In this document: positions 1-64,000 of the stretch, one piece after another
Layout of the letters: each line of letters opens with the position of its first letter
Numbering within the stretch: the stretch's first letter is position 1
Program-made: the position numbers and the translations under genes
Virus record (IMG/VR): IMGVR_UViG_3300028549_001457
Coordinates: 160,001-224,000 of that record
Reading direction: 5' to 3' (one strand)
DNA from: a virus
Lineage: Duplodnaviria; Caudoviricetes
Length of the DNA stretch: 64,000 nucleotides
Notes under the pieces: model-generated
What the model saw: the letters and a program-made list of their open reading frames with translations, nothing else
Database searches by the model: none
Told to the model about the DNA's origin: nothing

Positions 1-34
1 TAGGTATGTAGAAGATAAGTTCATTCTCCGGAAT

Positions 35-370
35 ATGGCCCGTGTAGTCTTTAGTTTGACAGGTAAAGACGAGTTTGGGAAACCCAAGGAAGGGGCACAC
101 GATAGGCTTTCCGCCTTACTAGATGAGTTCTTTAAGAAAAACTATATGCGTTCTGATGGCTCTAAAATGAGTCGTTGGGAGACAATAGGAGAGTCTTTCT
201 TAGACTACGTTGGAACTAATATCTGGCAAAGAGTCTTTGATATTATTATTTTAGGTGTCCTATGGCTGCTCATAGTCAATCCTGCGGCACGGGCTATCCA
301 AGAGGTTGCAGCTACCTCTGAAAAGCATATGCAATCCGTTGTTGAGAAGGTCCAACCCCCTAAAAAATAG
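35..370 (+). CDS. hypothetical protein with one hydrophobic helix
   Basis: 111 aa ORF; IIILGVLWLLIV segment. Confidence 0.55.
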   Translation: MARVVFSLTGKDEFGKPKEGAHDRLSALLDEFFKKNYMRSDGSKMSRWETIGESFLDYVGTNIWQRVFDIIILGVLWLLIVNPAARAIQEVAATSEKHMQSVVEKVQPPKK

Positions 371-371
371 T

Positions 372-401
372 TGGATTTTTTCATGCGTGGTTCCGTATCT
401 T
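372..401 (+). promoter_or_regulatory. ECF-like promoter TGGATT-N17-CGTATCT
   Basis: member of an 11-site recurring intergenic motif. Confidence 0.5.
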
Positions 402-523
402 GTGTAGCCCCATCATGGGCATTAATATTTATCTATTGTCTAGAAAAGTTTTCTGTATTACTCTGTCTAATGTAATTTATTCAACCCAGCCCAGCCCAGA
501 CCACCGCTCTTAGGAGTCCACAA

Positions 524-1768
524 ATGCATGAAATCCATACTGGTCGTGTCGTTCCAAATAGCCGACTTCTTAAAAAAGCCGCTAGGGTTGCTAAGAAAAA
601 ACTAACCGAGTCTGGACTACTGGTGGGATCCTCTTCTAAGCCTAAGATAACCCCCAAGGAAACCTTAGAGGTCTCTCCTAGAGGTATTTCTATGGTATGC
701 CCAAGGCCTGTGCCTAGAACTCCCCAGTATGTAGCTATGCCCATTGGGGTGGAGGCGCTCTTTATCCCATGGGCGCATGAGGATATCACATTCTCTGCTC
801 GGAAATTTTGTAATACGATTGCAGCCTATCCCGTGCAGCTTACTAGCACCCTAACCAAAATTAATAACTATCAATCCGTGTTTCTCAACTCGACTAAGAC
901 TCTTAGGGCTCCTGCTGGGTGCTTTGTATTCCCGTCTAAACTAACCCCTGCTTTAACCTCAATGATTGATTCTTTTATTGCAGAGGGTGAGTCCACTATT
1001 GAGCAAATTTTGAAGGAAGCTTACTCCACCCGAGACGGTAGGTGTGCAATCCCTGGAGAGGGGGCTATCTTCGTTCCTCGTAGTTCGGCAGACGTTGCTG
1101 ATGTCTTGGATGTCTGTATGCCCAATAGAGTTTATTTGGTGTCCATTACTGGGCCTCAGGCGGGGAATAAGGTCCCCTGTAAAATTGAGCATATGGTAGG
1201 GGATTCCATTAAAGAACGTCTTTTCAAGGCTCCTTTGGACACCCTGACGCTTACTATCGATAAGATTAAGCTGTCTGATTCTATGGCGGCTGTAAAGGCC
1301 TGTGAGATAGCTACCATGGAACGTATCACTACGTATCTATGTGATCCACCGGAATACCTGTTGTTAGATCCAAGCACTCCTGATCCCGAGCCTGAGGATG
1401 CGCCTGACGCTCCTGATGAGGCCCCCGATCAAACTGATGCTGTGGGTGAGGAGGTTCTAGATGCCCCGGAAGAGGAGTTTATTGATGCTCCCGATGCACC
1501 AGGGGATGATTCTGGAGAGGTCTTTGATGATGGGTCTTCTGGTGACTTTGAGGGTCCTGGTGATCGTGAAGATCCCCCCAGTTTTATGGACCCACATACC
1601 GAGAATGCCTATCTACGGGCGCAGGTGGCTCTCTACAAAAAAATTACTGAACAACAAACTGAGATTTATCAGCTAACTAAACGTGTCAATAATGCTAACA
1701 CGGTTCGGGCTGTTGTGGCTAGTTTCATGAAGGTTATGGAAGACCTTCTCAGAGATACCACGGAATGA
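524..1768 (+). CDS. hypothetical protein with acidic low-complexity linker and C-terminal coiled coil
   Basis: 414 aa ORF; stop overlaps next start (ATGA). Confidence 0.7.
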   Translation: MHEIHTGRVVPNSRLLKKAARVAKKKLTESGLLVGSSSKPKITPKETLEVSPRGISMVCPRPVPRTPQYVAMPIGVEALFIPWAHEDITFSARKFCNTIAAYPVQLTSTLTKINNYQSVFLNSTKTLRAPAGCFVFPSKLTPALTSMIDSFIAEGESTIEQILKEAYSTRDGRCAIPGEGAIFVPRSSADVADVLDVCMPNRVYLVSITGPQAGNKVPCKIEHMVGDSIKERLFKAPLDTLTLTIDKIKLSDSMAAVKACEIATMERITTYLCDPPEYLLLDPSTPDPEPEDAPDAPDEAPDQTDAVGEEVLDAPEEEFIDAPDAPGDDSGEVFDDGSSGDFEGPGDREDPPSFMDPHTENAYLRAQVALYKKITEQQTEIYQLTKRVNNANTVRAVVASFMKVMEDLLRDTTE

Positions 1769-2478
1769 CCTGGACCACACCCACCACTGAGCAAATTAGA
1801 ACCCTACGCTTACGGGATGGCCCTAACTTTGTTGTCCCCCAGGAATTTTTATCAAGCCTAATCCTTCATGAATCCGGTGCTATCTATTTTCCTATTTATG
1901 CCCTTGATGGGACCCCTGTAGGCTGGAATGGCCGTGCTCCGGATCAGAAAATCTGGAGTCAGACCCTAACTTCTGAAATTGCCCCCAGATTTACATCTTG
2001 GACACCTCAACTTTCTCGTATTGTATATGCTAGTAGGAGTATTTTTTTAGTGGAGGGGTCCTACGATGCTCTTGCATTAGCTCCTGTAATACCGTGGGTT
2101 ATTAGCACAAACACTTCCAGGGTTCAAAAAGAAATCCTAGAATGGTGTAAAATGTGGAAACTTCATGTGTATACATCTTTTGATTTGGATCTACCCGACC
2201 CAAAAACACAAAAAGCCACGGGGCAAGACGCTACTCAGAAAATCACCCAGGAACTTTATGAGGCTGGTTGTAAAGTTACTCACGTAAGACTGCCATCAGG
2301 AAGCCCCCCAAGAATGGTTTTATCCGCACAAGGTGTTCCCGTCCCAATTCCAGGGATTCACTTAAAAGACCCAGCCCAAGCTTTTGCGGTTATGGGTCCC
2401 GAGTTTCATTCCATGATTCTTAACAAGGTCACATCGGCCTGTAATACTCCAGGAGGGCTTTATGTCCGAAGTTTTTGA
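1765..2478 (+). CDS. DNA primase-like Toprim domain protein
   Basis: FLVEGSYDALAL, FDLD and KDPAQ motifs; G..VGWNGR segment as in DnaG. Confidence 0.65.
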   Translation: MTWTTPTTEQIRTLRLRDGPNFVVPQEFLSSLILHESGAIYFPIYALDGTPVGWNGRAPDQKIWSQTLTSEIAPRFTSWTPQLSRIVYASRSIFLVEGSYDALALAPVIPWVISTNTSRVQKEILEWCKMWKLHVYTSFDLDLPDPKTQKATGQDATQKITQELYEAGCKVTHVRLPSGSPPRMVLSAQGVPVPIPGIHLKDPAQAFAVMGPEFHSMILNKVTSACNTPGGLYVRSF

Positions 2479-3601
2479 ACCATCTGCTGTGCTACCTCCC
2501 ATTAATTTTGAAGGGGCTACGTATCTTGAGTATGACGATGCTCAAGCGGTGGACTCCGATTTTATCCAGGAAGTAAGGGATTCCTTTAAGGCCTGTGAGG
2601 ATATTCAGGAAGAGCTTGTTGGGTTGAGCGATCTGAGGTGTGTTTTCGAGGATAATACCTATCACCTTGATATTCTTGGGGATAAGTATCATTTCCCTGA
2701 AAATGGCCTTGCCTTCACTCAGTATTGCGCGGCTCTCGGTATCCCCGGAGCGTTTGCTCGTAAGAACCCCGGTGCTGATAATATCCAGCTTTTCTCCACG
2801 CATACTGCGCTTAAAACCCAGGTTGCTGAAAAAGAGATCCTGCTCAAGTATCATTACAACGCATCTACCCAAAAGAATGAATTGTGTGCAGTTCTCAAGG
2901 GTACTTTTCAGACCATTAAGAACTCCACAATTTTTGAGGGACTCGTGGATGCCCTTGGGGGCCATGTTGTTGTTGATCGCAATATGTGCAATATTGATCC
3001 CTACGGCGCTAATTATCTGCGTCTTTTGTCGCCCAATTTCCTCCCAACGTCTGATGAAGATAAAATCTTCCTCGCATATGATCTCCAGTTTTCTGAGTGC
3101 GCTGATACTGGAGTGGTGTTGGGTTTAGGGCTGTGGCGCAAGATCTGCTCCAATGGGCTTGCTGTCCCATCAATGGATGGCAAGGAAGCCTATAAGCACC
3201 CCTATAGAGGGTTGGACCCCACGGTTCCCGCCTACATCTTCTCGCGGCTGCTGAAGGAAGTTGTCACGAATGACGCCATTGGGAAACGTCTTGCGACTAG
3301 GCGTGATGAACTCATGCTGGAACAAATGGATCTTCAGACCTCTCTGGAGCGTTTGGCCTATAACGGAACCCCCAATGCCTTCATTGCAATGATTGAGGAG
3401 AAGGTTGCTCAAGATGTTACACGGTCCCAGTGGAATCTTCTAAATGACCTAACTCAAGAAGCACAGGCTATTCCTAATCTTCGTAGGCGCAGAGCTATTG
3501 AGAAGTGTATTGGTCAAACTTTTGGGTTTACTCTAGCGTATGACTCCCCCCATAGTCGTAAGAAGAAAAAGGAAGAGGCTGACGCTACACGCGAAGCCTA
3601 A
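2462..3601 (+). CDS. DUF932-like phage protein
   Basis: GLWRKICSNGL motif typical of the family. Confidence 0.45.
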   Translation: MSEVFEPSAVLPPINFEGATYLEYDDAQAVDSDFIQEVRDSFKACEDIQEELVGLSDLRCVFEDNTYHLDILGDKYHFPENGLAFTQYCAALGIPGAFARKNPGADNIQLFSTHTALKTQVAEKEILLKYHYNASTQKNELCAVLKGTFQTIKNSTIFEGLVDALGGHVVVDRNMCNIDPYGANYLRLLSPNFLPTSDEDKIFLAYDLQFSECADTGVVLGLGLWRKICSNGLAVPSMDGKEAYKHPYRGLDPTVPAYIFSRLLKEVVTNDAIGKRLATRRDELMLEQMDLQTSLERLAYNGTPNAFIAMIEEKVAQDVTRSQWNLLNDLTQEAQAIPNLRRRRAIEKCIGQTFGFTLAYDSPHSRKKKKEEADATREA

Positions 3602-3622
3602 GGTTCTTTTTCTAGTTATTTT

Positions 3623-3648
3623 AAGTGGCCCCACATGGGGCCACTTTT
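3623..3648 (+). terminator. intrinsic terminator
   Basis: aagtggcccc-acat-ggggccactt hairpin followed by T run. Confidence 0.7.
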
Positions 3649-3694
3649 ATATTCTGTATCTCCTATATTGTGACTCTACTTTCGTGGATGGATA

Positions 3695-5125
3695 ATGACT
3701 GATTCTTGGATGACTAAATACAGGCCCACCACATTCTTGGATGTTGTAGGGCAGGATGATACCCTCACCATTCTTAAGGGTATGCTTCGAGGCAAATTTA
3801 TTATCCCATCAATAATCATCGAAGGGTCCTATGGGGTTGGTAAAACTAGTATTGCACGGATTCTAGCTAAAGCACTCCTATGTGAGTCCCCCGATTCTGA
3901 GGGTATGCCCTGTAATATATGTGAATCCTGTAAGGCCTTCACATCGGGGAACAATATTAATTACATTGAACGTGATGCGGCGTCTTCAGGGAAGGTCGCA
4001 GACATTCGAGAACTAGTTAAACTTTGTGCCTACCCAGCTATGGGTTCATCTCGAAGGGTGGTAGTTCTGGATGAGGCCCATAGAGTTACCCCGGAAGGGT
4101 GGAATGCTCTGCTAAAAACCCTTGAAGAATCCGTGCAATATACTGTTTTTATTTTTTGCACTACCGAAGCTGACAAGATTCTAGACTCCATTAAATCAAG
4201 ATCGCGTGATTTTAGGCTAACCCCAATTTCCACCACCCTCATGATCGAACGGATGAAATATGTTCTGAAAACAGAGGGGGTAGGGGATTTTGAAGAAGAC
4301 GCTCTCAGGGCTATAGCAGAAGCGTCTCATGGTCACCTTAGGGACGCATTAAATATCCTAGAACAGGCTCATCTAGCTGAAGGTATCACGCTAGACTGTG
4401 TGACTAGGCTCACGTGTAGGGTAGATACCTCGCGTATTAAAGCTGCCTTGGAAGCCACGTTGCGAGACCCCTCTTTTATGTTAGTAGCCCTCGCAGAATG
4501 GCTACAGTTCATGACACCCTCCGATATTGCTTTATCTATACATGATGTTATTATTAAGCATCAGTTGGCATTACTAAAAGTAGAGCCACACAATATGCTT
4601 GTAGGGTGGGGGGATGTGATTCCCATTATGACTTGGTTATCTATTGCACCCACCCCAACAACCCCCTCTCAACTTCAAAATTTTATGATTCAGTTGGTTT
4701 CCAGGCTTAAAGTATCTCCGCAAAAACAGGACATCACCCAGACTGCTTCTGATAGCGATGTGGTAAGAAAACCCAAGCCAGAAGCTAAGTTAAGGCCTTC
4801 CCCTAGAAGTGTCGTATTAGCTCCCAGGCCAACCCCTCTCCCGCGCCCCGCTGAGACTCCTAGTGTTATCACAAACCCGCCTACACCCATTCCCACACCC
4901 ATTCCCACACCCATTCCTACACCCATTCCTACTCCCATTCCTACTCCCATTCCTACTCCCATTCCTACTCCCATTCCTACTCCCATTCCTACTCCCATTC
5001 CTACTCCCATTCCTACTCCCATTCCTACTCCCATTCCTACTGTAGGGGCACCCTCGGTTGCATCTTTTTTAGCTCAATTTTCTGTACAATCCCCCATTCC
5101 GCAAGTTGGCGATGCTCAGGAGTAA
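3695..5125 (+). CDS. dnaX: DNA polymerase III subunit gamma/tau (clamp loader)
   Basis: [13 protein letters not shown], Walker [11 protein letters not shown]4 zinc site, [21 protein letters not shown]. Confidence 0.9.
4886..5041 (+). repeat. 13 x 12 bp tandem repeat encoding (PIPT)13 in DnaX
   Basis: 2x cccattcccaca, 1x cccattcctaca, 10x cccattcctact. Confidence 0.95.
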
Positions 5126-5128
5126 TTA

Positions 5129-5755
5129 ATGTACGTGGAACGACATAACCCACAGGGGAAGATTTGGATCCCCATTAATATTCATATAACCCATGAGCGA
5201 CTCCAGGTTTTCTTCACTAAATTTGTAGACTGGCTAGATCTCCATGTGACCAAGCCCTGGGCTCTTTTCCTACCCATTAAGGGGTCCAAACTTATCACAG
5301 ATCCCTATGGCTATATTAGCCTAGATGATTTTTCCCCCTCAGATATTAAGCTACTCGACCCAAATAGTTGCCCATATGTCTATCAGATCCCAACAGACCC
5401 AGCTACTAAGCGTATCTGCATGATGGATGACGAGTGGATTAAATTTTTAAAAGCAGAATATGAGACACAGCTTAAAGAAAATTGTGTTTTTTCTCATGGG
5501 GATAATGTAATTTTTAGGGAAACCGTGTATAAAAATCTGCGAGGAGTTTTTCAACATCATCCAGATCCTGAAAATCCTACCTATAGCACGGTGGCTCTAA
5601 ACCTATTTTCCGCGCAATTTATTATAACTCTTCCGTCCCGCTACCTAGAAAAATATGATCTAACCGGGGATAATGATAACAATATTAATAGTCTTGGAAT
5701 GTTCTTTACTTCCGCTGTTCTAAGTGACAGTTCTGAGGTTGAAGCTCTAGATTAG
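5129..5755 (+). CDS. NusG/RfaH-like transcription factor
   Basis: C-terminal KOW-like FSHGDNVIF...LNLFSAQFIITLPSRYLEK; NGN-like PYGYISL. Confidence 0.5.
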   Translation: MYVERHNPQGKIWIPINIHITHERLQVFFTKFVDWLDLHVTKPWALFLPIKGSKLITDPYGYISLDDFSPSDIKLLDPNSCPYVYQIPTDPATKRICMMDDEWIKFLKAEYETQLKENCVFSHGDNVIFRETVYKNLRGVFQHHPDPENPTYSTVALNLFSAQFIITLPSRYLEKYDLTGDNDNNINSLGMFFTSAVLSDSSEVEALD

Positions 5756-5772
5756 TTATAGAAGAGGTATAT

Positions 5773-6351
5773 ATGCGTGAGACGTCTAAATGTCACCTCC
5801 TACGCGCCGCTCGTGGGGATTTTGAAAATTACCTAAATGGAGACATTTTGGATGTTGGCTGCGGCCCTGACCCACTAAAACCTCCCCAAGGCGTTGTTCG
5901 TCCATGGGACTTAACTGATGGTGATGCCTCCTATTTACAAACCATTCCAGATCGATCCTTTGATAGTCTATACTCATCTCATTGTTTAGAGCATCTACCT
6001 GATTTAAAGATAGCTTTAGCCAATTGGGTACGGGTTGTAAAGGATGGGGGGTGGATTTATATTACAATCCCCGATTACACACTCTATGAAAAAGAGCGCT
6101 GGCCCTCTAGATTTAATTCGGATCATAAATGTAGTTTTTCGATATCTAAAACACGAGATGAGGTGGGTAGAGACTCTCATTTCAACATTAAAAATGATTT
6201 GGACCCAATTATGGTTGAATTGGGCTGTAGGTTGGTTCGTGTAGAACTTGAGGATGTAAATTATAATTATGGACTCCCAGAAACAGATCAAACAATTGGA
6301 AAAGCTCTAGCGCAAATTTGCTGTATTTGGTTTAAGAAACATGGGTTTTGA
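5773..6351 (+). CDS. class I SAM-dependent methyltransferase
   Basis: ILDVGCG motif I; FDSLYSSHCLEHL; VKDGG. Confidence 0.85.
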   Translation: MRETSKCHLLRAARGDFENYLNGDILDVGCGPDPLKPPQGVVRPWDLTDGDASYLQTIPDRSFDSLYSSHCLEHLPDLKIALANWVRVVKDGGWIYITIPDYTLYEKERWPSRFNSDHKCSFSISKTRDEVGRDSHFNIKNDLDPIMVELGCRLVRVELEDVNYNYGLPETDQTIGKALAQICCIWFKKHGF

Positions 6352-6379
6352 TGAATCCATGGGTTTGTTTATCGTAGGC

Positions 6380-6408
6380 TGGATCTTTTGTGTGAACCCC
6401 TCGTATCT
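6380..6408 (+). promoter_or_regulatory. ECF-like promoter TGGATC-N16-CGTATCT
   Basis: recurring motif 20 nt before a start codon. Confidence 0.6.
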
Positions 6409-6427
6409 AGTGTAGAGGGGTTAACAC

Positions 6428-7075
6428 ATGCGCCTATTTATTTACTTCTGGATTCTTAGCATCTCGATGTTGGTAGCATCAGCCCCCGCCCAGCATTGGG
6501 TTGAGGTGAAGGCCACTCCTTCGTTTATCCTTTCGGGTAGAGTTCAATGGCATATTGCCAATGCAGCAGGGCATAACATCGATTATTGTGATGACCTGGA
6601 TACGTTTAATATGTTCTCCCCTACTATTTGGCTTACAGGGCTTCGAGCATCTGAGCCTTTGAGGGACATTGAGTTTGACCTTCGAACGTCCACCGACACC
6701 TTTAATAGACCCATTAATAAAACAACCTTGTTCCTGGACACTAGCTCCCTTCGAGAGAATCGTAGCTACTCATTTAGGATTGTCTCAAAAACAATTTCGG
6801 TTGAAGTCCATGCTAGAGTTGGTCAGCAATATGGTATTATTGGGCGTATTTCAGACTCGGTATACCCATACGCAAACTCGTATGCTTTTGAAATGTCCCT
6901 GGGTATATATAACTCTAAGCCCTCCTGGGTGCTTAGAGTTGATGAAACAGCTTTCCCCAAGCATTATGCATACGCGGTCATGCTCATGGTTACTGCCATG
7001 AATCGCTATACAGACCCCCAGCGTAATCAAGATCAGTGCAACCCATTCTACTATGTAAAAAACACAGCATTCTAA
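6428..7075 (+). CDS. hypothetical protein with signal peptide
   Basis: 215 aa ORF with hydrophobic N-terminus ending ASA. Confidence 0.6.
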   Translation: MRLFIYFWILSISMLVASAPAQHWVEVKATPSFILSGRVQWHIANAAGHNIDYCDDLDTFNMFSPTIWLTGLRASEPLRDIEFDLRTSTDTFNRPINKTTLFLDTSSLRENRSYSFRIVSKTISVEVHARVGQQYGIIGRISDSVYPYANSYAFEMSLGIYNSKPSWVLRVDETAFPKHYAYAVMLMVTAMNRYTDPQRNQDQCNPFYYVKNTAF

Positions 7076-7085
7076 TGGAGAATTA

Positions 7086-7601
7086 ATGGTACGGTATGGT
7101 TTTATTGGGGGGATGAGGGTTGGTAAAGATACGGCTGCAGATTTTCTTAAGCAGACAGCTCCAGGCCCCACTCTGAAATTTGCAGATCCTTTGTATCAGA
7201 TTCAGGAGGCAATTTACAAGATTTCCAGACTTACCCCTCCTGAGGGGGGTCGGGACCGAGGATTACTCCAGTTTATTGGGACTGATTGGGGGCGTAAAAC
7301 TATTAATCCCGACATTTGGATTAATGTCATGCAAGCCACCCTTAGTGAGATTCCTAAAGGTGCCAATATTTACCTGACTGATGTAAGATTTCCCAATGAG
7401 TTCCGGCTTCTAGATCAGTTTGGGATTCTGAAAATCAAGATTAAAAGGCCTCTAGAAGATCGCATCCTTTATGGTGCTACAAATCTCACACATGAGTCTG
7501 AAACCGCCCTGGACCATATCCCTGATTCAGAGTATGACTCTGTGATTGAAAATAATGGTACACTGGATGAGTTCTATGCTAAACTGAAAGCTCTCCTGTA
7601 A
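7086..7601 (+). CDS. deoxynucleoside monophosphate kinase
   Basis: GGMRVGKDT P-loop, FADPL, LLQFIGTDWGR, TDVRFPNE, HESE. Confidence 0.85.
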   Translation: MVRYGFIGGMRVGKDTAADFLKQTAPGPTLKFADPLYQIQEAIYKISRLTPPEGGRDRGLLQFIGTDWGRKTINPDIWINVMQATLSEIPKGANIYLTDVRFPNEFRLLDQFGILKIKIKRPLEDRILYGATNLTHESETALDHIPDSEYDSVIENNGTLDEFYAKLKALL

Positions 7602-7623
7602 GCCTTAGCCTAAAGGTATCCGA

Positions 7624-8016
7624 ATGACACTTCATGAATCTCATGGGATTCTACACTATGGGGATCGTAAGTTAATTGTATCTGTAGACCCTCAACTGGC
7701 TTTATTTTACAGATCCCTCATCCCTAAGTATAAGAATGTTGCTGGTCAACGGTATGCTCCGCATATCTCCGTTGTACGAAATGAGGTCCCACCTAATATG
7801 AACCTATGGGGTAAATATGAGGGTGAGCGCATCTTATTCTTGTATGACCCAATTATTCAAAATGATACCCTTTATTATTGGTTAAATGTCTTCTCGGTTC
7901 GATTGGAAGTTATTAGGGTCGAGTTAGGTCTCCCCGTGACTAGCCCCTACACCAAACCTCCCGATGGTTTTCTTAAGTGTTTTCATACAACTCTCGGCAA
8001 CTGCAAATCTCTTTAA
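7624..8016 (+). CDS. 2H phosphoesterase family protein
   Basis: two HxS/T motifs: PHISVV and FHTTLG. Confidence 0.6.
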   Translation: MTLHESHGILHYGDRKLIVSVDPQLALFYRSLIPKYKNVAGQRYAPHISVVRNEVPPNMNLWGKYEGERILFLYDPIIQNDTLYYWLNVFSVRLEVIRVELGLPVTSPYTKPPDGFLKCFHTTLGNCKSL

Positions 8017-8047
8017 ACAGAGAGTTGAAACCCCGGAGGACGCCCCC

Positions 8048-8248
8048 ATGGGATTGCCAAATGATTTTATTGAAGAATTCCTTCCACCAGCTAGCGGCGT
8101 CTCCATTTTGGGGCACTCACTTTCAAGTCTCTCTAAGAGAGAACTCCAAGCTACAATTGTCTTTCTGATTGCCGAAGTGGAAGAAAAGAAAACTATTATT
8201 AACCGTTACCCAACATACCAGCTACCACGTAGTAAACGCGGAAACTAA
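8048..8248 (+). CDS. hypothetical protein
   Basis: ATG at 8048 after GGAGG, within ORF 7964..8248. Confidence 0.45.
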   Translation: MGLPNDFIEEFLPPASGVSILGHSLSSLSKRELQATIVFLIAEVEEKKTIINRYPTYQLPRSKRGN

Positions 8249-8322
8249 AACTACCAGAAACACCTACACCAAACGGTCCTCCAACAAACCCTTTTGATGT
8301 AGGTGTTTCTGGGGTATACCTT

Positions 8323-9087
8323 TTGCAAATTTTAAGCTTTAGCCCATCTAGGGGTCCAATTGGGTCTACGGTTACTCTCATAGGTGACTTCCAGATTGTA
8401 TGGAAGTCTTCCTGGAATGCCTCTACCTATTATAATGCTAATGACGTGGTGGCCCATCTAGGCACCTACTATATTGCTCGTCATGCTCATTCAAACTTAA
8501 ACCCTATGGGTTTATTTGGGTGGGACCTATTATACCCCCGTCTGTCGTTTAAACTAGGCGTGACTCAAATTGACCCAGCATCTTTAGTTATACTAGATTC
8601 TAATACCGTCCAGGTGACTATCCCCACGGGTGCTGTTTCAGGTAAATTTACTGTTGCAAGAAACCTATCCACGTATACCACGCCCTCAGATTTTAAACTC
8701 GTTTTTGAGCCGCATATTGCGTATGTCCAGGTACATACCAGCAATCCTATTGAGGCTCTGGCTTTTAACCAAAGTATTCTCCCATATGAAGAAGTAGCCC
8801 CCCATCCAGTTGACGGTCTTTCTACATCACCAACGGGGCAAACTTACACAATTAACTTCCCTAATTATTGCAAAATAGGGGGGAGTAACTTTGGCAATAT
8901 CGCTAGTGTTGTCATTAATGGGTCCCCAACTAGGTTTGTAGTGCATAATCACGAACAGATCACAGCTTCAATAGAAGTTCCGTATATCACCAGTGTTATT
9001 ATTAAAACCACTAGTGGAATAATAGCGGATCATCATAACTTAGGCTATGGAATATTTTCATATGGGTTGAATGGATATGGCTACTAA
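8323..9087 (+). CDS. IPT/TIG-domain protein with CBM5/12-like insert, probably virion associated
   Basis: FSPSRGPIGSTVTLIG; WNASTYYNANDVVAHLGTYY; IGGSNFG. Confidence 0.6.
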   Translation: MQILSFSPSRGPIGSTVTLIGDFQIVWKSSWNASTYYNANDVVAHLGTYYIARHAHSNLNPMGLFGWDLLYPRLSFKLGVTQIDPASLVILDSNTVQVTIPTGAVSGKFTVARNLSTYTTPSDFKLVFEPHIAYVQVHTSNPIEALAFNQSILPYEEVAPHPVDGLSTSPTGQTYTINFPNYCKIGGSNFGNIASVVINGSPTRFVVHNHEQITASIEVPYITSVIIKTTSGIIADHHNLGYGIFSYGLNGYGY

Positions 9088-11803
9088 TACAACTAAGCTT
9101 AACTTAGCTCGTCCAGCGCAGGGGACTATTCCCTGGGATACACTCATCAACACTAATTTTACCCTCATTGATGATGAGGCTACAAGAATTGATCTTGTTA
9201 AAGCTCCGATCCACTCCCCTGAGCTTACTGGAACCCCTCTATCTGTGACTCCAACTCAAGATGATAGTTCTACAAAAATAGCTACAACGGAATTTTACGC
9301 TGGGCAAGCTGGCTCAGTAGCGCCTCTTATGGATGGGCTAGCTGCGGTAGGCACATCGCTACGGCACTCCAGGGAGGATCACCGCCATCCCACGGATACT
9401 TCTCTAGCCTCCCTGGAATCCCCTAGTTTCTCGGGGGTTCCTACCGCACCCACACCTTCCACGGTTAATAATTCAACAGCCATAGCAACCACGGCATTTG
9501 TTAAGGCTCAGGGATACCTAACGGAGGTTACGCTTTCTGGGGATATCACAGGGACGGGACTCCCCACGATATCCACCACGTTAGCTGATACGGGGGTCCC
9601 AGCGGGGACCTATTCAACGGTTACGGTGGATTCTAAGGGGAGAGTTCTATTTGGGTCATCGCCTACTACACTGGCAGGGTATGGTATTTCCGATGCTCAA
9701 CCTTTGAATTCTAGCCTATCAGCTATAGCAACCCTCACGGGAACTACAGGGGTGCTGAGAAAAACACTGGCTGATACGTGGGAGCTTGACTCAACCGTCT
9801 TAACGGGCATTCTGGTTACTTCCCCTCTTATAGCTACGGGCACTACAACGCCTACTTTAGAGATTCCTCCAGCATCTCCTGGGGTTGATGGTTTCATGAC
9901 TGGGGTGTATGCAACCAAATTAGAGGGGATTGCTGAGGGGGCTACTGCCAATGTTGGAACAGTTACCTCCGTTTCTGGGTCTGGCTTGGTCAATGGGATC
10001 ACCCTGACTGGGAACATAACTTCTTCGGGGACTTTGACTCTAGGGGGTGCTCTTACTGGGTTTGCCCCAACAACCCGGAGAATTAATACTACACTACCCC
10101 TAACTGGAGGCGGCAACCTTTCCAGTGATTTAACGCTAACTATGCCTGCCGCCACTACCCTGGTCTCAGGGTATATGACCGCAGAGCAAGCTACTAAGTT
10201 GGAGGGGGTGTCCAATAATGCTACTAATTATACGCACCCCCTGACCCATCCACCCTCAATTATTGCTCAGGATTCGTCAAATCTATTTGTTACCGCTGAG
10301 GAAAAATCTATCTGGAATACCCAGATTTCTTCGATTACCGCTACCCCACCTATTTATCGCACAACAGGGACCTCCCCTACTATATCGATGCCTCCTGCAT
10401 CAGATGGCGTTAATGGATACATGACTGCTGGGTATGCGTCAAAACTGGATGGTATCTCAGCATATGCTAGGCCAGGTACTGTTACCTCAGTAGATACGGC
10501 TGCTGCAACTAATGGGGTGACTACTAGTTGGTCTAATATATCCATTGCCCCAAGACTCTCGATAGGCTTGGGGGAAATTACCCCTACCTCTATCGAGACA
10601 GGCTCTGGAACCTTCTCTGGAACTGTGTCGGCCCCTCTTTTTGATGCCGCCACGCTGAATCTAGGAACGGCAACCGCCTCAGCTATAAACCTAGGAACTG
10701 CTGCAAGCACCCAGACAATCAACATTGGTACAGGTTCAGGTGCAACTACCATTAATATTGGTGGAGCTGGAGATACTGTAGCTATAGCAGGAACTTTAAC
10801 TACAGTAAATACAACTAACACCAATATTTTGGACAAGCTAGTTACGTTAAATAAAGGAGGGGGTGCAGCTTCTGGTTCGGCCACTGGTATTGAAATAGAA
10901 GAGAATGCTGCTATTACAGGTTATCTACGATCCTCTGGGGATCGAACTGGCTTTGAGTTTAAAGCTCCTGCTACCGCAGGGGTAGCTACGCTAACACCTG
11001 GGTCCTCTGAAGTCTCCATTTGGCACTCTGGTAATCTATCCAATCTAAATCAGTTAACCAATGGCCCCGGCTACATCACTGCTTCTGCTTCAATTACTGG
11101 AAATGCTGCTACTGCTACTCACCTTGTTATGAATGCGGTAGCCGCGTCAACTGATCTAAATAGCTATACAACAGCGGGTCTCTACCATTGTCCAGCCAAT
11201 GCAACCGCTGCCACTCTCACAAATTGCCCAACTGCCAACGCCTTTGGGATGCTGGTCGCAAATGCCTCAGGAGCGTCTCAATTTCTTTGGGAATACCCCA
11301 CTGCTGCAACGTCTAAATATTGGATGCGTAGCCTATACAACTCCACCTGGGGACCCTGGACTCGCATCCTAAAAGAAGACTCTTCAACCTATGCTATATC
11401 TATTTCAGGTAATGCTGCTACAGATACTACTAGGGCTGCCGTAGCACAAACAATGTATATTGGTACTACAGCAGTAGCTATCAATAGAGCTAGTGCAGCG
11501 TTAACATTAGCTGGAGTTGATTTTTCAGATGCTGTAACTGGAACATCATTTAATAGTATCACTGGATTAGCTTCTGTAGCACCAGTAATAGATGGAACTG
11601 CTACAGTAGGAACATCAACATTAGCAGCTAGACAAGATCATAAACATCCCACGGATACTACTAGGGCTGCGCTTTCGGGAGCTGCTTTCACCGGACAGGT
11701 TACCATACCATCTGCTGGACTTAAACTAAAAGATAGCTCCACAGGCTACTATGTTCTGACCATGGTGAATGGGATTCTTACACAAACTTACAGTGCTACC
11801 TAA
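9071..11803 (+). CDS. tail fibre-like protein
   Basis: 910 aa G/S/T/A-rich; STKIATT, MDGLAAVGTSLRHSREDHRHPTD and GTYSTVTVDSKGRV...PTTLAGYGI fibre repeats. Confidence 0.75.
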   Translation: MDMATNTTKLNLARPAQGTIPWDTLINTNFTLIDDEATRIDLVKAPIHSPELTGTPLSVTPTQDDSSTKIATTEFYAGQAGSVAPLMDGLAAVGTSLRHSREDHRHPTDTSLASLESPSFSGVPTAPTPSTVNNSTAIATTAFVKAQGYLTEVTLSGDITGTGLPTISTTLADTGVPAGTYSTVTVDSKGRVLFGSSPTTLAGYGISDAQPLNSSLSAIATLTGTTGVLRKTLADTWELDSTVLTGILVTSPLIATGTTTPTLEIPPASPGVDGFMTGVYATKLEGIAEGATANVGTVTSVSGSGLVNGITLTGNITSSGTLTLGGALTGFAPTTRRINTTLPLTGGGNLSSDLTLTMPAATTLVSGYMTAEQATKLEGVSNNATNYTHPLTHPPSIIAQDSSNLFVTAEEKSIWNTQISSITATPPIYRTTGTSPTISMPPASDGVNGYMTAGYASKLDGISAYARPGTVTSVDTAAATNGVTTSWSNISIAPRLSIGLGEITPTSIETGSGTFSGTVSAPLFDAATLNLGTATASAINLGTAASTQTINIGTGSGATTINIGGAGDTVAIAGTLTTVNTTNTNILDKLVTLNKGGGAASGSATGIEIEENAAITGYLRSSGDRTGFEFKAPATAGVATLTPGSSEVSIWHSGNLSNLNQLTNGPGYITASASITGNAATATHLVMNAVAASTDLNSYTTAGLYHCPANATAATLTNCPTANAFGMLVANASGASQFLWEYPTAATSKYWMRSLYNSTWGPWTRILKEDSSTYAISISGNAATDTTRAAVAQTMYIGTTAVAINRASAALTLAGVDFSDAVTGTSFNSITGLASVAPVIDGTATVGTSTLAARQDHKHPTDTTRAALSGAAFTGQVTIPSAGLKLKDSSTGYYVLTMVNGILTQTYSAT

Positions 11804-11810
11804 AATATTC

Positions 11811-11839
11811 TGAACTTCTAAGAAAACCCACCCGTATCT
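11811..11839 (+). promoter_or_regulatory. ECF-like promoter TGAACT-N16-CGTATCT
   Basis: recurring motif upstream of the RNA gene array. Confidence 0.6.
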
Positions 11840-11875
11840 CTAGGTAGCCTGTTAGAGGGACTCAAAACTTTCCTC

Positions 11876-11904
11876 TTGACATGCGCCCCCACCTGCGCTA
11901 GTCT
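11876..11904 (+). promoter_or_regulatory. sigma70-like promoter TTGACA-N17-TAGTCT
   Basis: consensus -35 and 17 nt spacer. Confidence 0.5.
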
Positions 11905-12261
11905 GGTTGGGTAGCAGAAACCAAACTTTTTCTTTATATACAGCACTACCACAGGAGCTTCACTTCAATGTCTACTTGGTCCTTACTATCCTCGATGCCT
12001 CGGCAATCCGCCAAGGCCGAGGTGTGCTCACGCCCAGAACAGGGTTGTGGCAAAGGATATCGTAGCCATACGTCTTCCAGCGCGACCCCCTTTATTAATA
12101 GCACCTTCGCACTGAACCTTGACGCCCCCTCCCCGCCCTAACCGCAGACCCATTGGTACCCTTGATAAGGGCTGCGGAACACCGAAAGGGACCGCAGCCC
12201 TTTCTCTTTGTTACACTCAAAGGTCAGTCTCACGGGAACGACCTCAGATCCTAGAAAATAT

Positions 12262-12351
12262 GGAAGATCGGCAGAGTTGGAGTGCTGCACTGGTTTGCTA
12301 AACCAGCGACTTGAAAGAGTTGAAAGGGTTCGATTCCCTTATCTTCCGCCA
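12262..12351 (+). tRNA. tRNA-Ser(GCT)
   Basis: cloverleaf, long V arm, GCCA end. Confidence 0.9.
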
Positions 12352-12734
12352 ATCGGTTCAGGAGTGTAATGTGGGTCCCCCCACGTTGTCTCAAACGCTA
12401 CCTGACTAAGCTGAAGGGCGACCTCCCTTTGGACCACCTCCATTAGGCTCACGGGCCTATCACAGATCCTAGACAACTAAATAATAGATATAATAAGCCA
12501 ACCCCCTCCCGTTCTTATGGGCGGGAGGGGAGAGACTTTGAGGTAATTGATACTCAAGTCGATAATTGGTCTAGCATTTTTTGACATACTTTGAGAGCTA
12601 GGATACTCGACAGATCAACTTTCGGTGGAGCATACTCCATGGAGCATCATCGGTATCAACGGGACTTAGGTGACAATATAAATGTAAAAGACCGCTCTGG
12701 AGCAACCCCACAGAGTAATACTCGGGGTTACTAT

Positions 12735-12814
12735 AGCAGTGAGCGCAAAGTGGTCGAGCGACCTGTCCTTCAAACAGGTTATTCTAGCGGGTTCAAGTCC
12801 CGTCACTGCTACCA
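12735..12814 (+). tRNA. tRNA-Glu(TTC)
   Basis: cctgt-cc ttc aa-acagg arm; ACCA end. Confidence 0.85.
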
Positions 12815-12816
12815 AT

Positions 12817-12891
12817 GACTCCATCTTCTAACGGCTAGGAAAACTGGTTCTCATCCAGTAAATAGGGGTTCAATTCCCCTTGGGGTTACCA
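12817..12891 (+). tRNA. tRNA-Glu(CTC)
   Basis: actgg-tt ctc at-ccagt arm; ACCA end. Confidence 0.85.
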
Positions 12892-12892
12892 T

Positions 12893-12969
12893 CGGTGTGA
12901 AAGTGAGTCTGGTCCACGGCTCGCCCCGGAAGCGAGAGATCGTCGGTTCAAATCCGACCACACCGACCA
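12893..12969 (+). tRNA. tRNA-Pro(CGG)
   Basis: ctcgc-cc cgg aa-gcgag arm; ACCA end. Confidence 0.85.
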
Positions 12970-12981
12970 AAATTTAAACAA

Positions 12982-13066
12982 TGTCGAGCGCACCTCACTG
13001 GACGGGGTATTGGTCTGTAACACCAGCGTTGGAAACAGCAACAGGGTTCGATCCCTGGCTAGGCAA
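12982..13066 (+). pseudogene. degenerate tRNA-Tyr(GTA)
   Basis: similar to tRNA at 17895 but acceptor mismatch and no CCA. Confidence 0.6.
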
Positions 13067-13080
13067 GGAGGGCAAAATAT

Positions 13081-13175
13081 CGCGGGGTAGAGGAGCCTGG
13101 AGTCCTCATGAGTCTCATAAACTCGAAAAAGGGTCACAAACCCTGTCGCTGGTTCAAATCCAGCCCCCGCTTCCA
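13081..13175 (+). tRNA. tRNA-Met(CAT), initiator-like, with long variable arm (copy 1)
   Basis: C1:U72 mismatch; 22 nt V region with agggt/accct hairpin; TCCA end. Confidence 0.8.
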
Positions 13176-13180
13176 ACAAT

Positions 13181-13270
13181 CGGCGCGTAGCCTTGTAAGC
13201 CGTAAGTAGTTGGTTCAAATCCAACCGAACCCGAAAGGGTTTAACCTCCTCCTCAACTATCTCTGAAGGT
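13181..13270 (+). pseudogene. probable Y-RNA remnant (permuted T arm plus GAAA-capped acceptor stem)
   Basis: gttgg-ttcaaat-ccaac then gaaccc-gaaa-gggttt; 3' caactatct-ctgaagg resembles neighbouring Y-like 3' ends. Confidence 0.4.
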
Positions 13271-13277
13271 TTCATTT

Positions 13278-13351
13278 GGTTCCATAGTTTAACGGTAAAA
13301 TGTTGGCTTGTCACGCCAATGTCAGGGGTTCAACTCCCCTTGGAACCGCCA
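13278..13351 (+). tRNA. tRNA-Asp(GTC)
   Basis: cloverleaf; GCCA end. Confidence 0.9.
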
Positions 13352-13353
13352 AT

Positions 13354-13493
13354 AAGTCTTTCAGTAGCAACATTTGAGATACTTCGCCTGTAAAGCGGGA
13401 TGTCGTGAGTTCGAGTCTCACCAGGGGGCAACCTCTGTAGCTCAGTTGGATAGAGCGCCTAAACCTCTCGGATGGCCTTTCTCTGAAAGATTT
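13354..13493 (+). ncRNA. YrlA-like Y RNA 1 (permuted tRNA domain, acceptor capped by GCAA)
   Basis: outer stem gtctttcag/ctgaaagat, TAG, inner stem catttgag/ctcggatg, ATACTTC, then anticodon arm, T arm, acceptor, D arm. Confidence 0.75.
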
Positions 13494-13500
13494 CTTTTTA

Positions 13501-13652
13501 AACCTTGCAATAGCTAGACAAGCCTTACTTCGCCCGTTAAGCGCGTAAAGCGGTGGTTCGACTCCATCATCCGGCACCAGAACAACCCATGCCGGATTAG
13601 CCCAGTGGTAGAGGCACGTAAAATTCGGCTAGTCAATTTTCTTTGCAAGGTT
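13501..13652 (+). ncRNA. YrlA-like Y RNA 2 (permuted tRNA domain with internal ACCA)
   Basis: outer stem aaccttgcaa/ttgcaaggtt, TAG, gacaagcc/ggctagtc, TTACTTC; atccggc-ACCA-11 nt-gccggat. Confidence 0.75.
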
Positions 13653-13659
13653 CCAATAT

Positions 13660-13737
13660 GGAAGGTGAGCTAGTGTGGTCATTCAGCGAAGGACTGAAAA
13701 TCCTTAGAAATCGGTTCGATTCCGTTACCTTCCACCA
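13660..13737 (+). tRNA. tRNA-Phe(GAA)
   Basis: aagga-ct gaa aa-tcctt arm; ACCA end. Confidence 0.9.
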
Positions 13738-13884
13738 ATTTCCAGTAGTAAGAAGCAGGATACTTCGATTCAGCTCACGCTGAAGTTTCTTGGTTCGATT
13801 CCAAGATTCCCCGCCAAGTTTAATCTCTGGGGAATTGCCTAATGGTTAGGCGATCAAGCCCTTCTTTAAGTTTCTCTGGGAGTT
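13737..13884 (+). ncRNA. YrlA-like Y RNA 3 (permuted tRNA domain with internal GCCA)
   Basis: outer stem aatttccag/ctgggagtt, TAG, agaag..gg/cccttct, ATACTTC; attcccc-GCCA-12 nt-ggggaat. Confidence 0.75.
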
Positions 13885-13918
13885 TTATACGGTTTCTTCT
13901 TTCATAGAAGGAGCCACC

Positions 13919-14470
13919 ATGACACTCAAGCAAGTCGGTATCGCAGTAGGGGCCGTAATTATTTTAGCTGCCGCTGGGTATGGGATCTATAAGGGGAATA
14001 TAAATGCCCTCACTGACCAACAGCAGATTGAACTAGCCTTCAATAAACTCTTGGCTAACTCACCTTCTACGGTTAAAATTCTTGGTGCGGTAGATATCAC
14101 TAAGATATCTAATGAAAAGCTTAAGGGCTCTGATCTAGGTCAGACTGCCATTTATGCAGATGGGTCATTTACAATAAAAATAGATGTGGAAGATGTCAAA
14201 AGATGCTATGATAGGTTAGAACCAGTCCTAGCCCATGAAATTTTCCATGTATGGCAAGCAACTGTTAAGTCAACTCCAGAACAGTTCATTGAAATGGTTA
14301 ATCGTGAGAAAGCCACCACGGACTGGTCCCATAGGACGTTTGAGATTGAAGCTGTAGCATGGGAAAACGTAATACGAAAAGAACTTCTTGAAGCTAACCC
14401 TAAAGAATTCTCAGGGATGCCCGAGACTCGGGAACTGACAAATGCAAGATATAAAGCTTTGAAGAATTAA
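13919..14470 (+). CDS. putative zinc metallopeptidase with N-terminal membrane anchor
   Basis: LAHEIFHVWQ (HExxH) and downstream FEIEA. Confidence 0.6.
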   Translation: MTLKQVGIAVGAVIILAAAGYGIYKGNINALTDQQQIELAFNKLLANSPSTVKILGAVDITKISNEKLKGSDLGQTAIYADGSFTIKIDVEDVKRCYDRLEPVLAHEIFHVWQATVKSTPEQFIEMVNREKATTDWSHRTFEIEAVAWENVIRKELLEANPKEFSGMPETRELTNARYKALKN

Positions 14471-14524
14471 AATCATTCCCGCTTAGCTCAGTGGTTAAAG
14501 CGAATGACTGGTTTAAGAAACTAA

Positions 14525-14599
14525 GGACTGGTAGCTCAGAGGAAGAGCGCAACCCTGTTAAGGTTGATGTCGAGATATCGTAATTCTCCCAGTTCGCCA
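14525..14599 (+). tRNA. tRNA-Asn(GTT)
   Basis: caacc-ct gtt aa-ggttg arm; atypical T loop atcgtaa; GCCA end. Confidence 0.8.
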
Positions 14600-14661
14600 A
14601 TCATGACCATTCCTGGGACGCCTAGTGGTCTGGCAGTAAGTCCGAGAGTGGGAGCCAATCT

Positions 14662-14736
14662 TTTCTCAAGTAGCTAGGAGTAGCGTTACTTCGCTTTTGG
14701 TGCAAAAAACACGCGATCCACTTTTCTCTTGAGAAA
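14662..14736 (+). ncRNA. minimal Y-like RNA 4 (scaffold with a single short hairpin)
   Basis: tttctcaag/cttgagaaa, TAG, gga..gcg/cgc..tcc, TTACTTC, TTTTCT. Confidence 0.6.
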
Positions 14737-14786
14737 GTTTTTCTGTATCTTGTATGTCTCCCACTAAACTGGGAGTGGATTGAAAT

Positions 14787-14862
14787 GGGCCGGAAGATTT
14801 AATGGGAAATCGCTGCCCTTGCACGGCGGAGAATGTCGGTTCGATCCCGATGCGGTCCACCA
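14787..14862 (+). tRNA. tRNA-Ala(TGC)
   Basis: G3:U70; ctgcc-ct tgc ac-ggcgg arm; ACCA end. Confidence 0.85.
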
Positions 14863-14869
14863 ATTTTTA

Positions 14870-15204
14870 GGTAAACCTGGACATCGCTGGCTAACCACCA
14901 GAGGAAAGTCGGGACTCCACAGAGCAACAAGCCAGCTAACTACTGGGCAGGGCAACCTGACGGAAAGTGCAACAGAAAGCAAACCGCCGATGGCCCGAAA
15001 GGGATCAGGTAAGGGTGAAAGGGTGGAGTAAGAGCCCACCGCTGGACTGGTAACAGGACAGGCATGGTAAACCCCTTGTGGAGCAAGGCAAACAGAGGAT
15101 GATGACCCTGCTCGGGTAGTCTTCGGGTTGCTGCTAGAGGCCAACAGTGATGCTGGTCCCAGAGGAATGATGTCACACGACAGAATCCCGCTTATGGTTC
15201 ACCT
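14870..15204 (+). ncRNA. rnpB: RNase P RNA (type A-like)
   Basis: GAGGAAAGTCGGGA and ACAGAATCCCGCTTA form a compensated P4; GGAAAGTGCAACAGAAA, GGTAAACCCC and GAGCAAGGC conserved regions. Confidence 0.95.
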
Positions 15205-15286
15205 ATAATAAATTCGGGCTGGCCTCATGGAGAGGTCGGGGTAACGAGGGCATGCACTCCCTCCCCGCTCGGAAATTCAAAACAAT

Positions 15287-15381
15287 AGCGGGGTAGAGGA
15301 GCCTGGAGTCCTCATGAGTCTCATAAACTCGAAAAAGGGTCACAAACCCTGTCGCTGGTTCAAATCCAGCCCCCGCCTCCA
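15287..15381 (+). tRNA. tRNA-Met(CAT), initiator-like, with long variable arm (copy 2)
   Basis: identical to 13081 copy except positions 1 and 72 (A1:C72). Confidence 0.8.
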
Positions 15382-15414
15382 TTTTTTAAATCGGATGCTG
15401 AGCATCCCCATAAA

Positions 15415-15488
15415 CGGTGCGTATCTCAAAGGAAGAGTGCTGGTCTGTGATACCAGTTATGAGAGTTCGAGTCTCTCCGCACCTGCCA
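15415..15488 (+). tRNA. tRNA-His(GTG)
   Basis: ctggt-ct gtg at-accag arm; lacks the G-1:C73 pair. Confidence 0.7.
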
Positions 15489-15494
15489 ATCCAA

Positions 15495-15570
15495 GGGTCC
15501 TTAACTCAATGGCTAGAGTACTCGCCTCTTAAGCGATAGGTTCCGGGTTCAAATCCCGGAGGACCCACCA
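15495..15570 (+). tRNA. tRNA-Lys(CTT)
   Basis: cloverleaf; ACCA end. Confidence 0.9.
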
Positions 15571-15577
15571 ATCTTAT

Positions 15578-15654
15578 GCCAGCAAAGCCAACTCGGTGGA
15601 GGCGCAGGATTCATATCCCTGATAGGGCCAGTTCGAAACTGGCTGCTGGTACCA
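15578..15654 (+). tRNA. tRNA with CAT anticodon (elongator Met or Ile2)
   Basis: cagga-tt cat at-ccctg arm; ACCA end. Confidence 0.8.
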
Positions 15655-15661
15655 ATATGTC

Positions 15662-15690
15662 TGGATCTTTTACTGGAATCGAGCGTATCT
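15662..15690 (+). promoter_or_regulatory. ECF-like promoter TGGATC-N16-CGTATCT
   Basis: recurring motif. Confidence 0.6.
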
Positions 15691-15696
15691 AGTGGC

Positions 15697-16047
15697 ATGG
15701 AGCTTCAAATGATGACACCTATCCAACAGCAACGACAGCATGAGCGGCGAGAACGGATTCTAACCCTTATGAGGAGTATGGTTTTGGCTAGTGAAAACTC
15801 TAAGAGCCTTATGCGGCACGTTCCCATCCCTAAGGCTGACATTACAGAACTCTCTATTCATCTTCGCGGCTTTTTTAATGCTTTGGACGAGGATCTCGAT
15901 GAATCCGAAGCTCAGGCATCTTCAGCTTTGGCGGGGGATCTTCGAGAAGTTCTCGCCAAACATGGCTACTCAAGTGGCCCCACGGCTTCGAGTTCCCACC
16001 CTGGTTATGATGACTTCCGTAGAGAGGGTGGACGTTTTGGGGATTAG
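15697..16047 (+). CDS. hypothetical protein
   Basis: ORF directly after promoter motif. Confidence 0.55.
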   Translation: MELQMMTPIQQQRQHERRERILTLMRSMVLASENSKSLMRHVPIPKADITELSIHLRGFFNALDEDLDESEAQASSALAGDLREVLAKHGYSSGPTASSSHPGYDDFRREGGRFGD

Positions 16048-16078
16048 GTGCTAACATCTCCTTTTCCTGGAGGCCTAC

Positions 16079-16348
16079 ATGGTCACAGATGATGAGATGT
16101 ATGACACCCTACGAGCGTTGCTTAATACGGGATTTAACTCACCTGTAAGGATATCTAAGAAAGTTAGCCTCCCCCTAGATTTGGTGGAGGAAGCTCTTGA
16201 ACTGGCTTTGGATAGGGGACTGGTAGTATCCACCCCTGGCTTGAGGGACTTCATGCTCAATTCCTCTGGGGAGTTGATGATCCACAATGATTCCCTACGG
16301 AAAATCGTGGAGTTTGAATCTCAAGCCTTCAACCAGGATTCTTGGTAA
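16079..16348 (+). CDS. hypothetical protein, possible winged helix
   Basis: GGAGG RBS; ISKKVSLPLDLVEEALE. Confidence 0.55.
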   Translation: MVTDDEMYDTLRALLNTGFNSPVRISKKVSLPLDLVEEALELALDRGLVVSTPGLRDFMLNSSGELMIHNDSLRKIVEFESQAFNQDSW

Positions 16349-16351
16349 TAG

Positions 16352-16428
16352 CTGCACGTAGCCCAATTGGAAGAGGCACAAGGTTCAAATTCTTGTCAGT
16401 GTGGGTTCGACCCCCTCCGTGCGGACCA
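16352..16428 (+). tRNA. tRNA-Leu(CAA), short variable loop
   Basis: caagg-tt caa at-tcttg arm; ACCA end. Confidence 0.8.
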
Positions 16429-16433
16429 AAAAT

Positions 16434-16511
16434 GCCGATGTGATGAAACTGGCTTGACATCTCATACTCAAAATATGGGTCTTGGGGGTTCGAATCCCTC
16501 CATCGGCACCA
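16434..16511 (+). tRNA. tRNA-Leu(CAA), short variable loop
   Basis: tcata-ct caa aa-tatgg arm; ACCA end. Confidence 0.8.
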
Positions 16512-16516
16512 ATCTA

Positions 16517-16593
16517 GCCCCCATGGACAAATGGCAAAGTCGCTCGGTTCAGATCCGAGAGTTCTCCCAGTTCGAGTCTGGGTGGGGGTACCA
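16517..16593 (+). tRNA. tRNA-Leu(CAG), short variable loop
   Basis: ctcgg-tt cag at-ccgag arm; ACCA end. Confidence 0.8.
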
Positions 16594-16638
16594 AAAATTA
16601 GTTCGAATCTACTATTCTTAACTCGTAACTAAGACAAT

Positions 16639-16712
16639 TGGGATGTAGGCTAATGGCAAACCAGGAGGTTTTGATCCTCCCTTTCCCCGTTCGAGTCGGG
16701 GCATCCTAACCA
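16639..16712 (+). tRNA. tRNA-Gln(TTG)
   Basis: cloverleaf; ACCA end. Confidence 0.9.
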
Positions 16713-16721
16713 ATCTTTGAC

Positions 16722-16810
16722 AGGCGTGTGATGTATGGCTGCATAGGCGGTCTTATAAACCGCTAGCAGATTAGCTCCTTGTTCCAGTTCGACTCTGGAC
16801 ACGCCTACCA
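16722..16810 (+). tRNA. tRNA-Ile(TAT) with long variable arm
   Basis: gcggt-ct tat aa-accgc arm; ACCA end. Confidence 0.8.
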
Positions 16811-16842
16811 AATGTTAACGAAGTGTGTTATAATTTAATCAT

Positions 16843-16920
16843 CGGCCACTAGCGCAGTCTGGTTAGCGCACTAGCTTTGGGAGCTAGGGGTCCTCAGTTC
16901 GAATCTGAGGTGGCCGACCA
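16843..16920 (+). tRNA. tRNA-Pro(TGG)
   Basis: cloverleaf; ACCA end. Confidence 0.9.
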
Positions 16921-16972
16921 TTACATGATGTAAGGAAGACACACAGGGTATTTCCTTTATAAGGAGGCTTAC

Positions 16973-17530
16973 ATGCCTACGTGTCTTAATTGTGGGGTAT
17001 CATTTCCTAATAGAATTGTGATTGACGGTATGGATCGGGTTATTAATACTCGAAAGTATTGTTTAATCTGTTCTCCCTACAAGTGTCGTAATACCGTTAG
17101 GATACACCTTAAAAAAGTTCCAAAGTGTTCAATTTGTGGTGAGGAAAACCCATCCAGATTCTACGGTAAAAAGTTTACACGGTGTGGGAAGTGTCATAAT
17201 GATTACACGATGGCAAAAGCTAGAGAGAAAAGGTTATATGCTACTACAAAATTGGGTGGGAAATGTGCAGTCTGTGGGTTCAATTATTTTAATGAAGCAT
17301 TAGCAATTCATCACCTGGATCCTAGTCTTAAAGACGATAACTTTAAAAATATGTCTGGTTGGTGCTTTTCTAGAATAGATAAAGAGATTGAACACTGCAT
17401 TTTACTCTGCATGAATTGCCACACAGGGTATCATACGGGGCATATAATACTTCCAGACTATACTAACATTTCTGAAGGATTTAATGGTTGCGGAGGTTCA
17501 AATCCTCTCACCCCGACCAATCTTCACTAA
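16973..17530 (+). CDS. HNH endonuclease with Cys-rich N-terminus
   Basis: GGKCAVCG...IHHLDP...CILLCMNCHTGYH; 3' end overlaps a tRNA-Pro 3' fragment. Confidence 0.85.
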   Translation: MPTCLNCGVSFPNRIVIDGMDRVINTRKYCLICSPYKCRNTVRIHLKKVPKCSICGEENPSRFYGKKFTRCGKCHNDYTMAKAREKRLYATTKLGGKCAVCGFNYFNEALAIHHLDPSLKDDNFKNMSGWCFSRIDKEIEHCILLCMNCHTGYHTGHIILPDYTNISEGFNGCGGSNPLTPTNLH

Positions 17531-17570
17531 AGACTCTCCTTTAGTAAATGTCTTTAGTTGAGGTTTCAAA

Positions 17571-17786
17571 ATGGTTGCAAGAGCATTGAGTGTTGATTTC
17601 AGATACCCAAGAGTGGGTGCTAGACTTCTCGTTTATGGGTCTGGGTTTAATCCTGATCGTGTTGGGATCTACCAGGGGAATACGGATACTGGGGACTTAA
17701 TTCTGGACATGGATACTCGAAATATGTTGCCAGATGAGATGAAACTTTTCGTTCTTCCTAAGTATAGTCCCTTTAAGGTTCTTTAA
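17571..17786 (+). CDS. hypothetical protein
   Basis: 71 aa ORF with GAGG RBS. Confidence 0.5.
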   Translation: MVARALSVDFRYPRVGARLLVYGSGFNPDRVGIYQGNTDTGDLILDMDTRNMLPDEMKLFVLPKYSPFKVL

Positions 17787-17795
17787 TTCATTAAT

Positions 17796-17887
17796 GCGCG
17801 TGTGCCCAAATCTTGGCAAAGGGGCAGGACTGAGATTCCTGTGTGCCGAAAGGCCGACTGTGGGTTCGATCCCCATCACGCGCACCA
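17796..17887 (+). tRNA. tRNA-Leu(GAG)
   Basis: cagga-ct gag at-tcctg arm; long V arm; ACCA end. Confidence 0.9.
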
Positions 17888-17894
17888 ATACAAT

Positions 17895-17981
17895 GCCGAG
17901 AGCGCCTCACTGGACGGGGCACCAGTCTGTAAAACTGGCACTCGCAAGGGTTAGTGGGTTCGATTCCCACTCTCGGCACCA
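17895..17981 (+). tRNA. tRNA-Tyr(GTA)
   Basis: ccagt-ct gta aa-actgg arm; ACCA end. Confidence 0.85.
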
Positions 17982-17988
17982 ATACAAT

Positions 17989-18080
17989 GCGTTAGCCGCA
18001 GAGACGGTGGACTGCATCCGGCTGTAACCCGGAATGGGGGAGACCCCGCACTGGAGGTTCGAATCCTCTCTAACGCACCA
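17989..18080 (+). tRNA. tRNA-Tyr(GTA)
   Basis: tccgg-ct gta ac-ccgga arm; ACCA end. Confidence 0.85.
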
Positions 18081-18087
18081 ATTCAAT

Positions 18088-18166
18088 ATCCCCGTAGCTC
18101 AGCCCGGATTAGAGCGCAAGTTTGCGAAACTTGAGGTCGCTGGTTCAAACCCAGTCGGGGATACCA
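18088..18166 (+). tRNA. tRNA-Arg(GCG)
   Basis: caagt-tt gcg aa-acttg arm; ACCA end. Confidence 0.85.
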
Positions 18167-18172
18167 ATCAAT

Positions 18173-18247
18173 GCCGACCTAGCTTAACGGAAGAGCTTTA
18201 GTCTTCGAAACTAACAAGTCCCGGTTCAAATCCGGGGGTCGGTACCA
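18173..18247 (+). tRNA. tRNA-Arg(TCG)
   Basis: ttagt-ct tcg aa-actaa arm; ACCA end. Confidence 0.85.
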
Positions 18248-18251
18248 ATAC

Positions 18252-18328
18252 CGGAATGTAGCGCAGCCTGATAGCGCACTGCCTTGGGGTGGCAGGGGCC
18301 GTGAGTTTAAATCTCACCATTCCGACCA
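18252..18328 (+). tRNA. tRNA-Pro(GGG)
   Basis: ctgcc-tt ggg gt-ggcag arm; ACCA end. Confidence 0.85.
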
Positions 18329-18369
18329 ATCGAATTTGCAGCCTAGGTGAGGTTGTTGATTCCCAGAGT

Positions 18370-18455
18370 GTGTAGGTGGCAGAATGGTTTATGCAACAGG
18401 TTGTGATCCTGTGGACGAAAGTCCTATGCGGGTTCGAGTCCCGTCCTACACCCCA
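18370..18455 (+). tRNA. tRNA-His(GTG) with long variable arm
   Basis: acagg-tt gtg at-cctgt arm; ggac-gaaa-gtcc V arm; C73-CCA. Confidence 0.85.
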
Positions 18456-18459
18456 ACAA

Positions 18460-18534
18460 CGCGCATGTGACCCGAGTGGCTAGGGCTAGGTCTGATCCTG
18501 CGGGTTGGGAGTTCAAGTCTCCTCGGACACCCCA
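18460..18534 (+). pseudogene. degenerate or chimeric tRNA
   Basis: D and T arms and CCA present, but acceptor strands do not pair. Confidence 0.5.
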
Positions 18535-18538
18535 TCAT

Positions 18539-18615
18539 GTTCCGTATGCCGAAGTAGTCGAGGCGGTGCTCTGCAAAAGCACTCTTAGTCGGGGCGGGTC
18601 CGACACGGAACTCCA
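18539..18615 (+). tRNA. tRNA-Cys(GCA) with atypical T loop
   Basis: gtgct-ct gca aa-agcac arm; U73; T loop ggcgggt. Confidence 0.8.
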
Positions 18616-18812
18616 TATTTAGTGTCCCATACCAGAATATCAACTTTTAGTTGGTCTAAGGTTATACATGATTTGGAATGTTTTTTCATATTTCATGGAT
18701 GGGCTGGTAGTAGAGATACCCAGTTCTGCACTCAAGGCTGAAACCACCTGTGGGGTAGTAGTGCAACGCAATCCTTACATTGTAGGTTCAACTCCTACCA
18801 AGATATTTCTAT

Positions 18813-18887
18813 GCGGGTGTAACTCAGTGGTAGAGTGCGACCTTGCCAAGGTCGAAGTCGAGGGTTCAAATCCCTTCACCCGCTCCA
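18813..18887 (+). tRNA. tRNA-Gly(GCC)
   Basis: canonical cloverleaf; TCCA end. Confidence 0.95.
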
Positions 18888-18916
18888 ATTTATTCCCTCT
18901 TTTATTAGAGGTGTAG

Positions 18917-20257
18917 ATGCTTAAGGTTTCCAGGATTCTTTCAACTGACGGTGCATCCAAAGAATCTCTTCTTGAGACTGGCCATACGCTACTTCGTGAA
19001 GATTACGATAGACTCATAAGTGAAATTAAACCTCTTCCCCATGAGGTTTTCTATGTTGGTGATATTGAGATTATTCGTAATCCAACGGGTGCTGACTATA
19101 GAGGTATGGCAAATGAAATCAGATCTGAGATTGGAAATGACTTCTCGGGGGATCCGCTGTTAAGATATACCCTTGATAGTTTCGGCAATCGTTGGATCTG
19201 GAAAGCAACAGAGGGTCTTCACAACCAGATCGAGCCTTTAATCTCTCAAAGGGAGCGTGTAGAGGTCGGTCAGAGTCTAGGGATTCCCTCCCATTCTAGT
19301 TTAATTAGGGATGCCGTGAGAGCCAAGAAGCAGATTCCTTTAGATGTGCAGGCTCAGTATCCAAATTACGCTGAATACTTCCCCAGGACTGCTATGCTTA
19401 AGGTTTCCAAGCTCCTAGAGGACCCCACAGAGTCTCCTGCGTTCCAAGCGTGGTTCGCTGGCTCCAAGGTTGTAGATGCCGCTGGGAAGCCTGCCAGGGT
19501 CTTTCACGGCACTGACAAAAAGTTCAATTCTTTTAATCTCAATAAAACCACGCAGGGTATTATTTGGTTTACCTCTGACAAGGCCTCAGTAGAGGCTGGT
19601 GACGTAGGCGCACAGGGTCGTGGGGTCATTATGGAACTCTACGCCTGCATTAAGAATCCCGCTGGATGGAAAGAATACGATCAGTATGGTTTGGGGGAAT
19701 TAAAAGCTAGGGGTTTTGATGGTGCAATTCTTCCCGAGAAGGATGGCTCCTTTACTGGGTTTGTCTTCCACCCACATCAGCTTAAGTCTGTAGCCAATAA
19801 AGGGAAGTGGGATCCAAAAAGTCATTACTTGACTGCTTCATATATCCCTAGAACGCTCACGAATTTTAAATCAGATGAGACAAACGGTGCAGCCTGTGAC
19901 ATATTCAAAGGCTTTTATCCAAAGTATGAGCTTGGGAAGGCTATTGCGTTAACGCGAAGTGAGTTATCAAAGCGTGGTTTTAATCTTACACCATTAGAAG
20001 ATGTTAAACCACTTTTGGACTCTCTTACACCAGCGCCAGTTAAGCCTGTTGTGGCGCAGCAGCCTCAGTTATTTTCTAATGAAGAGATGCGATACTCATC
20101 TGAGATCGATCCAAATACGCCTTACTATGTAGTAGATATTAAGACGGGCGAGATTGTTGGGAAATACATCTATAAGAATCGCAATAGAGCCCGTGCTTTT
20201 AAGGATCGTAAAGATCAAGAGTATGGCGCTGTGCGGTATGTTTGTAAGCTAGGTTAA
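18917..20257 (+). CDS. MLKVS-tagged multidomain protein with ART-like polyvalent-protein domain
   Basis: starts MLKVSRIL; internal MLKVSKLL; AFQAWFAGSKVVDAAGKPARVFHGT motif. Confidence 0.6.
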   Translation: MLKVSRILSTDGASKESLLETGHTLLREDYDRLISEIKPLPHEVFYVGDIEIIRNPTGADYRGMANEIRSEIGNDFSGDPLLRYTLDSFGNRWIWKATEGLHNQIEPLISQRERVEVGQSLGIPSHSSLIRDAVRAKKQIPLDVQAQYPNYAEYFPRTAMLKVSKLLEDPTESPAFQAWFAGSKVVDAAGKPARVFHGTDKKFNSFNLNKTTQGIIWFTSDKASVEAGDVGAQGRGVIMELYACIKNPAGWKEYDQYGLGELKARGFDGAILPEKDGSFTGFVFHPHQLKSVANKGKWDPKSHYLTASYIPRTLTNFKSDETNGAACDIFKGFYPKYELGKAIALTRSELSKRGFNLTPLEDVKPLLDSLTPAPVKPVVAQQPQLFSNEEMRYSSEIDPNTPYYVVDIKTGEIVGKYIYKNRNRARAFKDRKDQEYGAVRYVCKLG

Positions 20258-20262
20258 TACCT

Positions 20263-20341
20263 GGGAGTGAGTGCCAATGGATGGCAGACGGTCTCCAAAA
20301 CCGTTGTTTTAGTGCAGGTTCGACTCCTGTCTCTCCCGCCA
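20263..20341 (+). tRNA. tRNA-Trp(CCA)
   Basis: acggt-ct cca aa-accgt arm; GCCA end. Confidence 0.85.
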
Positions 20342-20346
20342 TTTAT

Positions 20347-20421
20347 GGTCCCATCGTCCAATGGCCTTGGCCTCCTCCCGATTAGCGGAAGATCACGGTT
20401 CGAGTCCGTGTGGGGCTACCA
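20347..20421 (+). pseudogene. degenerate tRNA, anticodon arm unresolved
   Basis: acceptor, T arm and ACCA intact; anticodon stem mismatched. Confidence 0.55.
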
Positions 20422-20444
20422 ATTATTGTTTGTATTACAGTCAT

Positions 20445-20520
20445 GCGCCCGTAGCTCAATTGGCAGAGCATTCGGCTTTTAACCGAAGGGTTACCAGTTC
20501 AAGTCTGGTCGGGCGCACCA
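20445..20520 (+). tRNA. tRNA-Lys(TTT)
   Basis: canonical cloverleaf. Confidence 0.95.
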
Positions 20521-20523
20521 AAT

Positions 20524-20601
20524 CCTCGCATAGCTCAGTCTGGTATGAGCGAACGCCTGATAAGCGTTAGGTCAGTGGTTCAAATCCACTTGCGAGGACC
20601 A
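20524..20601 (+). tRNA. tRNA-Ile(GAT)
   Basis: canonical cloverleaf. Confidence 0.95.
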
Positions 20602-20706
20602 ATAACTAAGAGGGTCCAGAAGACCCTCTTTATTCCCTACCTTACCACGCCACGCCTTGCATTACCGCACCACGCCGTGTGTAATCTAGATACAAACTAA
20701 TTAATT

Positions 20707-20782
20707 GGGGCCTTAGCTCATATGGGAGAGCGCTTCCTCGGCATGGAAGAGGTGACGGGTTCGACTCCCGTAGGTTCCACCA
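20707..20782 (+). tRNA. tRNA-Ala(GGC)
   Basis: G3:U70; canonical cloverleaf. Confidence 0.9.
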
Positions 20783-20872
20783 ATGACCCGGCTGCGACCC
20801 ACACAAAGGATACAGCGCTATTGCTGCGCTGTATTTCGGGCAGGGAGGCCGGGTTTATAGAATTTCATTTAC

Positions 20873-20948
20873 GGGTCTGACGCCTCAATGGGGAGGCACT
20901 CCCCTCGCACGGGAGATTAGGCGGGTTCGATCCCCGTCAGATCCACCA
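20873..20948 (+). tRNA. tRNA-Ala(CGC)
   Basis: G3:U70; ctccc-ct cgc ac-gggag arm. Confidence 0.85.
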
Positions 20949-20978
20949 TCAATACCCGTATAATTTAAAAGGTGATCC

Positions 20979-21196
20979 ATGATCTCCATAAAGAGTTTAG
21001 TTGATAAAGGTAAAAAGGTCCGTTTTTCTTGGTATCGGGATGGGGATATGTGGTATGTCACAGATTGTGGGTTTGAGTTCCCAGTCCCCTTTCCGAGGTA
21101 GGGACCGCCCTGCTTAAGTCTGAAGACAAAGCCATTCTTTTTATGAGATATATCCGCAAGCATGTGGATCTTTTAGAATCGGCTAAGACTCACTAA
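20979..21196 (+). pseudogene. small phage gene interrupted by a one-base frameshift
   Basis: MISIKSLV...FPVPF hits TAG; the -1 frame continues SEVGTALLKSEDKAILFMRYIRKH to TAA. Confidence 0.5.
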
Positions 21197-21228
21197 AAAT
21201 CTTCCTGTATGTTTATAGGAGGATTTCC

Positions 21229-22152
21229 ATGAAGCATGTGCTTGATAAACTTCAGGGTAAGAAGGTTTTAGTTCTTGGCGACTTAATGCTAGATGAATAC
21301 GTCTATGGGGAAGTCACTCGAATAAGCCCAGAGGCTCCCGTCCCTATTGTTCGCGTGTTGCGCCGAGTCTACTCATTAGGTGGTGCTGCTAATGTAGCTG
21401 CTGGTCTTGCCGCGCTCGGCGCTAATCCCACTCTAATTGGTATCTGTCAATTTGATAAAGCGGGTTTACAGTTAAAAGCCATGCTTGAAGAACATGGGAT
21501 TGAGCATACCCTGGTAACTTCACATAAGCCCACTACTGTAAAGACAAGGGTTATAGGTCATCAGCAGCAAATGTTGCGTATTGATGAGGAGGACACATTT
21601 CCTCATGGGGACTCCCTCAATCGTAGGGTTCGTGAGGGTATTTTAGCAGCTTTAAAGGGGTCACCATGTGCAGTAATTGTTTCGGATTATGCAAAAGGTG
21701 TTGTTAACCAAGAGGTTCTTGGGCTTATTCGATGTTGCGGGGTTCCTTGGGTGGTTGACCCCAAGCCAATTCATAAGGAATTTTATCGGGGGGCAACAGC
21801 CTTAACTCCTAATATGAGTGAAATGTTGGGTATGTGTGGGAAGGGTCCTTTAGAGCAGGAAGGTCATTATTTAATTGATGAGTTAGGGCTAAAGGGATTG
21901 CTCATAACTAGGGGTGAGCATGGCATGTTGGTTTGTGAAGGGGGTTCTAGTCACAGTATTCCCACAGTAGCGCAAGAGGTTTTTGATGTTAGCGGTGCAG
22001 GTGATACTGTTATTGCAACGTTTAGTGCAGCATTGGGTGTGGGAGCTTCCTGGATTGAGGCCGCTAAACTTGCCAATGTTGCAGCAGGAATTGCTGTAGG
22101 TAAGCTGGGAACCTCTACGGTATCCAGGGACGAACTCTTAGCACGTTTATAG
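21229..22152 (+). CDS. rfaE1: D-glycero-beta-D-manno-heptose-7-phosphate kinase (HldE kinase domain, PfkB family)
   Basis: GDLMLDEYVYGEVTRISPEAPVP, SDYAKG, TPN, DVSGAGDTVIA. Confidence 0.9.
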   Translation: MKHVLDKLQGKKVLVLGDLMLDEYVYGEVTRISPEAPVPIVRVLRRVYSLGGAANVAAGLAALGANPTLIGICQFDKAGLQLKAMLEEHGIEHTLVTSHKPTTVKTRVIGHQQQMLRIDEEDTFPHGDSLNRRVREGILAALKGSPCAVIVSDYAKGVVNQEVLGLIRCCGVPWVVDPKPIHKEFYRGATALTPNMSEMLGMCGKGPLEQEGHYLIDELGLKGLLITRGEHGMLVCEGGSSHSIPTVAQEVFDVSGAGDTVIATFSAALGVGASWIEAAKLANVAAGIAVGKLGTSTVSRDELLARL

Positions 22153-22218
22153 GTAGTATTCATGCAGTTCTTACGAATCAGTTGCCCTGGAGAACTCTAC
22201 CGCAATTATTAATTCCAT

Positions 22219-22293
22219 TGGGATGTAGGCTAATTGGTAAACCGACAGACTCTGAATCTGTCTTTCTCCGTTCAAATCGGAGCATCCCAACCA
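22219..22293 (+). tRNA. tRNA-Gln(CTG)
   Basis: canonical cloverleaf. Confidence 0.9.
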
Positions 22294-22336
22294 AAGTATT
22301 TCCTTTTTAGGAAGTCATCCTAAATTAGACCCTATA

Positions 22337-22525
22337 TTGATGAGGCAGATCATGGATCAAGCTTTGTTAGTAGAGGTTATCAAGTATATAACGGCGTATT
22401 CTGACTCGCTACATGCTGAACGGGTTTCTCTCCTAAAAACTGAGAACATGGGTGGGGTTCAATTAATACGTGAACGAATCAAGCAAGTTGAATATGTTTT
22501 GGAGCAGCTTAAAGCTCTCAAATAA
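22337..22525 (+). CDS. hypothetical protein
   Basis: 62 aa coiled-coil-like ORF. Confidence 0.45.
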   Translation: MMRQIMDQALLVEVIKYITAYSDSLHAERVSLLKTENMGGVQLIRERIKQVEYVLEQLKALK

Positions 22526-22563
22526 CTTTGTTGTATCTCTAATAAGCTGTTTGTGGAGATATT

Positions 22564-22860
22564 TTGAGCGAATCTTGGACAACCAAACTAAAGATCCCCA
22601 GGTCCTTTTTTACGGATGGACCTACTCTGTTGCTAAACGGAGAGTCTGTATCTGTTAGTCACGATACAGACTCGCAGAGTTCTGCCATTTGTTTAAAGGA
22701 TACTCTCGGGAGACATCTATGGGTGTATTTTGTTTTTAAAGCTGGAGACGATGGGTTTGTATCTATGTTTGACCGCACTTTCTCTAATATGGGTGCGGAG
22801 TGGATGGTCCCGGCAATTAAAAAAGCTTGGAAGAAGTCAATAATGCCTGAGCACACTTGA
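22564..22860 (+). CDS. hypothetical protein
   Basis: 98 aa ORF, TTG start after GGAG. Confidence 0.45.
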   Translation: MSESWTTKLKIPRSFFTDGPTLLLNGESVSVSHDTDSQSSAICLKDTLGRHLWVYFVFKAGDDGFVSMFDRTFSNMGAEWMVPAIKKAWKKSIMPEHT

Positions 22861-22886
22861 ATTTTAGATTCTTTATGTAATACCTT

Positions 22887-22982
22887 GGAGGTGTTAACCG
22901 AAATTGGTATCGGCCCAGTCTTGAAAACTGGTCGGGGCATGAGTAATGTCCTGTGCAGGTTCGACCCCTGTCACCTCCGCCA
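22887..22982 (+). tRNA. tRNA-Ser(TGA)
   Basis: ccagt-ct tga aa-actgg arm; long V arm; GCCA end. Confidence 0.9.
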
Positions 22983-22984
22983 AA

Positions 22985-23025
22985 AACCCACAGAAATAGC
23001 TGTAATAGGGTTTCTGTGGGTCTTC
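22985..23025. terminator. bidirectional hairpin terminator between convergent units
   Basis: acccacagaaa/tttctgtgggt stem. Confidence 0.6.
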
Positions 23026-23036
23026 TCTAAAGGTCT

Positions 23037-23498
23037 CTAGGTTGCTGAACCCTGTTCATGTTTGACAATGGCTTCTATGAGTGCCCGGAGCACTCCATTC
23101 TTGTATGCGAAATATGGGACGTTGTTCCAGTCATCTTTTTCAGCACGGGCTAACATTTCAGTCATATAGGATTTAGCCTTAGCCTTTATCTGCGAGAGTC
23201 TAAGAATACCAAAACCAGGGTCATCTACTGACCCTGTCTTGGTCTCCTGCTTCTTAAGTTTCCTGTTAATTGCATTTTCACAAGTCTTACGGGTTCTTTC
23301 TCCGTAAACCTTCATTGCATCACACTTATAGCCTGCGCCCAGGAGATCAATACGGTATTGCTTACCGTTTATTGCAGTGAACATATCCGAACTAATGGTT
23401 AATTTACTTGTTCTGATCATTCTAGTATTCCTCTCGGCCATACCCCCGGCCTTCGTCTCTATCGGCGCACCTGTCGCACTGGTAGCCTCTGCGAACAT
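23037..23498 (-). CDS. hypothetical protein (true start may be downstream)
   Basis: ORF track; minus-strand pair with next gene. Confidence 0.55.
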   Translation of the reverse strand: MFAEATSATGAPIETKAGGMAERNTRMIRTSKLTISSDMFTAINGKQYRIDLLGAGYKCDAMKVYGERTRKTCENAINRKLKKQETKTGSVDDPGFGILRLSQIKAKAKSYMTEMLARAEKDDWNNVPYFAYKNGVLRALIEAIVKHEQGSAT

Positions 23499-23892
23499 CT
23501 CCCGCTGTTAACGAGTTTTCTTTTCCGCATGTTGGGCATGGGTATACTCGATCTCCAGCCCTGAGGGAACTATTCCCGCCTGGATCTGCAAAGTCATCAT
23601 CATCATCCCAGTCACGGGGAGACTCATCCTCATCTCCATACAGGTGCCAAATAGATCCTTGCTTACGGAAATCGTGTTTTACATATCGGTTTCCGTTGGG
23701 AAATGTTACTGCCTCCCCGTCCTGGACCATCTGGTCTACTTCGTAGAGTGCGTCCCCAATAGCTGATACAAGGGTCTGATAGTCATCTGATAGAACCCCT
23801 TTCTTTTGGAGAAGTCCAGTTAGGAGTGTCGTAAGGGAGTCCGTCATGGACTTTTTAGTAGACCCACTCAGAATTTTGCTTATTTTAAGCAT
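23422..23892 (-). CDS. MLKIS-tagged hypothetical protein with C-terminal zinc ribbon
   Basis: MLKISKILS start after GAGGTG; CPTCG...CDRC. Confidence 0.65.
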   Translation of the reverse strand: MLKISKILSGSTKKSMTDSLTTLLTGLLQKKGVLSDDYQTLVSAIGDALYEVDQMVQDGEAVTFPNGNRYVKHDFRKQGSIWHLYGDEDESPRDWDDDDDFADPGGNSSLRAGDRVYPCPTCGKENSLTAGDVRRGYQCDRCADRDEGRGYGREEY

Positions 23893-23934
23893 ACACACCT
23901 CTTAACTAAAGAGTTCTTTTAAAAAGGGGTCTTC

Positions 23935-24663
23935 GTGATGATTCTTAAACTGGTTATATTAATAAGTCTTTCTTTTACAGTTATTAGTTGCTACTCCCCT
24001 GAAGACTCTTCAAATATATCTGTGTATTCTGCACAAGTGGCACCCCCGAAAGAGCCAGAGCAAATGGTTATGAAGGCCCAGATGGTGCCCAAGAAACACC
24101 TTAAGCGTGTAGTGACCCCTCGTGTAGAGAGCCATGCCTCTGAGCCCATTCCAGTTCACGCCCGACATCCTGATCATTTTTATAGAGGTATCCCCGCTAC
24201 TGTATCAATAACCTTTGGCGATGCTCTAGTTAAGAAGGTGGGGACGTTGGAACAAACCGATTTAATCCCTCAAGCGGTAGCATACTCGATAGTCCTTCAG
24301 GGTGATCCAGTGGATCAATTCATTATAACTCCTCAACAGCAAGTTATTGAGGCACCTACTGCGGGGATCCCTTCATCAACCGCATATTTTAGCGTGACCC
24401 CTCTAAGTCGAGGGCAGAAAAAACTTACATACTTCGTTAAGGCTCAATTGGAGCTGAATACCCCAGGTATAGGTCTTCCTGAGTTGCATCGGGATATCTT
24501 GGTTGAGGTTAATAAACAATCTGTCTATGTATCTATTAAAACCTTTCTACGTGAACACAGTGGGAAGTTTCTATCAGCAGTTGGGGCCGCAGTTGGCGCT
24601 TGGTTAGTTGTGTTGCTCAAGAAATTGTGGAATAAGAAGAAATCTTTTACTAGAGGTAATTAG
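23935..24663 (+). CDS. putative lipoprotein or membrane protein
   Basis: signal peptide ending VISC; C-terminal TM helix. Confidence 0.6.
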   Translation: MMILKLVILISLSFTVISCYSPEDSSNISVYSAQVAPPKEPEQMVMKAQMVPKKHLKRVVTPRVESHASEPIPVHARHPDHFYRGIPATVSITFGDALVKKVGTLEQTDLIPQAVAYSIVLQGDPVDQFIITPQQQVIEAPTAGIPSSTAYFSVTPLSRGQKKLTYFVKAQLELNTPGIGLPELHRDILVEVNKQSVYVSIKTFLREHSGKFLSAVGAAVGAWLVVLLKKLWNKKKSFTRGN

Positions 24664-24664
24664 T

Positions 24665-25039
24665 ATGTTAAAAGTTTCCAGACTTTTATCCCATATAGCT
24701 CTACGCGATCCGTCCTGGATTAACGGTCCTGATACTGGGTCTGGCTGGGAATACCCAACTGAGAACTTTACAGCGGATGTGGCCATCTTGCTACCAGATG
24801 GGAGTTCTAAAGAATTCCCACTTGCAGGTACTTGTTGGTATACTCCAGATGAAGATTTTGAGTATACGTTAGACACCCCCTCCTTATCCATATACAATGA
24901 GCTTGGGAAAACAGTTTGGGAAGAGAATCTATGTGACGAACAGATTCGAGAACAGGTAGACCTCCCTAGTTGGGAATCGCAGTTTGCGTCAGCTCATGAA
25001 CCCGATTATGATGATGCTGGCACTTGGGGGGATTTCTAA
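24665..25039 (+). CDS. MLKVS-tagged acidic hypothetical protein
   Basis: ATG 24665 after AGAGG; MLKVSRLLS. Confidence 0.65.
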   Translation: MLKVSRLLSHIALRDPSWINGPDTGSGWEYPTENFTADVAILLPDGSSKEFPLAGTCWYTPDEDFEYTLDTPSLSIYNELGKTVWEENLCDEQIREQVDLPSWESQFASAHEPDYDDAGTWGDF

Positions 25040-25055
25040 ATCCCTCGTTAGTTAT

Positions 25056-25131
25056 GGGGTGATAACATCAATGGTAGATGGCTTCCTTTACACGGAAGAG
25101 GCTGGGGGTTCAAATCCCTCTCATCCCACCA
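25056..25131 (+). tRNA. tRNA-Val(TAC)
   Basis: cttcc-tt tac ac-ggaag arm; ACCA end. Confidence 0.9.
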
Positions 25132-25218
25132 GATTTTACTAGTACTGCTATAGATGTAAGCAACAATTTTGCTTATATATCAATATTCTTGTTGGTATGT
25201 ATTCTCAGGAGGCATTAC

Positions 25219-25845
25219 ATGCAAGCAGGGTTGACAGATATTACGTTTATTCTAGACCGTAGTGGGTCCATGTCACGGATCAAAGCGGATACCGAGGGCG
25301 GCTTTAATACTTTCCTTGAAGAACAAAAAAAGGTAGATGGCGAATGCACAGTCAATCTCTATCAGTTCGATAATAAGTATGAAGTTGTTTACGAGGATAC
25401 CCCGCTAGCTGCGGCCCCCCCTCTCGTGCTCATTCCCAGAGGGAATACTGCTCTTCTCGATGCAATTGGTCGCACAGTTGAAGCTAGAGGCGCTAGATAT
25501 ACCGAAATGGATGAAGACAAACGTCCCGAGCATGTCATATTTGTTATTATGACTGATGGGGAAGAAAACGCCAGCCAGGAATATACTCTGGATACCATTA
25601 AGAGTATGCTTGAGCATCAGCAGGAGGTCTATGGTTGGACCGTTATTTATCTGGGAGCCAATCAGGACGCCATTAAGGTTGGAGGTCACTTAGGCATTGC
25701 TAAGGGTAGTTCCATGACCTATGATGCCTGTTCCGTGGGGGCAACCTATTCTGTTGTGTCCGATAGCGTATTGAAGGTGCGTTCTATGGGGACTAGTGTG
25801 TCGTTTTCAGATAGCCAGCGTGATGCGGCTAACGGTAAAGTTTAA
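25219..25845 (+). CDS. von Willebrand factor A domain protein
   Basis: ILDRSGSM MIDAS, TALLDAIG, IMTDGEENAS; ATG after AGGAGG. Confidence 0.85.
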   Translation: MQAGLTDITFILDRSGSMSRIKADTEGGFNTFLEEQKKVDGECTVNLYQFDNKYEVVYEDTPLAAAPPLVLIPRGNTALLDAIGRTVEARGARYTEMDEDKRPEHVIFVIMTDGEENASQEYTLDTIKSMLEHQQEVYGWTVIYLGANQDAIKVGGHLGIAKGSSMTYDACSVGATYSVVSDSVLKVRSMGTSVSFSDSQRDAANGKV

Positions 25846-25863
25846 CCCCTAGCTGAAATCACA

Positions 25864-26032
25864 CCGTGGGGTTATCAGGTGTGTCCCACCTGGAGTGTTT
25901 TACATTGTAATGCACCGAAGCGAGAACAGTCCATACAGTTTGTGTGGTTTAAACAGGGTGGCTGTTTTCGCAGGATGAAGTTTTTGATGAAGGCTTGTGC
26001 AGTCAGGTAGGAGCAAAACCCCTGGTAAACGG
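25864..26032 (+). ncRNA. rod-shaped RNA with internal bubble, 6S-like candidate
   Basis: nested pairings ccgt/acgg, ttatcagg/cctggtaa, tgcac/gtgca, gcgagaacagt/gctgttttcgc. Confidence 0.4.
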
Positions 26033-26135
26033 CAAGACTTAGTCAAGAATGCGGCTCCCTCCTAGTGTTATATATCCAGACCACTAGGGCTGTAGGTGCA
26101 AAGACGGGGTCCCCCCTTTTGCATCATCCGCATAT

Positions 26136-26222
26136 GGTAGAGTGGCCAGTGGTCGGCAAACTGTTTCGAAAACAGTCGCTCCTGTAAGGGGGTTGTAGGT
26201 TCGAATCCTATCTCTACCGCCA
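26136..26222 (+). tRNA. tRNA-Ser(CGA)
   Basis: actgt-tt cga aa-acagt arm; GCCA end. Confidence 0.9.
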
Positions 26223-26281
26223 AAGCTATTTCTAGCTTCTTTGATTTAACTTTCGGTATTACTATTATTGCTGGAGTACAA

Positions 26282-26803
26282 ATGAGTTGGACACTCTTCC
26301 TTGATCTTGATGGCGTCATTGCTGACTTTGATGGCCGTGTAGCTCAGATGGTTGGGCACTTCCCCGCTGAGCGAGAAGAAGTCAGGGAGTGTATGCGAAC
26401 CCCTTACTTTTTTAAAAATCTGGAGCCCCTCCCAGGTGCTCTTGCTGCGGTTGATGAACTAGAACGTTTGATCCCCGGTCAGCTAAGAATTCTCTCTGCT
26501 GTTCCCCATTCGGACCCCTCTCTCGCAGGTGTTGCAAGGGTTGAAAAAGTGGCGTGGCTAGAAGAGCATTTACCATGGCTAGCTAGTACCGCTCTTATTG
26601 TTGGGTCTAAAGCTGGGGTAGGATCTCCCGAATCTTTACTCGTTGACGATCATCCAGAATGGAATGGTGCCGCTGAGTTTGGTGGGGAGGTTATCACCTT
26701 TACGGGTCCCGAATCATGGGGTCTTGTCACTAAGATTGTAAAGGATCGGCTGAGCACTCAAACTGACTCTGCTAAGTTAGCTAGATTAGTCAAGGATGCC
26801 TGA
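26282..26803 (+). CDS. 5'(3')-deoxyribonucleotidase (HAD, NT5C family)
   Basis: FLDLDGVIADF, FFKNLEPLPGA, EKVAWL, LLVDD. Confidence 0.85.
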   Translation: MSWTLFLDLDGVIADFDGRVAQMVGHFPAEREEVRECMRTPYFFKNLEPLPGALAAVDELERLIPGQLRILSAVPHSDPSLAGVARVEKVAWLEEHLPWLASTALIVGSKAGVGSPESLLVDDHPEWNGAAEFGGEVITFTGPESWGLVTKIVKDRLSTQTDSAKLARLVKDA

Positions 26804-26839
26804 CCTCAAATAATAAATACAATACTCAAGGACGATACA

Positions 26840-27025
26840 ATGCTTTATTATAAACACTTAAAAACAGGTGCTATATACCGATACCTAGCTACTGGAGTAG
26901 ATTGCACTAACATACGAGAAGGTGCTCTGGTAGTTATCTATTGTCCAGACGATGACGAACACACTATTTACGTTAGGGAAGAGTCTGAGTTCTATGAGAA
27001 GTTCATGTGTCTTTCGGAGGTTTAG
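26840..27025 (+). CDS. DUF1653-like small protein
   Basis: YKHLKTGAIY...VVIY...IYVREESEFYEKF. Confidence 0.6.
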   Translation: MLYYKHLKTGAIYRYLATGVDCTNIREGALVVIYCPDDDEHTIYVREESEFYEKFMCLSEV

Positions 27026-27276
27026 TGAATCCCCTTCTACCAGAATTAGACCTATTACAAATGTTTAAAACAGACTCTGGGTATGCGTATCATTTTTTTA
27101 CAACCTCAGATGATGGCAGCTCTTTTAGAGGGCATTCCGAGAAAGATCTGAGAGATCTCTTTTCAGATTGTTGTTTTAAGGTATCTGTGGGACCTAAAAG
27201 AACTACGTTTTTCTTTAAACCTACTACAAGTATTGAAACGATGTTTTATTTCAGACATAAGTTAAATACATTATAA
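27007..27276 (+). CDS. hypothetical protein
   Basis: ORF track. Confidence 0.4.
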   Translation: MSFGGLVNPLLPELDLLQMFKTDSGYAYHFFTTSDDGSSFRGHSEKDLRDLFSDCCFKVSVGPKRTTFFFKPTTSIETMFYFRHKLNTL

Positions 27277-27287
27277 TGTCTTTTATA

Positions 27288-27375
27288 GGAAGGTAATCCG
27301 GTCTGGGACTGGCCTCGCCTGGAAAGCGAGTGGATGTGTTAAAGCATTACGATTCGATTTCGTTGCCTTCCGCCA
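27288..27375 (+). tRNA. tRNA-Ser(GGA)
   Basis: ctcgc-ct gga aa-gcgag arm; GCCA end. Confidence 0.85.
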
Positions 27376-27438
27376 AAAAATACTTGAGAGATTCTGGGGT
27401 CACAAATCAAACTAAAAATCGGCATACAAGAGGCATCC

Positions 27439-28293
27439 ATGCTAAAAGTGTCTAAGTTGTTAACTTCAGATTATAGGGGGTGGAAATCTTGGATTTTTGG
27501 GGAATACTGGCTACACGAAAGTGGCGAAGCTGAGTTTGCTGATGGGGATACTGGGGATCGTGGGCACGAGCAGATTGCCGTGGAGAATATCTTTAACCAC
27601 TTCTCAACCCAGCTTGAAAATGCTTTCATTAAATACTTTCAAAAAGTAAAGGAAAAATACCCCGAGGAATACCCTGGGGCTATCGAAGGTTATAGCAACT
27701 TCTTTAGAGGAACTGATCCGGATGATTTTACGTTAGATAATGCTGAAATGTCGGATCTTTACTATAATTATCATATCCCCGTGACTGTTGGGGAGGAAGC
27801 TTTTCCGCCTGGGCAGTGGGACGAGTTTAACAAGGATATCCGGCTGTTTTACTCTAAGTATTTTAAAGCCGCCCATGTGATTAATAATAACTTTAGTGTT
27901 TGGCAGTTAACTCCTAGGATGATAAACGCCATGCAGGATTTCGTTCTTGAGAAAGCAGATGAAAACGGACTAGACGCAGAAAACCCTCTCCCAGGTTCTA
28001 TATGCGTTGATGAAATTAGCACAAATAGGTATGCCGAACTGGATACCACAGAATTCCTGATGGCAAAACACGCTAATCAAATATTCCAAGTTGTGGGTAA
28101 GACTGCTGCAATTAGAAAAACTCCCGCACAGAAACAAGCCCTGGATGCCTATAATAGGGCGGTAGCTAACCAGGACAGATATATGGGGTCCGTTTTTGTA
28201 ACCCCACAGGGGTCCAAAGAACATGATCTTGCAGTTGAAAAAGCATACCAAGCCTGTATAGCTCTAGGGATGACCTACGAACATGGTCTATAG
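27439..28293 (+). CDS. MLKVS-tagged hypothetical protein
   Basis: MLKVSKLLT; GEYWL...FADGDTGDRGHEQIA. Confidence 0.7.
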   Translation: MLKVSKLLTSDYRGWKSWIFGEYWLHESGEAEFADGDTGDRGHEQIAVENIFNHFSTQLENAFIKYFQKVKEKYPEEYPGAIEGYSNFFRGTDPDDFTLDNAEMSDLYYNYHIPVTVGEEAFPPGQWDEFNKDIRLFYSKYFKAAHVINNNFSVWQLTPRMINAMQDFVLEKADENGLDAENPLPGSICVDEISTNRYAELDTTEFLMAKHANQIFQVVGKTAAIRKTPAQKQALDAYNRAVANQDRYMGSVFVTPQGSKEHDLAVEKAYQACIALGMTYEHGL

Positions 28294-28309
28294 GCTCTGA
28301 TTTATTAGG

Positions 28310-28681
28310 TTGCCTTTCTATAGAGACGTTTTTAGGAGAAGCCAAGCTATGCTTATAGAGTCCCCTCAGGTGATTGTTTACGCATCTTCTTGGTTGCAGA
28401 CCGCTTTACTTGGTGCTTTAGGCACGGCCTTTGGGTCTCTTCTTATATGGATTGGGCTCAGGTTAGTTACTAAAGTTGACGCATTCCAGGTTCAAGTTGA
28501 GGGTATCAAAAAAGATCTCACCGACAATTACCGCAGAAAAGAGGATTGTAAGCACTGTGATCCCACTACTGCAGTTGTAAAAAATCTATCTACAGATGTT
28601 GAACAACTGGTAACTGATTTAGCAGCCCTAAAAAAACTGACAGGCCCTGAAACGCTAGTTGCGTCTCACTCCAACTCCTAA
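28310..28681 (+). CDS. hypothetical membrane protein with coiled coil
   Basis: TM helix ALLGALGTAFGSLLIWIG. Confidence 0.5.
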   Translation: MPFYRDVFRRSQAMLIESPQVIVYASSWLQTALLGALGTAFGSLLIWIGLRLVTKVDAFQVQVEGIKKDLTDNYRRKEDCKHCDPTTAVVKNLSTDVEQLVTDLAALKKLTGPETLVASHSNS

Positions 28682-28736
28682 AGGCTCAGTTTCCCCACCT
28701 AAGCAGTGGTGAGTAAATTTAAAAACAGATAAACAT

Positions 28737-28811
28737 GCGCCAGTAGCTCAGCGGAAGAGCGAGGTCCTCCTAAGGCCTAGGTCGGGGATTCAAATTCCTC
28801 CTGGCGTACCA
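28737..28811 (+). tRNA. tRNA-Arg(CCT)
   Basis: aggtc-ct cct aa-ggcct arm; ACCA end. Confidence 0.9.
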
Positions 28812-29095
28812 ATACTTATATGTATCTTTTAGGGAGAGGTTTTTTTATGGCCCAGCATCTGTGGGAATATTGTAATCATTGTAATGCCCGTGTGGTCATC
28901 TGCGGGACTTGTGGTAATAATACCTGTAATGGTGGTCATGGAACGCTTTTGGATGGGTCTGACTGCCCCGATTGTAAATCCGCGTATTGGCTCTATGAGA
29001 CTGATTTTAGATTGCATAATTAGGTATGCTCATGGAATTGTTTACGTGAACCGTCAATTTTGAGCACCCAAACCCAATCTAAAAGGATTAATGTC

Positions 29096-29756
29096 ATGGA
29101 TATTATTGTAGAAATACGTGCCGCAGAAGGCGGCGATGATGCTGTTTTATTGGTTCGAGACCAATTAAAGGCCTATCTTCGGAGGGCTGAGCGGAGGGGA
29201 CTTTGAGACCGAGATTCTAGAGGAAACTTCGGGTTTTGTGTCCTTCTTGGTAAAAGAAGATCCATCCCAAGAATTCTTTAATGAAGCTGGTGGTCAACGG
29301 TGGCAACATATTAGTCCAACTGACAAAAATAAGCGCGTTCATACTTCAACTGTTACCGTTGCTGTTTTAGCATTACAGCATTCCTCAGTCTACCTCAATC
29401 CCAACGATGTGGAGATTCAAACCACCCGAGGATCAGGCCCTGGCGGTCAAAACAGGAATAAAGTAGAATCCTGTGTCTTGGCTATACATAGGCCCACAGG
29501 ACTCTCTGTAAGAATTGACGGGCGCTCCCAACTTCATAATAAGAAGGTGGCGTTAGAAGTCCTTGCAACTCGTTTAGAGGCCGCTCATGCTGCTTCCCAG
29601 CATCAAGCCTTAAGTAAGCACAGACGAGATCAAGTCGGTTCGGGCCAGCGTGGGGATAAGGTCAAGACTTATCGAGTGCGTGATAACACTGTAACGGATC
29701 ACCGGACGGGGCAGAAATGGAACCTGGATAAGTGGTTAAATGGCTTCTGGGACTAA
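29096..29756 (+). CDS. class I peptide chain release factor, 219 aa via programmed +1 frameshift at CTT TGA (29201-29206)
   Basis: EIRAAEGGDDA upstream of the stop; +1 frame gives HISPTDKNKRVHTS, GSGPGGQNRNKVES, VKTY...VTDHR; SD-like GGAGGGGA directly before CTT TGA. Confidence 0.85.
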
Positions 29757-29760
29757 ATTC

Positions 29761-29789
29761 TGTATCTCAGGTGGATTCCTCCCGTATCT
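29761..29789 (+). promoter_or_regulatory. ECF-like promoter TGTATC-N16-CGTATCT
   Basis: recurring motif. Confidence 0.5.
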
Positions 29790-29807
29790 AGACACATAGG
29801 AGCTATT

Positions 29808-30248
29808 ATGAACTTTGCTGACTTTTATAAACTGGCCGAGGCTACCGGGGAGGTTGAATATCCCGAACCTAACTTGAGTACTCGTCGCGGTTTGTCCACT
29901 GATGAATATCTTAAGTTGAAGAACTCCCTCTCGATCCCTGAGAAAGGGTTTTTTGAAATAACGTGGCGCACGGGCGGTATTTCGGGAGGGTCTTGCTGGG
30001 ATGAGGGGGATCGTGATCCTCACTATCACGTTTCGGGGGATATTGAACCTAGGTTCACCACATTGGATGCGTTTCTTCTCAAGGTTTGCCCAAATCTATC
30101 GTTTATCATTTACAAGAAAATTGATGATTTGTTTGAGATTCGTGAGTATTCCGAGTATGAATACTATGGGAACTCAACTAATTACGTAAGTAAGAGTATA
30201 AATATCAAGGGGTTGTATGATATTCTCGTCGAGTATAACCAACTCTAA
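29808..30248 (+). CDS. hypothetical protein
   Basis: AGGAG RBS; TWRTGGISGGSCW motif. Confidence 0.7.
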   Translation: MNFADFYKLAEATGEVEYPEPNLSTRRGLSTDEYLKLKNSLSIPEKGFFEITWRTGGISGGSCWDEGDRDPHYHVSGDIEPRFTTLDAFLLKVCPNLSFIIYKKIDDLFEIREYSEYEYYGNSTNYVSKSINIKGLYDILVEYNQL

Positions 30249-30645
30249 GGTTCTTTTTTTAGTGGGTCTTCCTGGAAGCGGGAAGACCCACTATATTGAG
30301 TCCCATTTTGAGGAGCTACGCGATTACACCGTCTTGGACGATACTTCCCATAGCTTCAACAAAGAATCCTTGGTGGGGACTATTCAAAACCATCCTTTGA
30401 TTGTTATTGCGGACCCTTTTCTTTGTCGGGGTATTTTTCGAGAAGCAGCTAAGAGACTCTTTGCTAATTTTGAACAAACCTGGATCTTTTTTGAGAATTC
30501 CCCTGAAATTTGTTTTGCAAATGTAGCCTATAGAAATGATGGTAGACACGTAAGTGAGTCATTCATCAAGTCATTGTCTAGGGAGTATGAAATTCCTACG
30601 GATGCTTTTGTTGTAGCAGTTGTTTCTGGTGAGGCTTCAGCATGA
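30217..30645 (+). CDS. P-loop kinase (AAA_33/PNK-like)
   Basis: VGLPGSGKT Walker A. Confidence 0.65.
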   Translation: MIFSSSITNSKVLFLVGLPGSGKTHYIESHFEELRDYTVLDDTSHSFNKESLVGTIQNHPLIVIADPFLCRGIFREAAKRLFANFEQTWIFFENSPEICFANVAYRNDGRHVSESFIKSLSREYEIPTDAFVVAVVSGEASA

Positions 30646-31034
30646 ATTTTAGTGACTCAATCCGTGACTGGCCTGAGGATTTTGCCCATGAAAATGGTAT
30701 ATACCTCTGCACTTGCTCTATCTGTAGCCATACTTTCACGGGGCATAAACGTAGGGTTATTTGTAAAGTCTGCCAACAAGATCGCCCCAAGTCTGCTTTG
30801 CCAAGCCCCCTCCCCTGCCCGTTTTGTGGGGTGGTCCCCAAAGTTTTCCCGGTAGACCCCAGGACCGAGGGGGACGCTTGGGGTGCCGTTCGTTGCCTTA
30901 ACCCTGAGTGTGTCGCAAAGCCTATTGTCAGAGATGGTGAGGCTATTGTAGACACTCGTGGCAGTGACGCCTATAAAACCGCTGCAATTCTTAGATGGAA
31001 TACCCGTTGGAGTTCGGCATGGACACTCTCTTAG
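30642..31034 (+). CDS. zinc-finger protein, Lar-like C-terminal domain
   Basis: CSIC..CKVC and PLPCPFCG...AILRWNTR. Confidence 0.55.
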   Translation: MNFSDSIRDWPEDFAHENGIYLCTCSICSHTFTGHKRRVICKVCQQDRPKSALPSPLPCPFCGVVPKVFPVDPRTEGDAWGAVRCLNPECVAKPIVRDGEAIVDTRGSDAYKTAAILRWNTRWSSAWTLS

Positions 31035-31229
31035 AACGCTATATGTGTTTGCGGTGTAGACGCGATAGATTTAGCACTCCCGGCCCACACCGTTGTGGGG
31101 GGATGTTTATTAAACATTTTCGTAAAAGGGTTTGGGGAGACGTTTTCCCCAATGGATTTTTTAAGAGAATCTCTCAGCCCTATTGGGGTGCTTAGATTTC
31201 TTTTTAGGGTAGAAGAGGATATTATACTC

Positions 31230-32375
31230 ATGCTAAAGGTTTCACGATTGTTAAGAGCTACAACCCCGGAGATATCCTCTAAGTTTCCTCCTCAATTAAT
31301 TACCTTACTTCGTAAGCTGAATTCTTTTGGTGAGTTTTATCTCGTTGGGGGCTGCATCCGTGATGCGCTTCTTGGTAGAACGCCTAAAGACTTTGATGTT
31401 ATGGTTGTGGCTCCCTCCCCGCAAGAGCTTGAAAAGATCCTCCCCGTGAAGCAAGTCGGAGCCGCCTTTCCTGTATATCTATATGATACTGAGGACCCAG
31501 AGTTAGGCATTATTGAATTCGCCTATGCCCGTAAAGAGACAAAAACAGGGATTGGGTATAAGGGTTTTGATTTTGAGGTCGTTTCAGATGTTAAAGAGGA
31601 CCTAGCTAGACGCGATCTAACTATAAATGCTCTCGCCTGGAACCCTACTGCAGGACTTGTATCTTTTGATGATAGGGCTATGGATGATGTGCAGACTAAT
31701 ACTCTTAGGCATGTCACGGAAGCTTTTGCGGAAGACCCTCTTCGTGTATTGAGAGCAGCTAGATTTTCAGCACAACTCCCAGGTGATTGGAAAGTGGACC
31801 CCGAGACTATCAAATTAATGAATAGTCTCCAGGGTGAGTTGCCTTCTTTAGCATTGGATAGGATTCGAATTGAGCTAGAAAAATCTCTCAGGGCAGCAAA
31901 ACCAGGGAACTTCTTTCAGGTACTACATCAAGCTGATTGCATGAGTTATTGGTTCCCAGAGTTGGAGTCAAATCTCCCAGCGTTAATTAATTTGGTAAAT
32001 AAGTCTGCAAAATCAGTTAGCTTAATTGAGATGTATTGCCTATTAGCCCAGACAATGCAATCTAATGGTGACGTAAAGACTTTTTGTAAACGGCTTTCTC
32101 TTGCATGGGATCGGGAAATGGCGCTGTGGCGTAATATCCACGCCTGCTCTTTTACCTCCCCTAAAGATTTCTTGATGGTGTATAAAGGTGGGCGTCAAGG
32201 AAGGCTCCCATTTGATAGTATTTACAGACTTTTAGAGATTAATGGGGATACTTCAAGCCAAACCTCCCTTAAGAAAGCGGTGGCTGCTCTTCAAAATCTA
32301 AAGCTCCAAGAGGTCCCACCGTCCGAAATTCCTGCTTTGATGCTTAAAACAGTTTCTTCAGCGTTAGGGATGTGA
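31230..32375 (+). CDS. cca: CCA-adding tRNA nucleotidyltransferase, MLKVS-tagged
   Basis: YLVGGCIRDALLG..PKDFD, FAYARKE, EDLARRDLTINA, EDPLRVLRAARF, ERI-like DRIRIELEK. Confidence 0.9.
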   Translation: MLKVSRLLRATTPEISSKFPPQLITLLRKLNSFGEFYLVGGCIRDALLGRTPKDFDVMVVAPSPQELEKILPVKQVGAAFPVYLYDTEDPELGIIEFAYARKETKTGIGYKGFDFEVVSDVKEDLARRDLTINALAWNPTAGLVSFDDRAMDDVQTNTLRHVTEAFAEDPLRVLRAARFSAQLPGDWKVDPETIKLMNSLQGELPSLALDRIRIELEKSLRAAKPGNFFQVLHQADCMSYWFPELESNLPALINLVNKSAKSVSLIEMYCLLAQTMQSNGDVKTFCKRLSLAWDREMALWRNIHACSFTSPKDFLMVYKGGRQGRLPFDSIYRLLEINGDTSSQTSLKKAVAALQNLKLQEVPPSEIPALMLKTVSSALGM

Positions 32376-32376
32376 C

Positions 32377-32772
32377 ATGCCCGATTTTAACCTGGGGGTC
32401 CCAGATATTGATGAGGACCACCGCAAACTTTTTGAATCGTTTACACATCTAAGTAGCCCTGAGGTTTATCGTGATACTGTTCTTAGGGTTCAAGCCGTGG
32501 GGGACTTTATAGACTACGCAACCTCTCATTTAGGTCGTGAGGAACAGCTCATGCGTAAACTAAAATACCCAGGCTATTCAGAACATAGGTCTTCTCACAG
32601 AGACTTACAGGACGCTTTCACTGCCCTTGTGCGTGATGTCCTTAAAGGTGTTTTGGAACAACGAGAGGCTATTAATAAGTTGCAGAGTATCTTCCTTGAA
32701 CATACTCTTACGGTAGATTCCTTATTTGCCCAGTGGATGCTCACAAAAATACCTAATAGGTCCCGTAGCTGA
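32377..32772 (+). CDS. bacteriohemerythrin
   Basis: GVPDIDEDHRKL, HLGREEQLM..YP.Y.EHR.SH, HT..VD. Confidence 0.85.
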   Translation: MPDFNLGVPDIDEDHRKLFESFTHLSSPEVYRDTVLRVQAVGDFIDYATSHLGREEQLMRKLKYPGYSEHRSSHRDLQDAFTALVRDVLKGVLEQREAINKLQSIFLEHTLTVDSLFAQWMLTKIPNRSRS

Positions 32773-32834
32773 GTGGATTTAGCACCCGTCTTCTAAACGG
32801 GTTTACGTCAGTTCGAATCTGACCGGGACCACCA
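32759..32834 (+). tRNA. tRNA-Arg(TCT)
   Basis: cccgt-ct tct aa-acggg arm; overlaps hemerythrin 3' end. Confidence 0.9.
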
Positions 32835-32836
32835 GT

Positions 32837-32910
32837 GCCGATATAGCTCAATGGTAGAGTTCTGGTTTCGTAAACCAGAGATATGGGTTCAATTCCCTTT
32901 ATCGGCTCCA
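32837..32910 (+). tRNA. tRNA-Thr(CGT)
   Basis: ctggt-tt cgt aa-accag arm; TCCA end. Confidence 0.85.
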
Positions 32911-32933
32911 CTTTCCTTTAGGTAGGACAGGTT

Positions 32934-33401
32934 ATGCTAAAAGTATCTAGAATTCTATCTGCCACAGTCTTCTATCATGGGAGGGGCCTAACCCGCCCAT
33001 ATACTGGCAAGTATATATTCTTGACCGCAGATCCGGCCTATGCTTCCGGGTATTCAGATGGTAAGACAATCCAAGTCTATAAGCTTAAAATTCATGAAAA
33101 TGAATTGTTTTCACTGCGAAAGGCTGGGGATCTATCTGCTTTAACCACTGCCATGAACAACCCGGAAGCCACCCAATCTATAATGAAAGCCTCTTCTCAT
33201 GGTGAAATGGACTGGGCAGCTTACTCTAATATAGCTAGTGATGACCATGATGATGGTGAAAGTCTTTTAAAATCTTTAGGGTTTAAAGGGATTTGGTTAA
33301 GCGAACGCACCGGGATTAACTCAATCCTTCTTTTCGACCAAAATGATGCTGATTATGTTAAAGATATTCCTGCAGTTTTTAGAAAGCCAATGGACACATA
33401 G
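32934..33401 (+). CDS. MLKVS-tagged protein, possible ART-like fold
   Basis: MLKVSRILSA then VFYHG...IFLT.D..YA..Y. Confidence 0.6.
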   Translation: MLKVSRILSATVFYHGRGLTRPYTGKYIFLTADPAYASGYSDGKTIQVYKLKIHENELFSLRKAGDLSALTTAMNNPEATQSIMKASSHGEMDWAAYSNIASDDHDDGESLLKSLGFKGIWLSERTGINSILLFDQNDADYVKDIPAVFRKPMDT

Positions 33402-33469
33402 CTCAGTCTGGTATGAGCGCTTGCTCGACACGCAAGAGGTCAGTGGTTCGAATCCACTTGTGTCCACCA
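33392..33469 (+). tRNA. tRNA-Val(GAC)
   Basis: cttgc-tc gac ac-gcaag arm; ACCA end. Confidence 0.9.
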
Positions 33470-33530
33470 GTAGTTTTCCCTTTTATATACACAGTGCGGT
33501 TCACTCCTACTGGCAATATAAGGGTCTCAA

Positions 33531-33857
33531 ATGCATGCTAAGCGACTTGCACAAATGGATCTGTGGTATTCAGGTGAGTCAGGCATAGCCCCCAGTTATG
33601 ATAGAATTAGAAAGTATCTCATACAGAAACGTGGTCCAGCCTGTTCTGAATGTGATTGGATTGGTCAAAACCCTTTTACTGGTAGGTATATAATTGAGGT
33701 AGATCATATAGATGGTAATCGTAAGAATAACCATCCCAGCAATCTTAGACTTCTTTGCCCAAACTGTCATGCTATGACTCAGAATTATAAGGCCCTTAAT
33801 CGTGCAGGTGAACGTGATTCTTACGGAGTATCTAGAGTGCTTGTTGAGGACTGGTGA
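33531..33857 (+). CDS. HNH endonuclease
   Basis: CSEC...EVDHIDGNRKNNHPSNLRLLCPNCHA. Confidence 0.9.
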   Translation: MHAKRLAQMDLWYSGESGIAPSYDRIRKYLIQKRGPACSECDWIGQNPFTGRYIIEVDHIDGNRKNNHPSNLRLLCPNCHAMTQNYKALNRAGERDSYGVSRVLVEDW

Positions 33858-33860
33858 GTT

Positions 33861-34043
33861 ATGCTGAGAGTCTCGCAGATACTTGTAGCGTATATTGCAG
33901 AAGTGCCTGGGCACACAGATAGTAAAGGTGAAGCTGCCCCCTTTGTTATTCGCTCTCACGAGACGGATAAGATTTTAAGTAGCCACCCCACAAGGGAAGA
34001 GGCTAAAAAACATCTCAAGCAGATGCATATATTTGGGGACTGA
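33861..34043 (+). CDS. MLRVS-tagged small protein
   Basis: MLRVSQILVA; GK-like DKILSSHPTREEAKKHLKQMH motif. Confidence 0.6.
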   Translation: MLRVSQILVAYIAEVPGHTDSKGEAAPFVIRSHETDKILSSHPTREEAKKHLKQMHIFGD

Positions 34044-34048
34044 TTTTT

Positions 34049-34076
34049 TGGATTTTAAAAAAATCAGTCCGTATCT
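34049..34076 (+). promoter_or_regulatory. ECF-like promoter TGGATT-N15-CGTATCT
   Basis: recurring motif. Confidence 0.5.
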
Positions 34077-34102
34077 ATACTGTTGGTCTTCTTCGAGTTC
34101 TC

Positions 34103-34330
34103 ATGTCAAGAATCAAAGCTCCTCTCAGAACCTTAAATGGGTATCTGTGTGTGTATCTGCCAGATCACCCATGTGCTATGACTTCCCTGAATTGGATGGG
34201 GTATATATATGAGCATATTGTAATTGCTGAGGAGTTTCTAAAACGAAAATTAACTCCCACAGAAGTGGTCCATCACCTTGATAGTAAGCCTCCACGAGGC
34301 TATTGGTCTAAGCATTCCTCCGCTGTATAA
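34103..34330 (+). pseudogene. truncated HNH endonuclease
   Basis: GYIYEHIVIAE..L.RKL...EVVHHLD, then loses the motif. Confidence 0.6.
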
Positions 34331-34338
34331 CTCTTATT

Positions 34339-34428
34339 GCTCCTGTAACTCAGCGTTCAGAGTCCCCGGCTCATAACCGGGTCGCCCTAAGAAGGTTTAC
34401 GCAGGTTAGAATCCTGCCGGGAGCACCA
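34339..34428 (+). tRNA. tRNA-Met(CAT) with long variable arm
   Basis: cccgg-ct cat aa-ccggg arm; 19 nt V region; ACCA end. Confidence 0.8.
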
Positions 34429-34458
34429 AATTTTCCTTTAATCTAGGAGCATTCTAAT

Positions 34459-34764
34459 ATGCAAGAAGTTACTACCGCAAACGATTTCACAGCCCTCACA
34501 GCCTCCAGTAAAGTCCTAGTAGACTTCTGGGCTCCCTGGTGTGGACCCTGTAAGGCGCTCTCCCCTACACTGGAAGGGCTCGAAGGAGCCTATCCAGATG
34601 TTAAGTTTGTCAAGGTGAATATTGATACGGAGGAAGGTCAGACTATATCATCTAAGTTTGGTATCCAGAGTATTCCTACGGTAATTTACTTCGAAGGTGG
34701 GCGTAAGGTTGGGCATGTGATGGGAAATGTCCCCTCTGCCAAGATTCGTTCCCTTCTTGATTAA
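34459..34764 (+). CDS. trxA: thioredoxin
   Basis: VDFWAPWCGPCK; IQSIPT. Confidence 0.95.
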   Translation: MQEVTTANDFTALTASSKVLVDFWAPWCGPCKALSPTLEGLEGAYPDVKFVKVNIDTEEGQTISSKFGIQSIPTVIYFEGGRKVGHVMGNVPSAKIRSLLD

Positions 34765-34782
34765 CCTCTTTCCGGAGAGATC

Positions 34783-35193
34783 GTGATGTATTCTAAAATG
34801 AATGTCCTGGACTTTAATTCTAAGCTATACGAGGACTTCCCTAAATTTTTTAATGATAATTTCTGGGGGGTTGAGTGCAGCCCAGGTTGGTTCAATATAA
34901 TTTACACCATGTGTGAACGCTTGAGTCTGCTAGAGCACTTGCCCGAAGACTTCTCAATTACCCAGATTAAAGAAAAATTTGGTGACTTGAGAGTCTACAC
35001 ATCTGCAAACACAATCTTTATTAATAGTATCATTAGTGATGCTGAGAAGCAGTCCGCAGTAGTGTGCGAGATTTGTGGGGCAACCCCAGCGGGGCATTCG
35101 ACCATTAATGGGTATCTTCGGACTCTTTGTGATACGTGTCATAAAGCCAAGGTGCAGGAGAGACGTACCCAAGAAGAAGCCTGGGCTAGGTAA
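34783..35193 (+). CDS. conserved phage hypothetical protein
   Basis: EC.PGW...QIKEKFGDLRVY...CEICG...TLCDTC. Confidence 0.65.
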   Translation: MMYSKMNVLDFNSKLYEDFPKFFNDNFWGVECSPGWFNIIYTMCERLSLLEHLPEDFSITQIKEKFGDLRVYTSANTIFINSIISDAEKQSAVVCEICGATPAGHSTINGYLRTLCDTCHKAKVQERRTQEEAWAR

Positions 35194-35528
35194 TGGCTTT
35201 TAATGTAGTTAAGTCAAAGTGGTCTAAAAAAGATAAGGCCCTAGCTCACCAGTCTCTGCTTGCAATACTGCGTCCAGCCCAATCCGTAGTTTTCGCGCAG
35301 ACTCCAACAAATGAGTATAGTTGGCAGATTCTCCTATTAGACTCTTCTTCTCCAGAAGCTAATGTTATAGATATATCCCACGCTGTGGCCTGTGTTCTAG
35401 GTAGAAGGTTTGGTGGGTCTACCCTTCTGGGTGTTACTTACGACAGTCCCCATATTCTGCTAGCTGAACTCCAAGAAGTTCTGGGTTTTTCCGAACCTTT
35501 TTTATTGGGCACCTTTATATGGCTTTGA
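35193..35528 (+). CDS. hypothetical protein
   Basis: translationally coupled ORF. Confidence 0.5.
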   Translation: MAFNVVKSKWSKKDKALAHQSLLAILRPAQSVVFAQTPTNEYSWQILLLDSSSPEANVIDISHAVACVLGRRFGGSTLLGVTYDSPHILLAELQEVLGFSEPFLLGTFIWL

Positions 35529-35779
35529 TTGAAAAAGAAACAGCCACTCATCGAATTCAAATTGAATTTAATGAAGAGGGTATGGTTGATAGTAAAGAAT
35601 TTTTAGACTCGATTACTAGCCTTGGTCTACTTATTCGTCCCCGTGAGACTAAAATTAAGGCCGGAAATAACTTTAGGATTGTAATGCAAGCTCACTCAGG
35701 GTATTCCGCCGAAGATTTCTTTGAAGAACACCGGGAATTTATGGACTCGTTTTCTGGTGGTCCTTCTAGCGAGAATTAA
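35519..35779 (+). CDS. hypothetical protein
   Basis: translationally coupled ORF. Confidence 0.5.
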   Translation: MALIEKETATHRIQIEFNEEGMVDSKEFLDSITSLGLLIRPRETKIKAGNNFRIVMQAHSGYSAEDFFEEHREFMDSFSGGPSSEN

Positions 35780-35780
35780 T

Positions 35781-36017
35781 ATGACTAACTCCCCTAGCTA
35801 TAAACATAATTTCCATGATTGTATTTTTCTAGATGAACATGCAAATGAACCTTGCTGGGGCACCGTTCATTTAGTTGATGTTGATGATATCTGTAATGAA
35901 TATGGCGATGTTGTTGATGAAGCCCTTTATTATGCGTGTGAAGGTCACGCAGAGTTTTTTCCAATGAGTCTTCTACACCCACCCCCCGGTAAATATATTC
36001 CTGAGAATTCAGATTGA
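35781..36017 (+). CDS. hypothetical acidic protein
   Basis: ATG right after previous stop. Confidence 0.45.
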   Translation: MTNSPSYKHNFHDCIFLDEHANEPCWGTVHLVDVDDICNEYGDVVDEALYYACEGHAEFFPMSLLHPPPGKYIPENSD

Positions 36018-36052
36018 CCTTTGTTACGTGTATCTGTTACAATTATACTTCT

Positions 36053-36134
36053 GCGGGTGTTCCCTAATGGTATGGGATCAGCCTTCCAAGCTGACGCGCA
36101 AGCATTGAGGGTTCGAGTCCCTTCACCCGCTCCA
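36053..36134 (+). tRNA. tRNA-Gly(TCC) with enlarged variable region
   Basis: tcagc-ct tcc aa-gctga arm; 12 nt V region; TCCA end. Confidence 0.85.
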
Positions 36135-36155
36135 ATATTTCCTCTAGGATGACCC

Positions 36156-36770
36156 ATGCGCTTATATACTAGCCAAAGTCTAGAGGTCATAAGTCTTCTC
36201 AAACAATATAAGATTTACTTCCCCACCTATGAGAAAGCCGATATGCTTCAAGGTGACGGGATGGAGTGGTTTGAATACCTCTACCATTGGATGATGGAGC
36301 AATATAATAAGCGGAAGGGTCACGAGTTTTCCTCGGCTCCGGTTTGGTGGTATACTGATAAAAAAGAGGCCCAGCGGAACTTTCTTAGAGAAGATCACCA
36401 ATTAGGGTATGAAGAAAGGGATTCTACCGCTACTGTTTTGATTAAGGCGGAGGTTCCCGATAAATGGGTTCTTTTACATGATTCTGAGCGATGGTATTGC
36501 CCTCTGAATAATGCGTCCTGTGGTTGGGGCGCACACCCCTTGTTCTCATCTAATACTTGGACCCCTGAATTTGACGTTCTTTGGGATAAGCTGCATAATC
36601 TCTATGAGAATAATCAAGAAGCTAAGGAAGAAACCTGGAAAGAAATTTTTAATATCTCAAAAGATGGTCATCAGAATCTTCATGCTGTGACTCCATTTAT
36701 TGATCTTTACTGGATTGAAGCAAAAAAAGTTCCCGATGAAAATTATGCTAGACTTGAGCAGGAAATGTGA
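36156..36770 (+). CDS. DUF3841-like protein
   Basis: Y.WMMEQ...PVWWY...VLL.D...W..PLN...W.EIF. Confidence 0.6.
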   Translation: MRLYTSQSLEVISLLKQYKIYFPTYEKADMLQGDGMEWFEYLYHWMMEQYNKRKGHEFSSAPVWWYTDKKEAQRNFLREDHQLGYEERDSTATVLIKAEVPDKWVLLHDSERWYCPLNNASCGWGAHPLFSSNTWTPEFDVLWDKLHNLYENNQEAKEETWKEIFNISKDGHQNLHAVTPFIDLYWIEAKKVPDENYARLEQEM

Positions 36771-36785
36771 TACACTCTTTTTGTC

Positions 36786-36858
36786 GCCACTTTAGCTCAT
36801 CTGGTAGAGCACAGCTTCGGTAAAGCTGAGGTAGTCAGTTCAAGTCTGACAAGTGGCT
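36786..36858 (+). tRNA. tRNA-Thr(GGT), no encoded CCA
   Basis: cagct-tc ggt aa-agctg arm; 3' end overlapped by antisense HNH gene. Confidence 0.85.
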
Positions 36859-37628
36859 AACTTCCTGATCGCACACCGTTTTGACTGCATTAATACAGCA
36901 CGAACTGCATGTCTACTATTAAATTTGAGGATACTAGCTATTTTTTCATATGTGTATCCCTTTTCCCTAAGGTTTTGAATGGCTTGTTTTTGTTTTGAAC
37001 AAAAGCAAAATAAACAAAGCCCCTCATGTTGCTTCCTGCGTATATTTCCACAGCTAGCGCATCCTGTTTTTTGCGGACTTCGGCTCGGGTATGGTTCTAA
37101 TGGGGTCATACTAGGGTGCTCTTTGTGCCATTTACGTTCTTCCTTCATGTGGCAGGAATTGCAAAGGCATACTAGGTTATCTATTTCATGCGAGTGACTA
37201 TACATCCATGGCGTTTTATGGTGAATCGCGGGAGTCCAGGAGGGGCCTTCCGTGACCCTGGACACTCCACAGCCTTGACACGTATAATTATCTCGTTGCA
37301 GACAGAGCTTACGCTGTGATTTCCAAGTTAAACCGTTTGAGTCAGAACAAAATCGCCCCCTTGAATAATACCTATGCCCACCCTTCCACTGTAAATTTTC
37401 CGATCCAGACTTAAAAGTCGGGTGCCCTTTATGGGATGCTTTCGCACACTTTAGGCATAGATGGGCATTGCAGGCGTTCCATCGCTTGACATATTTTATA
37501 TCTCCACATAAATTGCAAATACGTTGGAAAGATCGCTGTGCAGCGTCATTGCATTTCTTTGAACAATATTTCCTTGCCTTAGTTTTTGCTTCAAATTCTT
37601 TTTCACATGTGATACATACTGTCAACAT
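36840..37628 (-). CDS. HNH endonuclease with zinc-finger repeats
   Basis: RDNYTCQGCG...IHHKTPW...NLVCLCNSCH. Confidence 0.85.
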   Translation of the reverse strand: MLTVCITCEKEFEAKTKARKYCSKKCNDAAQRSFQRICNLCGDIKYVKRWNACNAHLCLKCAKASHKGHPTFKSGSENLQWKGGHRYYSRGRFCSDSNGLTWKSQRKLCLQRDNYTCQGCGVSRVTEGPSWTPAIHHKTPWMYSHSHEIDNLVCLCNSCHMKEERKWHKEHPSMTPLEPYPSRSPQKTGCASCGNIRRKQHEGLCLFCFCSKQKQAIQNLREKGYTYEKIASILKFNSRHAVRAVLMQSKRCAIRKLATCQT

Positions 37629-37923
37629 TTTGGAGCCCCTCTAAAGGGAACTCCATGCTTACCGAAGAATATCTTTGGAATGTAGATGCTTGTATGATAT
37701 ACTCTTTAGTTAGAAGCCCTCAAAGCCTCTACACACCTAATCTCATAATGGAGTAGTTATGAACTACGAAACAGATATTTCCTTTACCTCGGATTCTTTT
37801 TCGAGTGGGCCACCTGGAATGTTTCCAGAAATCCTCCGAACCCCACATAAAATCTATGACATTACGGACCTTTTCAAGGGTTTTGTCGAAATAGATGCTC
37901 CCGAGTTACAATTTTAAGTTTCC

Positions 37924-37952
37924 TGGATATTTTAGAAATACCATCCGTATCT
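37924..37952 (+). promoter_or_regulatory. ECF-like promoter TGGATA-N16-CGTATCT
   Basis: recurring motif. Confidence 0.55.
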
Positions 37953-38029
37953 TACCTTGTTGGCCCCGATGGTTCGACTCCCACTGGGGCCAGTTTCTTT
38001 GAAAATGCTATATTGCATAGAATGATACT

Positions 38030-38331
38030 GCGCTCATGGCGGAATCGGTAGACGCCTTGGACTTCACGTAAGTATTACATGTAGAGCACTTAGTAGGAAA
38101 CTGCTGATGTGAATCCCATCAAATTCGGTGAATACCCCAAGTGGACAACGCCGAGCCAAGCCTGGAGACAGGAAGGTGTAGAGACTAGACGGTGGGGGCC
38201 TAAGGATACTAAATATCTATGGTCAAGGCATAGTCCAGCGCACAACAGGAAACTGGCCATAGCAATATGGAGTGTGATGAAAATCCAATGCCCGTAAGGG
38301 CGTCCCGGTTCGAGTCCGGGTGGGCGCACCA
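38030..38331 (+). tRNA. tRNA-Leu(TAA) split by a group I intron
   Basis: exons 38030-38064 and 38280-38331 rejoin as ttgga-ct taa aa-tccaa; long V arm; ACCA end. Confidence 0.9.
38065..38279 (+). mobile_element. group I self-splicing intron (215 nt, no ORF)
   Basis: P AAATTCGGTGAA, Q AACGCCGAGCCAAG, R GTAGAGACTAGACGG, S AAGGCATAGTCC; 5' exon ends in T, intron ends in G. Confidence 0.9.
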
Positions 38332-38673
38332 AATCTTCCGAGTATTCTCATGAGGGACTAACTATGAAAATCTGGAAAATTATTTTATGTAGTCTCTTGT
38401 CGCTGGGCATTCAAGCCTGCCAGCCAACGTTTATTCTGGAAGATACCTACCAGCAGCAAGAGATTAAAACGGGGAAACGCTAGTCAAACGGGAAGAAAGC
38501 AGTCACCTGAGTCCATTGCAAAGACGGTTGCGTTCCATACGGGAAGAAAACGCTCACCGGAAACAGGTAAACGCATATCTGAGACTAAAATGCGAAAACA
38601 TATGTTTTGGGGGTCTTAACAGTTTACAAACGGTAGATTCCCTGTTAGGATACTTATTGGAAAGGAGACTAAA

Positions 38674-39216
38674 ATGGGACACTCAAAAAGATTTCAGAAC
38701 AGAAACACGGTTTTAGCTTTATCGTGTCATTTCATCCCAATGGCTGAAATTTCACGCAGAAAAGCAATCAAGGCCATCGTCACTCGTAAGGCTGACATCA
38801 TCACTAATCCTAAGACGCTGGAGACTTCTTCTTGGATTGAGCCTGGACAACCTATTAAGATGATTATCTATAAGATGGTTTCCAAGTCTCCCGGAGAGCC
38901 CCGTTTGCACTCAGGCAACAAGGGCCTAAAGGCGATTATTCGTCGTGACGGTCATAGGTGTTGCTATTGTGGGGCTAAGCTAAAGGGTACCAACTGCACC
39001 GTGGACCACATTGTCCCACGAAGTAAGGGCGGTCAAACTAACTGGAAAAACCTCGTGGCTTGTTGTTTCCGATGCAACCAGATGAAGGGCAGCAAGCTTC
39101 TGGAAGAAAGCGGTATGACCTTACTCCGTAGGCCTACCACCCCCACCATGGTTCTCATGGAGCGCTTCCATAAGTTGGTTGATTTTGATATGTTTGAAAA
39201 AACATACGCAGACTGA
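38674..39216 (+). CDS. HNH endonuclease (McrA-like); start probably 38739
   Basis: IRRDGHRCCYCG...TVDHIVPRSKGGQTNWKNLVACCFRCNQMKG. Confidence 0.9.
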   Translation: MGHSKRFQNRNTVLALSCHFIPMAEISRRKAIKAIVTRKADIITNPKTLETSSWIEPGQPIKMIIYKMVSKSPGEPRLHSGNKGLKAIIRRDGHRCCYCGAKLKGTNCTVDHIVPRSKGGQTNWKNLVACCFRCNQMKGSKLLEESGMTLLRRPTTPTMVLMERFHKLVDFDMFEKTYAD

Positions 39217-39234
39217 TTTTACGGCACATTTTTC

Positions 39235-39263
39235 TGAACCTTTTTGAAATTTGTGCCGTATCT
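39235..39263 (+). promoter_or_regulatory. ECF-like promoter TGAACC-N16-CGTATCT
   Basis: recurring motif upstream of a long noncoding tract. Confidence 0.6.
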
Positions 39264-39331
39264 TAAACTAGTCCCCTGAGGGGGCGTTGAATCCTTGAAA
39301 ATTTGGCAACATATTTAAGTAAACTAACTAT

Positions 39332-39660
39332 GGCCTGACTAGGCACTTCGGTGCCGTAGCGCTCCAGCGTTGGTCGGGCCTCCAATCAAAACCCCGTCCT
39401 AGTAGCTTCCTAGGCTGTAATTCAAACGGCCATGAGGGGCAGTAACCCTTCGTGCAGTAAAGAGTCTCCTGGAGGCATTAACCTCTAAGGTCTGAATAGA
39501 ACGCGGCTTTTAGCTGTGAATCCAGTGAGCCAAACTGGTAGAATGAGTAGTTGCGACACTCCGGGGAATCATCAAACCCAAGGGGCAGTAAGTCAAAATG
39601 GGTTACTTCGAGAGCCTTCACAAGCTCACCATATGCAAAGACACCCACTGACGATTCCCT
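39332..39660 (+). ncRNA. large unassigned structured RNA candidate
   Basis: ORF-free; ggcctgact/ggtcgggcc and ggcac-ttcg-gtgcc stems; repeated GGGGCAGTAA. Confidence 0.45.
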
Positions 39661-39844
39661 CCCCTTGGTTTTTATAACCTAATTAACTTAGGAGGCTTAT
39701 ATGCCTGACTCAACTGGTTACTGGGGCGATGACGATGACAACAAGGTTCTTGATGCCATCGATGACGAATTTGATCGCTACGAGCGAGAAAATCCTGACG
39801 AAGATTAATTAGTCTGTATTGTTTTTATATATGATGGAGCAAGC

Positions 39845-40240
39845 ATGAATTTTACTGCAAATACCCTTTCCGAAATCTGCACGATGACTGCAACCTCGCT
39901 AAAGATTGTGTTTCCGGATCAGGATTGGACTGTGCTTCCCGAAATAAGTCCTGATAAGGGGCAAGTGGGTCTTTTCATCGCTACAATGAAGCCAGGGACC
40001 GAAAATGTTGTGGTTTCTCGTCCCATGGTTAGTATTCTGACCCCTTGGGAACTCAACAAGCATGAATTGCTTGTTGAGCTTGTGGGTGCGTTCCAGAAGG
40101 AACTCAGCGCACTAAATACCCCTGCTAGCGAAGAGGCCGCAGGAAGCCCACCCAATCCCCTGGTTCCCAGGGAATTTGTTGAGGGGGCTCCTAAGCGAAA
40201 GGGTAGGCCAGTAGGTTCAAAGAATACCCCAAAATCTTAA
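39845..40240 (+). CDS. hypothetical protein with C-terminal AT-hook-like motif
   Basis: KRKGRPVGSKN. Confidence 0.6.
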   Translation: MNFTANTLSEICTMTATSLKIVFPDQDWTVLPEISPDKGQVGLFIATMKPGTENVVVSRPMVSILTPWELNKHELLVELVGAFQKELSALNTPASEEAAGSPPNPLVPREFVEGAPKRKGRPVGSKNTPKS

Positions 40241-40293
40241 CTCATCAAACCGTGGGGGGAGTCATGACCCCCCCAGCCTCTTACCTGTAGTAT

Positions 40294-40669
40294 GGGGGTG
40301 CCATGGTTTTGACAGGTTGTTTATTTGAAGAGTAGTGCAGGTAGGGGTGGGCTGGCCCCTTTAATAAGCCCAAAAGCTATAACTGCCGAAGACACAATGC
40401 TTCTTCAGGCTGCGTAAGCAGCAACCTCTTAGTGAGCGTTTGGTAACTAAGTTGTATGTTCTTCAGAGGGTGGATTCGTCCTACTGATGGGGGATAACAG
40501 ACTGGACTCCGGTGACGCTTTCCTAGCCTGAGTTAAGAGCGTAGAGAGCAAGTCCTTGAATAGGGTTAGCCCAACTCCCTATAGAGGTCACGAAAAATGG
40601 GCTAAACCTGTGAATGAATTACCTTTAGAGGCTTCTTGGACATCGGTTCGATTCCGATCACCTCCACCA
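40294..40669 (+). ncRNA. ssrA: tmRNA, tag peptide (A)AEDTMLLQAA
   Basis: G3:U70 acceptor, TTGAC D-like loop, ATAACT-GCC resume site (40385-40417), T arm and ACCA. Confidence 0.95.
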
Positions 40670-40694
40670 TTTGGGTTTAACCGCCCACGGGGAA

Positions 40695-40842
40695 TGCTAG
40701 TGCCCCGCCGTAGTCACGATGTACCCCTAACAGTGGAAACACTGGGCCTGGAAGCGAGTCCCTTCGGAAAAGCTACTAACTGAGAATAAATCCTACTGTA
40801 ACCAATCAGGTGGACGAAAACAGTCACCCTGTAGCACTAGCA
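40695..40842 (+). ncRNA. unassigned structured RNA candidate
   Basis: closing stem tgctagtgc/gcactagca, cagtg-gaaa-cactg hairpin, T run after. Confidence 0.4.
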
Positions 40843-40981
40843 ACCTTTTTTATGTCTCCCGTAAAGGGAGTGGATTGAAACAAGCACGTTTCTTCGTGTT
40901 ACCCTATATGTGGGTTTCGGGGGATTGCCGTGGGCGGCACAGCACCGCAACGAGTAAGGCTGCGTTAGTGCCTTTTATTAA

Positions 40982-41056
40982 GCCGTAGTAGCTCAGGGGT
41001 AGAGCCCTGGTTTTGTAAACCAGTTGTCGGGGGTTCAAATCCCTCCTACGGCTCCA
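40982..41056 (+). tRNA. tRNA-Thr(TGT)
   Basis: canonical cloverleaf; TCCA end. Confidence 0.9.
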
Positions 41057-41071
41057 AGTTTAAGGACACAA

Positions 41072-41509
41072 ATGAAAACCATCATAGCAGGGTCCAGGGA
41101 AATTGAAGATTACTCTCTAGTAGAAGCCGCTGTCGCTCAATCTGGTTTTACCATTACAGAAGTAGTTTCTGGAACCGCTAGGGGTGTAGATAGATTAGGT
41201 GAAGAGTGGGCTGCGCGACACGGGGTTCCAGTCAAGCGTTTCCCAGCTAACTGGGATGCTTACAAGAAAGAGGCTGGTTTTATTCGTAATGAAGAAATGG
41301 GTCTTTATGCGGAAGCTCTTGTAGCGGTTACAAATGGTTCCAGAGGAACCCAGCATATGATCGACTATGCAACAAAACGTGGGCTAAAGGTTTTTATTTT
41401 TGAAGATCCCACACCGTCATTAATCGCTGCTTTTAACGCAAGTCCAGAAGCGAAAAAATCGTTGCTAAATGCTAACATACACATCCGAAGATCGTCTGAC
41501 TTTGAATGA
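41072..41509 (+). CDS. YspA/DUF2493-like SLOG family protein
   Basis: IIAGSR, VSGTARGVD, AGFIRNEEM, SRGTQHMI. Confidence 0.8.
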   Translation: MKTIIAGSREIEDYSLVEAAVAQSGFTITEVVSGTARGVDRLGEEWAARHGVPVKRFPANWDAYKKEAGFIRNEEMGLYAEALVAVTNGSRGTQHMIDYATKRGLKVFIFEDPTPSLIAAFNASPEAKKSLLNANIHIRRSSDFE

Positions 41510-41788
41510 GGCTGTCATGAACGCACCCACTGAAAGTCCTCCTGCTTAGGTCAAATTGACCAAGTTGGAGGTGCCAAATGGCGCTAAGTGCAAAGCACAG
41601 TAAGTCTGTGCAGAAGATGTCCACCGAGCAGTTGCAGTCGGTGGTCCAGGCTGGGACCCTTCTTTCCGCAGCGGCGAAGGCCGAGTTGCAGAAGCGGGGG
41701 GTGTCAGTCAGGAAAAAGTAGGTCTGGATCGGTAAGCCGGGGGCCGAGTAATTCCCCGGCAGTTTTACGGATGGAGGATTAATTTCCT

Positions 41789-41998
41789 ATGAAGTGCGTA
41801 CAGAATACCGTTACAAAGGAAATCCGGCGCGTGAGTGAAGATCGCGCCCTTGAATTGACCCAGAAGGATTGGGCCTTTGTTTCCAAGGAAACTTGGAAGA
41901 AGGGGGAAGGGACTTCCTGGGTGAAGAACACCACCCCTGCTAATCCGATGTCGGAGAGCAAGAAGCATCGAATTTCCAAAAAGAATGCTAGGGGGTAA
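41789..41998 (+). CDS. small basic hypothetical protein
   Basis: GGAGG RBS; MKCVQNT. Confidence 0.5.
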   Translation: MKCVQNTVTKEIRRVSEDRALELTQKDWAFVSKETWKKGEGTSWVKNTTPANPMSESKKHRISKKNARG

Positions 41999-42011
41999 TA
42001 GTTACTAGGGC

Positions 42012-42040
42012 TGGATTTATCGGGAATTTCTACCGTATCT
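42012..42040 (+). promoter_or_regulatory. ECF-like promoter TGGATT-N16-CGTATCT
   Basis: recurring motif. Confidence 0.6.
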
Positions 42041-42227
42041 TTCATTGAGGAGACTCGCATGAAAAACGGTAGTCATTCACGCCATACTTATCCCTACGAT
42101 AAGTCGCTTCCTGTTGAACTGGCGCATCAAACAGCAGGGCATCCAGCGCAAAAGCAGACCATGAAAAAGCTGCAAAAGCGTAAGGCAAGGCAGCATACTA
42201 AATTGGTCTGTAAGGAAGTTGAGTAAT

Positions 42228-42301
42228 GCGGGTGTAACTCAGTGGTAGAGTGCTAGCTTCCAAGCTGGAAGTCGAGGGTTCAAATCCCTTCACCCGCTCC
42301 A
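42228..42301 (+). tRNA. tRNA-Gly body with 6 nt anticodon loop (ttccaa)
   Basis: identical to Gly(GCC) at 18813 outside the anticodon arm; ctagc-ttccaa-gctgg. Confidence 0.7.
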
Positions 42302-42322
42302 TAACCTCTTTCACGGTGCAAG

Positions 42323-42586
42323 ATGTCTACGTGTTCCTACAATTATGTTTGTTTCTCTTGCCGCACACACTATCGTCGGAAGGCGTGGGGGGGTGGGACT
42401 GCAATTTGTGGGATATGCCAGAAGCCCTGTGTTTGTGTGGGTCATAAGTGGCGTGTGCCACCTAAGACAGACCTGAAAGCTTGGGATATCATGCTTGAAA
42501 AGTTCAGGCATTGCCTTCCAGCCGAGATCCTAGTAGGTAAATTAGAGCAAAACACACCCGGTACGCCTCTGGTTCGTAAGAATTAA
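42323..42586 (+). CDS. zinc-ribbon hypothetical protein
   Basis: VCFSCR...CGICQKPC...KWRVPPK. Confidence 0.6.
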   Translation: MSTCSYNYVCFSCRTHYRRKAWGGGTAICGICQKPCVCVGHKWRVPPKTDLKAWDIMLEKFRHCLPAEILVGKLEQNTPGTPLVRKN

Positions 42587-42731
42587 GCGCACCATCTGAC
42601 CTGGATTTACAGGCCCCCTCGGGATGCGGGTGATAGGCTGGGACAACCGGAAAGGGGTAGGTAGGCAAGTGGCTTAAGACGCTTGTTTATTGCGGCCCTC
42701 CAATGGAGTAGATAACGTAGGGCTCCTCAAT

Positions 42732-42818
42732 GCGAATGTGGCGTAACTGGTAGCCGCCCAGGTCTTAGAAGCCTGTGTCCGAAAGGGCGTGTCGGTTCGA
42801 TTCCGACCATTCGCACCA
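42732..42818 (+). tRNA. tRNA-Leu(TAG)
   Basis: caggt-ct tag aa-gcctg arm; long V arm; ACCA end. Confidence 0.9.
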
Positions 42819-42856
42819 ATCTTGTTTAGGAGATATCCTTTTAGGTAGAGGATATC

Positions 42857-43159
42857 ATGATTCACACTACTTCCCTAACAATCCATCATGATGCAGCGGG
42901 TCTGGTAAAACCTGTGCAGTCAAAATATGTTCTCATTCAGGTTATGCTGAAAGGTGCCAATATAGACCTGACGGGCTTGATCGAGCGTGAGAATGGTGGT
43001 TATGTAGGTAAAGTTAGCGTTATGGGTAAGACTATTGAATCTGAGTGGGAAGTTAGTCTTAAGTCAGCTCATAGCGGTCTTCAAAAAAGTGCTCAAAAAT
43101 TCATTGATAAACTGGGTTTGCGTGAGAAGCAGCACGAACATGAGTTTGCTCACGCTTAA
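42857..43159 (+). CDS. hypothetical protein
   Basis: AGAGG RBS. Confidence 0.55.
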   Translation: MIHTTSLTIHHDAAGLVKPVQSKYVLIQVMLKGANIDLTGLIERENGGYVGKVSVMGKTIESEWEVSLKSAHSGLQKSAQKFIDKLGLREKQHEHEFAHA

Positions 43160-43160
43160 A

Positions 43161-43301
43161 TAAAACACACGGGAATGCGTAGCTACGATGCGGTAATACC
43201 CCGTTGATCTGCATAACCTGTATCAGGGAATCTCACCTCAAGCGTGACTGATCTGTGTGCCTCGGGAGAGGCCAACATGAGGAAGGTGGGAGTGTGTTTT
43301 T
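43161..43301 (+). ncRNA. unassigned structured RNA candidate
   Basis: closing stem aaaacacac/gtgtgtttt with several internal hairpins. Confidence 0.4.
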
Positions 43302-43557
43302 ATTAGTTGTATCTGTAGCATGGGAGGCCTTATGGCTAAGGTTGATTATAGACTGGCATTGGAAAATGCTCATAAATCTCTCGCCCAGGATGAGTTTTTT
43401 AGGAGACTGAGCAAGATGGGTCCCGAGGAGCAGTCCGAGTTTCTGAAGAAATTGTCGGTTCCCGATGACGCAGTTATTGAAGTTGGAGAAGAATCCTAAT
43501 TTTTTCTTTTAATGAAATTAATTCCTGGTATCTCTCTTAGGTAAGATCCTTGACAAT

Positions 43558-43773
43558 TTGTCCAGTAGCGAGTATCCGGTTACTTCGTTAATATGACTCA
43601 GTGTTATATTTACCTTGGATGTAAGGTCCCGAAGGAACCACCTGAAGGTAGGGGGGTTAGCGTAAAAACTAACCTTGAGATACATGAGTAACTTCCCTCA
43701 TGGCATCTCTTATCGGGTGGGCATCCCACAGATGCTTAAAAAGTGAACCCCGTATACGTTAATCTCTGGACAG
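43558..43773 (+). ncRNA. Y-like RNA 5 with large multi-hairpin payload
   Basis: tgtccag/ctggaca, TAG, gtatccgg/ccgtatac, TTACTTC; about 170 nt insert. Confidence 0.65.
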
Positions 43774-43779
43774 CACTTT

Positions 43780-43837
43780 CACGGTAGCAAGTAAAGAGTT
43801 CCTTCGGCTATGAAACTCTATACAACAAACCTCCGTG
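43780..43837 (+). ncRNA. minimal Y-like RNA 6
   Basis: cacgg/ccgtg, TAG, gta..gagtt/aactc..tac, TTCCTTC variant. Confidence 0.5.
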
Positions 43838-43845
43838 TTCTTTCC

Positions 43846-43876
43846 GGCCCCTCCTACTCCGAGGGGCTTTTTCTTT
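43846..43876 (+). terminator. intrinsic terminator after Y-like RNAs 5 and 6
   Basis: gcccctc/gaggggc stem plus T run. Confidence 0.75.
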
Positions 43877-44086
43877 AGGTGAGGAACTGTCATGTACATA
43901 ACATCTACACAGTATTCAACTTATTTGGATTCTTACGAAAAGCAGGGCCACCTAATACAAGGCAACCCTTTGGGGAGACTCTTCTGTTCTGATTTTAATA
44001 TATCAGATCCTGACCTCTTTCGAGAAAACGATAATAAGGTGGCCGCAGCCTTAATCAGAAAAAGATATGTAGCCTAAAAAATTTTC

Positions 44087-44115
44087 TGGACTTTTGAATA
44101 ACTTTCTGCGTATTA
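44087..44115 (+). promoter_or_regulatory. ECF-like promoter TGGACT-N16-CGTATTA of the Ro60 gene
   Basis: recurring motif variant. Confidence 0.55.
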
Positions 44116-44190
44116 TATCTATGGCGACCAAATAGATGGTCCCCGCATCTCCCTGGCGCACTAGGGTAGCACATAGAAGGACGGTGCCCC

Positions 44191-45657
44191 ATGGCTCGTT
44201 TCGCTAAGACGGAAGTCTCTACTGTTAACACTCCTACTACTGTTAACTTGGCTGGAGGGGAAGCTTTTGCTATGTCCCCTAAGCTTGAGTTTGCTTCGGC
44301 GCTGTTGACTTGCTTCACCACGGATACTTATTACAAGTCCGGTGAGGGTCAGGTTAGTCGCATTGCCGATTTGTCCAAGACTGTTGACCCTTTGTTTGCA
44401 GCAAAGGCAGCTATCTTTACTCGTAAGAAGAATGGCCTCCGGTCTGTAAGCCACATTGTGGCCGGGGAACTCTCTCAGCGTGTGGATATCAAGGGCTTGG
44501 AGTGGACTCGTAAGTTCTACGAGCGGGTTGTCAATCGTCCTGATGACATCACCGAGACTCTTGCATATATCAAGTCCACGAGTGGTCAGAACCTCCGTAA
44601 GTTGAGCAACGCTATGAAGAAGGGTTTCGGCGCGGCTCTCGGTAAGTTTGATTCTTATCAGCTTGCCAAGTATCGTGGAGAGGGTAAGGATCTGAATCTG
44701 TATGATGCGGTCAATTTGCTGCACCCTAAGGCTACTGCTGCATTGACCGAGCTGATGACCGGGACTCTTAAGCCAGCCGAAACTTGGGAGACCAAGCTTA
44801 CTCAGGCTGGTCAGAAGGCATCTTCGGATACCGAGAAGGCCGAAATGAAGGGTCAGGCATGGCGTGAGCTTTTGACTGCTAACAAGCTGGGCTTCATGGC
44901 TTGCATCCGCAATCTTCGCAACATTGCGGAACAGGCTCCTGATGTAATGCCTTTGGCTCTGGAGTTCATTACGGACCCTCATCAGGTTAAGAAGTCCCTG
45001 ATGTTCCCCTTCCAGATTTATACTGCTACCGAAGCAATTCGTGGCACTAAGGCTGATACCCGTGAGGTTAAGCTGGCTCTGGAAAAGGCGATGGAGTTGA
45101 GCCTTGTCAATGTTCCCAAGTTTTCAGGTAAGACCCTGATTGCTGTTGATACCAGTGGATCTATGGCTGGTCGCCCCGTTCAGATTGCTGCGTTGTTTGC
45201 GGCTGTGCTGTTTAAGTCTAACGATGCAGACGTTCTGCGTTTTGCTTCGGGCGCTACCTACCTGGACCTCCACCCAGCGGATAGTCTTACCACGCTCACC
45301 GAGAAGATTCACCGCGCTTCCGGGGGTGGGACCGATTTCCACAGTATCTTCGAAACTGCTAATAAGGTCTATGACCGAATTATCATCCTTTCGGACATGC
45401 AAGCTTGGGTAACTCGTCAGGTTAGTTCTTATTGCGCTGGGACCCCTCATGCCGCACATAAGGCTTACAAGCAGAAATTTGGAGCGGATCCTCGGATCTT
45501 CTCTTTCGATCTGACGGGTCAGGGGACCCTCCAGTTCCCCGAGAGCAAGGTTTTCGCTTTGGCGGGTTTTAGTGACGCCGTTTTGAAGACCATGCAGAAC
45601 CTCGAAATGGACCCTAATGCCCTCGTGCATGAAATCGAGTCTATTAGCTTGACCTGA
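44191..45657 (+). CDS. rsr: Ro60/Rsr RNA-binding protein (TROVE plus vWA domains)
   Basis: NLAGGEAF, DPLFAAKAAIFTR...LRSVSH, YQLAKY, TWET, IRNLRN, PF; DTSGSM, GGGTDF, IILSDMQ. Confidence 0.9.
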   Translation: MARFAKTEVSTVNTPTTVNLAGGEAFAMSPKLEFASALLTCFTTDTYYKSGEGQVSRIADLSKTVDPLFAAKAAIFTRKKNGLRSVSHIVAGELSQRVDIKGLEWTRKFYERVVNRPDDITETLAYIKSTSGQNLRKLSNAMKKGFGAALGKFDSYQLAKYRGEGKDLNLYDAVNLLHPKATAALTELMTGTLKPAETWETKLTQAGQKASSDTEKAEMKGQAWRELLTANKLGFMACIRNLRNIAEQAPDVMPLALEFITDPHQVKKSLMFPFQIYTATEAIRGTKADTREVKLALEKAMELSLVNVPKFSGKTLIAVDTSGSMAGRPVQIAALFAAVLFKSNDADVLRFASGATYLDLHPADSLTTLTEKIHRASGGGTDFHSIFETANKVYDRIIILSDMQAWVTRQVSSYCAGTPHAAHKAYKQKFGADPRIFSFDLTGQGTLQFPESKVFALAGFSDAVLKTMQNLEMDPNALVHEIESISLT

Positions 45658-45674
45658 CAACTCAGGTCATTCCC

Positions 45675-45703
45675 AAAAAGCCCCTTTCATCGGGGGCTTT
45701 TTT
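45675..45703 (+). terminator. intrinsic terminator
   Basis: aaaaagcccc-tttcatc-gggggcttttt. Confidence 0.8.
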
Positions 45704-45761
45704 ATTGCTTTTATTTAGAGGGGTTCTTATCTAACGATACTTAAATACATGAGACCTAAAT

Positions 45762-46253
45762 ATGCTTCTTAAATGGTTTTTCCTCTTGCACATAGTATTT
45801 CTACTCCCTATGTATAGCCAAGAGCTAACTGATCCCGAGGCCAAGGTCGCGGCAGTTAGTATCATATCTACCTTTACAACATGGCCCACGTATAAATGTG
45901 GGGAGCTTAGGGTTGGTTTTGTAGGGTCACCCTCTAAGTATTTTATGGATGCAATTGGTTCTAGATCTAAAAAGTATCCCGTAAAGTGGATACCGCTTCG
46001 ATGGAGTGAGGTTGATGCTGCAAAAATTGATGTTTTATATGTTTGTGATGATATTTTCTTTCCACAGGTAGTTCCACCGGGTGTCTTAACTATTTCGGAT
46101 GCACCCCTGTTTGCTGAACGTGGGGGTATGGTTCATATTTTTCTAAACGAACATCAACACCTTAGGTTATCTATTAATCTACGAGTAGTCTTAAAGAGTG
46201 GGCTTAAAATTGACTCAAAAGTCCTTAAACTGGCTAAAATTGTTGAGATATAA
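45762..46253 (+). CDS. YfiR family (DUF4154) periplasmic regulator
   Basis: signal peptide; FTTWP, VLTISD...FAERGGMV.I...INL......GLKIDSKVLKLA. Confidence 0.8.
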   Translation: MLLKWFFLLHIVFLLPMYSQELTDPEAKVAAVSIISTFTTWPTYKCGELRVGFVGSPSKYFMDAIGSRSKKYPVKWIPLRWSEVDAAKIDVLYVCDDIFFPQVVPPGVLTISDAPLFAERGGMVHIFLNEHQHLRLSINLRVVLKSGLKIDSKVLKLAKIVEI

Positions 46254-46258
46254 CCTAT

Positions 46259-47740
46259 ATGGCAATTAAGATTAGAAGTATCAAATATCAAGTTACTGCT
46301 GCGGTGGCTACGTCAGCTATTGCCTCAGCCTGCGTAACTCTCCTGTCATTTTATGGGTATACCTATTATACGGTTCGAAAGAATCTAATCCAAGATACCC
46401 AGTCTCAAGCCTCCGTTACAGTTAAAAACTTAGAGGCCTCGCTTATCTTTAACGATACTAAAGATGCCACGGACACACTATCCGCACTAAGTGAAAACCC
46501 AAGTATAAAGAGAGCTATTATTTATAAGAATGGGGCCGTATTTGCTAAGTTCCCTGAAGATCTTCATGTTCAGGATGGCCTCATAAACCACAAACCATAC
46601 TATTTTGACAAACACCTTGAAACTTGCACAAGTATACGTTTAGGTGAACGAGATAAAGCTGAACTACATCTTTCAGTATCCCTAGATACACTTAATTCAC
46701 GCCTAAACCTAGCGATGTTAACCCTGTTAAGTTTATCCGTAGTCTCCACTTTTATAGCTAGCTATTTGGCATACAGAGCTGCTAAAGCTATGATCACACC
46801 TATTCTTGTTTTAGCGGAGACTGCAAACTACGTTAAAACTACACAAGATTATAGTATTAGAGTTCCTGAGTCCAGGCACTCCCACGAAGTTACCCTTCTT
46901 GAGGTATCTTGCAATAATCTATTTGAAGAACTCCAAAGAAGAGAGACACATATTTCTAGTCAAAGAGGTCTTCTAGAGACGCTTGTGCAAGAGAGGACCG
47001 TTGAGTTAGAAGCTGCCAAACTAAAAGCTGAATTTGCGTCTAAAACTAAGTCATCCTTCCTTGCAAATATGAGTCATGAACTAAGAACCCCATTAACATC
47101 TATTATGATGTATTCTGAAATTGTTAAAGAAGACCTTGAATCTGGTAGTATTACACAGTCAAGTATTAAGGACGTAGATAAGGTCATTGCAGCTAGTGAG
47201 CACCTGCTTAGTCTAATTGATGATATTTTAGATCTAGCTAAAGTGGAGACAGGTAAGTTTGAACTTTACCTTGAAGATACCACCTTAGGGGATCTTCTGG
47301 AAGAAGTTACGAGTCAGGCTACTGTTTTAATGGAAGTAAATGATAACACGTTTACAGTTCATAATAACGCAACACCAAATTTGAGTTTATATACAGATGG
47401 TAAGCGAGTTAAGCAAATACTGTTAAATTTATTAAGCAATGCTGCAAAGTTTACTCATTCTGGATCAGTATCGCTGGTAATCCAAGATGTTGATAGTTCA
47501 ATACTCTTTACAGTATTGGATACAGGGATAGGGATGAGTGAAGAACAAGCTATACGTGTATGGGGTGAATTTGAGCAGGCTGACCAAGCTACTTCAAAGA
47601 AATTTGGGGGGACTGGGTTAGGGCTCTCTTTAACTAAAAAATTCACAGAAATGCTTGGTGGATCCATTGTTTTACAATCTACTTTAACGGTAGGCTCCTC
47701 GTTTACCGTGGCGCTCCCTCTCAGGAGTGCTTATGTGTAA
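46259..47740 (+). CDS. membrane sensor histidine kinase (periplasmic sensor, HAMP, HisKA, HATPase)
   Basis: two TM helices; FLANMSHELRTPL, QILLNLLSNAAKFT, DTGIG, GGTGLGL. Confidence 0.95.
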   Translation: MAIKIRSIKYQVTAAVATSAIASACVTLLSFYGYTYYTVRKNLIQDTQSQASVTVKNLEASLIFNDTKDATDTLSALSENPSIKRAIIYKNGAVFAKFPEDLHVQDGLINHKPYYFDKHLETCTSIRLGERDKAELHLSVSLDTLNSRLNLAMLTLLSLSVVSTFIASYLAYRAAKAMITPILVLAETANYVKTTQDYSIRVPESRHSHEVTLLEVSCNNLFEELQRRETHISSQRGLLETLVQERTVELEAAKLKAEFASKTKSSFLANMSHELRTPLTSIMMYSEIVKEDLESGSITQSSIKDVDKVIAASEHLLSLIDDILDLAKVETGKFELYLEDTTLGDLLEEVTSQATVLMEVNDNTFTVHNNATPNLSLYTDGKRVKQILLNLLSNAAKFTHSGSVSLVIQDVDSSILFTVLDTGIGMSEEQAIRVWGEFEQADQATSKKFGGTGLGLSLTKKFTEMLGGSIVLQSTLTVGSSFTVALPLRSAYV

Positions 47741-48089
47741 TGTATTACTAGTTGAAGATAACGCGGTTAATACCGAGTGTTTTGAGCGGGTGTTAACGCA
47801 AGATGGGCATAAAGTTCAATCAGCTCAATCTGGTGAAGAGGCGCTAGATAAATTTGTTAGGGACACGTTTGATTTAATCCTAATGGATATTGGGCTCCCT
47901 GGGATTGATGGCTTTGAGACTACACAACGAATAAGATCTATGGGGTTTTTAGGTCCAGTGATAGCAATAACTGCATATACTTCGAATGAAGTTAGAGCTA
48001 AAGCCACCCATGTAGGGTGTACATGTTTCAGATCTAAACCGATTTCCCTCAAGGATCTCCGGGCAATCGTTAAGAATTACTTTCAATGA
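47727..48089 (+). CDS. single-domain CheY-like response regulator
   Basis: VLLVEDN, DLILMDIGLPGIDG, IAITA, KP. Confidence 0.9.
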   Translation: MLMCNVLLVEDNAVNTECFERVLTQDGHKVQSAQSGEEALDKFVRDTFDLILMDIGLPGIDGFETTQRIRSMGFLGPVIAITAYTSNEVRAKATHVGCTCFRSKPISLKDLRAIVKNYFQ

Positions 48090-48116
48090 AGCTTGTCTTT
48101 TTGAAGAGGTCCTACC

Positions 48117-49751
48117 TTGGCTACAAATGAGAATGCGCTCTCGTCCCCATCTGGTTTGATTGCTTTTACAGTCCACCAGCCAATTCCATCTGGGTATCTA
48201 AATTCTGTAAATACATGTATTACTACATTAGATACGGCGAAGCATAATCGTGGGACCGCTTTATTGGCTGCGGATGAACTTCACTATGGTAAATTCACGG
48301 CAACGGATTCATTTTCAGTATCACATCCAACATCTACCTCTACCGTTATTATTAATAGTATAGCTGGGCAGGTATCTTCGTTAGACTTAACAAAAGATGG
48401 TGCTGTCCGTGGGGCTATTCAAGTTGATTCATTAGGGGACTCCACTAACTGGGCTTCCTATGCTGCATTTACGGGGTCTTTTATTGATTTCCCTATCTCA
48501 GTGGCTAACACTTCCGGAGGGGCCATCACTTTAGTTAGACCCCTAAGTGGGTCATCCGCCTCTTTTACGGGCAACCTAGCAGCAGGCTCATTTGATGCCG
48601 CCACGCTGAATCTAGGGACATCTTTAGCTTCAACCATTAATATGGGGACTGCCGCAGGTACCCAGATTATCAATATAGGCACTGGTTCTGGCGTTACCTC
48701 CATTAACCTTGGGGGTGCCGGGGATACTGTCAACGTGGCGGGGACTCTAACCTACATCAATACCACTAACTTAACGGTTACAGATAAACTAATAACCCTC
48801 AATAAGGGTGGCTTGGTATCATCTGGGGACGCCTGTGGCCTTGAAGTTGAAGAGAATAACTTACCAGAGGGTTTCTTAAAAGTAGGGAATGTAAGGAATT
48901 CGTGGCTTCTTAAAGCTCCTGGGAGACCTGGGACGTTCTCGTTTACTCCTGGGGACTCTGCATTTAACTCAGAAATACGTTCGACAGCAACCGCTGCAAG
49001 ATCTTTTACGTTGCCAGATACATCCGGAACTCTTGCTCTTACGTCTGATATTGCTTCTGCGGTGGGTGGTTTGTCTCTGAATGGTATTAATGACGTCACT
49101 ATAGCCTCCCCTGCCACGGGTGAACTACTGATGAAGAGTTCTGGTGATTGGGTTAATGCTAATATATCCGAGATTCCACTTACAGGATACTCAGTAGGGT
49201 CGAACACCCTCCTGGCAGCTACAGATACCTTTGGGTCAGCTTTTGGTAAACTCCAGGGGCAGATAACGGCCCGTATGACATCCGTATCCGTAACCGCCCC
49301 CCTTGTTAGGAGTGTGTCTGCGGGAGAGGCTGCGGGAGGTTCATATCTAACCTACAGTTTATCTATGCCTGCTGCAACCGTGGCAGGTGCTGGGCATATG
49401 ACAGCAACCCAAGTAACTGATTTGTCTAACTGTGTGTCTAAACTGGCAGGTATTTCCGCTGGGGCCTCGGTTTCAACGGTTACTGGGACCGCTCCTATCT
49501 CAGTTGTAAACAATACAACTACCCCAGCTATCTCGATTGCCAAGGCAACATCAACCACTGCCGGGTATTTATCCGCTGCTGACTGGAACACGTTTAATAA
49601 CAAACAAAATGCATTAGGTGGCAACTCATATGTCCCCATTGATGCAAATAGTCGTGCGGATCTTCCTGCCAATGGTTTAAGATTTGGTGTAGCGGGATCT
49701 TATTACAGTCTTAACATTGTAAATGGTATCTTAATTCAGACAGCCCTTTAA
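48117..49751 (+). CDS. tail fibre-like protein, paralogous segment shared with 9071..11803
   Basis: shared FDAATLNLGT...INIGTGSG...GGAGDTV...DKL.TLNKGG block; similar C-terminus. Confidence 0.65.
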   Translation: MATNENALSSPSGLIAFTVHQPIPSGYLNSVNTCITTLDTAKHNRGTALLAADELHYGKFTATDSFSVSHPTSTSTVIINSIAGQVSSLDLTKDGAVRGAIQVDSLGDSTNWASYAAFTGSFIDFPISVANTSGGAITLVRPLSGSSASFTGNLAAGSFDAATLNLGTSLASTINMGTAAGTQIINIGTGSGVTSINLGGAGDTVNVAGTLTYINTTNLTVTDKLITLNKGGLVSSGDACGLEVEENNLPEGFLKVGNVRNSWLLKAPGRPGTFSFTPGDSAFNSEIRSTATAARSFTLPDTSGTLALTSDIASAVGGLSLNGINDVTIASPATGELLMKSSGDWVNANISEIPLTGYSVGSNTLLAATDTFGSAFGKLQGQITARMTSVSVTAPLVRSVSAGEAAGGSYLTYSLSMPAATVAGAGHMTATQVTDLSNCVSKLAGISAGASVSTVTGTAPISVVNNTTTPAISIAKATSTTAGYLSAADWNTFNNKQNALGGNSYVPIDANSRADLPANGLRFGVAGSYYSLNIVNGILIQTAL

Positions 49752-49771
49752 GGTCTGAGCCATAAGGTCCC

Positions 49772-50422
49772 ATGGATACCCACACCCACAAATTTATATC
49801 AAACTTGGCACTGGATCTAACTTTATTTGAAACAATGGAGTTAGCCCCATCCCCTGTGGTGTGGGAATCCATAAGTGTTGATGAAGACCTGGAAACTGAG
49901 ACTGAGAGAGTTTTTCATTTTCAGGCTCAGGGACATGCCAGCCTGGGGGCTTGGCTTACAAAAGCCTACCTGGGGGTCCCGTCTAAAAGTCTTAAAACAC
50001 CCCCAGATGGTCAGCTAGAGCTGGCCTGGGAGGGGATAGGGAGACTCCTAACATCTTTTACTAGGTCAATTCTAGTTCCAACGGCTGAGCTAGAAGTATC
50101 CATAAATTCGTCAATCACATCAGCCTATTCTGCGAGGAGGCTCGTAGCCTATATTGGATCTGACGCAGATTTGTTAAATAAAATGAGGTTTAGGGTGGCA
50201 TTAAATACCTATATGTATGTGTATTCTATGATGCTTATGTATCGTAATCACCCCACTTTTGCAGATAAAGTCGCATCCCATCGACTTGACAAAATTGCAA
50301 TCCAGACAAAACGTGTAATTGAAGCGTCTTTCCTGAGAGGGGCCGCTTTTGATATACTTGAACAGGCTATGACACTAGCTGGGGCTAGCTTCAATCAACT
50401 TTTACAGCGAACTCAAAAGTGA
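49772..50422 (+). CDS. hypothetical protein
   Basis: 216 aa ORF. Confidence 0.6.
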   Translation: MDTHTHKFISNLALDLTLFETMELAPSPVVWESISVDEDLETETERVFHFQAQGHASLGAWLTKAYLGVPSKSLKTPPDGQLELAWEGIGRLLTSFTRSILVPTAELEVSINSSITSAYSARRLVAYIGSDADLLNKMRFRVALNTYMYVYSMMLMYRNHPTFADKVASHRLDKIAIQTKRVIEASFLRGAAFDILEQAMTLAGASFNQLLQRTQK

Positions 50423-50466
50423 CTTTTAAACTTTTCTTTTAAGAGTGGGGTCTTGAGGGACCCCAC

Positions 50467-50495
50467 TGAATTTTTGACAGATGCATAGCGTATTT
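50467..50495 (+). promoter_or_regulatory. ECF-like promoter TGAATT-N16-CGTATTT
   Basis: recurring motif variant. Confidence 0.5.
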
Positions 50496-50533
50496 AAATT
50501 TACGGCCAAGCGCCACTAACCAAAGGAGGACTC

Positions 50534-51136
50534 GTGCTATTTAGATCTCGCACGACCATCGAGGCTAACCACGCCCAAACCGCACGACAACCAAGGCTGG
50601 GGATTAGGAGGAACCAGCTAATCAAGAAAGCTTTCTCACTTAGAAAGTGGGTCATCAGAAGTTGTTCTACCCTGGGGGTTCTCAGTGTATTGGGGGGAAT
50701 CCTGATGGTAGGTCTGTATATCCATCACCTAAAAGCAGAGAGCCAAAGGCTCCGGGGGCACATTTCATATCTTCAACAGGTAGGGGATGATAATGCAAAA
50801 ATTGCAAACTGGTTCAACAAGGCGTTTTCAAAGACCCGAATTACCGCGTATGTCCCCTATCTAGGTGGAATTAATGGCGGCGGGAAAAATTACGCAAATG
50901 GCGAACCCGTATTACCGCTGGCAGCTTCAAGACAAGCACTTAAAAATGGGTCTGTTGCCATGGGGGACTATGTTATTTTGATTGGGCAAATCAAGGACAA
51001 AAAAGGTCCTTCTATTGAGAACCATTCATTTGACATCCATGTCCCAGATGCTGAAACAGCAGCACTAATTGGAAATAGACCATATTTCTATTCAAAGGTT
51101 GCACCAGGGGGATTCCCAATACATAGAACCCCCTAA
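50534..51136 (+). CDS. membrane-anchored 3D (MltA-like) domain protein
   Basis: TM helix; RITAY, LAAS, IKDKKG...FDIHV...A..IG. Confidence 0.5.
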   Translation: MLFRSRTTIEANHAQTARQPRLGIRRNQLIKKAFSLRKWVIRSCSTLGVLSVLGGILMVGLYIHHLKAESQRLRGHISYLQQVGDDNAKIANWFNKAFSKTRITAYVPYLGGINGGGKNYANGEPVLPLAASRQALKNGSVAMGDYVILIGQIKDKKGPSIENHSFDIHVPDAETAALIGNRPYFYSKVAPGGFPIHRTP

Positions 51137-51137
51137 T

Positions 51138-51167
51138 AAAAATAGGCCGCTCTCGCGGCCTATTTTT
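51138..51167 (+). terminator. intrinsic terminator
   Basis: aaaataggccgc-tctc-gcggcctatttt. Confidence 0.8.
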
Positions 51168-51189
51168 ATTTTTATATAGGGGAACTATT

Positions 51190-52311
51190 GTGGCTAAAAT
51201 ATCTGCAGACCAAGTTGAGTTTAACCAACTGTATAACTCGGTAGGACAGCCTGGAACGGTGTTCGGAACGTCTATGGACCATAGCATTAAGAGTCCATTT
51301 GCTCGTATTAACTCGCTAACTGGAGGCCCCTCTGATGCGTCCTCTGTAGGTGCTTCTTATTCTTTACAGGCTTTCTGCAACAGAAGTTCTTGCTATGCTA
51401 ATGAATATGTCACTGTATCGCTTATCGCAACCAGCAAGGTTGTAGTACCCTTTGACGTAGACTTATCTTCTGATCTAATTATGACTCTAAATGGGGTCCC
51501 TTGGGGGTTCTCATATACTAAATCATGGGTAAACAACAGTGCCACCATACAGTTTAGATCGCCAGATACTGCGGGTCTTTACAAGATTGCTTTTACAACC
51601 GCATTTGAAATACAGACTTCAACTGCGGTTGCAACTATACGAGTCTCATCCTCACTTCTAAATGACTTTGTGTTAACCTCGTTAACTAAACTGTTTCTTG
51701 ATAGTCAGGACGTAACTGTTATTTGTGTTACAGCCCAGAGTCGTGGAACTGGTCTCCCCATAACAACTTTTGGGAATAATTCTTCGTTGACCACAGCCCA
51801 AGTGGTTAACATAGTTCCCCCAGTATCTAATGATATGCAGGTTGTCTCACTTGCAGGCCCTACCCCTCCATCGCTTCCTCTGGTAGACCCCTGGTTCTCT
51901 TTCTCACTTGACGCATCCTGCACAAACTTTGAGGGAATTACCGCTGAAGTGGCCTTTAAGGATGCTTTGGGGGTGCCTCAATGGAGAATGCCTGTCAGTC
52001 TCCCAGCTAATCAGACTTCCATATCCATGACGTTCCCCTTCCCGGATTGGGAGGATCAATATACTTTGCTCCTTGGACTCATTAAGGACGTTGGCTGGGT
52101 AGAAGGCACATTTGAGTTAACGTTTGACCATTCACATGGCCTAGGATTTCCTGTTACAGTATCTAAGTTTAGTGTATCTGCAGCAGACTCATCAAACCAA
52201 CCCATTTCGTTCACTAATTTAGATACAAATACTCCTATTGACGCTCTATTTCCAATTGTATGGGTTCAGGGCTCAACCTACTTAGTGTTCTGGGCTGATG
52301 AGGATATTTAA
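51190..52311 (+). CDS. hypothetical beta-rich protein, probably structural
   Basis: 373 aa S/T/V-rich. Confidence 0.6.
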   Translation: MAKISADQVEFNQLYNSVGQPGTVFGTSMDHSIKSPFARINSLTGGPSDASSVGASYSLQAFCNRSSCYANEYVTVSLIATSKVVVPFDVDLSSDLIMTLNGVPWGFSYTKSWVNNSATIQFRSPDTAGLYKIAFTTAFEIQTSTAVATIRVSSSLLNDFVLTSLTKLFLDSQDVTVICVTAQSRGTGLPITTFGNNSSLTTAQVVNIVPPVSNDMQVVSLAGPTPPSLPLVDPWFSFSLDASCTNFEGITAEVAFKDALGVPQWRMPVSLPANQTSISMTFPFPDWEDQYTLLLGLIKDVGWVEGTFELTFDHSHGLGFPVTVSKFSVSAADSSNQPISFTNLDTNTPIDALFPIVWVQGSTYLVFWADEDI

Positions 52312-53238
52312 ATGGCAACTTATAGATTAGGTGCAAGTATCTCTGGTACCGCTATTCCCTTCATTACTGGAACCGAGTTTCAGTTTGAGTCGAACCATAC
52401 TCTTCAATTGCAAGTAGCCTGCACCCCTACGCACCCTGGGACAATTGGATGGTTCCCAGGGATTACTGCTTCTGGGTATTGTCTTCCGGGGGCAGCGCTA
52501 CCTACCTGCAGTTTGACAATCCTAAATAATAATCTTGAACCTATCCCTAATTTACCCCTCCCAGAAGTTTCTCTTATTGAGGATCCTCTATATGGGCGCT
52601 TTACACTCGGGTATGCCGACACCACGTTGAGAACGCTGTCAGTAGCGTCTCTAGGCTCTGGGGTATACCAAATCACGGGGACTCTTCCACAAGCTCCTAC
52701 ATGGGTTAGACTAAGGGTTACGGTGTATGAGAATACGTTTGAGCTACCTCTCTGGCCAGTGGGTTGCCCGGTATACCTTCTAGAATCTCTGCCAACTTTA
52801 ACGGGTGCTCCCTATAGCTCTGATTCATTTATATCCAACCTTGTATTAACTCCATATTTATCCAAGTTCCCTCACACTCAATCCTGTGTTAAAAGTGCTG
52901 GATGCACCCCTAGTTTTATGGACTTGAGTGATCCCGTTGACCCAGCTTCATTTTTTATTCAAACGGCGATTCCTAGATCCCGTTATAATGCCATAACCCT
53001 GAAGGAAGGGGGGGCTACAAAGTGCTTCCTGGAGCCAGTGTGGGACCCAGCTACTTCATCGTATGCTCTGTCAGTGCTCTCAGGCCTCCAAGAAACTATT
53101 GGAGACGATACTCTGTCTCTAGGGATAACTGCCTCAGCTCCTATCTTATATATCCAGGGTTCCGCTATATCAAATGCGTTTGATACAACCCCTGATGCTA
53201 CCCATTTGGGTTGGTCTTCGAATATTTTCTTTGGATAA
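52312..53238 (+). CDS. hypothetical beta-rich protein, probably structural
   Basis: 308 aa, abuts previous gene. Confidence 0.6.
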   Translation: MATYRLGASISGTAIPFITGTEFQFESNHTLQLQVACTPTHPGTIGWFPGITASGYCLPGAALPTCSLTILNNNLEPIPNLPLPEVSLIEDPLYGRFTLGYADTTLRTLSVASLGSGVYQITGTLPQAPTWVRLRVTVYENTFELPLWPVGCPVYLLESLPTLTGAPYSSDSFISNLVLTPYLSKFPHTQSCVKSAGCTPSFMDLSDPVDPASFFIQTAIPRSRYNAITLKEGGATKCFLEPVWDPATSSYALSVLSGLQETIGDDTLSLGITASAPILYIQGSAISNAFDTTPDATHLGWSSNIFFG

Positions 53239-53260
53239 TATATAGACTTGGTATATTATA

Positions 53261-53443
53261 ATGAACTCGCAGCGGCAGTTGGTTCACGACCTACGAAATG
53301 CGCTCACTACATCGTCTTTTGCGATAGATTTTTTATTATCCGTGGATTTCTCAGACGCTAAGAATGTTGAACAGGCAATTAAAGCTCTTGATAGGTCTAC
53401 CCAAGAGGCTATTGGGTTAGTTAAAAAATTACGCATTGAATAA
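53261..53443 (+). CDS. stand-alone HisKA-like (H-box) mini protein
   Basis: QLVHDLRNALT resembles kinase H box; two helices only. Confidence 0.5.
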   Translation: MNSQRQLVHDLRNALTTSSFAIDFLLSVDFSDAKNVEQAIKALDRSTQEAIGLVKKLRIE

Positions 53444-53461
53444 TGTTGTGTAATAGTTTTA

Positions 53462-54490
53462 TTGCTGTATTATCATATACATGAGTGGAGTTCGACTATG
53501 GCGGATGCTATTTCTTTTGACGAGAGTTTCTGGGTTGAAGAAATAGACCCCACAGACCCCGAATCGCTAAGTTCAGTTTCTGTGGATTATACACCAGCTT
53601 TCAATTTAGGGGTGTGTTTTAAAGACAACTTTGAGGTTTACTTAAAGTATCTAGCATTGTTGGATCCCCTTGAGGCAGACCTCCTTATCCTTTATTACTA
53701 TTGTGATAAGAAGGTTAAGGAAATAGCCAAGATTCTGAAGACTACACCTGTTAAAGTGTCAGGACTCATTAGTCAGGCTGAACAGCGTCTAGCTCTGTTA
53801 TTGCACATTAATTTACTCCTTACAACATCTGTTTTACAAGAGATAAACAAAGTAATAACTGCTGAGTATGATAGAGTTATCTTCAGGACCTTTCTGCGTG
53901 AGGTATCCCGCAGGCGCACCTCCCATGTTTTGGGATTGACATTTCACCAAGTTAGTTCCTCAATTAAACGTATCGTGGAAACTCTCTCTAAGAGTGAGTT
54001 GTCGCTTGAATTAAGGGATCTTATTAAGATTATATCCCCTAGTGTGGCATCCCCCCGAGAAACTCGCCAATTAGACCCTTCGGAGCGGGTTTGTGTTTTT
54101 GATGTTATCAGTTGCCCTCAACAAGTCTACGCTATTAGCACCCTCGCAAATCCTAAATTATCCTTGGGTAACTTTGGGGATTCCAGCACATCTCTTCTCC
54201 AAGAGTTCTCTGAGTTAGCTAACCAAGCATCCTATTTTTCAGTTAATCAAGCTATCCTGGCGCATCAACTTGGGGACTCTTCCGTAGATCTATGGGATTA
54301 CCTAGTGCCATCATTCATATCTAGACTTATTAGTGCCGATCAATTTGCGTATGTAACGCTCACAGAATCCGTTGAAATCCCTATTAATCCAGCTAAAACT
54401 GTTGTTTCTATCGTTAAGAAATCCCCTCCTCAAAAGGCCAGAAAAATAACCGTATCAAGACACTCCAAGGAAGTTTCCGCAGTAGTATAG
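53462..54490 (+). CDS. sigma-70 region 4-like HTH protein
   Basis: LDPLEADLLILYYYCDKKVKEIAKILKTTPVKVSGLISQAEQRL plus a second similar HTH. Confidence 0.6.
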   Translation: MLYYHIHEWSSTMADAISFDESFWVEEIDPTDPESLSSVSVDYTPAFNLGVCFKDNFEVYLKYLALLDPLEADLLILYYYCDKKVKEIAKILKTTPVKVSGLISQAEQRLALLLHINLLLTTSVLQEINKVITAEYDRVIFRTFLREVSRRRTSHVLGLTFHQVSSSIKRIVETLSKSELSLELRDLIKIISPSVASPRETRQLDPSERVCVFDVISCPQQVYAISTLANPKLSLGNFGDSSTSLLQEFSELANQASYFSVNQAILAHQLGDSSVDLWDYLVPSFISRLISADQFAYVTLTESVEIPINPAKTVVSIVKKSPPQKARKITVSRHSKEVSAVV

Positions 54491-54587
54491 ATTTCTTTTT
54501 AGTGAAGGCTTTAAATCCTTCCAACTGCCTAAATTTCCTTATCTAGAGTGTGGTCCTGAGTACCAGGAGTCTTGACACGAGGCCTTT

Positions 54588-54989
54588 ATGAAATTCTCTA
54601 ATGACATTATTGAGATCCCTAAGACTAGTCTCAGCCCAAATTTACGGGCAGAGATTATGTGCAATCCAGATTCCATCAATGGATTAGTGTCAGCTCATAC
54701 ATCTTCTGCGGTGGCTCAGGAGTTAGGTAATTTTGCTAGACACCTATCCAGTAAGGCAAAGTCATTTTTATCTAGAATGGGGCTCCGACGAATCACCGCG
54801 TCACTTTTTGTGAGTGCCGCTACAAACGAATATTGGGGCTTCAACAACGAGGGGAACCTCTGTCGTATGGTTGGCGATGGTGCAGATGGCGCATTTGCTG
54901 ATGGTACTATTGATGCTTTTGACCCTAAGATCCACTCCGACCTTGCAAGTGCCTACAGCATGGGTCGCCTTGAAGCTTCTCTATACTAA
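54588..54989 (+). CDS. hypothetical protein
   Basis: GAGG RBS. Confidence 0.55.
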   Translation: MKFSNDIIEIPKTSLSPNLRAEIMCNPDSINGLVSAHTSSAVAQELGNFARHLSSKAKSFLSRMGLRRITASLFVSAATNEYWGFNNEGNLCRMVGDGADGAFADGTIDAFDPKIHSDLASAYSMGRLEASLY

Positions 54990-55022
54990 TCCTTTAAATA
55001 GACACTTTAGGAAGGTCCCCCC

Positions 55023-58000
55023 ATGAGTAAAACAGAAGTAGTTCTCGCTTTTTCCCAACTTCCTGAGGACTGCCAGAACCCATTCAAGAGCCTCTACCCT
55101 GAGATTGTCCCTGAGACCCCTGTAGCTATTGTTATAGACCCAGAAGGTCGATCTCTTGACTTTACCGTGGGTGCTCGTGAAATGACCTTCGGCCCTTCAA
55201 ATGAGAACTACTCAGTATTCTTACAGGGTTGCTATAGGATGCTATTTTCAGCAGCCCAAAAACAGGGTTGGATGAATCAGTTTCCCACAGACGGTCCAGC
55301 AGCTACGGTTGCTGAAGAGGCCGCTCCCGTGGTAGCGTCCTCCCCTGCTCCACCAGCCCCTAAGCAGGCTTCTAATGTCGATATGGAAGCTAGGGTTGCC
55401 GCTCTGACAGCCAAACTTGCGAGTCTACCTAAGAGTCCCGAGGTAGAATCTATGAAGGCTAAACTAGCCTCTGTGTCAGGTAAGGTTAAAACTGCCTCCT
55501 CTGACCCCAGCCCCAAACCAGAGGACAAACTGTATGTTCGCCCTCTTGATTTTGTTAATACGCTACGAGATGACTGGAACTCCTGGGCCGATGAGCATGG
55601 TGGGCAGGAGTCTATGAATAAGCAGGGGGGAATTGATATCCTCGCAAAACATCAGGCTTCCAAGGAAGCCTCTGAGCAATTTGGGTTTACCCATGAAGCT
55701 TCTGCCCCTTGGGTAAACCCTAAGGGTCTACTAGTAGCTGATGATAGCAAGCTGGTAGCACAACTTCGAGTCAGGACCGCTGGCCTTACCACAGACTCCA
55801 ACGTTAACGGTGAGGCTCAGCTAATGGGGACTACCGAAAATCCCGTGCAAGATGTCGCAAACGGGTCCGTAAAGGAGGTGGCTACCGCGAAGTCTGCGAG
55901 TAGCCTGGACTTTCGACCTGACGTCACTACTTCTTCGGTAAAAAAAGCATACTCACCCGTAATAGCTCAGGCTGTCAATAAGTATGTTGCTGAACATGCT
56001 GGGTCCGAGGTTACTCTCCCCGAGTTAAAACAGCAGGTTAAAAGCATTACGTCCTCCTGGAAGGAAATGCTACACTACATGCAGGATTTCAGTCTCTTAA
56101 AGGCTGTTGGAACTGATAGGGTTGTTATTCTTAATCGTGACTTGGTGGCCGACTTACAAGTTCTTCCCACTAAAATGGCCGCTGCCAAGACCGCAGAGAG
56201 TTTTTATGCTAGAGTTTGGGTCAAACCGGATGGATCTCTTGTTGAAGTTAAAGGTTCTGTTAATGATGGGGTTTATCATTCCACCGTTGCCTTAGAACAG
56301 GGGTTTAATACTCAGGAAGATGCTTTTCTGGCTGGCTGGGTTAGGGCTGGATTCGTGTTTGGAACCAATGGATACATGGAGTTTAATGCAGATAAACTGC
56401 GTGATGCTCAAGTTCATGCGCTTCAAACTCATTTTAGTTTGAATGGTGCCACTGAGGTGACATTAGAAGACTACAGAGGTGGGACTTCTAGTGTATACAT
56501 TAAGGATTTCTATGAAATGAATGCACAAGCCTGTGTTAAGGAAGTTACCCGAAGAAATGCGTATGCGTCCGTGAAAAAAGCCCGTAACTGTAATGCCGAG
56601 CCTGTCACGACTACATTTGGAACTTTCCCAATTCGTATAGATTGTCCCGCTGGGTGCAAGGTCTCAGGGGTAGACCCCCAGGGGAATGCCTGGGAGAGCA
56701 TTCAGAGTGTTGATTATGGTGAGATCATCGATACCGTTGGTGGAGACGGTGAAGCCATTGACGTCTTCCTAGGGCCTGATACTAACGCACCATGGGTATT
56801 TATTGTAAACCAGACTAAATATGATGATTCCCAGGATAAGGTTGTCCCCGATGAAATTAAAGTTGGGTTAGGCTTCTGGTCATTAGAAGATGCTAGGGAT
56901 GCCTATTTAAGCATGTTTGAGAATGGATGGACTAACTATGACTCAAACATAGTCACTACCTCCACTGATTCACTGCGTGAGTGGCTTGAGTCTACCCATG
57001 GGGCTAAGAATGTAACTGCGGATGACTTTACGCTTACCACAGGAACCCCTGAAGTAGTTCAACCAACTCCTGTTGTGGCTCCGGAAGTTTTCAGAAGTAT
57101 CAGCAATGCCCCTATTACTTCTTACGTGGCCTCCGTTGATCATGACATCCCTGCACCTCATCAGGCTGATGTTCTCACCATGTTCCAAGACCCCTCTGTT
57201 AGGCCCATGGATGCTACTTCGGCTAAGGTTGCCACCTTGTTTGCTAAACAGACTGTGGATCATACCAGAGGTCATCAGGCCAGTTTTGATGCCCATACTC
57301 GCGCCTCAATTGAATCTGCTGTTAAGGTTTCCGTGGAGTCTCATAAGGCTAATTTGACTCCTGCTCGGACTTCTTCTAGTCGGATTGCTGAGATTATTAC
57401 CGCTGAACTCAATCTAGGGTATAGCCCTGAAGAGTGCGATCATAGGGCTTCTTTGGTGAGCTACTTTGGGTCCGATCAAAAGACCTTTAGGCGCACCCTG
57501 GCTAAATTGGCTGGTATTGCAGGGAATCTGGTGTTGCAGCCTAACTTCATTAAGAATTCCTGCACGGTTACCCATGCCGCTTTAAATGGTCAGCATAAAG
57601 CTACTAGGTCCAAGACCCCCTATCATGCAGTGGCTTCTACATCTGCTTGCGCTGGATGCACCAATTATAAGTGCAATTCACAAGGTGTTAAACATTGTGC
57701 TCTTTACAGTAAGCCCATAGTTGCGTCTGTTGAAGAAATGCATAAATTAGCCAATTCTGTCTGGGGTGTTTCCCAGGAAGCTATGACTCCTACTGGATTG
57801 AGTAAGAGGGCCGCTGCACACCTTGCGTCAAAGAATTCTACGGCTTCCAAGTCTCCACTCCCCACTATAACGGCTGCAGTTGATTTTGGGGATGGGGCAG
57901 AGAGTCGCCCAAGCCCTTCTTTGAAGGCATCGATTCCAACAGCTTCAGTAGCACCCAAGACATATATTGTAGCGGCTTTATCACAGGGTCAGACCCCCGC

Positions 58001-58952
58001 TAGAATTGCCGAAATCCTAGACAGATCTACTGTCCATAGTGCTTCGTTTAAGGAAGCTGCCATGGCTGAGTTGAACGCTCAGAAGGGTCTAATGGGCTTC
58101 CTAACTGTTATGCCTCATTTTGCTGGGTCGTGCAGTGTCACTCATGGGAAACATTTTGCGGCAAATGCTAAGGATAAACGCAAGTTTCCATTCCATTCTG
58201 TAACCAAGATTGCTGCTTGCTCAAAGTGTCAGAATTGCGTTAAGAATGTCTCCGGTGGGGAGCGTTGCTCTCTTTATGGAAAACCTTTGGTATCCACCCT
58301 AGCTGATATGAAGCTGGTTGCAGCGACTGCCTTCCCTGCAATGATTCCCAAGTTGGCCGCTGCCACTAAGGAAGATTTAGCCAAGGAAGCTCTTCCGTAT
58401 CTAGCTCAGAGTATTGGTGTCTCCGAGGATCACCCCTCCCTCAAGGCTTTTAACATGCCTTCTGAAAAGGTTGAACCAGAGGAAACGGAACTAGAGAATG
58501 CTGCGGTAGAAACTGAGAAGGATGTTGTTGAGGGCACTTCCAAGAATGTAATGGATATTGCAATGGAAGCCTCCAAACCTAAGACTCAGGATCTCGAAGC
58601 CATTACAACCAAGATTAAGGAAGCTTTCGTAGCTAAGAAGACCCCACAGCAAGTCTATGACAGTATGAAGATAGCTTTCAGAGCTGCCGATAGGCCTCAA
58701 CTGCAACGTTTAGTTAGTAGAATTGCTGGGCAGACCAATCTAACTCAGAGTCAATCATCTGCAAATGGTGAAGTCTATACCGAAATAACTACAAATGACA
58801 ATGTTTTTGGTGATACCCTTAAGCAATTAGCCGAAGAGCAAATAGCTAAAGAACAGCCCACCTTGACTGATGGGATCGTAGATATCAATGAAATGTCGGT
58901 TCAGTCAGATACCCCTGAAGAATTCGGCATCCTGCAAGATTACATTAGGTAG
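55023..58952 (+). CDS. large multidomain protein with inorganic pyrophosphatase-like domain and two Cys-rich repeats
   Basis: DYGEI.DTVGGDGEAIDVFLGP...DEIKV.LGF; repeated CxxCxxC...CxLYxKP. Confidence 0.65.
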   Translation: MSKTEVVLAFSQLPEDCQNPFKSLYPEIVPETPVAIVIDPEGRSLDFTVGAREMTFGPSNENYSVFLQGCYRMLFSAAQKQGWMNQFPTDGPAATVAEEAAPVVASSPAPPAPKQASNVDMEARVAALTAKLASLPKSPEVESMKAKLASVSGKVKTASSDPSPKPEDKLYVRPLDFVNTLRDDWNSWADEHGGQESMNKQGGIDILAKHQASKEASEQFGFTHEASAPWVNPKGLLVADDSKLVAQLRVRTAGLTTDSNVNGEAQLMGTTENPVQDVANGSVKEVATAKSASSLDFRPDVTTSSVKKAYSPVIAQAVNKYVAEHAGSEVTLPELKQQVKSITSSWKEMLHYMQDFSLLKAVGTDRVVILNRDLVADLQVLPTKMAAAKTAESFYARVWVKPDGSLVEVKGSVNDGVYHSTVALEQGFNTQEDAFLAGWVRAGFVFGTNGYMEFNADKLRDAQVHALQTHFSLNGATEVTLEDYRGGTSSVYIKDFYEMNAQACVKEVTRRNAYASVKKARNCNAEPVTTTFGTFPIRIDCPAGCKVSGVDPQGNAWESIQSVDYGEIIDTVGGDGEAIDVFLGPDTNAPWVFIVNQTKYDDSQDKVVPDEIKVGLGFWSLEDARDAYLSMFENGWTNYDSNIVTTSTDSLREWLESTHGAKNVTADDFTLTTGTPEVVQPTPVVAPEVFRSISNAPITSYVASVDHDIPAPHQADVLTMFQDPSVRPMDATSAKVATLFAKQTVDHTRGHQASFDAHTRASIESAVKVSVESHKANLTPARTSSSRIAEIITAELNLGYSPEECDHRASLVSYFGSDQKTFRRTLAKLAGIAGNLVLQPNFIKNSCTVTHAALNGQHKATRSKTPYHAVASTSACAGCTNYKCNSQGVKHCALYSKPIVASVEEMHKLANSVWGVSQEAMTPTGLSKRAAAHLASKNSTASKSPLPTITAAVDFGDGAESRPSPSLKASIPTASVAPKTYIVAALSQGQTPARIAEILDRSTVHSASFKEAAMAELNAQKGLMGFLTVMPHFAGSCSVTHGKHFAANAKDKRKFPFHSVTKIAACSKCQNCVKNVSGGERCSLYGKPLVSTLADMKLVAATAFPAMIPKLAAATKEDLAKEALPYLAQSIGVSEDHPSLKAFNMPSEKVEPEETELENAAVETEKDVVEGTSKNVMDIAMEASKPKTQDLEAITTKIKEAFVAKKTPQQVYDSMKIAFRAADRPQLQRLVSRIAGQTNLTQSQSSANGEVYTEITTNDNVFGDTLKQLAEEQIAKEQPTLTDGIVDINEMSVQSDTPEEFGILQDYIR

Positions 58953-58970
58953 CCCTCCGTAAGGACTCAA

Positions 58971-59690
58971 ATGGATGACCCGGCTCTTCCTCAATCGTCT
59001 CTCTCTAGAGTGCTGCCATTAGCTTTAAACGGCCCCTCTAGAGAGAGCTATTCTTCTGCCCCAGGAGTTTCTTTATCTGGGATACCCCCAGCTTCCTCAC
59101 AACCCCCCGAGGTTCATACAAAGTATGCCCTTCCGGATATTGTTGGGTTCCAAGCGTTATTAGATGACCCGAGTGCTGATATCAAGGATCTCCATGCTCA
59201 GTTAACTCGAATGATGGGGGTAATGGCCCTCATTCTAATGCAAGAAGCTGCTGCTAAGGCCCCGTCTTTTAATAGAGCCCAGACGGGATCCAGAGCGGTG
59301 GAAGCTCTTCGCGCTCTATCCATGACGCTGCAAGAGCGTGAAAAATCCCTCTATAAAGATCGGCTCGACTTTGATAGCCCTCGCTTGCAAGCCTTTATTG
59401 ATGCTCTTTGGGACCTCATTGAGAATGTCATGAAGGATTGTGGTTTCTCGGAAGATCAAGTTAATAATTTCTTTCTCGTTCTGCAAAGTAGACTACCTGC
59501 ATTTGAAGAGAAACAAAAGAAGTTTGTTAACTCAGTTTCTTTTAATGCTTCAAAACACGGTGCGGGTATTGAGCGTTCGGAAGATGCAAATCTCATGAAT
59601 AAAAAACGCGAAAAGGCTATTAAGCATGAAGACCTTGAAGGCGTTGCCATTAAGATTCCGCCCCTCCCCACCGCCGATGATCACGCCTAG
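58971..59690 (+). CDS. hypothetical helical protein
   Basis: 239 aa ORF upstream of ligase and terminase. Confidence 0.6.
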   Translation: MDDPALPQSSLSRVLPLALNGPSRESYSSAPGVSLSGIPPASSQPPEVHTKYALPDIVGFQALLDDPSADIKDLHAQLTRMMGVMALILMQEAAAKAPSFNRAQTGSRAVEALRALSMTLQEREKSLYKDRLDFDSPRLQAFIDALWDLIENVMKDCGFSEDQVNNFFLVLQSRLPAFEEKQKKFVNSVSFNASKHGAGIERSEDANLMNKKREKAIKHEDLEGVAIKIPPLPTADDHA

Positions 59691-59699
59691 GTAAAGTGT

Positions 59700-60377
59700 A
59701 TGTTAAGAGTGTCTCGCCTGTTTTTAGCTGATTCTAACCCAAGATATAAGTATCCTAGAACGTTTCATATTCCGGGGAGCCCTGGGGCTACCTCAGATGA
59801 TAAAATATTAAGTAGTATGGATCATTTTAAAGGACAAGAGGTCGTAATAACTGAGAAAATGGATGGGGAAAATACAACCATTTACCCTGACTATTTGCAT
59901 TCTCGATCACTAGATAGTAATAACCATCCCTCAAGGAATTGGGTGAAACGACTCCAGAGTGAGATTGGTTATAAGATACCTGATGGAATGCGGATCTGTG
60001 GGGAGAATGTTTTCGCCCAGCATTCACTCGGGTATGATAAGCTTCCCAGTTATTTCTTAGTGTTTAGTGTATGGGAGGGAGATACGTGTTTGTCCTGGGA
60101 TGACACGGTTCTAATTTGCAATGAACTCAATTTAAAAACAGTTCCAATTCTCTATAAAGGACCCTTTGTGGAGGATAACCTAGAGAAGAAATTTTTCTCG
60201 GGGACCTCTTCTTTTGGGGGTGGGCAGGAGGGTTTTGTAGTTAGGTTGGCTAGGGCGTTTAACCGTGCGGAATTCTCAAAAGCACTCGCTAAATGGGTGC
60301 GGCCAAATCATGTCCAAACTGAGACACACTGGACACAACAGCCAATAGTTCCTAATAAGCTAGAAGAGGGGGACTAG
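59700..60377 (+). CDS. ATP-dependent RNA ligase (Rnl2-like), MLRVS-tagged
   Basis: KYPRTFH, EKMDGEN motif I, GEN, FLVF, EGFVVR, KWVR. Confidence 0.85.
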   Translation: MLRVSRLFLADSNPRYKYPRTFHIPGSPGATSDDKILSSMDHFKGQEVVITEKMDGENTTIYPDYLHSRSLDSNNHPSRNWVKRLQSEIGYKIPDGMRICGENVFAQHSLGYDKLPSYFLVFSVWEGDTCLSWDDTVLICNELNLKTVPILYKGPFVEDNLEKKFFSGTSSFGGGQEGFVVRLARAFNRAEFSKALAKWVRPNHVQTETHWTQQPIVPNKLEEGD

Positions 60378-60424
60378 GTTTTCCTTTTAGTGATGCCCCT
60401 GGAGCATCCAAATGGAGTTCATAA

Positions 60425-63400
60425 ATGTCTTTACTTGCTAATTCACTAAATAAGCGTGTTAAGCGTAATCTGGTTTCAATTTTAGACTTTGCAGAAGCAG
60501 CGTGGGGGCCTCAAATTGAGCTAACCCCGGCACAAAGATTCTCGGTCAAGTTAATTTATAAGATACCCTTGGATGACAAGGCAAAAGTCATCCGAGTATG
60601 GGATAAGTTCAAAGAGAACTTGCTCTACACCCTTACTGAGACTGAATATCGAAAATATTTAAACGAAGAAGTTGGTAGATTAAATCTCACCCATGATATG
60701 GCTCACATAGAGGGTAACTTCAGCACTTTCATTCGCTGTTGGGGCAGGAGGTCGGGCAAAACGTGCCTACATTCCACGCTAATTAATACACACGATAATG
60801 GACTAGTTAAAATAAGTGATCTTTGGCCTCTAGAGGATAAGGTTAAGGATAACTATATGCCTCTAATTTCCCCGACTTTTGTCATGACTGATCGAGGATG
60901 GAAACAGGCTACTGAGATTTACTACGGAGGGGTTAAGAAACTCTTAAAACTGAAGCTAAGCAACGGAATCTCAGTGGAGCCTTCCCCAGAACATAAATTC
61001 AGGACCCTTGATCTTGAAGGGGCCTATGTCTGGAAATTGGCTGGGGATTTCGTGGTGGGGGATACGTTTTGTTTACTGGCTGAAACACCTATAAGTGAAG
61101 CTCCCACTTCTAAGGACACACTAGAATCAGCTCTTTTCCTTGGGATGCTCTATGGGGATGGTTGGTGGGGTGATGAGTATTCCCTGGGTTTATGCAGTCA
61201 TAAATCTGAGTGGGGGTTGGTTAACTTTGTGGATAGTTTTTTAACAACGCATGAACTTTCTCACCGTAAAAGTGTCTACACAACAAATAGCAACGTATGG
61301 GCTTGGACTATCCATGCATCTTCAGGAAGACCCTTCAAAAGGACGTGGGGTCTCACGTCATACCAGGAGAGTCAAAAAAGAGTTTCTGAAAAAATATTGG
61401 CCTTTCCCCCTGAAGCCCGTAAAGCCTTCCTCTCAGGATTGCTTGCAACAGATGGGCATGTAACTAAAGATTTAGGTCATTTTGAAATTACCCTAAAGCC
61501 TAAAGGCCTCATCGAGGATATTCAGCAGTTATTTCTCTCATTAGGTGTGCATTCAACCATCCACCAGAAAGTTGTAAAGCCTAAGCCAGGGAACCAGGGT
61601 GGAACCTATTGGAAACTTACCACGGTAGGCGCAAACACAAATAAGCTTCTGGACATCTTTAAGTATTGCCCACTAAAGCGTAAGACAGAAGAGCTATTGA
61701 CCAAGCAAGCCAAGCATTCTTATAAGTCTTCTTTCGGCGCTTACGACAATCTGCTGCCTAGATTCGAACGTATTTTCTCACAGCATTCCTTCGGCTATCA
61801 CACTGATCGCACCAAGTCATTTAAAATCACCCCTAAGGGCTTCAATGATTACTATGCCTATTATCAAAAATATCTTGAAGTCTATGCTCATGCACATACA
61901 CTGAGTGCTAGTGACCTCCTTCATTTCCAAAAAGCTAATAACCGCAGAACTACAGGGCTTGAGATTGGCAGAGCTATTTCTAAGGCTATTGCTGATTATA
62001 GGAAGGATTCTCAAGACTCTCAGATTGGACAATCACTTCCTTCACCGGAGTTTACTAAAGAACTGGAAGAACTTAAGTGGATTTTTGATACAATAATCCC
62101 GCTTGAGATTGTCTCCATTGAAGAGTCCGAGGGAGAAGTTTACGACTTACATGTTCCTGATGGGAACACCTACCTAGCAAATGGTATAGTTTCTCATAAT
62201 TCTGAGATCACCGCATTGGATATGGCATATGGGATCTACTTACTCCTTGAGAAGTATAACCCCCATGATTATTACCATATGCCACCCAACACCGAAATCT
62301 TTATCCCTGTGCTGGGAACCTCTCAGGATTCATCTAAACGAACTTTCCGCAAAGTTCGCAATATGTTGTCAAGCTCTGGATACTTCACAAACTACTGCAA
62401 CAAAGAAGATCTGCAGGAACTATTCTGTAAAATATACACACCGTTCCAGCGTGAGCAAAATGCACAGTTCCCGTCTATTATTGTTCAAGCGTTCCCTCTA
62501 TCTGAATCCCAGGTTCGTGGCCCTGCATCTTACAGGTCTGTTTGCGATGAGATCGCTCACTGGCCGCATAGGGGTGCGGTATCAGATCTAGAGGTGCTGA
62601 AGGCTATTGAACCTTCGTTAGCCACATTTAAAACTTCAGAAGACTCCCACTCTGAAGCTATGATTTTCCTGATCTCTAACGCGGGGGTGCGCTCGGGCCA
62701 GTTCTTTGAAATGATTGAAAAGGCTAAAAAAGAGGGGGATAATGCATCAGCCATTGTGTATCAGGCACCTACCTGCGAATTAAACCCTACACGAATTAGT
62801 TCTCATGAACTTTTAGCTTACTTCAATAGGTATGGTGACACCGCTTACCGTACCGAGTATCAGTCTGAATTTGTGGATTCGATCTCTCAGTGGCTCTCCA
62901 TGGAAGAGTTAAATGAGATGTTCAATCAATCCAGATCCAATAATACTATTAGACAGAATAACCCCACACTTGCATACCAGTATTTCCCTAAAGCTATCTG
63001 GCCTCAATACTTTTATGGTTTCGACTTGGGGTTGAAGAATGACGCTGCTGCGGTAGCTATTTGCCATTGGGAAACTAATGAGTTGCTGGCAACCCGTAAA
63101 TTGGTCTTTGATTATGTAGATCGTAGAAAAGCTGGAGAAGGCCAGTATGCACATAAGAAAGAGCTAACCGGGGATGATATCGTTGAATGGCTCTACCAGT
63201 TATCTCAAGTATACCCCATTGCAGATGGTGTTTATGACCAATGGTCTGGGACTCTTTTTGGGCAAATGTTAGCCAAAAAGGGCATTAAGGGCCTTAGAAT
63301 GGAATCTTTCACTGAGTCAACCAATTCCCTCGTATACCTATCCTTTCGTGCATTATCATTAAATCAAGAGCTAAATATCCCCACGCTTAACAATAAAGAT

Positions 63401-63718
63401 CTTGAGAACGAAATTCAGCTTCTGCAATGTGAGTTGCGTCCTGGGAATCGAATTAAGGTTGAGGCCCCCCACGGAGACGAATACCACGATGATAGAGCTG
63501 ACGCTATCGCAAGAGCTTGCTGGGTGGCCATGGGCTTCCTAGAGTCACGAGGGTCAGGAAAGGCTCCAGCTCAGCAGGTAACTCGTATGGGGACCGTCTC
63601 GGGTAACCCTGGGTATATGACCGACAGGGGTGCAGTTTCTCGCTACCGAGCAAGTGCCGCTAGTGACCCTAGATCCTTTGCTCGGATGATGGCTATCAAG
63701 CAGAGTAAGAAGAGATAA
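60425..63718 (+). CDS. large terminase subunit with intein
   Basis: WGRRSGKT Walker A, CDEIAH Walker B, GFDLG RNase H-like motif, HDDRADA. Confidence 0.85.
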   Translation: MSLLANSLNKRVKRNLVSILDFAEAAWGPQIELTPAQRFSVKLIYKIPLDDKAKVIRVWDKFKENLLYTLTETEYRKYLNEEVGRLNLTHDMAHIEGNFSTFIRCWGRRSGKTCLHSTLINTHDNGLVKISDLWPLEDKVKDNYMPLISPTFVMTDRGWKQATEIYYGGVKKLLKLKLSNGISVEPSPEHKFRTLDLEGAYVWKLAGDFVVGDTFCLLAETPISEAPTSKDTLESALFLGMLYGDGWWGDEYSLGLCSHKSEWGLVNFVDSFLTTHELSHRKSVYTTNSNVWAWTIHASSGRPFKRTWGLTSYQESQKRVSEKILAFPPEARKAFLSGLLATDGHVTKDLGHFEITLKPKGLIEDIQQLFLSLGVHSTIHQKVVKPKPGNQGGTYWKLTTVGANTNKLLDIFKYCPLKRKTEELLTKQAKHSYKSSFGAYDNLLPRFERIFSQHSFGYHTDRTKSFKITPKGFNDYYAYYQKYLEVYAHAHTLSASDLLHFQKANNRRTTGLEIGRAISKAIADYRKDSQDSQIGQSLPSPEFTKELEELKWIFDTIIPLEIVSIEESEGEVYDLHVPDGNTYLANGIVSHNSEITALDMAYGIYLLLEKYNPHDYYHMPPNTEIFIPVLGTSQDSSKRTFRKVRNMLSSSGYFTNYCNKEDLQELFCKIYTPFQREQNAQFPSIIVQAFPLSESQVRGPASYRSVCDEIAHWPHRGAVSDLEVLKAIEPSLATFKTSEDSHSEAMIFLISNAGVRSGQFFEMIEKAKKEGDNASAIVYQAPTCELNPTRISSHELLAYFNRYGDTAYRTEYQSEFVDSISQWLSMEELNEMFNQSRSNNTIRQNNPTLAYQYFPKAIWPQYFYGFDLGLKNDAAAVAICHWETNELLATRKLVFDYVDRRKAGEGQYAHKKELTGDDIVEWLYQLSQVYPIADGVYDQWSGTLFGQMLAKKGIKGLRMESFTESTNSLVYLSFRALSLNQELNIPTLNNKDLENEIQLLQCELRPGNRIKVEAPHGDEYHDDRADAIARACWVAMGFLESRGSGKAPAQQVTRMGTVSGNPGYMTDRGAVSRYRASAASDPRSFARMMAIKQSKKR
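60764..62200 (+). mobile_element. intein (479 aa) with LAGLIDADG homing endonuclease
   Basis: N-terminal C after SGKT; PEH block B; LGMLYGDG and LSGLLATDG; C-terminal YDLHV...NGIVSHN followed by S. Confidence 0.9.
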
Positions 63719-63720
63719 TC

Positions 63721-64000
63721 ATGGCGAACTGTGTGGCTGGGGGCACGTATATCATAACAGAGTCAGGATTCCATAAATTGAAGGATCTTTGGCCAGAGGA
63801 ACTTCCGCTTATTCCTGACACACTCCACACATTTCCCAAGCCTGTTAAAATAGCGACTGATTTGGGGCCTGGGGACGCTACCGAAATGTACTATGGAGGT
63901 CCCAGAAAAGTTCTTGTTATAAGCTTTTCAAGTGGGATAACTCTGTCCATGACGCCAGAGCACATCCTGAAAGTACCTTCTATTACAGAGGACCTCCATG
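63721..64000 (+). CDS. partial ORF beginning with an intein/Hint domain at residue 4
   Basis: MAN-CVAGGTYIITESG...EMYYGG...LSMTPEHIL; runs off the window end. Confidence 0.75.
   Translation, partial: MANCVAGGTYIITESGFHKLKDLWPEELPLIPDTLHTFPKPVKIATDLGPGDATEMYYGGPRKVLVISFSSGITLSMTPEHILKVPSITEDLH

Follow-up and report, generated by a model that had tools for sequence, protein, structure and literature searches.

A 279-kb phage encodes Ro60 and seven modular RNAs that are probably its Y RNAs

Seven RNAs built on one scaffold are encoded on the Ro60 strand of a 279-kb (278,785-bp) phage from a microbial mat, and their sequences indicate that they probably serve as Y RNAs to the Ro60 of this phage. 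All seven lie in the 64-kb stretch of DNA analysed here (the window), and no further members were found in the rest of the 279-kb genome. In each of them the two termini pair with each other, forming a long stem with a conserved bulged helix. Three classes of payload are carried by this stem within the window, and relatives show at least five. The seven putative Y RNAs are listed below, with scores of the covariance model R1 where available.

13354..13493, + strand: Y1, YrlA-type (RNAfold; Rfam YrlA 43.6 bits; R1 107 bits)
13501..13652, + strand: Y2, YrlA-type (fold; R1 100 bits; NCCA)
13737..13884, + strand: Y3, YrlA-type (fold; R1 75.5 bits; NCCA)
14661..14737, + strand: Y4, minimal, scaffold with a short loop or hairpin (fold; R1 48 bits, E 5e-10)
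39578..39668, + strand: Y7, small hairpin payload (descriptor search; R1 30.8 bits, E 1e-5)
43558..43773, + strand: Y5, scaffold with a multi-hairpin payload of ~165 nt (descriptor; fold z -3.88)
43780..43837, + strand: Y6, minimal, the weakest member (fold; descriptor; R1 24.6 bits, E 4e-4 window-wide, 3e-5 locally)

A shared bulged scaffold

From 5' to 3', every copy presents an outer stem, a bulged nucleotide, AG, an asymmetric internal loop, an inner stem, a motif and the payload. The outer stem spans 5-11 bp and is unlike in sequence in every copy (RNAfold). The single bulged nucleotide is U in six copies and C in Y7, and the A-U and G-C pairs beyond it, formed by a 5' AG opposite a 3' CU, are invariant (the 'TAG' of the initial annotation). 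Five of the six scored copies have an asymmetric internal loop, with 3-4 nt on the 5' side versus a U/C-rich strand of 6-7 nt on the 3' side; the exception is Y4, with a loop of 2 nt. The motif WUACUUCG begins 14-15 nt past the bulged U, and Y6 has UUCCUUCG at this place. The initial annotation had reported at least six loci sharing one scaffold. All six lie where it had located them and fold as it described (RNAfold), and Y7 is added here as a seventh member. Its count of three permuted tRNA-like payloads, two short hairpins and one domain of ~170 nt holds for those six.

A stringent descriptor, which required a 7-bp outer stem, TAG, the motif and CT, recovered exactly Y1-Y5 from the whole 278,785-bp genome. 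When a second descriptor was used (stems of at least 7 bp), six matches were found on the + strand and none on the - strand; in 40 shuffled sequences, counting both strands, it matched 0.8 times on average and 3 times at most. A covariance-model search had been suggested as a check, and we built R1 from related RNAs, with Y1-Y3 inside the training set, so that their scores are those of training members. Y4, Y7 and Y6 were outside the training set and were nevertheless scored by the model, Y7 with a full-length alignment. Y5 was retrieved by the descriptor and by folding alone, as its payload defeats R1. Tandem-tRNA junctions yield weak, spurious matches to the model.

YrlA-type, minimal and large-payload members

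A tRNA-like domain is restricted to Y1-Y3 and absent from Y4-Y7. Its T-arm comes first, followed by the acceptor hairpin and then the D-arm, and both the T loop and the D loop are conserved. What had been called circularly permuted tRNAs is the known YrlA tRNA-like domain, as Rfam YrlA aligns to Y1 at 13397-13462 (model positions 23-87 only) through the T-arm, acceptor hairpin and D-arm. The same model gave no match to Y2 and Y3 at E<=10. The Rfam comparison proposed in the initial annotation thus holds for the alignment of Y1 and fails at the YrlA gathering threshold of 69 bits, which was reached nowhere; scores ranged over 36-44 bits, and bacterial relatives, too, fell short of the threshold. 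The outer stems of the three RNAs are AAGUCUUUCAG/CUGAAAGAUUU (Y1), AACCUUGCAA/UUGCAAGGUU (Y2) and (AA)UUUCCAG/CUGGGAG(UU) (Y3). The acceptor hairpin of Y1 is closed by a 4-nt loop and has no CCA. In Y2, A-CCA follows the acceptor 3' strand and precedes an 11-nt loop, and in Y3 the corresponding nucleotides are G-CCA. Such an N-CCA is present in 9 of 37 YrlA-type members, Y2 and Y3 among them. Since the 3' half of a tRNA body precedes the 5' half and N-CCA occurs in Y2 and Y3, one may ask whether Y1-Y3 could be circularly permuted tRNA genes whose mature products are tRNAs active in decoding. The sequence disfavours this reading, which we regard as extremely improbable: the anticodon loop is absent, an open-ended bulged stem of 25-30 bp occupies the place of the anticodon arm, the acceptor stem of Y1 is capped by a tetraloop, and ARAGORN calls no tRNA at the three sites.

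Y1-Y4 are placed in a tRNA array, head-to-tail with tRNA genes at a spacing of 1-8 nt. Y1 begins 2 nt past tRNA-Asp, tRNA-Phe starts 7 nt after the end of Y2, and the first base of Y3 is the last A of tRNA-Phe. Y4 is flanked by tRNA-Asn on one side and by tRNA-Ala and the RNase P RNA on the other. Y7 has the outer stem CCAAGGGG/CCCCUUGG, a bulged C and the AG:CU pairs, and carries UUACUUCG 17 nt past its AG. An HNH gene lies upstream of Y7, and likewise upstream of its positional counterpart in another locus (L002:5097-5166). Y5 sits 418-633 nt upstream of Ro60 and has positional homologues in two other loci (L002:9672-9851 and L005:3937-4153; three-way alignment). The outer stem of Y6 is just 5 bp long. 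Together Y5 and Y6 occupy 354-633 nt upstream of the gene, in agreement with the 350-630 nt first reported, and their unit is closed by a hairpin:

43846..43868, + strand: terminator-like hairpin with a U run

Linkage to Ro60 and covariation across genomes

Four further features of the phage are listed here.

44191..45657, + strand: Ro60 (Rsr) gene, 488 aa, TROVE and Ro60-type vWA domains
45675..45702, + strand: terminator-like hairpin after Ro60
14868..15209, + strand: phage-encoded RNase P RNA (class A), 268.5 bits
31095..32375, + strand: CCA-adding-type nucleotidyltransferase, PolyA_pol head and RNA-binding domains

The gene noted initially for its TROVE domain is a Ro60 gene. Its product is full length (100% coverage versus hundreds of homologues) and its vWA domain keeps the DxSxS motif, the usual MIDAS signature. 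The nearest solved relative is the Ro60 of Thermus phage phiLo (E 7e-20, ~26% identity). The RNase P RNA lies 130 nt downstream of Y4, and RNase P is a candidate processing enzyme for the tRNA/Y array and for the CCA-bearing acceptor loops. The phage also encodes RNA ligases, many tRNAs and a tmRNA, and has neither RtcB nor an RNase PH/PNPase core. The distance to Ro60 is at most 0.65 kb for Y5 and Y6 and 4.5-30 kb for the other five RNAs.

The scaffold also flanks Ro60 in ~90 other phage and bacterial loci, from several bacterial phyla. R1 was run over 1.34 Mb of phage and bacterial DNA flanking Ro60 genes (cut-off E<=1e-5), and all 165 matches were on the Ro60 strand, with 0 opposite. Likewise, a simple descriptor matched 156 times on the Ro60 strand versus 10 times on the opposite one. 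Distances to Ro60 are mostly within ~1.5 kb. A related phage carries seven such RNAs, similarly divided between the Ro60 flank and a tRNA array.

As the initial annotation had noted within this one genome, stems differ and pairing is kept; across relatives, compensatory changes occur in every stem. An alignment independent of R1 (MAFFT and RNAalifold) displays double changes at 29 of 32 pairs, with the A-U/G-C core invariant in 37/37 sequences. Among 149 distinct sequences, 94.7% of cells were paired, versus 61.8% after shuffling and 43-56% with partners slid, in an alignment that was fitted to R1 and so favours pairing. The published Rsr-binding motif, GNCGAAN0-1G, which YrlA has close to its 5' end, is found in 0/7 RNAs of the window and 3/150 of the family; in its place, 119/150 family members have AG-Y-R-A. 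A Yrn1-like class (T-arm only) is present among the bacterial relatives of the family, and the phage has no Yrn1-type member.

These data bear on two further readings. Y1-Y4 are packed against tRNA genes, and the tandem-tRNA junctions weakly, if spuriously, match R1, as might be expected if the RNAs were elements that process or structure the polycistronic tRNA transcripts, or else remnants of tRNA genes in decay, and functionless as RNAs. However, Y5, Y6 and Y7 lie outside the array, compensatory pairing extends over a wide evolutionary distance together with conserved unpaired motifs, and neither the T-arm/acceptor/D-arm order nor intact T and D loops are expected of pseudogenes, which makes this reading very unlikely. 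The RNAs might instead be tRNA mimics acting without Ro60, for instance as decoys or competitive inhibitors of the host's anticodon nucleases or as ligands of another protein, the stem serving only to stabilise them or to mark processing. [quoted passage not shown] Yet the element common to all seven is the handle, not the tRNA-like part, which four of the seven lack entirely, and this handle adjoins Ro60 genes across phyla on the Ro60 strand. We consider Ro60-free mimicry unlikely, while a decoy role can coexist with Ro60 binding and is not exclusive of it.

Ro60-associated Y RNAs thus remain our preferred explanation. The conserved bulged stem (helix, bulged pyrimidine, A-U/G-C pairs, asymmetric loop whose 3' side is U-rich) is probably the handle by which Ro60 is bound; after the published model, it would dock on Ro60, while the second module would tether the Ro60 ring to an effector or gate the ring cavity. 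The known Ro60 effector in Deinococcus, Salmonella and Thermus phage phiLo is host PNPase. Since the phage encodes none of PNPase, RNase PH and RtcB, an effector would have to come from the host. The head-to-tail arrangement of four RNAs with tRNA genes, 1-8 nt apart, suggests co-transcription with the tRNA array, and tRNA-processing enzymes, possibly including the phage RNase P, may trim the Y RNA ends. The N-CCA after the acceptor strand of Y2 and Y3 suggests that cleavage by RNase P may split each of them in two and leave a CCA end exposed, for which M. smegmatis YrlA provides a demonstrated precedent. The probable purpose would be surveillance, decay or repair of structured RNA, tRNA above all, during infection.

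Place among known Ro60 systems

The initial annotation could not place a dispersed set with interchangeable payloads. It can be placed among published Y RNAs, which have been described as modular, with a Ro-binding stem and an effector module, and are known in several copies per genome and in phages (PMC4201824; bioRxiv 10.1101/312249). One protein served by several RNA adaptors is therefore an established model, here with more members, and the phage extends a known protein-RNA system rather than revealing a new kind of system. What is new is that there are seven of them, some interleaved with tRNA genes, that one payload is large, and that the stem consensus is devoid of the GNCGAA motif and remains under the Rfam threshold. 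To our knowledge, bacterial and phage Y RNAs have so far been studied only two or three per organism.

As in bacterial Ro60/YrlA-YrlB systems (Salmonella, M. smegmatis, mycobacteriophages; RF02553), the RNA ends pair into a stem, and short non-tRNA partner RNAs share the locus. The tRNA-like module of Y1-Y3 follows the YrlA order of V hairpin, T-arm, acceptor hairpin and D-arm, and the position of UUAC/AUAC corresponds to that of YUAY in YrlA, where the V loop begins. The encoded CCA and likely RNase P cleavage are a further likeness, to M. smegmatis YrlA. In contrast, where YrlA has GNCGAAN0-1G the phage family has N-AG-Y-R-A opposite UUUU-CU. Bacterial loci have two RNAs and this phage seven, four of them interleaved with tRNA genes, unlike YrlA/YrlB loci. 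Bacterial YrlA is defined by a Ro60 neighbourhood of <=4 kb, whereas five phage RNAs lie farther off; Y1-Y3, on the strand of Ro60, precede it by ~30 kb. The Y5 payload of 165 nt is not tRNA-like, again unlike YrlA/YrlB.

Thermus phage phiLo likewise combines a phage Ro60 with Y-like RNAs upstream of the gene (PMC12135203; PDB 9KOP, 9L5Y). Its Ro60 has two phage Y-like RNAs as ligands and also assembles into complexes with host PNPase, and neither tRNA-like modules nor placement in a tRNA array is reported for it (PMC12135203). The two phiLo RNAs (Yrl1/Yrl2) have a CGAA motif, whereas this phage has seven RNAs without GNCGAAN0-1G. The Deinococcus radiodurans Rsr-Yrn1-PNPase complex (RYPER) shares the model of a Y RNA as Ro60 tether or gate; the phage differs in having no Yrn1-type member and no PNPase of its own. 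In animal Y RNAs (hY1-hY5, Xenopus Y3; see also PMC4201824) the handle layout is alike, with a lower helix, a single bulged pyrimidine, two or three pairs, an internal loop and an upper helix, and two to four paralogues with different loops resemble the phage set. Sequence homology between the two could not be shown, and their transcription and processing routes differ.

Seven natural handle variants and three payload kinds, alongside one Ro60, offer a panel for probing handle contacts and the partners that each payload may recruit. About 165 RNAs, from phages and several bacterial phyla, make up the family as defined in this analysis; given a consensus unlike GNCGAA and sub-threshold Rfam scores, current annotation misses members or calls some of them tRNAs. 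A bolder reading, speculative and rather unlikely, is a programmable tRNA-surveillance hub. One Ro60 ring would use seven adaptors, produced and trimmed along with the phage tRNAs, in part through RNase P of the phage itself. Each payload would lead to its own client or effector, with host PNPase, RNA ligase, the CCA-adding enzyme and damaged tRNAs as possible targets. Y2 and Y3, once opened at the acceptor loop so that a CCA end is exposed, would act as sensors or decoys against host tRNA-cleaving defences. Ro60 plus a Y RNA array within a tRNA array would form one mobile module, passing between Holophagaceae-like bacteria and the jumbo phages that infect them. Ro60 and Y RNAs recur inside tRNA arrays of bacteria and phages, which points to tRNA metabolism as their main field, and this link bears on phage counter-measures against tRNA-cleaving defences.

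A bulged stem shared by seven candidate Y RNAs

The initial annotation placed six loci (Y1-Y6) on one scaffold, as candidate Y RNAs, the small partner RNAs of the ring protein Ro60. This plan is borne out: every one of the six folds with its ends paired, and setting them side by side gives the same arrangement. The scaffold, or handle, opens with an outer stem of 5-11 bp, its sequence unlike in each copy, followed by one bulged pyrimidine and then A-U and G-C pairs. The 'TAG' read initially is real and can be refined to a bulged U preceding an AG that is paired to a conserved 3' CU. Beyond these pairs comes an internal loop, its 5' side 3-4 nt long (C/U-N-A) and its 3' side rich in U and C (6-7 nt in five of six scored copies); an inner stem of ~7-9 bp follows, and WUACUUCG starts 14-15 nt past the bulged U.

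We searched the entire source record (an IMG/VR virus of 278,785 bp, estimated completeness 95%, of which bases 160001-224000 form the window) with a strict descriptor of this scaffold, and it returned Y1-Y5 and nothing else. Requiring stems of at least 7 bp gave six matches, all on the + strand, where 0.8 would be expected over both strands combined. A looser scan revealed a seventh copy, Y7, at 39578-39668, with a bulged C and an AG-to-motif spacing of 17 nt. The loosest descriptor (5-bp stem, any bulge) gave 34 matches versus ~22 in shuffled sequence, a number so near the shuffled level that it provides no stand-alone evidence. A TACTTCG site at 47978 was rejected as an eighth member, as it lies inside a response-regulator gene without a proper 3' partner. 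Upstream of Y7, ~330 nt between the HNH gene and Y7 (39217-39577) are non-coding and contain scaffold-like fragments (GGGGCAGUAACCCUUCG); the stretch tested, 39255-39580, has no Rfam match, and its fold is not significant (z -1.56).

The module above the handle, the payload, is of the types claimed initially: tRNA-like in Y1-Y3, a small loop or hairpin in Y4 and Y6, and multi-hairpin in Y5. Y1-Y3 carry, in order, a V hairpin, T-arm, acceptor hairpin and D-arm, and the Rfam YrlA model aligned to Y1 follows the order T-arm, acceptor hairpin, D-arm exactly; the module is the YrlA tRNA-like domain. Four bases close the acceptor hairpin of Y1. In Y2 and Y3 the acceptor stem has seven pairs, and A-CCA or G-CCA comes after its 3' strand, together with an 11-nt loop. 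N-CCA occurs in 9 of 37 YrlA-type members, with ~2 expected by chance. Y4, Y6 and Y7 consist of the scaffold plus a small loop or hairpin and little else. The Y5 payload spans ~165 nt in multiple hairpins; its counterparts at the same position in two related phages retain the scaffold and a single inner helix, the rest being variable.

Covariation and linkage to Ro60

A check with Rfam Y RNA models and a purpose-built model had been proposed, and we ran both. At gathering thresholds, Rfam detected no Y RNA family in the whole window; at permissive thresholds, the YrlA match was limited to the tRNA-like core of Y1, below the cut-off, with no match for Y4-Y7 and none for the Y5 payload. Every family member falls below the Rfam YrlA threshold. 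The handle consensus reads N-AG-Y-R-A facing UUUU-CU, then UACUUCG, and the published motif GNCGAAN0-1G is missing in 147 of 150 family members.

Metagenomes, viral contigs and genomes supplied DNA around Ro60 homologues, and the same scaffold lies beside these genes. In 1.48 Mb of Ro60-flanking DNA, a simple descriptor matched 156 times on the Ro60 strand versus 10 times on the opposite strand. Aligning 37 tRNA-like members with MAFFT and folding them with RNAalifold, with no model input, recovered the outer and inner stems, the invariant A-U/G-C pairs, T-arm, acceptor hairpin and D-arm; 29 of the 32 pairs carry double compensatory changes. The initial observation that stem sequences differ while pairing is kept extends, through compensatory changes, across relatives.

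Run over 1.34 Mb, a covariance model built from this alignment (R1, with Y1-Y3 in its training set) gave 165 matches with E<=1e-5, every one on the Ro60 strand. Over 149 distinct sequences the paired fraction of cells is 94.7%; shuffling columns lowers it to 61.8%, and sliding the partners by 1-3 columns to 43-56%. Both sides vary at each of the 31 pairs. This larger alignment was fitted to R1 itself, so the model-free result from 37 members counts as cleaner evidence. R1 recognises three copies in the window that lie outside its training set, Y4 (E = 5e-10), Y7 (1e-5) and Y6 (4e-4), and aligns Y7 and Y6 along their whole length; it did not recover the true 3' strand of Y5. Besides Y RNAs, R1 found on the phage genome only junctions of neighbouring tRNAs, the T-arm of one and the D-arm of the next (32787-32870, 20457-20592 and 18088-18239); matches at 18819-18957 and 21004-21136 of the related phage locus L011 were rejected likewise.

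Relatives carry further classes. One has a normal-order tRNA body (D-arm, anticodon-like arm, T-arm) on the same handle, joined via its acceptor end, the UUCG of the motif forming the acceptor 5' strand.

Normal-order tRNA-body Y RNAs at bacterial Ro60 loci
L007, 9604-9774
L010, 9650-9779
L066, 2483-2610

ARAGORN and Rfam label these RNAs as ordinary tRNAs (e.g. 'tRNA-Arg ccg', 'tRNA-Phe gaa'), suggesting that they are probably mis-annotated in public genomes. A second class, with a T-arm only, weakly resembles Deinococcus Yrn1.

Y RNAs within tRNA arrays

The window holds 44 tRNA genes along with other RNA-related features.

Features of the phage window
14868-15209, class A RNase P RNA, full length (268.5 bits), 130 nt past Y4, closing the first tRNA block
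29238-29756, RF-1-domain protein without most of the PCRF domain, possibly ArfB-like
31095-32375, CCA-adding-type nucleotidyltransferase
38066-38259, group I intron match (51.2 bits, barely above the threshold of 50)
38674-39216, HNH endonuclease ORF, after the group I intron match
40294-40669, tmRNA, tag AEDTMLLQAA
43846-43868, terminator-like hairpin, end of Y5 and Y6
44191-45657, complete Ro60 ORF, TROVE and Ro60-type vWA domains
59838-60299, RNA ligase

Y1-Y3 abut tRNA-Asp and tRNA-Phe at spacings of 0-8 nt, Y4 is flanked by tRNA-Asn and tRNA-Ala close upstream of the RNase P RNA, and a second terminator-like hairpin stands behind Ro60. L011 also has seven Y RNAs, two by Ro60 and five among tRNA genes, again right after tRNA-Asp; its Ro60 is followed by RtcB. 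Holophagaceae chromosomes carry 3-5 tandem Y RNAs directly upstream of Ro60 within arrays of 20-35 tRNA genes, and loci in Rhodothermales and Chthoniobacter have four to six. These layouts show that multiplicity and tRNA-array placement are traits of this Ro60 clade, not peculiarities of this phage. The cellular loci nearest to the phage's (L007, L008, L010 and L066, from Holophagaceae and related assemblies) sometimes also include RtcB and an HNH gene, and this resemblance to the phage module suggests that the bacterial array may be a mobile unit or prophage remnant.

The initial annotation could not place a dispersed set of Y-like RNAs with interchangeable payloads. The set itself is supported; its parts have precedents, as earlier work (PMC4201824) describes Y RNA modularity, species with more than one Y RNA, and copies in 22 phages. 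In the literature searched we found no description of seven Y RNAs per genome (key reviews lie outside it, and the published maximum may differ), of Y RNAs interleaved with tRNA genes, of the handle consensus without GNCGAAN0-1G or of a large Y5-type payload. A search of the same literature for tRNA arrays linked with Ro60 returned no paper.

Phage Ro60 and a predicted role for its RNAs

Hundreds of homologues align with the phage Ro60 over its full length, and its DxSxS residues (D320, S322 and S324) are invariant. The closest solved relative is Ro60 of Thermus phage phiLo. The nearest cellular homologues (61-68% identity) all come from Holophaga/Holophagaceae assemblies, which suggests an acidobacterial host or gene donor. 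A single-protein query of viral contigs returned no Ro60 relatives, and these were reached only with an alignment query; a DNA search of a phage collection with the Ro60 region gave no match. DNA identical to the phage occurs in microbial-mat metagenomes, all of them DNA assemblies, one of which may be its source; no RNA data set is listed among the carriers.

The initial Ro60/Y-like RNA interpretation is supported, and the best-supported reading is that the published Y RNA model would apply to the phage RNAs. In that model the stem binds Ro60 and the second module tethers it to an effector or blocks the cavity (bioRxiv 10.1101/312249; PMC4201824). The phage stem is accordingly named as the predicted Ro60 handle, and its payload would tether the ring to an effector or block the cavity. 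A phage Ro60 effector shown in vitro is host PNPase (PMC12135203). Searches of the phage genome found neither RtcB nor an RNase PH/PNPase core, so effectors would be host enzymes. [quoted passage not shown] Their role could be to survey tRNAs or to counter tRNA-cleaving systems. A decoy role has been proposed for the tRNA-like domain (PMC7790460), and is compatible with Ro60 binding.

The RF-1-domain protein, tmRNA and tRNAs make up a ribosome-rescue kit of the phage. At the tRNA site 42228-42301, ARAGORN reads a two-base anticodon 'cc' and Rfam scores a good tRNA (62 bits); its anticodon loop may be unusual. Ro60 is followed (45762-48089) by a YfiR/HmsC-like protein, a CHASE8 histidine kinase and a response regulator, the kinase-regulator pair being syntenic in L002 and L011, both related phages. 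Midway through the tRNA array is an ORF (18917-20257) with an ART-PolyVal ADP-ribosyltransferase domain. A 183-aa ORF (13919-14470), placed after Y3 and ahead of the tRNAs that follow, has no Pfam match and bears an HEIFH (HExxH) motif, suggesting that it may encode a small metalloprotease.

What the first reader, a model, noticed from the sequence alone, without database searches (positions are those of the whole stretch)
13501..13884. Permuted tRNA domains keep a perfect 7 bp acceptor stem and internal NCCA
In Y-like RNA 2 (atccggc-ACCA, 11 nt, gccggat) and RNA 3 (attcccc-GCCA, 12 nt, ggggaat) the 3' acceptor strand with discriminator and CCA precedes the 5' strand, whereas RNA 1 closes the stem with a GCAA tetraloop. 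RNase P cleavage before the 5' strand plus 3' trimming would give a two-piece RNA with a free CCA end tethered to a Ro-binding stem. It could be chargeable, a decoy for tRNA nucleases, or an uncharged-tRNA mimic. The phage encodes RNase P RNA 1 kb away. The processing step is inference.
Basis: partly seen in the sequence, partly recalled or inferred. Interest (0 to 1): 0.8.

Follow-up and report, generated by a model that had tools for sequence, protein, structure and literature searches.

The report
Phage Y RNAs with openable tRNA-like ends
A jumbo phage that encodes the RNA-binding protein Ro60 carries small partner RNAs shaped like back-to-front tRNAs, and two of them keep the signals that would let tRNA-processing enzymes cut them open into a two-piece RNA with a tRNA-style CCA end, a design already shown once in Mycobacterium smegmatis and here found to recur in many phages.

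Summary
RNA 2 and RNA 3 each have a T arm, a perfect 7-bp acceptor stem whose 3' strand comes first, then N-CCA, an 11-12 nt linker ending in U, the 5' strand and a D arm. RNA 1 is closed by GCAA.

They are Y RNAs of the YrlA type. The phage encodes Ro60, and six RNAs in the window share one scaffold. That scaffold recurs in dozens of IMG/VR phage contigs, and 26 of 32 of those records encode Ro60.

Among 50 distinct relatives, 20 have exactly 7 bp plus a loop of 11 nt or more. In these, C74 is kept in 19/20 and A76 in 18/20, but full CCA in only 5/20. This matches the 3' flanks of the tRNA genes in the same loci. In this phage 43 of 44 tRNA genes encode CCA.

That supports RNase P opening and 3' trimming. 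The same processing was shown experimentally for M. smegmatis YrlA (Chen et al. 2014), so the idea is not new. No transcript data exist here, so processing stays inferred. Charging and decoy roles are untested.

This scan had already noted closed-acceptor YrlA-like RNAs in other phages.

The parts
13354..13493 (+). Y-like RNA 1: outer stem, UAGC, inner stem, AUACUUCG, V hairpin, T arm 13405-13421, 6-bp acceptor stem closed by GCAA (13422-13437), D arm, UUUCU, outer stem
   Evidence: Rfam YrlA RF02553 hit at 13397-13462, 43.6 bits, E 1.4e-7, below the gathering score of 69. Folds.
13501..13654 (+). Y-like RNA 2, open-type. T arm 13552-13568, 3' acceptor strand 13569-13575, A73 13576, CCA 13577-13579, linker 13580-13590 (U at -1), 5' acceptor strand 13591-13597, D arm from 13598. 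Predicted RNase P site between 13590 and 13591.
   Evidence: Sequence, folds, cofold of the two predicted pieces with ddG -21 kcal/mol, family comparison.
13660..13737 (+). tRNA-Phe(GAA) with encoded CCA, wedged between RNA 2 and RNA 3. RNase P must act on this precursor.
   Evidence: ARAGORN; Rfam tRNA 47.2 bits.
13738..13884 (+). Y-like RNA 3, open-type. T arm 13789-13805, 3' acceptor strand 13806-13812, G73 13813, CCA 13814-13816, linker 13817-13828 (U at -1), 5' acceptor strand 13829-13835, D arm from 13836. Predicted RNase P site between 13828 and 13829.
   Evidence: Sequence, fold z -2.6, cofold ddG -15 kcal/mol.
14661..14737 (+). Y-like RNA 4: same scaffold (UAGC, UUACUUCG, UUUUCU, outer stem) but no tRNA-like module
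14868..15209 (+). Phage-encoded bacterial type A RNase P RNA, full length. No RnpA protein gene was found in the phage.
   Evidence: Rfam RF00010 268.5 bits, E 1.7e-86. PF00825 absent from the 278,785-bp record.
31095..32375 (+). CCA-adding-enzyme / poly(A)-polymerase-type nucleotidyltransferase
   Evidence: PF01743 5.8e-18 and PF12627 5.8e-8.
43558..43773 (+). Y-like RNA 5: same scaffold with a large non-tRNA payload, about 420 nt upstream of Ro60 on the same strand
43780..43840 (+). Y-like RNA 6: scaffold variant with UUCCUUCG, followed by a terminator-like hairpin
44191..45657 (+). Ro60 orthologue (TROVE plus Ro60-type vWA domain), 488 aa
   Evidence: PF05731 1.3e-16 and PF25045 2e-7. 46.7% identical to a protein of the uncultured 635-kb phage LR745206.1.

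Best explanation
RNAs 1-3 are phage Y RNAs of the YrlA type. A terminal stem with conserved internal-loop motifs is the presumed Ro60-binding module. It carries a circularly permuted tRNA-like module in the order T arm, acceptor stem, D arm.

They are transcribed inside the phage's tRNA array. RNA 1 stays closed by its GCAA tetraloop.

RNAs 2 and 3 look like a tRNA-tRNA junction folded on itself. Each has 7 bp stacked on the 5-bp T stem, then N73-CCA, an 11-12 nt spacer and U at -1.

The likely pathway, all inferred:
1. RNase P (host protein with host or phage RNase P RNA) cuts 5' of G13591 and G13829.
2. 3' exonucleases trim the spacer back to the encoded CCA at 13579 and 13816.
3. The phage or host CCA-adding enzyme repairs any over-trimming.

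The product is a two-piece RNA held together by the acceptor, inner and outer stems. It has a tRNA-like 5'-phosphate and a 3'-CCA end, and is presumably bound by the phage Ro60.

Shown: sequence anatomy, family conservation, Ro60 co-occurrence. Inferred: transcription, cleavage, trimming, Ro60 binding. What the opened end then does is unknown.
For: 1. Anatomy is exact. All three RNAs fold into terminal stem, V hairpin, T arm, acceptor stem and D arm.

2. The Rfam YrlA model hits RNA 1 on the + strand at E 1.4e-7.

3. The phage encodes Ro60. Two RNAs with the same scaffold sit just upstream of it.

4. The scaffold is outer stem, UAGY, 10-13 nt, (A/U)UACUUCG, then UUUCU before the 3' outer strand. 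It recurs in 50 distinct phage RNAs, and 45 of these have a 3' partner with at least 6 of 7 outer-stem positions paired. 26 of 32 host records encode TROVE.

5. T stem and acceptor stem covary: 97% of cells paired against 57% when shuffled and 37-55% when slid.

6. Among relatives, a loop of 11 nt or more goes with a stem of exactly 7 bp in 20 of 24 cases. In those 20, N73 is A in 13, C74 is kept in 19 (p 1e-15 against 14% C in the rest of the loop) and A76 in 18. The rest of the loop is A/U-rich and unconserved, like a spacer.

7. tRNA genes in the same loci also keep C74 and mostly read CAA or CTA. In this phage 43 of 44 encode CCA, 33 of 43 have U at -1 and 27 of 43 can pair -1 with 73, as RNAs 2 and 3 do. 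The closest Ro60 match in the cultured/GenBank phage collection, LR745206.1, has an open-type Y RNA with U-CAA, and the one tRNA gene whose 3' flank I read reads G-CAA.

8. Precedent: M. smegmatis YrlA has a 7-bp stem, is cut by M1 RNA at the predicted site, and occurs in vivo as 82-nt and 65-nt halves bound to Rsr, with CA added to complete CCA (PMC4201824; 10.1101/312249).

9. The two predicted pieces (79+64 nt and 79+56 nt) cofold with ddG -21 and -15 kcal/mol.

10. tRNA-Phe lies between RNAs 2 and 3, so RNase P must visit this precursor. The phage also carries RNase P RNA and a CCA-adding-type enzyme.
Against: No transcript, end-mapping or binding data exist for this uncultured phage, so cleavage is inferred only.

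Full CCA is not conserved across homologues (5 of 20).

N73 can pair with -1 in 14 of 20 open-type RNAs, including both here. That would give an 8-bp stem, which could shift or weaken RNase P cleavage. The phage's own tRNA genes show the same pairing in 27 of 43.

The canonical YrlA motif GNCGAAN0-1G is absent. RNAs 2 and 3 get no Rfam YrlA hit. They lie 30 kb from Ro60, not within 4 kb. Ro60 binding is therefore supported only by co-occurrence.

The relatives were collected with a motif pattern plus a stem filter. Acceptor-stem pairing statistics are therefore partly circular. The T-stem, loop and 3'-scaffold statistics are not.
Confidence: 0.6

Rival explanations
1. They are Y RNAs, but the acceptor loop is never cut. 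The 7-bp stem, NCCA and spacer would be inherited marks of an origin from, or gene conversion with, tandem tRNA genes. The RNA would act as a closed tRNA mimic, like Salmonella YrlA.
For: Most characterised YrlA RNAs are closed, and no RNase P cleavage of the Salmonella or Deinococcus RNAs was detected (PMC4201824; 10.1101/312249). -1 can pair with 73 in 14 of 20, extending the stem. Position 75 is free to vary. There are no expression data.
Against: C74 (19/20) and A76 (18/20) stay fixed while the stems covary and the rest of the loop diverges in sequence and length (11-34 nt). That indicates selection, not leftover ancestry. Long loops go with exactly 7 bp, the tRNA geometry that RNase P measures. 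The one tested RNA with this geometry is cleaved in vivo.
Confidence: 0.27
2. They are true circularly permuted tRNA genes of the Cyanidioschyzon type. The ends would be cut and ligated into a circle, for example by the phage RNA ligase, and the linker removed to give a decoding tRNA.
For: The 3' half, CCA, linker and 5' half are in the same order as in permuted tRNA genes. The phage encodes an RNA ligase (PF09414, ORF 59700-60377). Wang et al. raise this possibility for YrlA in general.
Against: There is no anticodon arm. Where it should be stands the long stem with UAGY, UACUUCG and UUUCU motifs, shared with RNAs 4-6 that have no tRNA module. Neither ARAGORN nor the Rfam tRNA model calls them. 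The held literature reports no bacterial splicing endonuclease.
Confidence: 0.03
3. It is a chance resemblance or a decayed pair of adjacent tRNA genes (a dimeric-tRNA false positive) with no function.
For: Chen et al. warn that dimeric tRNAs can score as YrlA. The region is a dense tRNA array.
Against: The two acceptor strands pair with each other perfectly. No matching outer halves exist. The scaffold and core are conserved with covariation in dozens of phages that encode Ro60.
Confidence: 0.02

Closest known systems
Mycobacterium smegmatis YrlA (Chen et al. 2014, RNA 20:1715, PMC4201824)
   Same: A Ro60-associated Y RNA with a permuted tRNA-like module and a 7-bp acceptor stem. It is cut by RNase P at the tRNA 5'-end position and trimmed at the 3' end to finish in CCA. 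Both halves stay bound to Rsr. The half sizes are similar: 82+65 nt there, 79+64 and 79+56 nt predicted here.
   Different: In M. smegmatis only part of CCA is encoded and CA is added. Here the full CCA is encoded, as in 43 of the phage's 44 tRNA genes. Here the carrier is a phage, and there are two open-type copies plus a closed one inside a tRNA array 30 kb from Ro60. The stem motifs are UAGY, UACUUCG and UUUCU instead of GNCGAAN0-1G. Processing here is untested.
Salmonella Typhimurium YrlA (Rfam RF02553; structure in Wang et al. 2018, bioRxiv 10.1101/312249)
   Same: Order T arm, acceptor stem, D arm; a closed 6-bp acceptor stem as in RNA 1; YUAY before the V region; a terminal stem formed by the 5' and 3' ends.
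   Different: RNAs 2 and 3 have 7 bp plus a 15-16 nt loop starting N-CCA and get no Rfam hit. The GNCGAAG motif is absent from all six RNAs.
Circularly permuted tRNA genes of Cyanidioschyzon merolae (Soma et al. 2007, as cited in 10.1101/312249)
   Same: The 3' half with its acceptor strand lies upstream of the 5' half. The linker at the acceptor end is removed by tRNA end-processing enzymes.
   Different: Those genes have an anticodon arm that is re-formed by splicing-type circularisation and give decoding tRNAs. Here the anticodon side is a Y-RNA stem.
Two-piece tmRNA from permuted ssrA genes of alpha-proteobacteria and some cyanobacteria (from my own knowledge, not checked here)
   Same: A permuted gene in which the CCA-bearing acceptor piece precedes the 5' piece. 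Excision of the intervening segment gives two base-paired RNAs with a chargeable tRNA-like end.
   Different: tmRNA carries an mRNA module, is charged with alanine through G3:U70 and works with SmpB. RNAs 2 and 3 have G3/C3 paired with C70/G70 and no coding part. The window's own tmRNA (40294-40669) is an ordinary one-piece RNA.

Membership tests
YrlA-type Y RNA (Rfam RF02553; Chen et al. 2014) | Ro60/TROVE protein encoded by the same genome | tested here: met
   ORF 44191-45657: PF05731 1.3e-16 and PF25045 2e-7.
YrlA-type Y RNA (Rfam RF02553; Chen et al. 2014) | RNA gene within about 4 kb of Ro60 on the same strand | tested here: not met
   RNAs 1-3 lie 30 kb upstream on the same strand. RNAs 5 and 6, with the same scaffold, do lie 350-630 nt upstream of Ro60.
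YrlA-type Y RNA (Rfam RF02553; Chen et al. 2014) | Permuted tRNA-like core: T arm, acceptor-type stem, D arm with tRNA consensus loops | tested here: met
   Sequence, the Rfam alignment of RNA 1, and family alignment with covariation.
YrlA-type Y RNA (Rfam RF02553; Chen et al. 2014) | Score at or above the Rfam gathering threshold (69 bits) | tested here: not met
   RNA 1 scores 43.6 bits. RNAs 2 and 3 give no hit even at E up to 10.
YrlA-type Y RNA (Rfam RF02553; Chen et al. 2014) | GNCGAAN0-1G motif near the 5' end (presumed Ro60 contact) | tested here: not met
   Absent from all six RNAs. The conserved motifs are UAGY and (A/U)UACUUCG on the 5' side and UUUCU on the 3' side.
YrlA-type Y RNA (Rfam RF02553; Chen et al. 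2014) | Terminal stem formed by the 5' and 3' ends, and YUAY before the V region | tested here: met
   Folds. An outer-stem 3' partner with at least 6 of 7 positions paired in 45 of 50 relatives. UUAC in RNA 2 fits YUAY; AUAC in RNAs 1 and 3 fits only its last three positions.
YrlA-type Y RNA (Rfam RF02553; Chen et al. 2014) | Bound by Ro60 | not testable with these tools
   Only co-occurrence: 26 of 32 records with the scaffold encode TROVE.
RNase P-opened YrlA (M. smegmatis type) | Acceptor stem of exactly 7 bp stacked on a 5-bp T stem | tested here: met
   13569-13575 with 13591-13597, and 13806-13812 with 13829-13835, both perfect.
RNase P-opened YrlA (M. smegmatis type) | Discriminator plus at least C74 after the 3' strand, and a single-stranded leader before the 5' strand | tested here: met
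   A-CCA with an 11-nt leader ending in U, and G-CCA with a 12-nt leader ending in U. C74 is kept in 19 of 20 open-type relatives.
RNase P-opened YrlA (M. smegmatis type) | Cleavage by RNase P and a CCA 3' end in vivo | not testable with these tools
   No RNA run was listed for this uncultured phage.
Circularly permuted tRNA gene | 3' half upstream of 5' half, joined by a linker at the acceptor end | tested here: met
Circularly permuted tRNA gene | Anticodon stem-loop that can be re-formed from the transcript ends | tested here: not met
   The ends form the conserved Y-type stem shared with RNAs that have no tRNA module. No tRNA call from ARAGORN or Rfam.

The most novel reading that the evidence does not exclude
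The opened form is the working form. A Ro60-tethered, anticodon-less tRNA acceptor-T minihelix with a free CCA end would either be aminoacylated, or serve the phage as a decoy or sensor for host enzymes and defence toxins that act on the tRNA 3' end (CCA-modifying or acceptor-cleaving toxins, exonucleases). The closed copy, RNA 1, would serve a different partner. Open and closed copies are kept side by side in at least seven other contigs, which would fit a division of labour.
Probability: 0.12. Interest if true: 0.8.

Novelty: new variant of a known kind. Interest (0 to 1): 0.45.

Why it matters
Y RNAs that mimic tRNA are known, and one of them (M. smegmatis YrlA) is known to be opened by RNase P. 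That case has been treated as an exception.

The comparison here suggests that an open-type acceptor end is a regular, selected state of many phage Y RNAs. It sits beside closed copies in the same gene cluster and follows the tRNA 3'-end convention of the tRNA genes in the same loci.

If confirmed, phage Ro60 particles would carry a real tRNA-like 3' end. That points to the tRNA end-processing, repair or charging machinery, or to defence systems that attack it, as the partner of the still unexplained tRNA-like module.

It also gives concrete, cheap tests with predicted cleavage sites to the base. Finally, it defines a Y-RNA scaffold that the Rfam YrlA model detects only in part.

Tried and rejected
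Searches that gave nothing:
- Expression: no RNA holder was listed for 13300-15250 or 13354-13886. Only microbial-mat DNA runs hold the stretch. This is no evidence either way.
- Close relatives in IMG/VR, using the downstream ORF 13919-14470 and using Ro60: none found.
- blastn of 13000-15300 and of a related cluster against cultured phages: only tRNA and RNase P RNA matches.
- Two primers from Chen et al., used to fetch the M. smegmatis YrlA locus from genome contigs: no exact match. I could not compare its loop directly.
- The Annual Review on bacterial Ro60 and the supplements of Chen et al. are not held.
- The first loose motif scan returned mostly chance matches, so I replaced it with a tighter pattern.

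Readings considered and rejected:
- Minus-strand reading. ACUUCGCC is the reverse complement of the YrlA motif GGCGAAGU. Rejected because the T- and D-loop consensus, the Rfam hit and all tRNA genes are on the + strand.
- Alanine or histidine identity for RNAs 2 and 3. There is no G3:U70 and no G-1:C73. A few relatives do have G-1:C73.
- Dimeric-tRNA artefact and true permuted tRNA gene (see rivals).

Full report
**Setting**

The window is bases 160001-224000 of a 278,785-bp IMG/VR phage record that CheckV rates 95% complete. It holds:
- 44 tRNA genes by ARAGORN;
- a one-piece tmRNA and a full-length type A RNase P RNA at 14868-15209 (268.5 bits);
- a CCA-adding-type nucleotidyltransferase at 31095-32375;
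- an RNA ligase at 59700-60377;
- a Ro60 orthologue with TROVE and Ro60-type vWA domains at 44191-45657.

DNA runs that hold the stretch come from microbial mats.

**Observation**

RNA 2:
- T arm 13552-13568.
- atccggc 13569-13575, A 13576, CCA 13577-13579.
- An 11-nt linker, 13580-13590.
- gccggat 13591-13597, then a D arm.

RNA 3:
- T arm 13789-13805.
- attcccc 13806-13812, G 13813, CCA 13814-13816.
- A 12-nt linker, 13817-13828.
- ggggaat 13829-13835, then a D arm.

RNA 1 closes a 6-bp stem with GCAA.

All three fold into a long terminal stem with internal loops, a small V hairpin, a T arm, an acceptor stem and a D arm. No complete tRNA overlaps them, so they are not the dimeric-tRNA false positives that Chen et al. 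warn of.

**What they are**

The Rfam YrlA model matches the core of RNA 1 on the + strand. The score is 43.6 bits at E 1.4e-7, below the gathering score of 69.

I confirmed them at 13365, 13511, 13746, 14671, 43566 and 43785. The last two lie just upstream of Ro60 on the same strand, the classic Y-RNA position.

The scaffold runs as follows:
- an outer stem;
- UAGY;
- 10-13 nt of inner stem;
- (A/U)UACUUCG;
- the payload;
- the inner-stem 3' strand;
- UUUCU;
- the outer-stem 3' strand.

A pattern scan of IMG/VR with the 5' motifs plus a T loop, followed by a script, gave 50 distinct RNAs with the same permuted core. In 45 of the 50 the 7 nt before UAGY have a 3' partner with at least 6 of 7 positions paired, in most of them directly after a UUUCU-like run. 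That feature was not used to find them.

Of 32 viral records carrying these RNAs, 26 encode a TROVE protein. Four of the six that do not are fragments estimated at 5-39% complete.

In an alignment of 46 cores, the T stem is 98% paired with compensatory changes at four of five pairs. No shuffled or slid control comes near.

These are therefore Y RNAs of the YrlA kind, but of a subfamily that the Rfam model sees only in part. The canonical GNCGAAN0-1G motif is absent from all six RNAs.

**The open-type acceptor end**

Among the 50 relatives the acceptor closure falls into classes.
- Twenty have short loops of 4-6 nt on stems of 5-7 bp.
- Twenty have a loop of 11-34 nt on a stem of exactly 7 bp. 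Only four long loops sit on shorter stems.

In the 20 open-type RNAs:
- The first loop base (N73) is A in 13.
- The second is C in 19 (p about 1e-15, against 14% C in the rest of the loops).
- The fourth is A in 18.
- The third varies: A 7, C 6, T 5, G 2.
- Full CCA occurs in 5, two of them in this window.
- The remainder of the loop is A/U-rich, unconserved and variable in length, as expected of a spacer.
- The base before the 5' strand is U in 10.

The same convention holds for the ordinary tRNA genes of the same loci.
- C74 is encoded in more than 90% of them, mostly as CAA or CTA and only sometimes as CCA.
- In this phage 43 of 44 tRNA genes encode CCA, 33 of 43 have U at -1, and 27 of 43 can pair -1 with N73, just as RNAs 2 and 3 do.

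The closest Ro60 match in the cultured/GenBank phage collection is the 635-kb uncultured phage LR745206.1 (46.7% identity).
- It has Y-like RNAs upstream of its Ro60.
- It also has an open-type Y RNA next to a tRNA gene. Its loop starts U-CAA.
- The one tRNA gene whose 3' flank I read there reads G-CAA.

The Y-RNA loop thus looks like a tRNA 3' trailer plus a 5' leader written in the dialect of the local tRNA genes. RNAs that share the same D-arm type (for example in L095, L140 and L179) keep the open state while the stem covaries and the loop diverges.

**Mechanism**

The simplest reading is that tRNA end-processing enzymes handle this loop.

There is an experimental precedent. M. smegmatis YrlA is the only tested YrlA with a 7-bp acceptor stem.
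- It is cut by E. coli M1 RNA at the tRNA 5'-end position.
- It is found in cells as 82-nt and 65-nt halves that both co-precipitate with Rsr.
- The 5' half carries an added CA that completes CCA.

The authors raise possible aminoacylation or protection from exonucleases (PMC4201824; restated in 10.1101/312249).

For the window I therefore infer the following steps.
1. RNase P cuts between 13590/13591 and between 13828/13829.
2. Exonucleases trim back to the encoded CCA at 13579 and 13816.
3. A CCA-adding enzyme repairs the end if needed.

The predicted pieces (79+64 nt and 79+56 nt) cofold stably, with ddG of -21 and -15 kcal/mol relative to the separate pieces.

RNase P certainly meets this precursor. 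tRNA-Phe lies between RNAs 2 and 3, and tRNA-Asp ends 2 nt before RNA 1.

The phage RNase P RNA keeps a CGGGU stretch where, from memory, the bacterial consensus places the GGU that pairs with RCCA (alignment; inference). The phage has no RnpA gene.

For homologues with C74 only, I infer that trimming stops at C74 and CA is added, as in M. smegmatis. From my own knowledge, bacterial RNase T is blocked by 3' C residues.

**Cautions**

- No RNA data exist, so cleavage, trimming and Ro60 binding are all inferred.
- -1:73 pairing could shift the cleavage site.
- The set of relatives was collected with a motif pattern and a stem filter. The acceptor pairing numbers are therefore partly circular. 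The loop, T-stem, outer-stem and Ro60 numbers are independent of that filter.
But the C74 and A76 conservation and the match to the local tRNA genes argue for the processing model, not against it.

**Rivals**

- A closed, never-cut mimic whose tRNA-junction marks are inherited. This remains possible (about 0.27).
- A true permuted tRNA gene. This is very unlikely because there is no anticodon arm and the stem is shared with RNAs that have no tRNA module.
- Chance or a decayed tRNA pair. This is excluded by conservation.

**Novelty**

The class (YrlA), its description as a circularly permuted tRNA, and RNase P opening with a CCA end are all published.

What appears new, as far as the held literature shows:
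- The open type is a recurrent, selected state in many phage Y RNAs.
- It coexists with closed copies in the same gene cluster.
- It follows the local tRNA 3'-end convention, with full CCA encoded here.
- It sits on a scaffold that lacks the canonical Ro-binding motif.

I rate it a new variant of a known kind, of moderate interest.

Earlier notes of this scan had already reported closed-acceptor YrlA-like RNAs beside Ro60-like genes in other phages. A preprint reports that a Ro60-like protein of phage Bas63 counters the ppl defence system (10.1101/2024.10.10.617714). Thermus phage phiLo Ro60 binds two phage Y-like RNAs and host PNPase (PMC12135203).

Noticed in passing
L128, L138, L140, L149, L154, L181, L184 and others (IMG/VR loci); window tRNA genes for contrast: In many phage tRNA arrays that do not encode CCA, the base after the discriminator is still C in more than 90% of tRNA genes. 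The flanks read N-CAA, N-CTA or N-CAG. This is a C74-only convention that I have not seen described. In the window's phage 43 of 44 genes encode the full CCA.
   Followed up: partly
window 14868-15209: The phage carries a full-length type A RNase P RNA (268.5 bits), but no RnpA protein gene was found in the 278,785-bp record. Microcystis phage MaAM05 and two Acinetobacter phage contigs have a similar, unannotated stretch.
   Followed up: partly
window 13209-13243: A T arm (gttggttcaaatccaac) is followed by a 6-bp stem capped by GAAA, with no D arm after it. This looks like a tRNA-type minihelix. It lies after the first of two near-identical 95-nt tRNA-Met-like genes (13081-13175 and 15287-15381).
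   Followed up: no
window 43625-43635: The payload of Y-like RNA 5 contains GGUCCCGAAGG. This resembles the GGUCCGA that X. laevis Ro60 contacts (quoted in PMC4201824) and the CGAA motif used to define Y RNAs. It is the only CGAA in the six RNAs.
   Followed up: no
window 42228-42301: ARAGORN calls a tRNA with a two-base anticodon (cc). Its acceptor and D arm are identical to tRNA-Gly at 18813. It could be a decayed copy or an unusual anticodon loop.
   Followed up: no
window 38066-38259, 38674-39216 and 60425-63718: A group I intron (51.2 bits) lies near an HNH endonuclease ORF. A 1097-aa ORF contains an intein with a LAGLIDADG homing endonuclease.
   Followed up: no
L133, L140, L155, L159, L179, L184 (IMG/VR loci): Y-RNA clusters in other phages repeatedly combine one open-type RNA with one or two closed ones. 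Groups sharing a D-arm type keep their open or closed state across contigs. One example is a closed group with stem ATTTGCC/GGCAGAT and D arm TAGACAAGTGGATAAGTC.
   Followed up: partly

Follow-up and report, generated by a model that had tools for sequence, protein, structure and literature searches.

The capsid-targeting sequence (CTS) of the T4 internal proteins IPI, IPII and IPIII was reportedly described by Mullaney and Black in 1996. The T4 internal proteins are diverse except for this conserved CTS (PMC3012670). In phage P1, the first 30 residues of DarB are enough to bring the enzyme, and a reporter protein, into the capsid (PMC9024508). Polyvalent proteins, found in phages and conjugative elements, join 2–15 domains per chain (Iyer et al. 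2017; PMC5512222). ART-PolyVal and InPase are among these domains, and polyvalent proteins are predicted to be packaged and injected (PMC5512222).

The DNA analysed here is a 64,000-nucleotide stretch (the window) of the 278,785-bp genome of an uncultured phage from microbial mats. A first-pass annotation had noted an N-terminal tag common to eight ORFs of the window, repeated inside one of them, and had proposed that it targets tRNA-repair cargo to the capsid. Every coordinate of the eight starts holds (Table 1). The internal copy at 19394 was confirmed as residue 160 of the 18917 ORF, and residue 10 is indeed Ala at four of the nine sites (31230, 32934, 33861 and 59700). The pattern M-[LI]-[KR]-[VI]-S-[RKQ]-[IL]-[LF] is present at all nine.

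Across the whole phage there are 15 tagged starts, 13 exact matches to the pattern and two variants (Table 1). Exact matches were absent from 20 shuffles, and the reversed pattern had none, compared with 13 for the forward pattern. In a PSSM scan of 84,609 proteome positions 14 sites scored at least 17.4 bits, all of them Met-preceded, while the runner-up reached 12.7 bits. The consensus is MLKVSR[IL]L, with Ser5 and Arg/Lys6 highly conserved, followed by small residues: by column composition positions 9–12 are mostly S, A, T, G or D, and position 10 is Ala in about half of the tags. The codons vary freely (TCN or AGC for Ser, CTN or TTA for Leu), pairwise codon identity being 0.36 at third positions versus 0.71 at positions 1 and 2. 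Since third codon positions are near random and the amino acids are kept, selection acts at the level of the peptide.

Table 1. Tagged genes and neighbouring features (window positions, except for the two rows marked as genome positions)
Position	Strand	Feature	Length	N-terminal tag	Remarks
18917..20257	+	three-module ORF	446 aa		starts 30 nt past tRNA-Gly
23027..23065	+	probable relic of a tagged gene, Met-less	12 codons	SLKVSRLLNPVHV, then stop	just past tRNA-Ser; 22.6 bits
23422..23892	-	tagged acidic protein	156 aa	MLKISKILSG	weak zinc-ribbon match
24665..25039	+	tagged protein	124 aa	MLKVSRLLSH	no family match
27439..28293	+	tagged acidic protein	284 aa	MLKVSKLLTS	no assigned family
31230..32375	+	tagged CCA-adding/poly(A) polymerase-family enzyme	381 aa	MLKVSRLLRA	PF01743, PF12627
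32934..33401	+	tagged protein	155 aa	MLKVSRILSA, then TVFYHG	starts 24 nt past tRNA-Thr
33861..34043	+	tagged protein	60 aa	MLRVSQILVA	
55023..58952	+	untagged polyvalent-type protein, InPase domain	1,309 aa		PF18823, E 6e-24
59700..60377	+	tagged RNA ligase	225 aa	MLRVSRLFLA	PF09414, E 5e-35
60425..63718	+	large terminase subunit, helicase-like insert	1,097 aa		
genome 16970		tag variant		MIHSARIL	
genome 18168		tag variant		MIHVSRLL	

In the source phage and its relatives together, 41 distinct Met-preceded tag sites were found. Tag copies number about 46 in all, 41 of them at Met1; five are internal, at the module starts of fused ORFs, and one of these five has no Met. Matches that lack Met are weak, with two exceptions: LSKVSRLL, which opens a module in the relative L216 and scores 15.7 bits, and SLKVSRLL (22.6 bits), in the 12-codon frame at window position 23027, which from its sequence is probably the relic of a tagged gene. 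When the tag was removed and the remaining sequences were compared by BLAST, at least 35 distinct tagged proteins of the source phage and its relatives fell into 25 families, so the earlier statement that the downstream domains are unrelated is correct. The tag is thus real, selected at the peptide level and portable; it stands nearly always at Met1 and is carried by at least 25 unrelated families.

Most tagged proteins consist of a single module (57–446 aa), and a few have two or three. In the ORF at 18917 the first module comprises the tag MLKVSRILST and 159 aa; the second opens with a tag of its own, MLKVSKLLED (19394–19423), followed by an ART-PolyVal domain (PF18760, residues 187–251, E 9e-15 in Pfam); the third, C-terminal module of 52 aa has a stand-alone tagged version of 62 aa in the relative L131. 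Two tagged proteins had been called ART-like at first pass. This assignment stands for 18917/19394, which Pfam identifies as ART-PolyVal; the protein at 32934 has no Pfam match at E ≤ 0.01, so that its label derives only from the motif ..VFYHG..

The cargo of the source phage and its relatives includes ART-PolyVal (several times), HNH, ParB-C-like and SprT-like proteins, RNA ligase and CCA enzyme, as well as strongly acidic small proteins and many proteins without a known family. The 24665 protein is very acidic (pI 4.05, net charge −19) and DNA-mimic-like. No charge bias was seen in the tagged proteins as a set, and no recognised structural or replication protein is among them. The CCA enzyme and the RNA ligase are tagged as originally reported, and Pfam confirms both families. 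The description of the cargo as tRNA repair does not extend further, most tagged proteins being no RNA-repair enzymes. Moreover, the CCA-enzyme orthologue of a close relative, L004 (57% identity), is untagged; a tRNA-repair cargo is therefore no constant feature of the system.

Most tagged genes are located in a mosaic, fast-shuffling island where they are interleaved with tRNA genes. A Ro60/TROVE protein and many tRNA genes are encoded near tagged genes. Some tagged genes adjoin virion genes: the RNA ligase gene is placed between the genes of the polyvalent-type protein, which also matches DarB-like and minor-head PHROGs, and of the large terminase, a marker of the virion-gene neighbourhood. 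Upstream of the head module two tagged genes are found at 10–13 kb and two more at 18–29 kb. A promoter common to tagged and virion genes was looked for, and two upstream motifs were rejected. U-rich TCTTTTA with a Shine-Dalgarno (SD) motif precedes 63 of 350 genes, the majority without a tag, and represents a general terminator-plus-RBS arrangement; GTATCTA was found on many replication genes and not on the tagged set.

In close relatives, whose capsid proteins are 73–95% identical to that of the source phage, up to 11 of 38 neighbouring genes carry the tag. In the RNA ligase it forms an extension of about 12 residues ahead of the conserved core. More than 100 RNA-ligase homologues are untagged and start at KYPRTFH, and the only tagged one is a 77%-identical homologue. 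The L004 orthologue of the 27439 protein starts with MLKVAKVW, a decayed copy of the tag. Judged from these orthologues, the tag, with its roughly 12 residues, is a portable addition that is naturally gained and lost.

A terminase-based search of IMG/VR found no relatives, and a strict back-translated DNA pattern produced 42 single matches in IMG/VR, each of them out of frame or within a short ORF and together no more than chance would give. With the same DNA pattern, two plausible relatives, L121 and L131, were present among the matches listed from JGI metagenomes. The tag was not found in Tunturi_5, the nearest cultured phage, where ART-PolyVal domains reside within ORFs of 1,279–1,501 aa (polyvalent proteins). 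Searchable literature contained no match to the tag strings.

The phage encodes a head-maturation (prohead) protease (phrog_18299, genome 29910–31115), a scaffold-like protein that is acidic and of low complexity (genome 31147–32553), a 291-aa capsid protein of the HK97 type (phrog_2522, genome 33246–34121) and a portal (genome 224269–226965); PF03420 (gp21) and PF07068 (gp23) had no match in it. Capsid proteins of the clade are untagged and start with MAGLSS. No high-scoring tag copy was revealed by the PSSM scan in the scaffold, the capsid protein or the portal; therefore the tag is not a general prohead-protease site. The scaffold C-terminus, QQVTRLSALLKDF, was examined as a mimic of the tag and discarded as a chance resemblance, ranking 168th by PSSM. 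The 531-aa protein starting with MIHVSRLL is the best, non-significant phmmer match of the Tunturi_5 'major head protein'; it was dismissed as the capsid protein, which is encoded at the position given above. A complex prediction, run without controls, combined the capsid protein (97-row alignment) with the scaffold-like protein and residues 1–40 of the 18917 protein; its score of 0.00 was taken as evidence neither of binding nor of its absence. By column composition, the tag contains neither a conserved Glu nor another obvious protease site. As for a Sec or Tat signal, there is no hydrophobic core, and the sequence past residue 8 is polar or leads straight into the enzyme core.

Like the T4 CTS, the tag is a peptide of about ten residues at the extreme N-terminus, is portable and occurs on otherwise diverse, fast-evolving proteins. 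T4 CTS cargo consists of counter-defence or host-takeover proteins, the putative character of the tagged set as well, and T4 and the tagged phage each have, besides a prohead protease, a separate scaffold core. Unlike the CTS, the tag is basic, has no L/I-x-E cleavage site and shows no sequence similarity to it. The phage itself is not T4-like, as it lacks the gp21 and gp23 families and its capsid protein, of 291 aa, is of the HK97 type. At least 25 families are tagged, many more than carry the CTS and with RNA ligase and CCA enzyme included, and packaging and cleavage are putative here, in contrast to T4. The large anti-restriction enzyme DarB of P1 has an N-terminal loading signal, of which the tag would be a counterpart; in P1, however, a single protein is known to bear the signal and its loading requires other Dar proteins in a fixed order, whereas here one short motif is common to many proteins.

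With polyvalent proteins the tagged set shares a domain repertoire of ART-PolyVal, InPase, ParB-like, zincin/SprT-like and nuclease domains, PF18760 being on tagged proteins and InPase (PF18823) on the untagged 1,309-aa neighbour beside the terminase. Polyvalent proteins join 2–15 disparate domains, whereas tagged proteins are mostly single small ones, each with its own tag; the few two- or three-module fusions have a tag at each module start. The Prp protease cleaves an N-terminal extension off ribosomal protein L27 and off the capsid and scaffold proteins of staphylococcal phage 80alpha. Its substrates have in common with the tagged proteins a short shared N-terminal peptide that opens with ML[KR] and has a small residue near position 10. 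They differ in that the tag is missing from structural proteins and the motif departs past residue 3, and in that no Prp gene (PF04327) was found in the genome of this phage. The huge-phage N-terminal tags MNRYDIALGKKPPP and MNWYK... have a different sequence and belong to a different phage lineage from MLKVSR[IL]L.

By analogy, we tentatively read MLKVSR[IL]L as a capsid-loading tag that is analogous to the T4 CTS and not homologous with it, and we give this reading somewhat less than an even chance. The first-pass interpretation as a whole is thus partly supported, its capsid targeting of the tagged proteins being an analogy. The tag would be a lineage-specific N-terminal address, read as a peptide by one common partner, of which the likeliest is the assembling procapsid with its acidic scaffold core, shell interior or portal. 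Tagged proteins would be placed in the head and be delivered along with the DNA, as are T4 internal proteins or P1 DarB. Tagging would replace covalent fusion in this clade, polyvalent domains becoming small separate tagged genes. We infer the existence of a receptor, its place in the procapsid and the injection of the cargo. We counted in favour of capsid loading the overlap of the cargo with polyvalent-protein domains, predicted to be packaged and injected, and the presence of a protease, a scaffold-like protein and an HK97-type capsid protein. Also counted in its favour were the peptide-level selection, portability and N-terminal position of the tag, its absence from Tunturi_5 and from recognised structural and replication proteins, the T4 and P1 precedents and the tagged genes beside virion genes. 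Counted against it were the dissimilarity to the T4 CTS, the lack of a T4-type cleavage site, of gp21/gp23 families, of a high-scoring tag copy in scaffold, capsid protein or portal and of a charge bias, and the location of most tagged genes in the tRNA island and not among virion genes. The internal tags were counted against a strict free-N-terminus signal, and they are explained by loss of stop codons between abutting genes.

A wider proposal, which we hold with more reserve, is that this huge-phage clade uses a non-T4 N-terminal peptide as a general loading address for an exchangeable arsenal of pre-made enzymes. Any gene gaining eight codons would then join the arsenal delivered with the DNA. 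Such an arsenal would include ADP-ribosyltransferases, nucleases, RNA ligase, CCA-adding enzyme and DNA-mimic-like proteins, and would be a modular alternative to polyvalent fusions.

The tag may instead be a recognition or processing site of one protease that activates or releases modules, of a modifying enzyme acting near Ser5, or of a common inhibitor or escort chaperone that silences toxic effectors, and serve regulation without packaging. The high conservation of Ser5 and Arg/Lys6 agrees with this, tags recur at module boundaries in multi-module ORFs (once Met-less) as a polyprotein cleavage site would, and peptidase processing has been proposed for polyvalent proteins (PMC5512222). We nevertheless consider processing unlikely. 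As many as 41 of the approximately 46 copies are at Met1, and loss of a stop codon adjoining an in-frame tag ATG, as in the TAG-ATG at 18914–18919, explains internal copies. Prp was not found in the phage, its sole radical-SAM gene (genome 231164–232435) lies 10.8 kb or more away from the nearest tagged gene, and the Pfam lists of the relatives' loci around tagged genes contain no radical-SAM. N-terminal degrons read by AAA+ proteases are established in bacteria. The tag could be a degron or timing signal through which a host or phage protease or adaptor removes or limits potentially toxic early effectors at a defined stage; the cargo enzymes could damage the phage's own nucleic acids, and gain and loss of the tag among orthologues fit a regulatory add-on. 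However, no resemblance to known degron classes was shown, and a generic degron would not need the same eight residues to be kept so strictly in 25 families, which makes this decidedly improbable.

We give even less credence to localisation elsewhere in the infected cell, be it the membrane, the pole, a replication or translation factory or a Ro60/Y-RNA particle. The tag is basic and, taken as a helix, moderately amphipathic (muH 0.44–0.61), the Ro60/TROVE and tRNA genes are nearby, and several cargoes act on RNA. Yet 27% of same-residue shuffles reach equal amphipathicity, so physical chemistry alone cannot account for the fixed order of residues and a generic amphipathic-helix explanation is weak. 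Eight residues are also few for membrane binding, the tag has no hydrophobic core such as secretion signals have, and it is not obvious why HNH and ART cargo should go to one place with RNA ligase. It is very improbable that the shared start is functionless, as a by-product of cassette recombination, of duplication of 5′ gene ends or of selection on translation initiation. The mosaic, fast-shuffling setting of the tagged genes and the U-rich stretch and SD that many of them share upstream would suit such an origin, but this upstream motif is mostly on untagged genes and the tag is kept across capsid-protein divergence at the 73% level. The codon data, with near-random third positions, retained amino acids and both TCN and AGC serines, already largely refute it.

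The tag looks like an undescribed sorting tag that, by analogy, most plausibly serves head loading of ready-made enzymes. If loading is true, capsid-targeting peptides would be recurrent and lineage-specific in huge phages and no peculiarity of T4 and P1, and polyvalent fusion and peptide tagging would be interchangeable routes of effector delivery. Injected arsenals could then hold RNA-repair enzymes that pre-empt tRNA-cleaving defences. The eight-residue tag would also be a compact handle that makes every tagged protein a counter-defence candidate, and might be used for putting foreign proteins into capsids. If the tag serves processing, degradation or localisation instead, it would define a regulon of at least 25 unrelated families with one protein-level reader.

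The IMG/VR phage record (278,785 bp, about 95% complete), of which the window spans bases 160,001–224,000, represents a phage whose DNA is contained in microbial-mat metagenomes; the window encodes 45 tRNAs and a tmRNA. Each of the nine sites named in the first-pass annotation was found to encode M-L-[KR]-[VI]-S-[RKQ]-[IL]-[LF]. A search of the whole genome with the tag pattern returned 13 exact copies; 2 further starts, at genome 18168 (MIHVSRLL) and 16970 (MIHSARIL), are variants. No exact copies were present in 20 shuffles, and the reversed pattern gave 0 matches, compared to 13 for the true one. When 84,609 proteome positions were scored with a PSSM built from the tags, 14 sites reached at least 17.4 bits, the next best reaching 12.7, and all 14 were preceded by Met. 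De novo clustering of N-termini revealed the tag as the sole cluster, with 12 members. Residues 1–8 are near-invariant (M, mostly L with some I, mostly K with some R, V, S with a rare A, mostly R with some K, I or L, and finally L), positions 9–12 are small or polar, and about half of the copies have Ala at position 10. The enzyme core follows directly: the RNA ligase reads MLRVSRLFLADSNPR-YKYPRTFH, and in the 155-aa protein the tag runs straight into the core, MLKVSRILSAT-VFYHG. At window 23027–23065 (plus strand), directly 3′ of tRNA-Ser, a short frame SLKVSRLLNPVHV is followed by a stop; it looks like the remnant of a tagged gene from which the Met and most of the remainder have been lost.

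The tag is an element of the peptide and not of DNA or RNA, since its codons are free to differ (Ser is TCC, TCT, TCA, TCG or AGC; Leu is CTN or TTA; Arg is AGA, CGA, CGC or AGG) and third positions are the least conserved, with pairwise nucleotide identity of 0.36 compared to 0.71 at first and second positions. A U-rich stretch, in most cases the tail end of a hairpin terminator, and a Shine-Dalgarno sequence are found upstream of 63 of the 350 genes, and this arrangement is therefore no marker of the tagged set. Several tagged genes begin 24–30 nt past a tRNA 3′ end (window 18887–18917 and 32910–32934; 17365 and 19042 in relative L004), and processing of tRNA–mRNA co-transcripts probably yields their mRNAs. 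Across the genome, about 20 genes are preceded, 10–30 nt before the start, by a (CC)GTATCTA motif (e.g., at window 6403, 15685, 29784 and 34071), a candidate −10 element for a class of promoters specific to the phage. Many of these genes function in replication or recombination (helicases, a UvsX-like gene); tagged genes mostly do not have the motif.

The first-pass annotation considered the downstream domains unrelated, and this holds: 35 distinct tagged proteins fall into 25 BLAST families once the tag is removed. Several are strongly acidic (the 24665 product has a pI of 4.05 and a net charge of −19). None of the recognised structural or replication proteins is tagged, and the capsid proteins of the clade start with MAGLSS. 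Of the RNA-ligase homologues inspected (120), a single one, the nearest at 77% identity, bears the tag, as MLKVARLL; the others start 1–8 residues ahead of KYPRTFH. The CCA-enzyme orthologue of L004 (57% identity) starts with MRPKTAELD and is untagged, and its orthologue of the 27439 product starts with a decayed tag, MLKVAKVW. These comparisons show that the tag is a portable peptide, and we infer a putative common partner that reads it.

Tagged cargo, modules of the 446-aa ORF and head genes
Feature	Location	Remarks
ART-PolyVal cargo		several times
RNA ligase cargo	window 59700	PF09414
CCA/poly(A) polymerase cargo	window 31230	
HNH endonuclease cargo		
ParB-C-like cargo		
SprT-like cargo		weak
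'GWxLPDG' module cargo		recurrent
446-aa ORF, module 1	window 18917	tag + 159 aa
446-aa ORF, module 2		tag + ART-PolyVal
446-aa ORF, module 3		52-aa tail; in relative L131 it forms a separate 62-aa protein with its own tag (MVKVSKIIL)
Head-maturation protease	genome 29910–31115	phrog_18299
Scaffold-like protein	genome 31147–32553	acidic, low-complexity, 16% D+E
156-aa protein	between scaffold and capsid genes	position only
291-aa capsid protein	genome 33246–34121	phrog_2522, E 3e-43
Portal	genome 224269–226965	

The clade was defined by capsid proteins 73–95% identical to that of the phage. Seven tags occur within 20 kb of the SESF01 assembly, 11 of 38 genes are tagged in a 20-kb island around the RNA ligase of BUCK21 scaffolds, and the most distant relative (73%-identity capsid protein) has at least one tag, MIKASRLLTGA. 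Outside the clade, an IMG/VR search gave chance matches only. No tag was found in the 485-kb phage LR745208 or in Tunturiibacter phage Tunturi_5, the nearest cultured phage (portal 37% identical), and half of the Tunturi_5 genome contained no analogous shared N-terminus. In the BUCK21 relative, three adjoining genes (L216:10469–12985; 283, 308 and 199 aa) share the N-terminus M[KQ][AS]IS[NK][ST]QLK[VT]A, which is unlike the tag; they may be paralogues or bearers of a second shared leader. At L003:311–5636 of the same relative, a few kilobases away from the island of tagged genes, a Cas3-like helicase gene (751 aa) adjoins that of a 958-aa protein whose Cas12f-like TNB domain is weak.

The head genes do not include the T4 families gp21 and gp23 or a Prp protease, which are absent from the phage. 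The terminase gene, located in the window (60425–63718), encodes 1,097 aa, of which residues ~156–604 resemble phage DNA helicases, some annotated as intein-containing; the stretch could be an inserted domain or intein-like element. Directly upstream of the protease gene, a 625-aa protein (genome 27951–29828, outside the window; L196:3951–5828) has a signal-like start and ends in ..YIKLKYGF. By eye it looks like an outer-membrane beta-barrel of the TonB-dependent-receptor type, odd for a head module; its sole match is PHROG 5687, of unknown function. A PAS-PAS-GGDEF diguanylate cyclase gene lies directly 3′ of the portal gene (genome 226965–228365; L051:2965–4365), and further genes encode a CHASE8 histidine kinase and a sigma-70 region 4 protein (window 46259–47740 and 53462–54490), which together give the phage an unusually rich complement of signalling genes. 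At window 44191–45657, a vWA-containing Ro60/TROVE protein (PF05731, PF25045) was confirmed, in agreement with first-stage remarks on Y-RNA-like elements of the tRNA island.

Wherever a short N-terminal peptide is documented as common to diverse phage proteins, it is a capsid-targeting signal (T4 CTS, PMC3012670; P1 DarB, PMC9024508). For this reason we tentatively favor loading of tagged proteins into the capsid, which the first-pass annotation proposed by reasonable analogy; it is our guess at the best-supported reading, at somewhat less than even probability. It is further favored because the cargo fits an injected-effector repertoire, because every recognisable cargo acts in the cytoplasm, which also excludes export, and because the same domains are delivered in fused form by a sister lineage. 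In Tunturi_5, matching ART-PolyVal modules are embedded in ORFs of 1,279–1,501 aa and start with ..TPAFKAWFG.SKVVD, as does the module behind the internal tag at 19394. Polyvalent proteins, for which Iyer et al. predict packaging and injection (PMC5512222), have ART-PolyVal and InPase among their signature domains; an untagged 1,309-aa InPase protein adjoins the tagged RNA ligase and the terminase. Several points count against capsid loading: the tRNA island houses most of the tagged genes, the CCA enzyme is able to do without the tag, and the tag does not resemble the T4 CTS and shows no evident cleavage site.

A processing, modification or escort site is a less probable role. Across the phage and its relatives 41 of about 46 copies start at Met1, and the internal ones, about 5, all stand at module starts: a 446-aa ORF of the BUCK21 relative has three tag-headed modules (the third tag, LSKVSRLL, has no Met), a 332-aa ORF of that relative has two, and L218 contributes one further internal copy. 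Internal tags may conceivably be processing sites, but the simplest reading is stop-codon loss between genes, since an in-frame stop often abuts the tag ATG (TAG-ATG at 18914–18919) or sits 15 nt upstream, and its loss yields such tag-headed fusions. The radical-SAM enzyme nearest to tagged genes is 10.8 kb off, not adjacent. A degron is unlikely, and a signal for some other localisation slightly more so; the tag as a helix is moderately amphipathic, but shuffling its residues gives equal amphipathicity in 27% of cases. That the tag is a non-functional by-product is very improbable. Tag strings were not found in the searchable literature, and by analogy the tag would be a CTS-like address tag of previously undescribed sequence, with a real chance of belonging to a broader principle of protein sorting that is as yet undescribed in huge phages.

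Follow-up and report, generated by a model that had tools for sequence, protein, structure and literature searches.

The question raised by this locus is how a class-I release factor can be produced from a gene whose reading frame is closed by UGA after 36 codons, and how its production may be tied to termination in the infected cell. The window, which is the whole stretch of 64,000 nucleotides analysed here, corresponds to positions 160001-224000 of a 278,785-bp IMG/VR phage record with a completeness estimate of 95%. The same DNA is contained in microbial-mat metagenomes, and a search of deposited phages by DNA similarity gave no close relative of the window phage. This phage uses code 11: table-11 ORFs span 90% of the genome, and stop usage in the whole genome (TAA 151, TAG 65, TGA 60) indicates that TGA is an ordinary stop, with UAA and UAG accounting for 78%. 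The features of the release-factor gene and of the translation island around it are listed in Table 1. Other genes of this region include a tRNA-like gene with an unreadable anticodon (42228-42301), a Cys-rich small ORF with several CxxC pairs and no Pfam match directly upstream of the release-factor gene (28820-29023), and a gene for a protein with a Lar-like restriction-alleviation domain (30642-31034).

Table 1. Features of the release-factor gene and its surroundings (window positions)
Feature	Position	Strand	Description
Initiation site	29083..29098	+	AAGGA 29083-29087, 8 nt, ATG 29096-29098
Frame-0 ORF	29096..29206	+	36 codons (MDIIVEIRAAEGG...RRGL) and TGA; start of release-factor domain 2
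+1 cassette	29193..29206	+	GGAGG 29193-29197, 3-nt GGA, CTT 29201-29203, TGA 29204-29206; followed by G
+1-frame part	29205..29756	+	183 codons (ETEILEE...GFWD) and TAA; remaining domain 2, domains 3 and 4
Codon-recognition tripeptide S73-P74-T75	29313..29321	+	aligns with RF1 PxT and RF2 SPF
GGQ catalytic motif G116-G117-Q118	29442..29450	+	invariant columns in family alignment
Translation island	12262-42818		44 tRNA genes, tmRNA and CCA-adding enzyme; release-factor gene inside
tRNA-Leu(GAG), CUU-reading isoacceptor	17796..17887	+	context
tRNA-Arg(CCT), AGG-reading	28737..28811	+	285 nt upstream of release-factor gene; context
CCA-adding enzyme	31095-32375		adjoins release-factor gene
tmRNA	40294..40669	+	tag AEDTMLLQAA; about 10.5 kb downstream of release-factor gene

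Frame 0 ends with CGG AGG GGA CTT TGA (29192-29206), and the +1 frame is open from 29169 to the TAA at 29754-29756. When CTT-T is read as one step, the two parts are joined to a product of 219 amino acids (P0001), and we consider it quite probable that an RF1-type class-I release factor of this length, without domain 1, is made here by a programmed +1 frameshift. The start codon was compared with those of homologues, which begin 2-5 residues ahead of the EIRAAEGG motif. The earlier note had recognized a prfB-type cassette, and its geometry (an SD-like core, 3 nt, CUU and an in-frame stop) is indeed that of prfB. The base after the stop is G (UGA G) and not the C of the prfB consensus, so that the weak context is missing in the window, and the position, codon 37, is in an RF1-like gene without domain 1 rather than near codon 26 of an RF2 gene. 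The same note had pointed out that the ORF track misses the N-terminus; the ORF list shows only the 172-aa ORF from the GTG at 29238 to 29756, and the 47 residues missed consist of the 36 frame-0 codons and 11 codons of the +1 frame. The string GGAGGNNNCTTTGA occurs once in the window, where 0.10 copies are expected, and once in the 278,785-bp genome. Such a single occurrence alone is weak evidence, and the strong evidence comes from the relatives.

The homologue set comprises at least 43 distinct genes with 41-73% identity, mostly from large phages, which came from two scans of IMG/VR, a genome scan and three look-ups of contigs. In all 43 genes, the frame-0 stop is located exactly 31 codons past the E of EIRAAEGG and the GGQ lies in the +1 frame, and therefore a +1 shift is required. 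The conservation of CTT TGA, which had been named as a check, was found in the form of CTT followed by a stop at the same codon in 43 of 43 (TGA 37, TAG 5 and TAA 1), against a share of CTT of 16% among Leu codons elsewhere in these genes. The codons at -4 and -3 are CGG in 32 and AGG in 28 of the 43, compared with shares of 16% and 14% among the Arg codons elsewhere. In 26 genes GGAGG is present with the 3-nt spacer, and at least four of its five bases are matched in 32. The SD-like element is weak or absent in the other 11, so that not every member of the set has the stimulator. At the position following the stop (+4), C is found in 25 genes, G in 12, A in 5 and T in 1. When third positions of the window gene were compared with those of its three nearest relatives (L004, L005 and L019), 20-23 of 31 upstream codons differed and 0-1 of six cassette codons did; synonymous sites are frozen in the cassette only, not upstream of it. 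At the place of the cassette, an SD-like string is missing from the relatives that do without a shift.

The same arrangement is found in deposited sequences. A 485-kb uncultured phage (LR745208.1) has GGAGGGGT CTT TGA C at the same codon. Among the best 120 database proteins, about 70 are C-terminal ORFs whose N-terminal extension in the +1 frame reads GG-x-F-D/E, which is the cassette, and many database entries start downstream of the shift site. The cassette string by itself is not diagnostic: among the matches of CGGAGGGGNCTTTGA listed for IMG/VR, 16 of 117 were within release-factor genes. The scan of genome contigs gave mainly canonical Acidimicrobiia prfA genes with domain 1, and the short shifted form was found on four MAG contigs only. 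These four (L097, L107, L125 and L166) belong to bins assigned to Myxococcales, Hydrogenophilales, Sandaracinaceae and Bacteroidales, and may be prophages or mis-binned phage contigs.

Two explanations without a frameshift have to be weighed against these data. A pseudogene or an assembly error, that is, a spurious extra T in the TTT run, would be simple, because one T inserted into GGA CTT GAG yields the window sequence; we give it next to no probability. At least 43 divergent genes share the shift and its codon and keep intact ORFs on either side of it. The bases of the cassette are frozen, and an independent assembly is identical, since a contig from an independent microbial-mat study covers 28900-29380 with 0 differences from the window. 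From the relatives, the independent contig and the frozen bases together, an error or a pseudogene is excluded for practical purposes. RNA polymerase slippage on a run of three T is not expected. None of the data sets listed as containing this DNA is an RNA sample. In a wastewater run that carries the label RNA-Seq but is probably DNA, a contig of 219 nt is an exact match to 29176-29393; it was not counted, since less than 31 nt of it lie to the left of the site.

The second explanation assumes two products, or termination followed by re-initiation, with GGAGG serving as the ordinary ribosome-binding site of the downstream ORF. GGAGG is a perfect SD, and in several relatives gene callers have annotated two ORFs for the one gene, with the short upstream ORF as a separate entry. 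Internal initiation is nevertheless unlikely because the +1 frame has no ATG, GTG or TTG from the SD to the GTG at 29238, 40 nt away, and a start at that GTG would delete part of domain 2. Relatives have no conserved +1-frame start near the junction, and homology is continuous across it, so that this explanation is very improbable. We thus return to the frameshifted, joined product.

The RF1-like character of the body, its lack of domain 1 and its SPT tripeptide, all of which the earlier note had derived from the letters, were borne out by profile searches. Sequence alignments with HMMs and PDB entries are the basis of the domain architecture; the +1 ORF, when folded from its single sequence, reached a pLDDT of 39.8, which is unusable. 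P0001 matches the Pfam PCRF profile at residues 2-88 (profile positions 101-194) and the RF-1 domain (PF00472) at residues 97-203, the latter with 86.5 bits against a cut-off of 35. The frame-0 ORF alone matches PCRF positions 101-134 (E 3e-5), and each half matches PCRF separately. In the alignment with residues 106-319 of Thermus thermophilus RF1 (E 2e-40), no gap is placed at the junction (AEEMGFETEVLD versus AERRGLETEILE). The part of PCRF corresponding to domain 1 (positions 1-98) is encoded neither in the gene nor anywhere in the genome. RF1 is the best match among both HMMs and PDB entries: the NCBIfam models of prfA (TIGR00019 and NF001859) give 184-185 bits against cut-offs of 400-423, with coverage only from model position 105 or 113 onward, and the cut-off is missed because domain 1 is absent. 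The prfB model (TIGR00020) follows with 113 bits, which is also below its cut-off, and the tripeptide is SPT, not the SPF of RF2. RF1-type reading elements are retained, namely the Q in RWQ, the T in HTS and the GG-D/E in helix alpha-5. The window has SPT in place of PxT, and the majority of relatives have PPT.

The absence of domain 1, which is also characteristic of PrfH, together with a match of 92 bits to the PrfH model (TIGR03072) and the location in an island shared with a phage tmRNA, could be taken as signs that the factor acts in codon-independent ribosome rescue, like PrfH or ArfB, and not in termination. This is improbable. The PrfH score is below the cut-off of 166.65 and far below the prfA score, and no RtcB is found in the 278,785-bp genome. 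For ArfB, a GGQ domain followed by a basic tail at the C-terminus, the match is limited to residues 96-127 (31 bits, cut-off 100), and domains 2/4 with the codon-reading residues of RF1, which ArfB lacks entirely, are present in the window gene and throughout the family. The window gene is therefore neither PrfH nor ArfB, and the most likely role of the product would be to add stop-codon-dependent peptide release in the infected cell, with UAA and UAG as the expected targets.

A quick maximum-likelihood tree of 90 rows, including eight bacterial RF1s, was constructed for the family. The short phage factors form a clade apart from the bacterial RF1s (SH-aLRT 100), and a single clade of 50 (SH-aLRT 95) holds 39 of the 40 shifted genes, which indicates that the shift is old and has mostly been retained. 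A few members of this clade are continuous or have an in-frame stop. Homologues with a continuous ORF, which had been named beforehand as evidence against a shift, thus exist as a minority, placed outside the shifted clade or at its edges. Viral family members have no room for domain 1, the upstream open frame being shorter than 65 codons in nearly all of them, and many of the genes are situated among tRNA genes. SPT has arisen at least four times in the tree.

A separate clade of 23 genes (SH-aLRT 99) requires no shift and has exactly one in-frame TGA, always at codon 30 after EIRAAEGG (G-TGA-K/T); the loci are L047, L049, L056, L057, L061, L065, L069-L073, L075, L077, L080-L082, L084, L086, L089, L091, L092, L094 and L095, with the release-factor gene at about 2001-2660 in most of them. 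In the alignment, this codon takes the place of the conserved RF1 Trp and of the cassette CTT. The remaining Trp codons (typically 103 and 216) are TGG in most of the 23 genes. TGA is the ordinary stop in 67 of 147 long neighbouring ORFs, the flanks look standard-code, and no UGA-suppressor tRNA was found near these genes. The clade looks like a candidate for a programmed UGA readthrough version of the same gate, and if this is true, it would support the stop itself, and not the shift, as the selected feature.

Several other forms were observed among the relatives. Three loci within the shifted clade, L041, L046 and L038, have an in-frame stop at the cassette position, codon 31 of the release-factor gene, immediately following a Leu or Tyr codon, and require no shift; the sites are GGT CTC TGA CTG, GGG CTA TGA CTG and GGA TAT TAG ATG, respectively, and L046 and L038 are sisters with different stops. 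In a 636-kb phage (L002; LR756504.1, 1492-2163) the short release-factor gene has one in-frame TGA, and in a 482-kb phage (L007; 2986-3651) it has two; both have a PPT loop, and the TGA positions vary between them. Near L007 and two similar loci, long ORFs end mostly with TAA. Both are probably phages in which TGA means Trp, with a release factor of the RF1 type. The pair L004 and L005 (locus about 2700-3960) is identical upstream, and differences start about 90 nt before the start codon: 3 of 108 N-terminal bases differ, and about 20% differ from the cassette stop onward. L004 has a TAG cassette with SPT and L005 a TGA cassette with PPT, a pattern that suggests a recombination breakpoint at the cassette.

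The best model for the shift is the established prfB mechanism, in which slow decoding of the A-site stop and SD:anti-SD pairing drive the P-site tRNA-Leu from CUU to UUU. In the window gene, the ribosome would translate 36 codons until CUU occupies the P site and UGA the A site, and GGAGG, 3 nt upstream of CUU, would pair with the anti-SD of 16S rRNA. If UGA is not promptly read, peptidyl-tRNA-Leu would re-pair from CUU to UUU and the ribosome would go on in the +1 frame and complete the full factor; recognition of UGA by a release factor would set free a 36-aa peptide instead. The output of the factor would therefore be inversely coupled to the efficiency of UGA termination, which should mainly reflect the activity of host RF2, with the factor's own activity added if SPT permits reading of UGA.

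The earlier note had spoken of autoregulation of the RF2 style, and this part did not hold as stated: most members combine PPT with UGA, a codon not read by RF1-type factors, and therefore host RF2 is the likelier sensor. Cross-control by host RF2 is a simpler reading than autoregulation. For a factor reading UAA and UAG only, the benefit of being coupled to RF2 activity is not obvious; a speculative rationale is that, under RF2 limitation, an RF1-type factor would take over UAA termination and spare RF2.

Strict autoregulation of the prfB kind, with SPT broadening recognition to UGA and the phage factor ending its own synthesis at the UGA of the cassette, is on balance unlikely, though it deserves more weight than the alternatives discussed above. 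The S is at the position of the RF2 Ser (SPF) that contacts the second stop base, and the first tripeptide residue is said, in work by Ito and colleagues from 2000, to govern the choice of A or G at base 2. For relatives that combine a TAG cassette with PxT (L177-L179, L302, L305, L325, L328 and L350), self-recognition is the natural reading, and members with CUU-UAG and PxT could be truly autogenous. However, in the homology sample 34 of 40 shifted genes have TGA without S at the first tripeptide position, and the Thr with which RF1 excludes a G at base 2 has been kept. Genes with SPT have a TGA, TAG or TAA cassette with no pattern, and TAG cassettes are found mostly with PPT, the count being nine genes with PPT, PPN or PKT loops against two with SPT. 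With SPT unlinked to the stop of the cassette, the broad-specificity or rescue role that the earlier note had considered found no support as stated. In the first 40 loci all three non-TGA stops were in SPT genes, which seemed to link SPT with such stops. This link was dropped: three PPT genes with CTT TAG were found, and a complete IMG/VR scan for CGGAGGGGNCTTTAG gave seven release-factor genes, of which six had PPT, PPN or PKT. Published atomic mutagenesis (PMC5776981) indicates that the tripeptide alone does not set specificity. In the SPT loop of the window, a Ser as in RF2 occurs together with a Thr as in RF1, and specificity cannot be predicted from it.

When the shifted and the in-frame-TGA clades are taken together, the family may be read as having a stop-codon gate at one codon of domain 2, realized by a +1 shift in one clade (CUU-UGA, less often CUU-UAG) and by decoding of an in-frame UGA at the RF1 Trp position in the sister clade, so that an RF1-type factor would be made only when host termination, mostly by RF2, fails. 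We put this forward tentatively, as a possibility of which we are not yet persuaded.

The closest known system in mechanism is prfB, with which the window gene shares the CUU shift codon, the in-frame A-site stop, the SD-like element with its 3' end 3 nt before CUU, the +1 direction, the avoidance of U at the base following the stop, and the location in a release-factor gene. The window gene is not a member of prfB, because gene family, position and use of TAG differ: the carrier is RF1-type and phage-borne, the site is at codon 37 in domain 2 and not at about codon 26 in domain 1, and TAG is used in about 12% of the phage relatives, compared with 0 of 8,164 prfB motifs in a 2025 survey (PMC12421855). 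Since in most members the product is not expected to read UGA, the loop is probably not autogenous, unlike that of prfB. With bacterial RF1 (prfA, TIGR00019) the window gene shares domains 2-4, GGQ and the residues of the RF1-type third-base pocket. It differs in having no domain 1 (the side of RF3 and the L11 stalk), in its score below the family cut-off and in SPT for PxT; for prfA, that survey found no programmed frameshift (PMC12421855). PrfH (RFH, paired with RtcB2) is likewise a class-I release-factor homologue without domain 1, but the window genome has no RtcB partner and the loop is RF1-like, not of the PrfH type.

Recoding at stops has been described for another viral termination factor. 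According to a review (Atkins et al., 2016; PMC5009743), a giant-virus release-factor gene requires both readthrough and frameshifting; it resembles the present case in that stops must be recoded for a viral termination factor to be expressed, and differs in being an eRF1 homologue of eukaryote type, in an amoeba virus, with other signals. The same review gives as unknown both an RF2 gene with an in-frame UGA and an RF1 gene with an in-frame UAG. In the recoded phages of Borges et al. (bioRxiv 10.1101/2021.08.26.457843), phage RF1 and RF2 genes are found near tRNA genes and have been proposed to reshape termination in the infected cell. Code-change genes, including release factors, are encoded there in the standard code, these RF1 and RF2 genes are reported with no recoding inside them, and the preprint does not use the word 'frameshift'; the window phage has the standard code. 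Every CUU-stop case in RECODE is prfB (PMC10274946), and the full-text literature that was searched gave no description of a frameshifted phage RF1-type gene.

We are therefore rather confident that this locus represents a real and conserved variant of prfB-type +1 frameshifting in a phage RF1-type gene, the shift itself being deduced from the conserved cassette and frames. Frameshifting at CUU-stop has so far been regarded as restricted to prfB, and here it is encountered at another site, in an RF1-type gene of large phages, with UGA as well as UAG. The finding also bears on annotation, given the split calls and the entries beginning past the shift site. The family provides a natural system for asking whether one release factor can be made to depend on the activity of the other through frameshift gating, what role a release factor without domain 1 plays, and how phages with large tRNA sets retune host termination. 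If the gate reading is true, these genes would constitute a cross-regulatory sensor of host termination capacity, of a kind undescribed in cells or phages.
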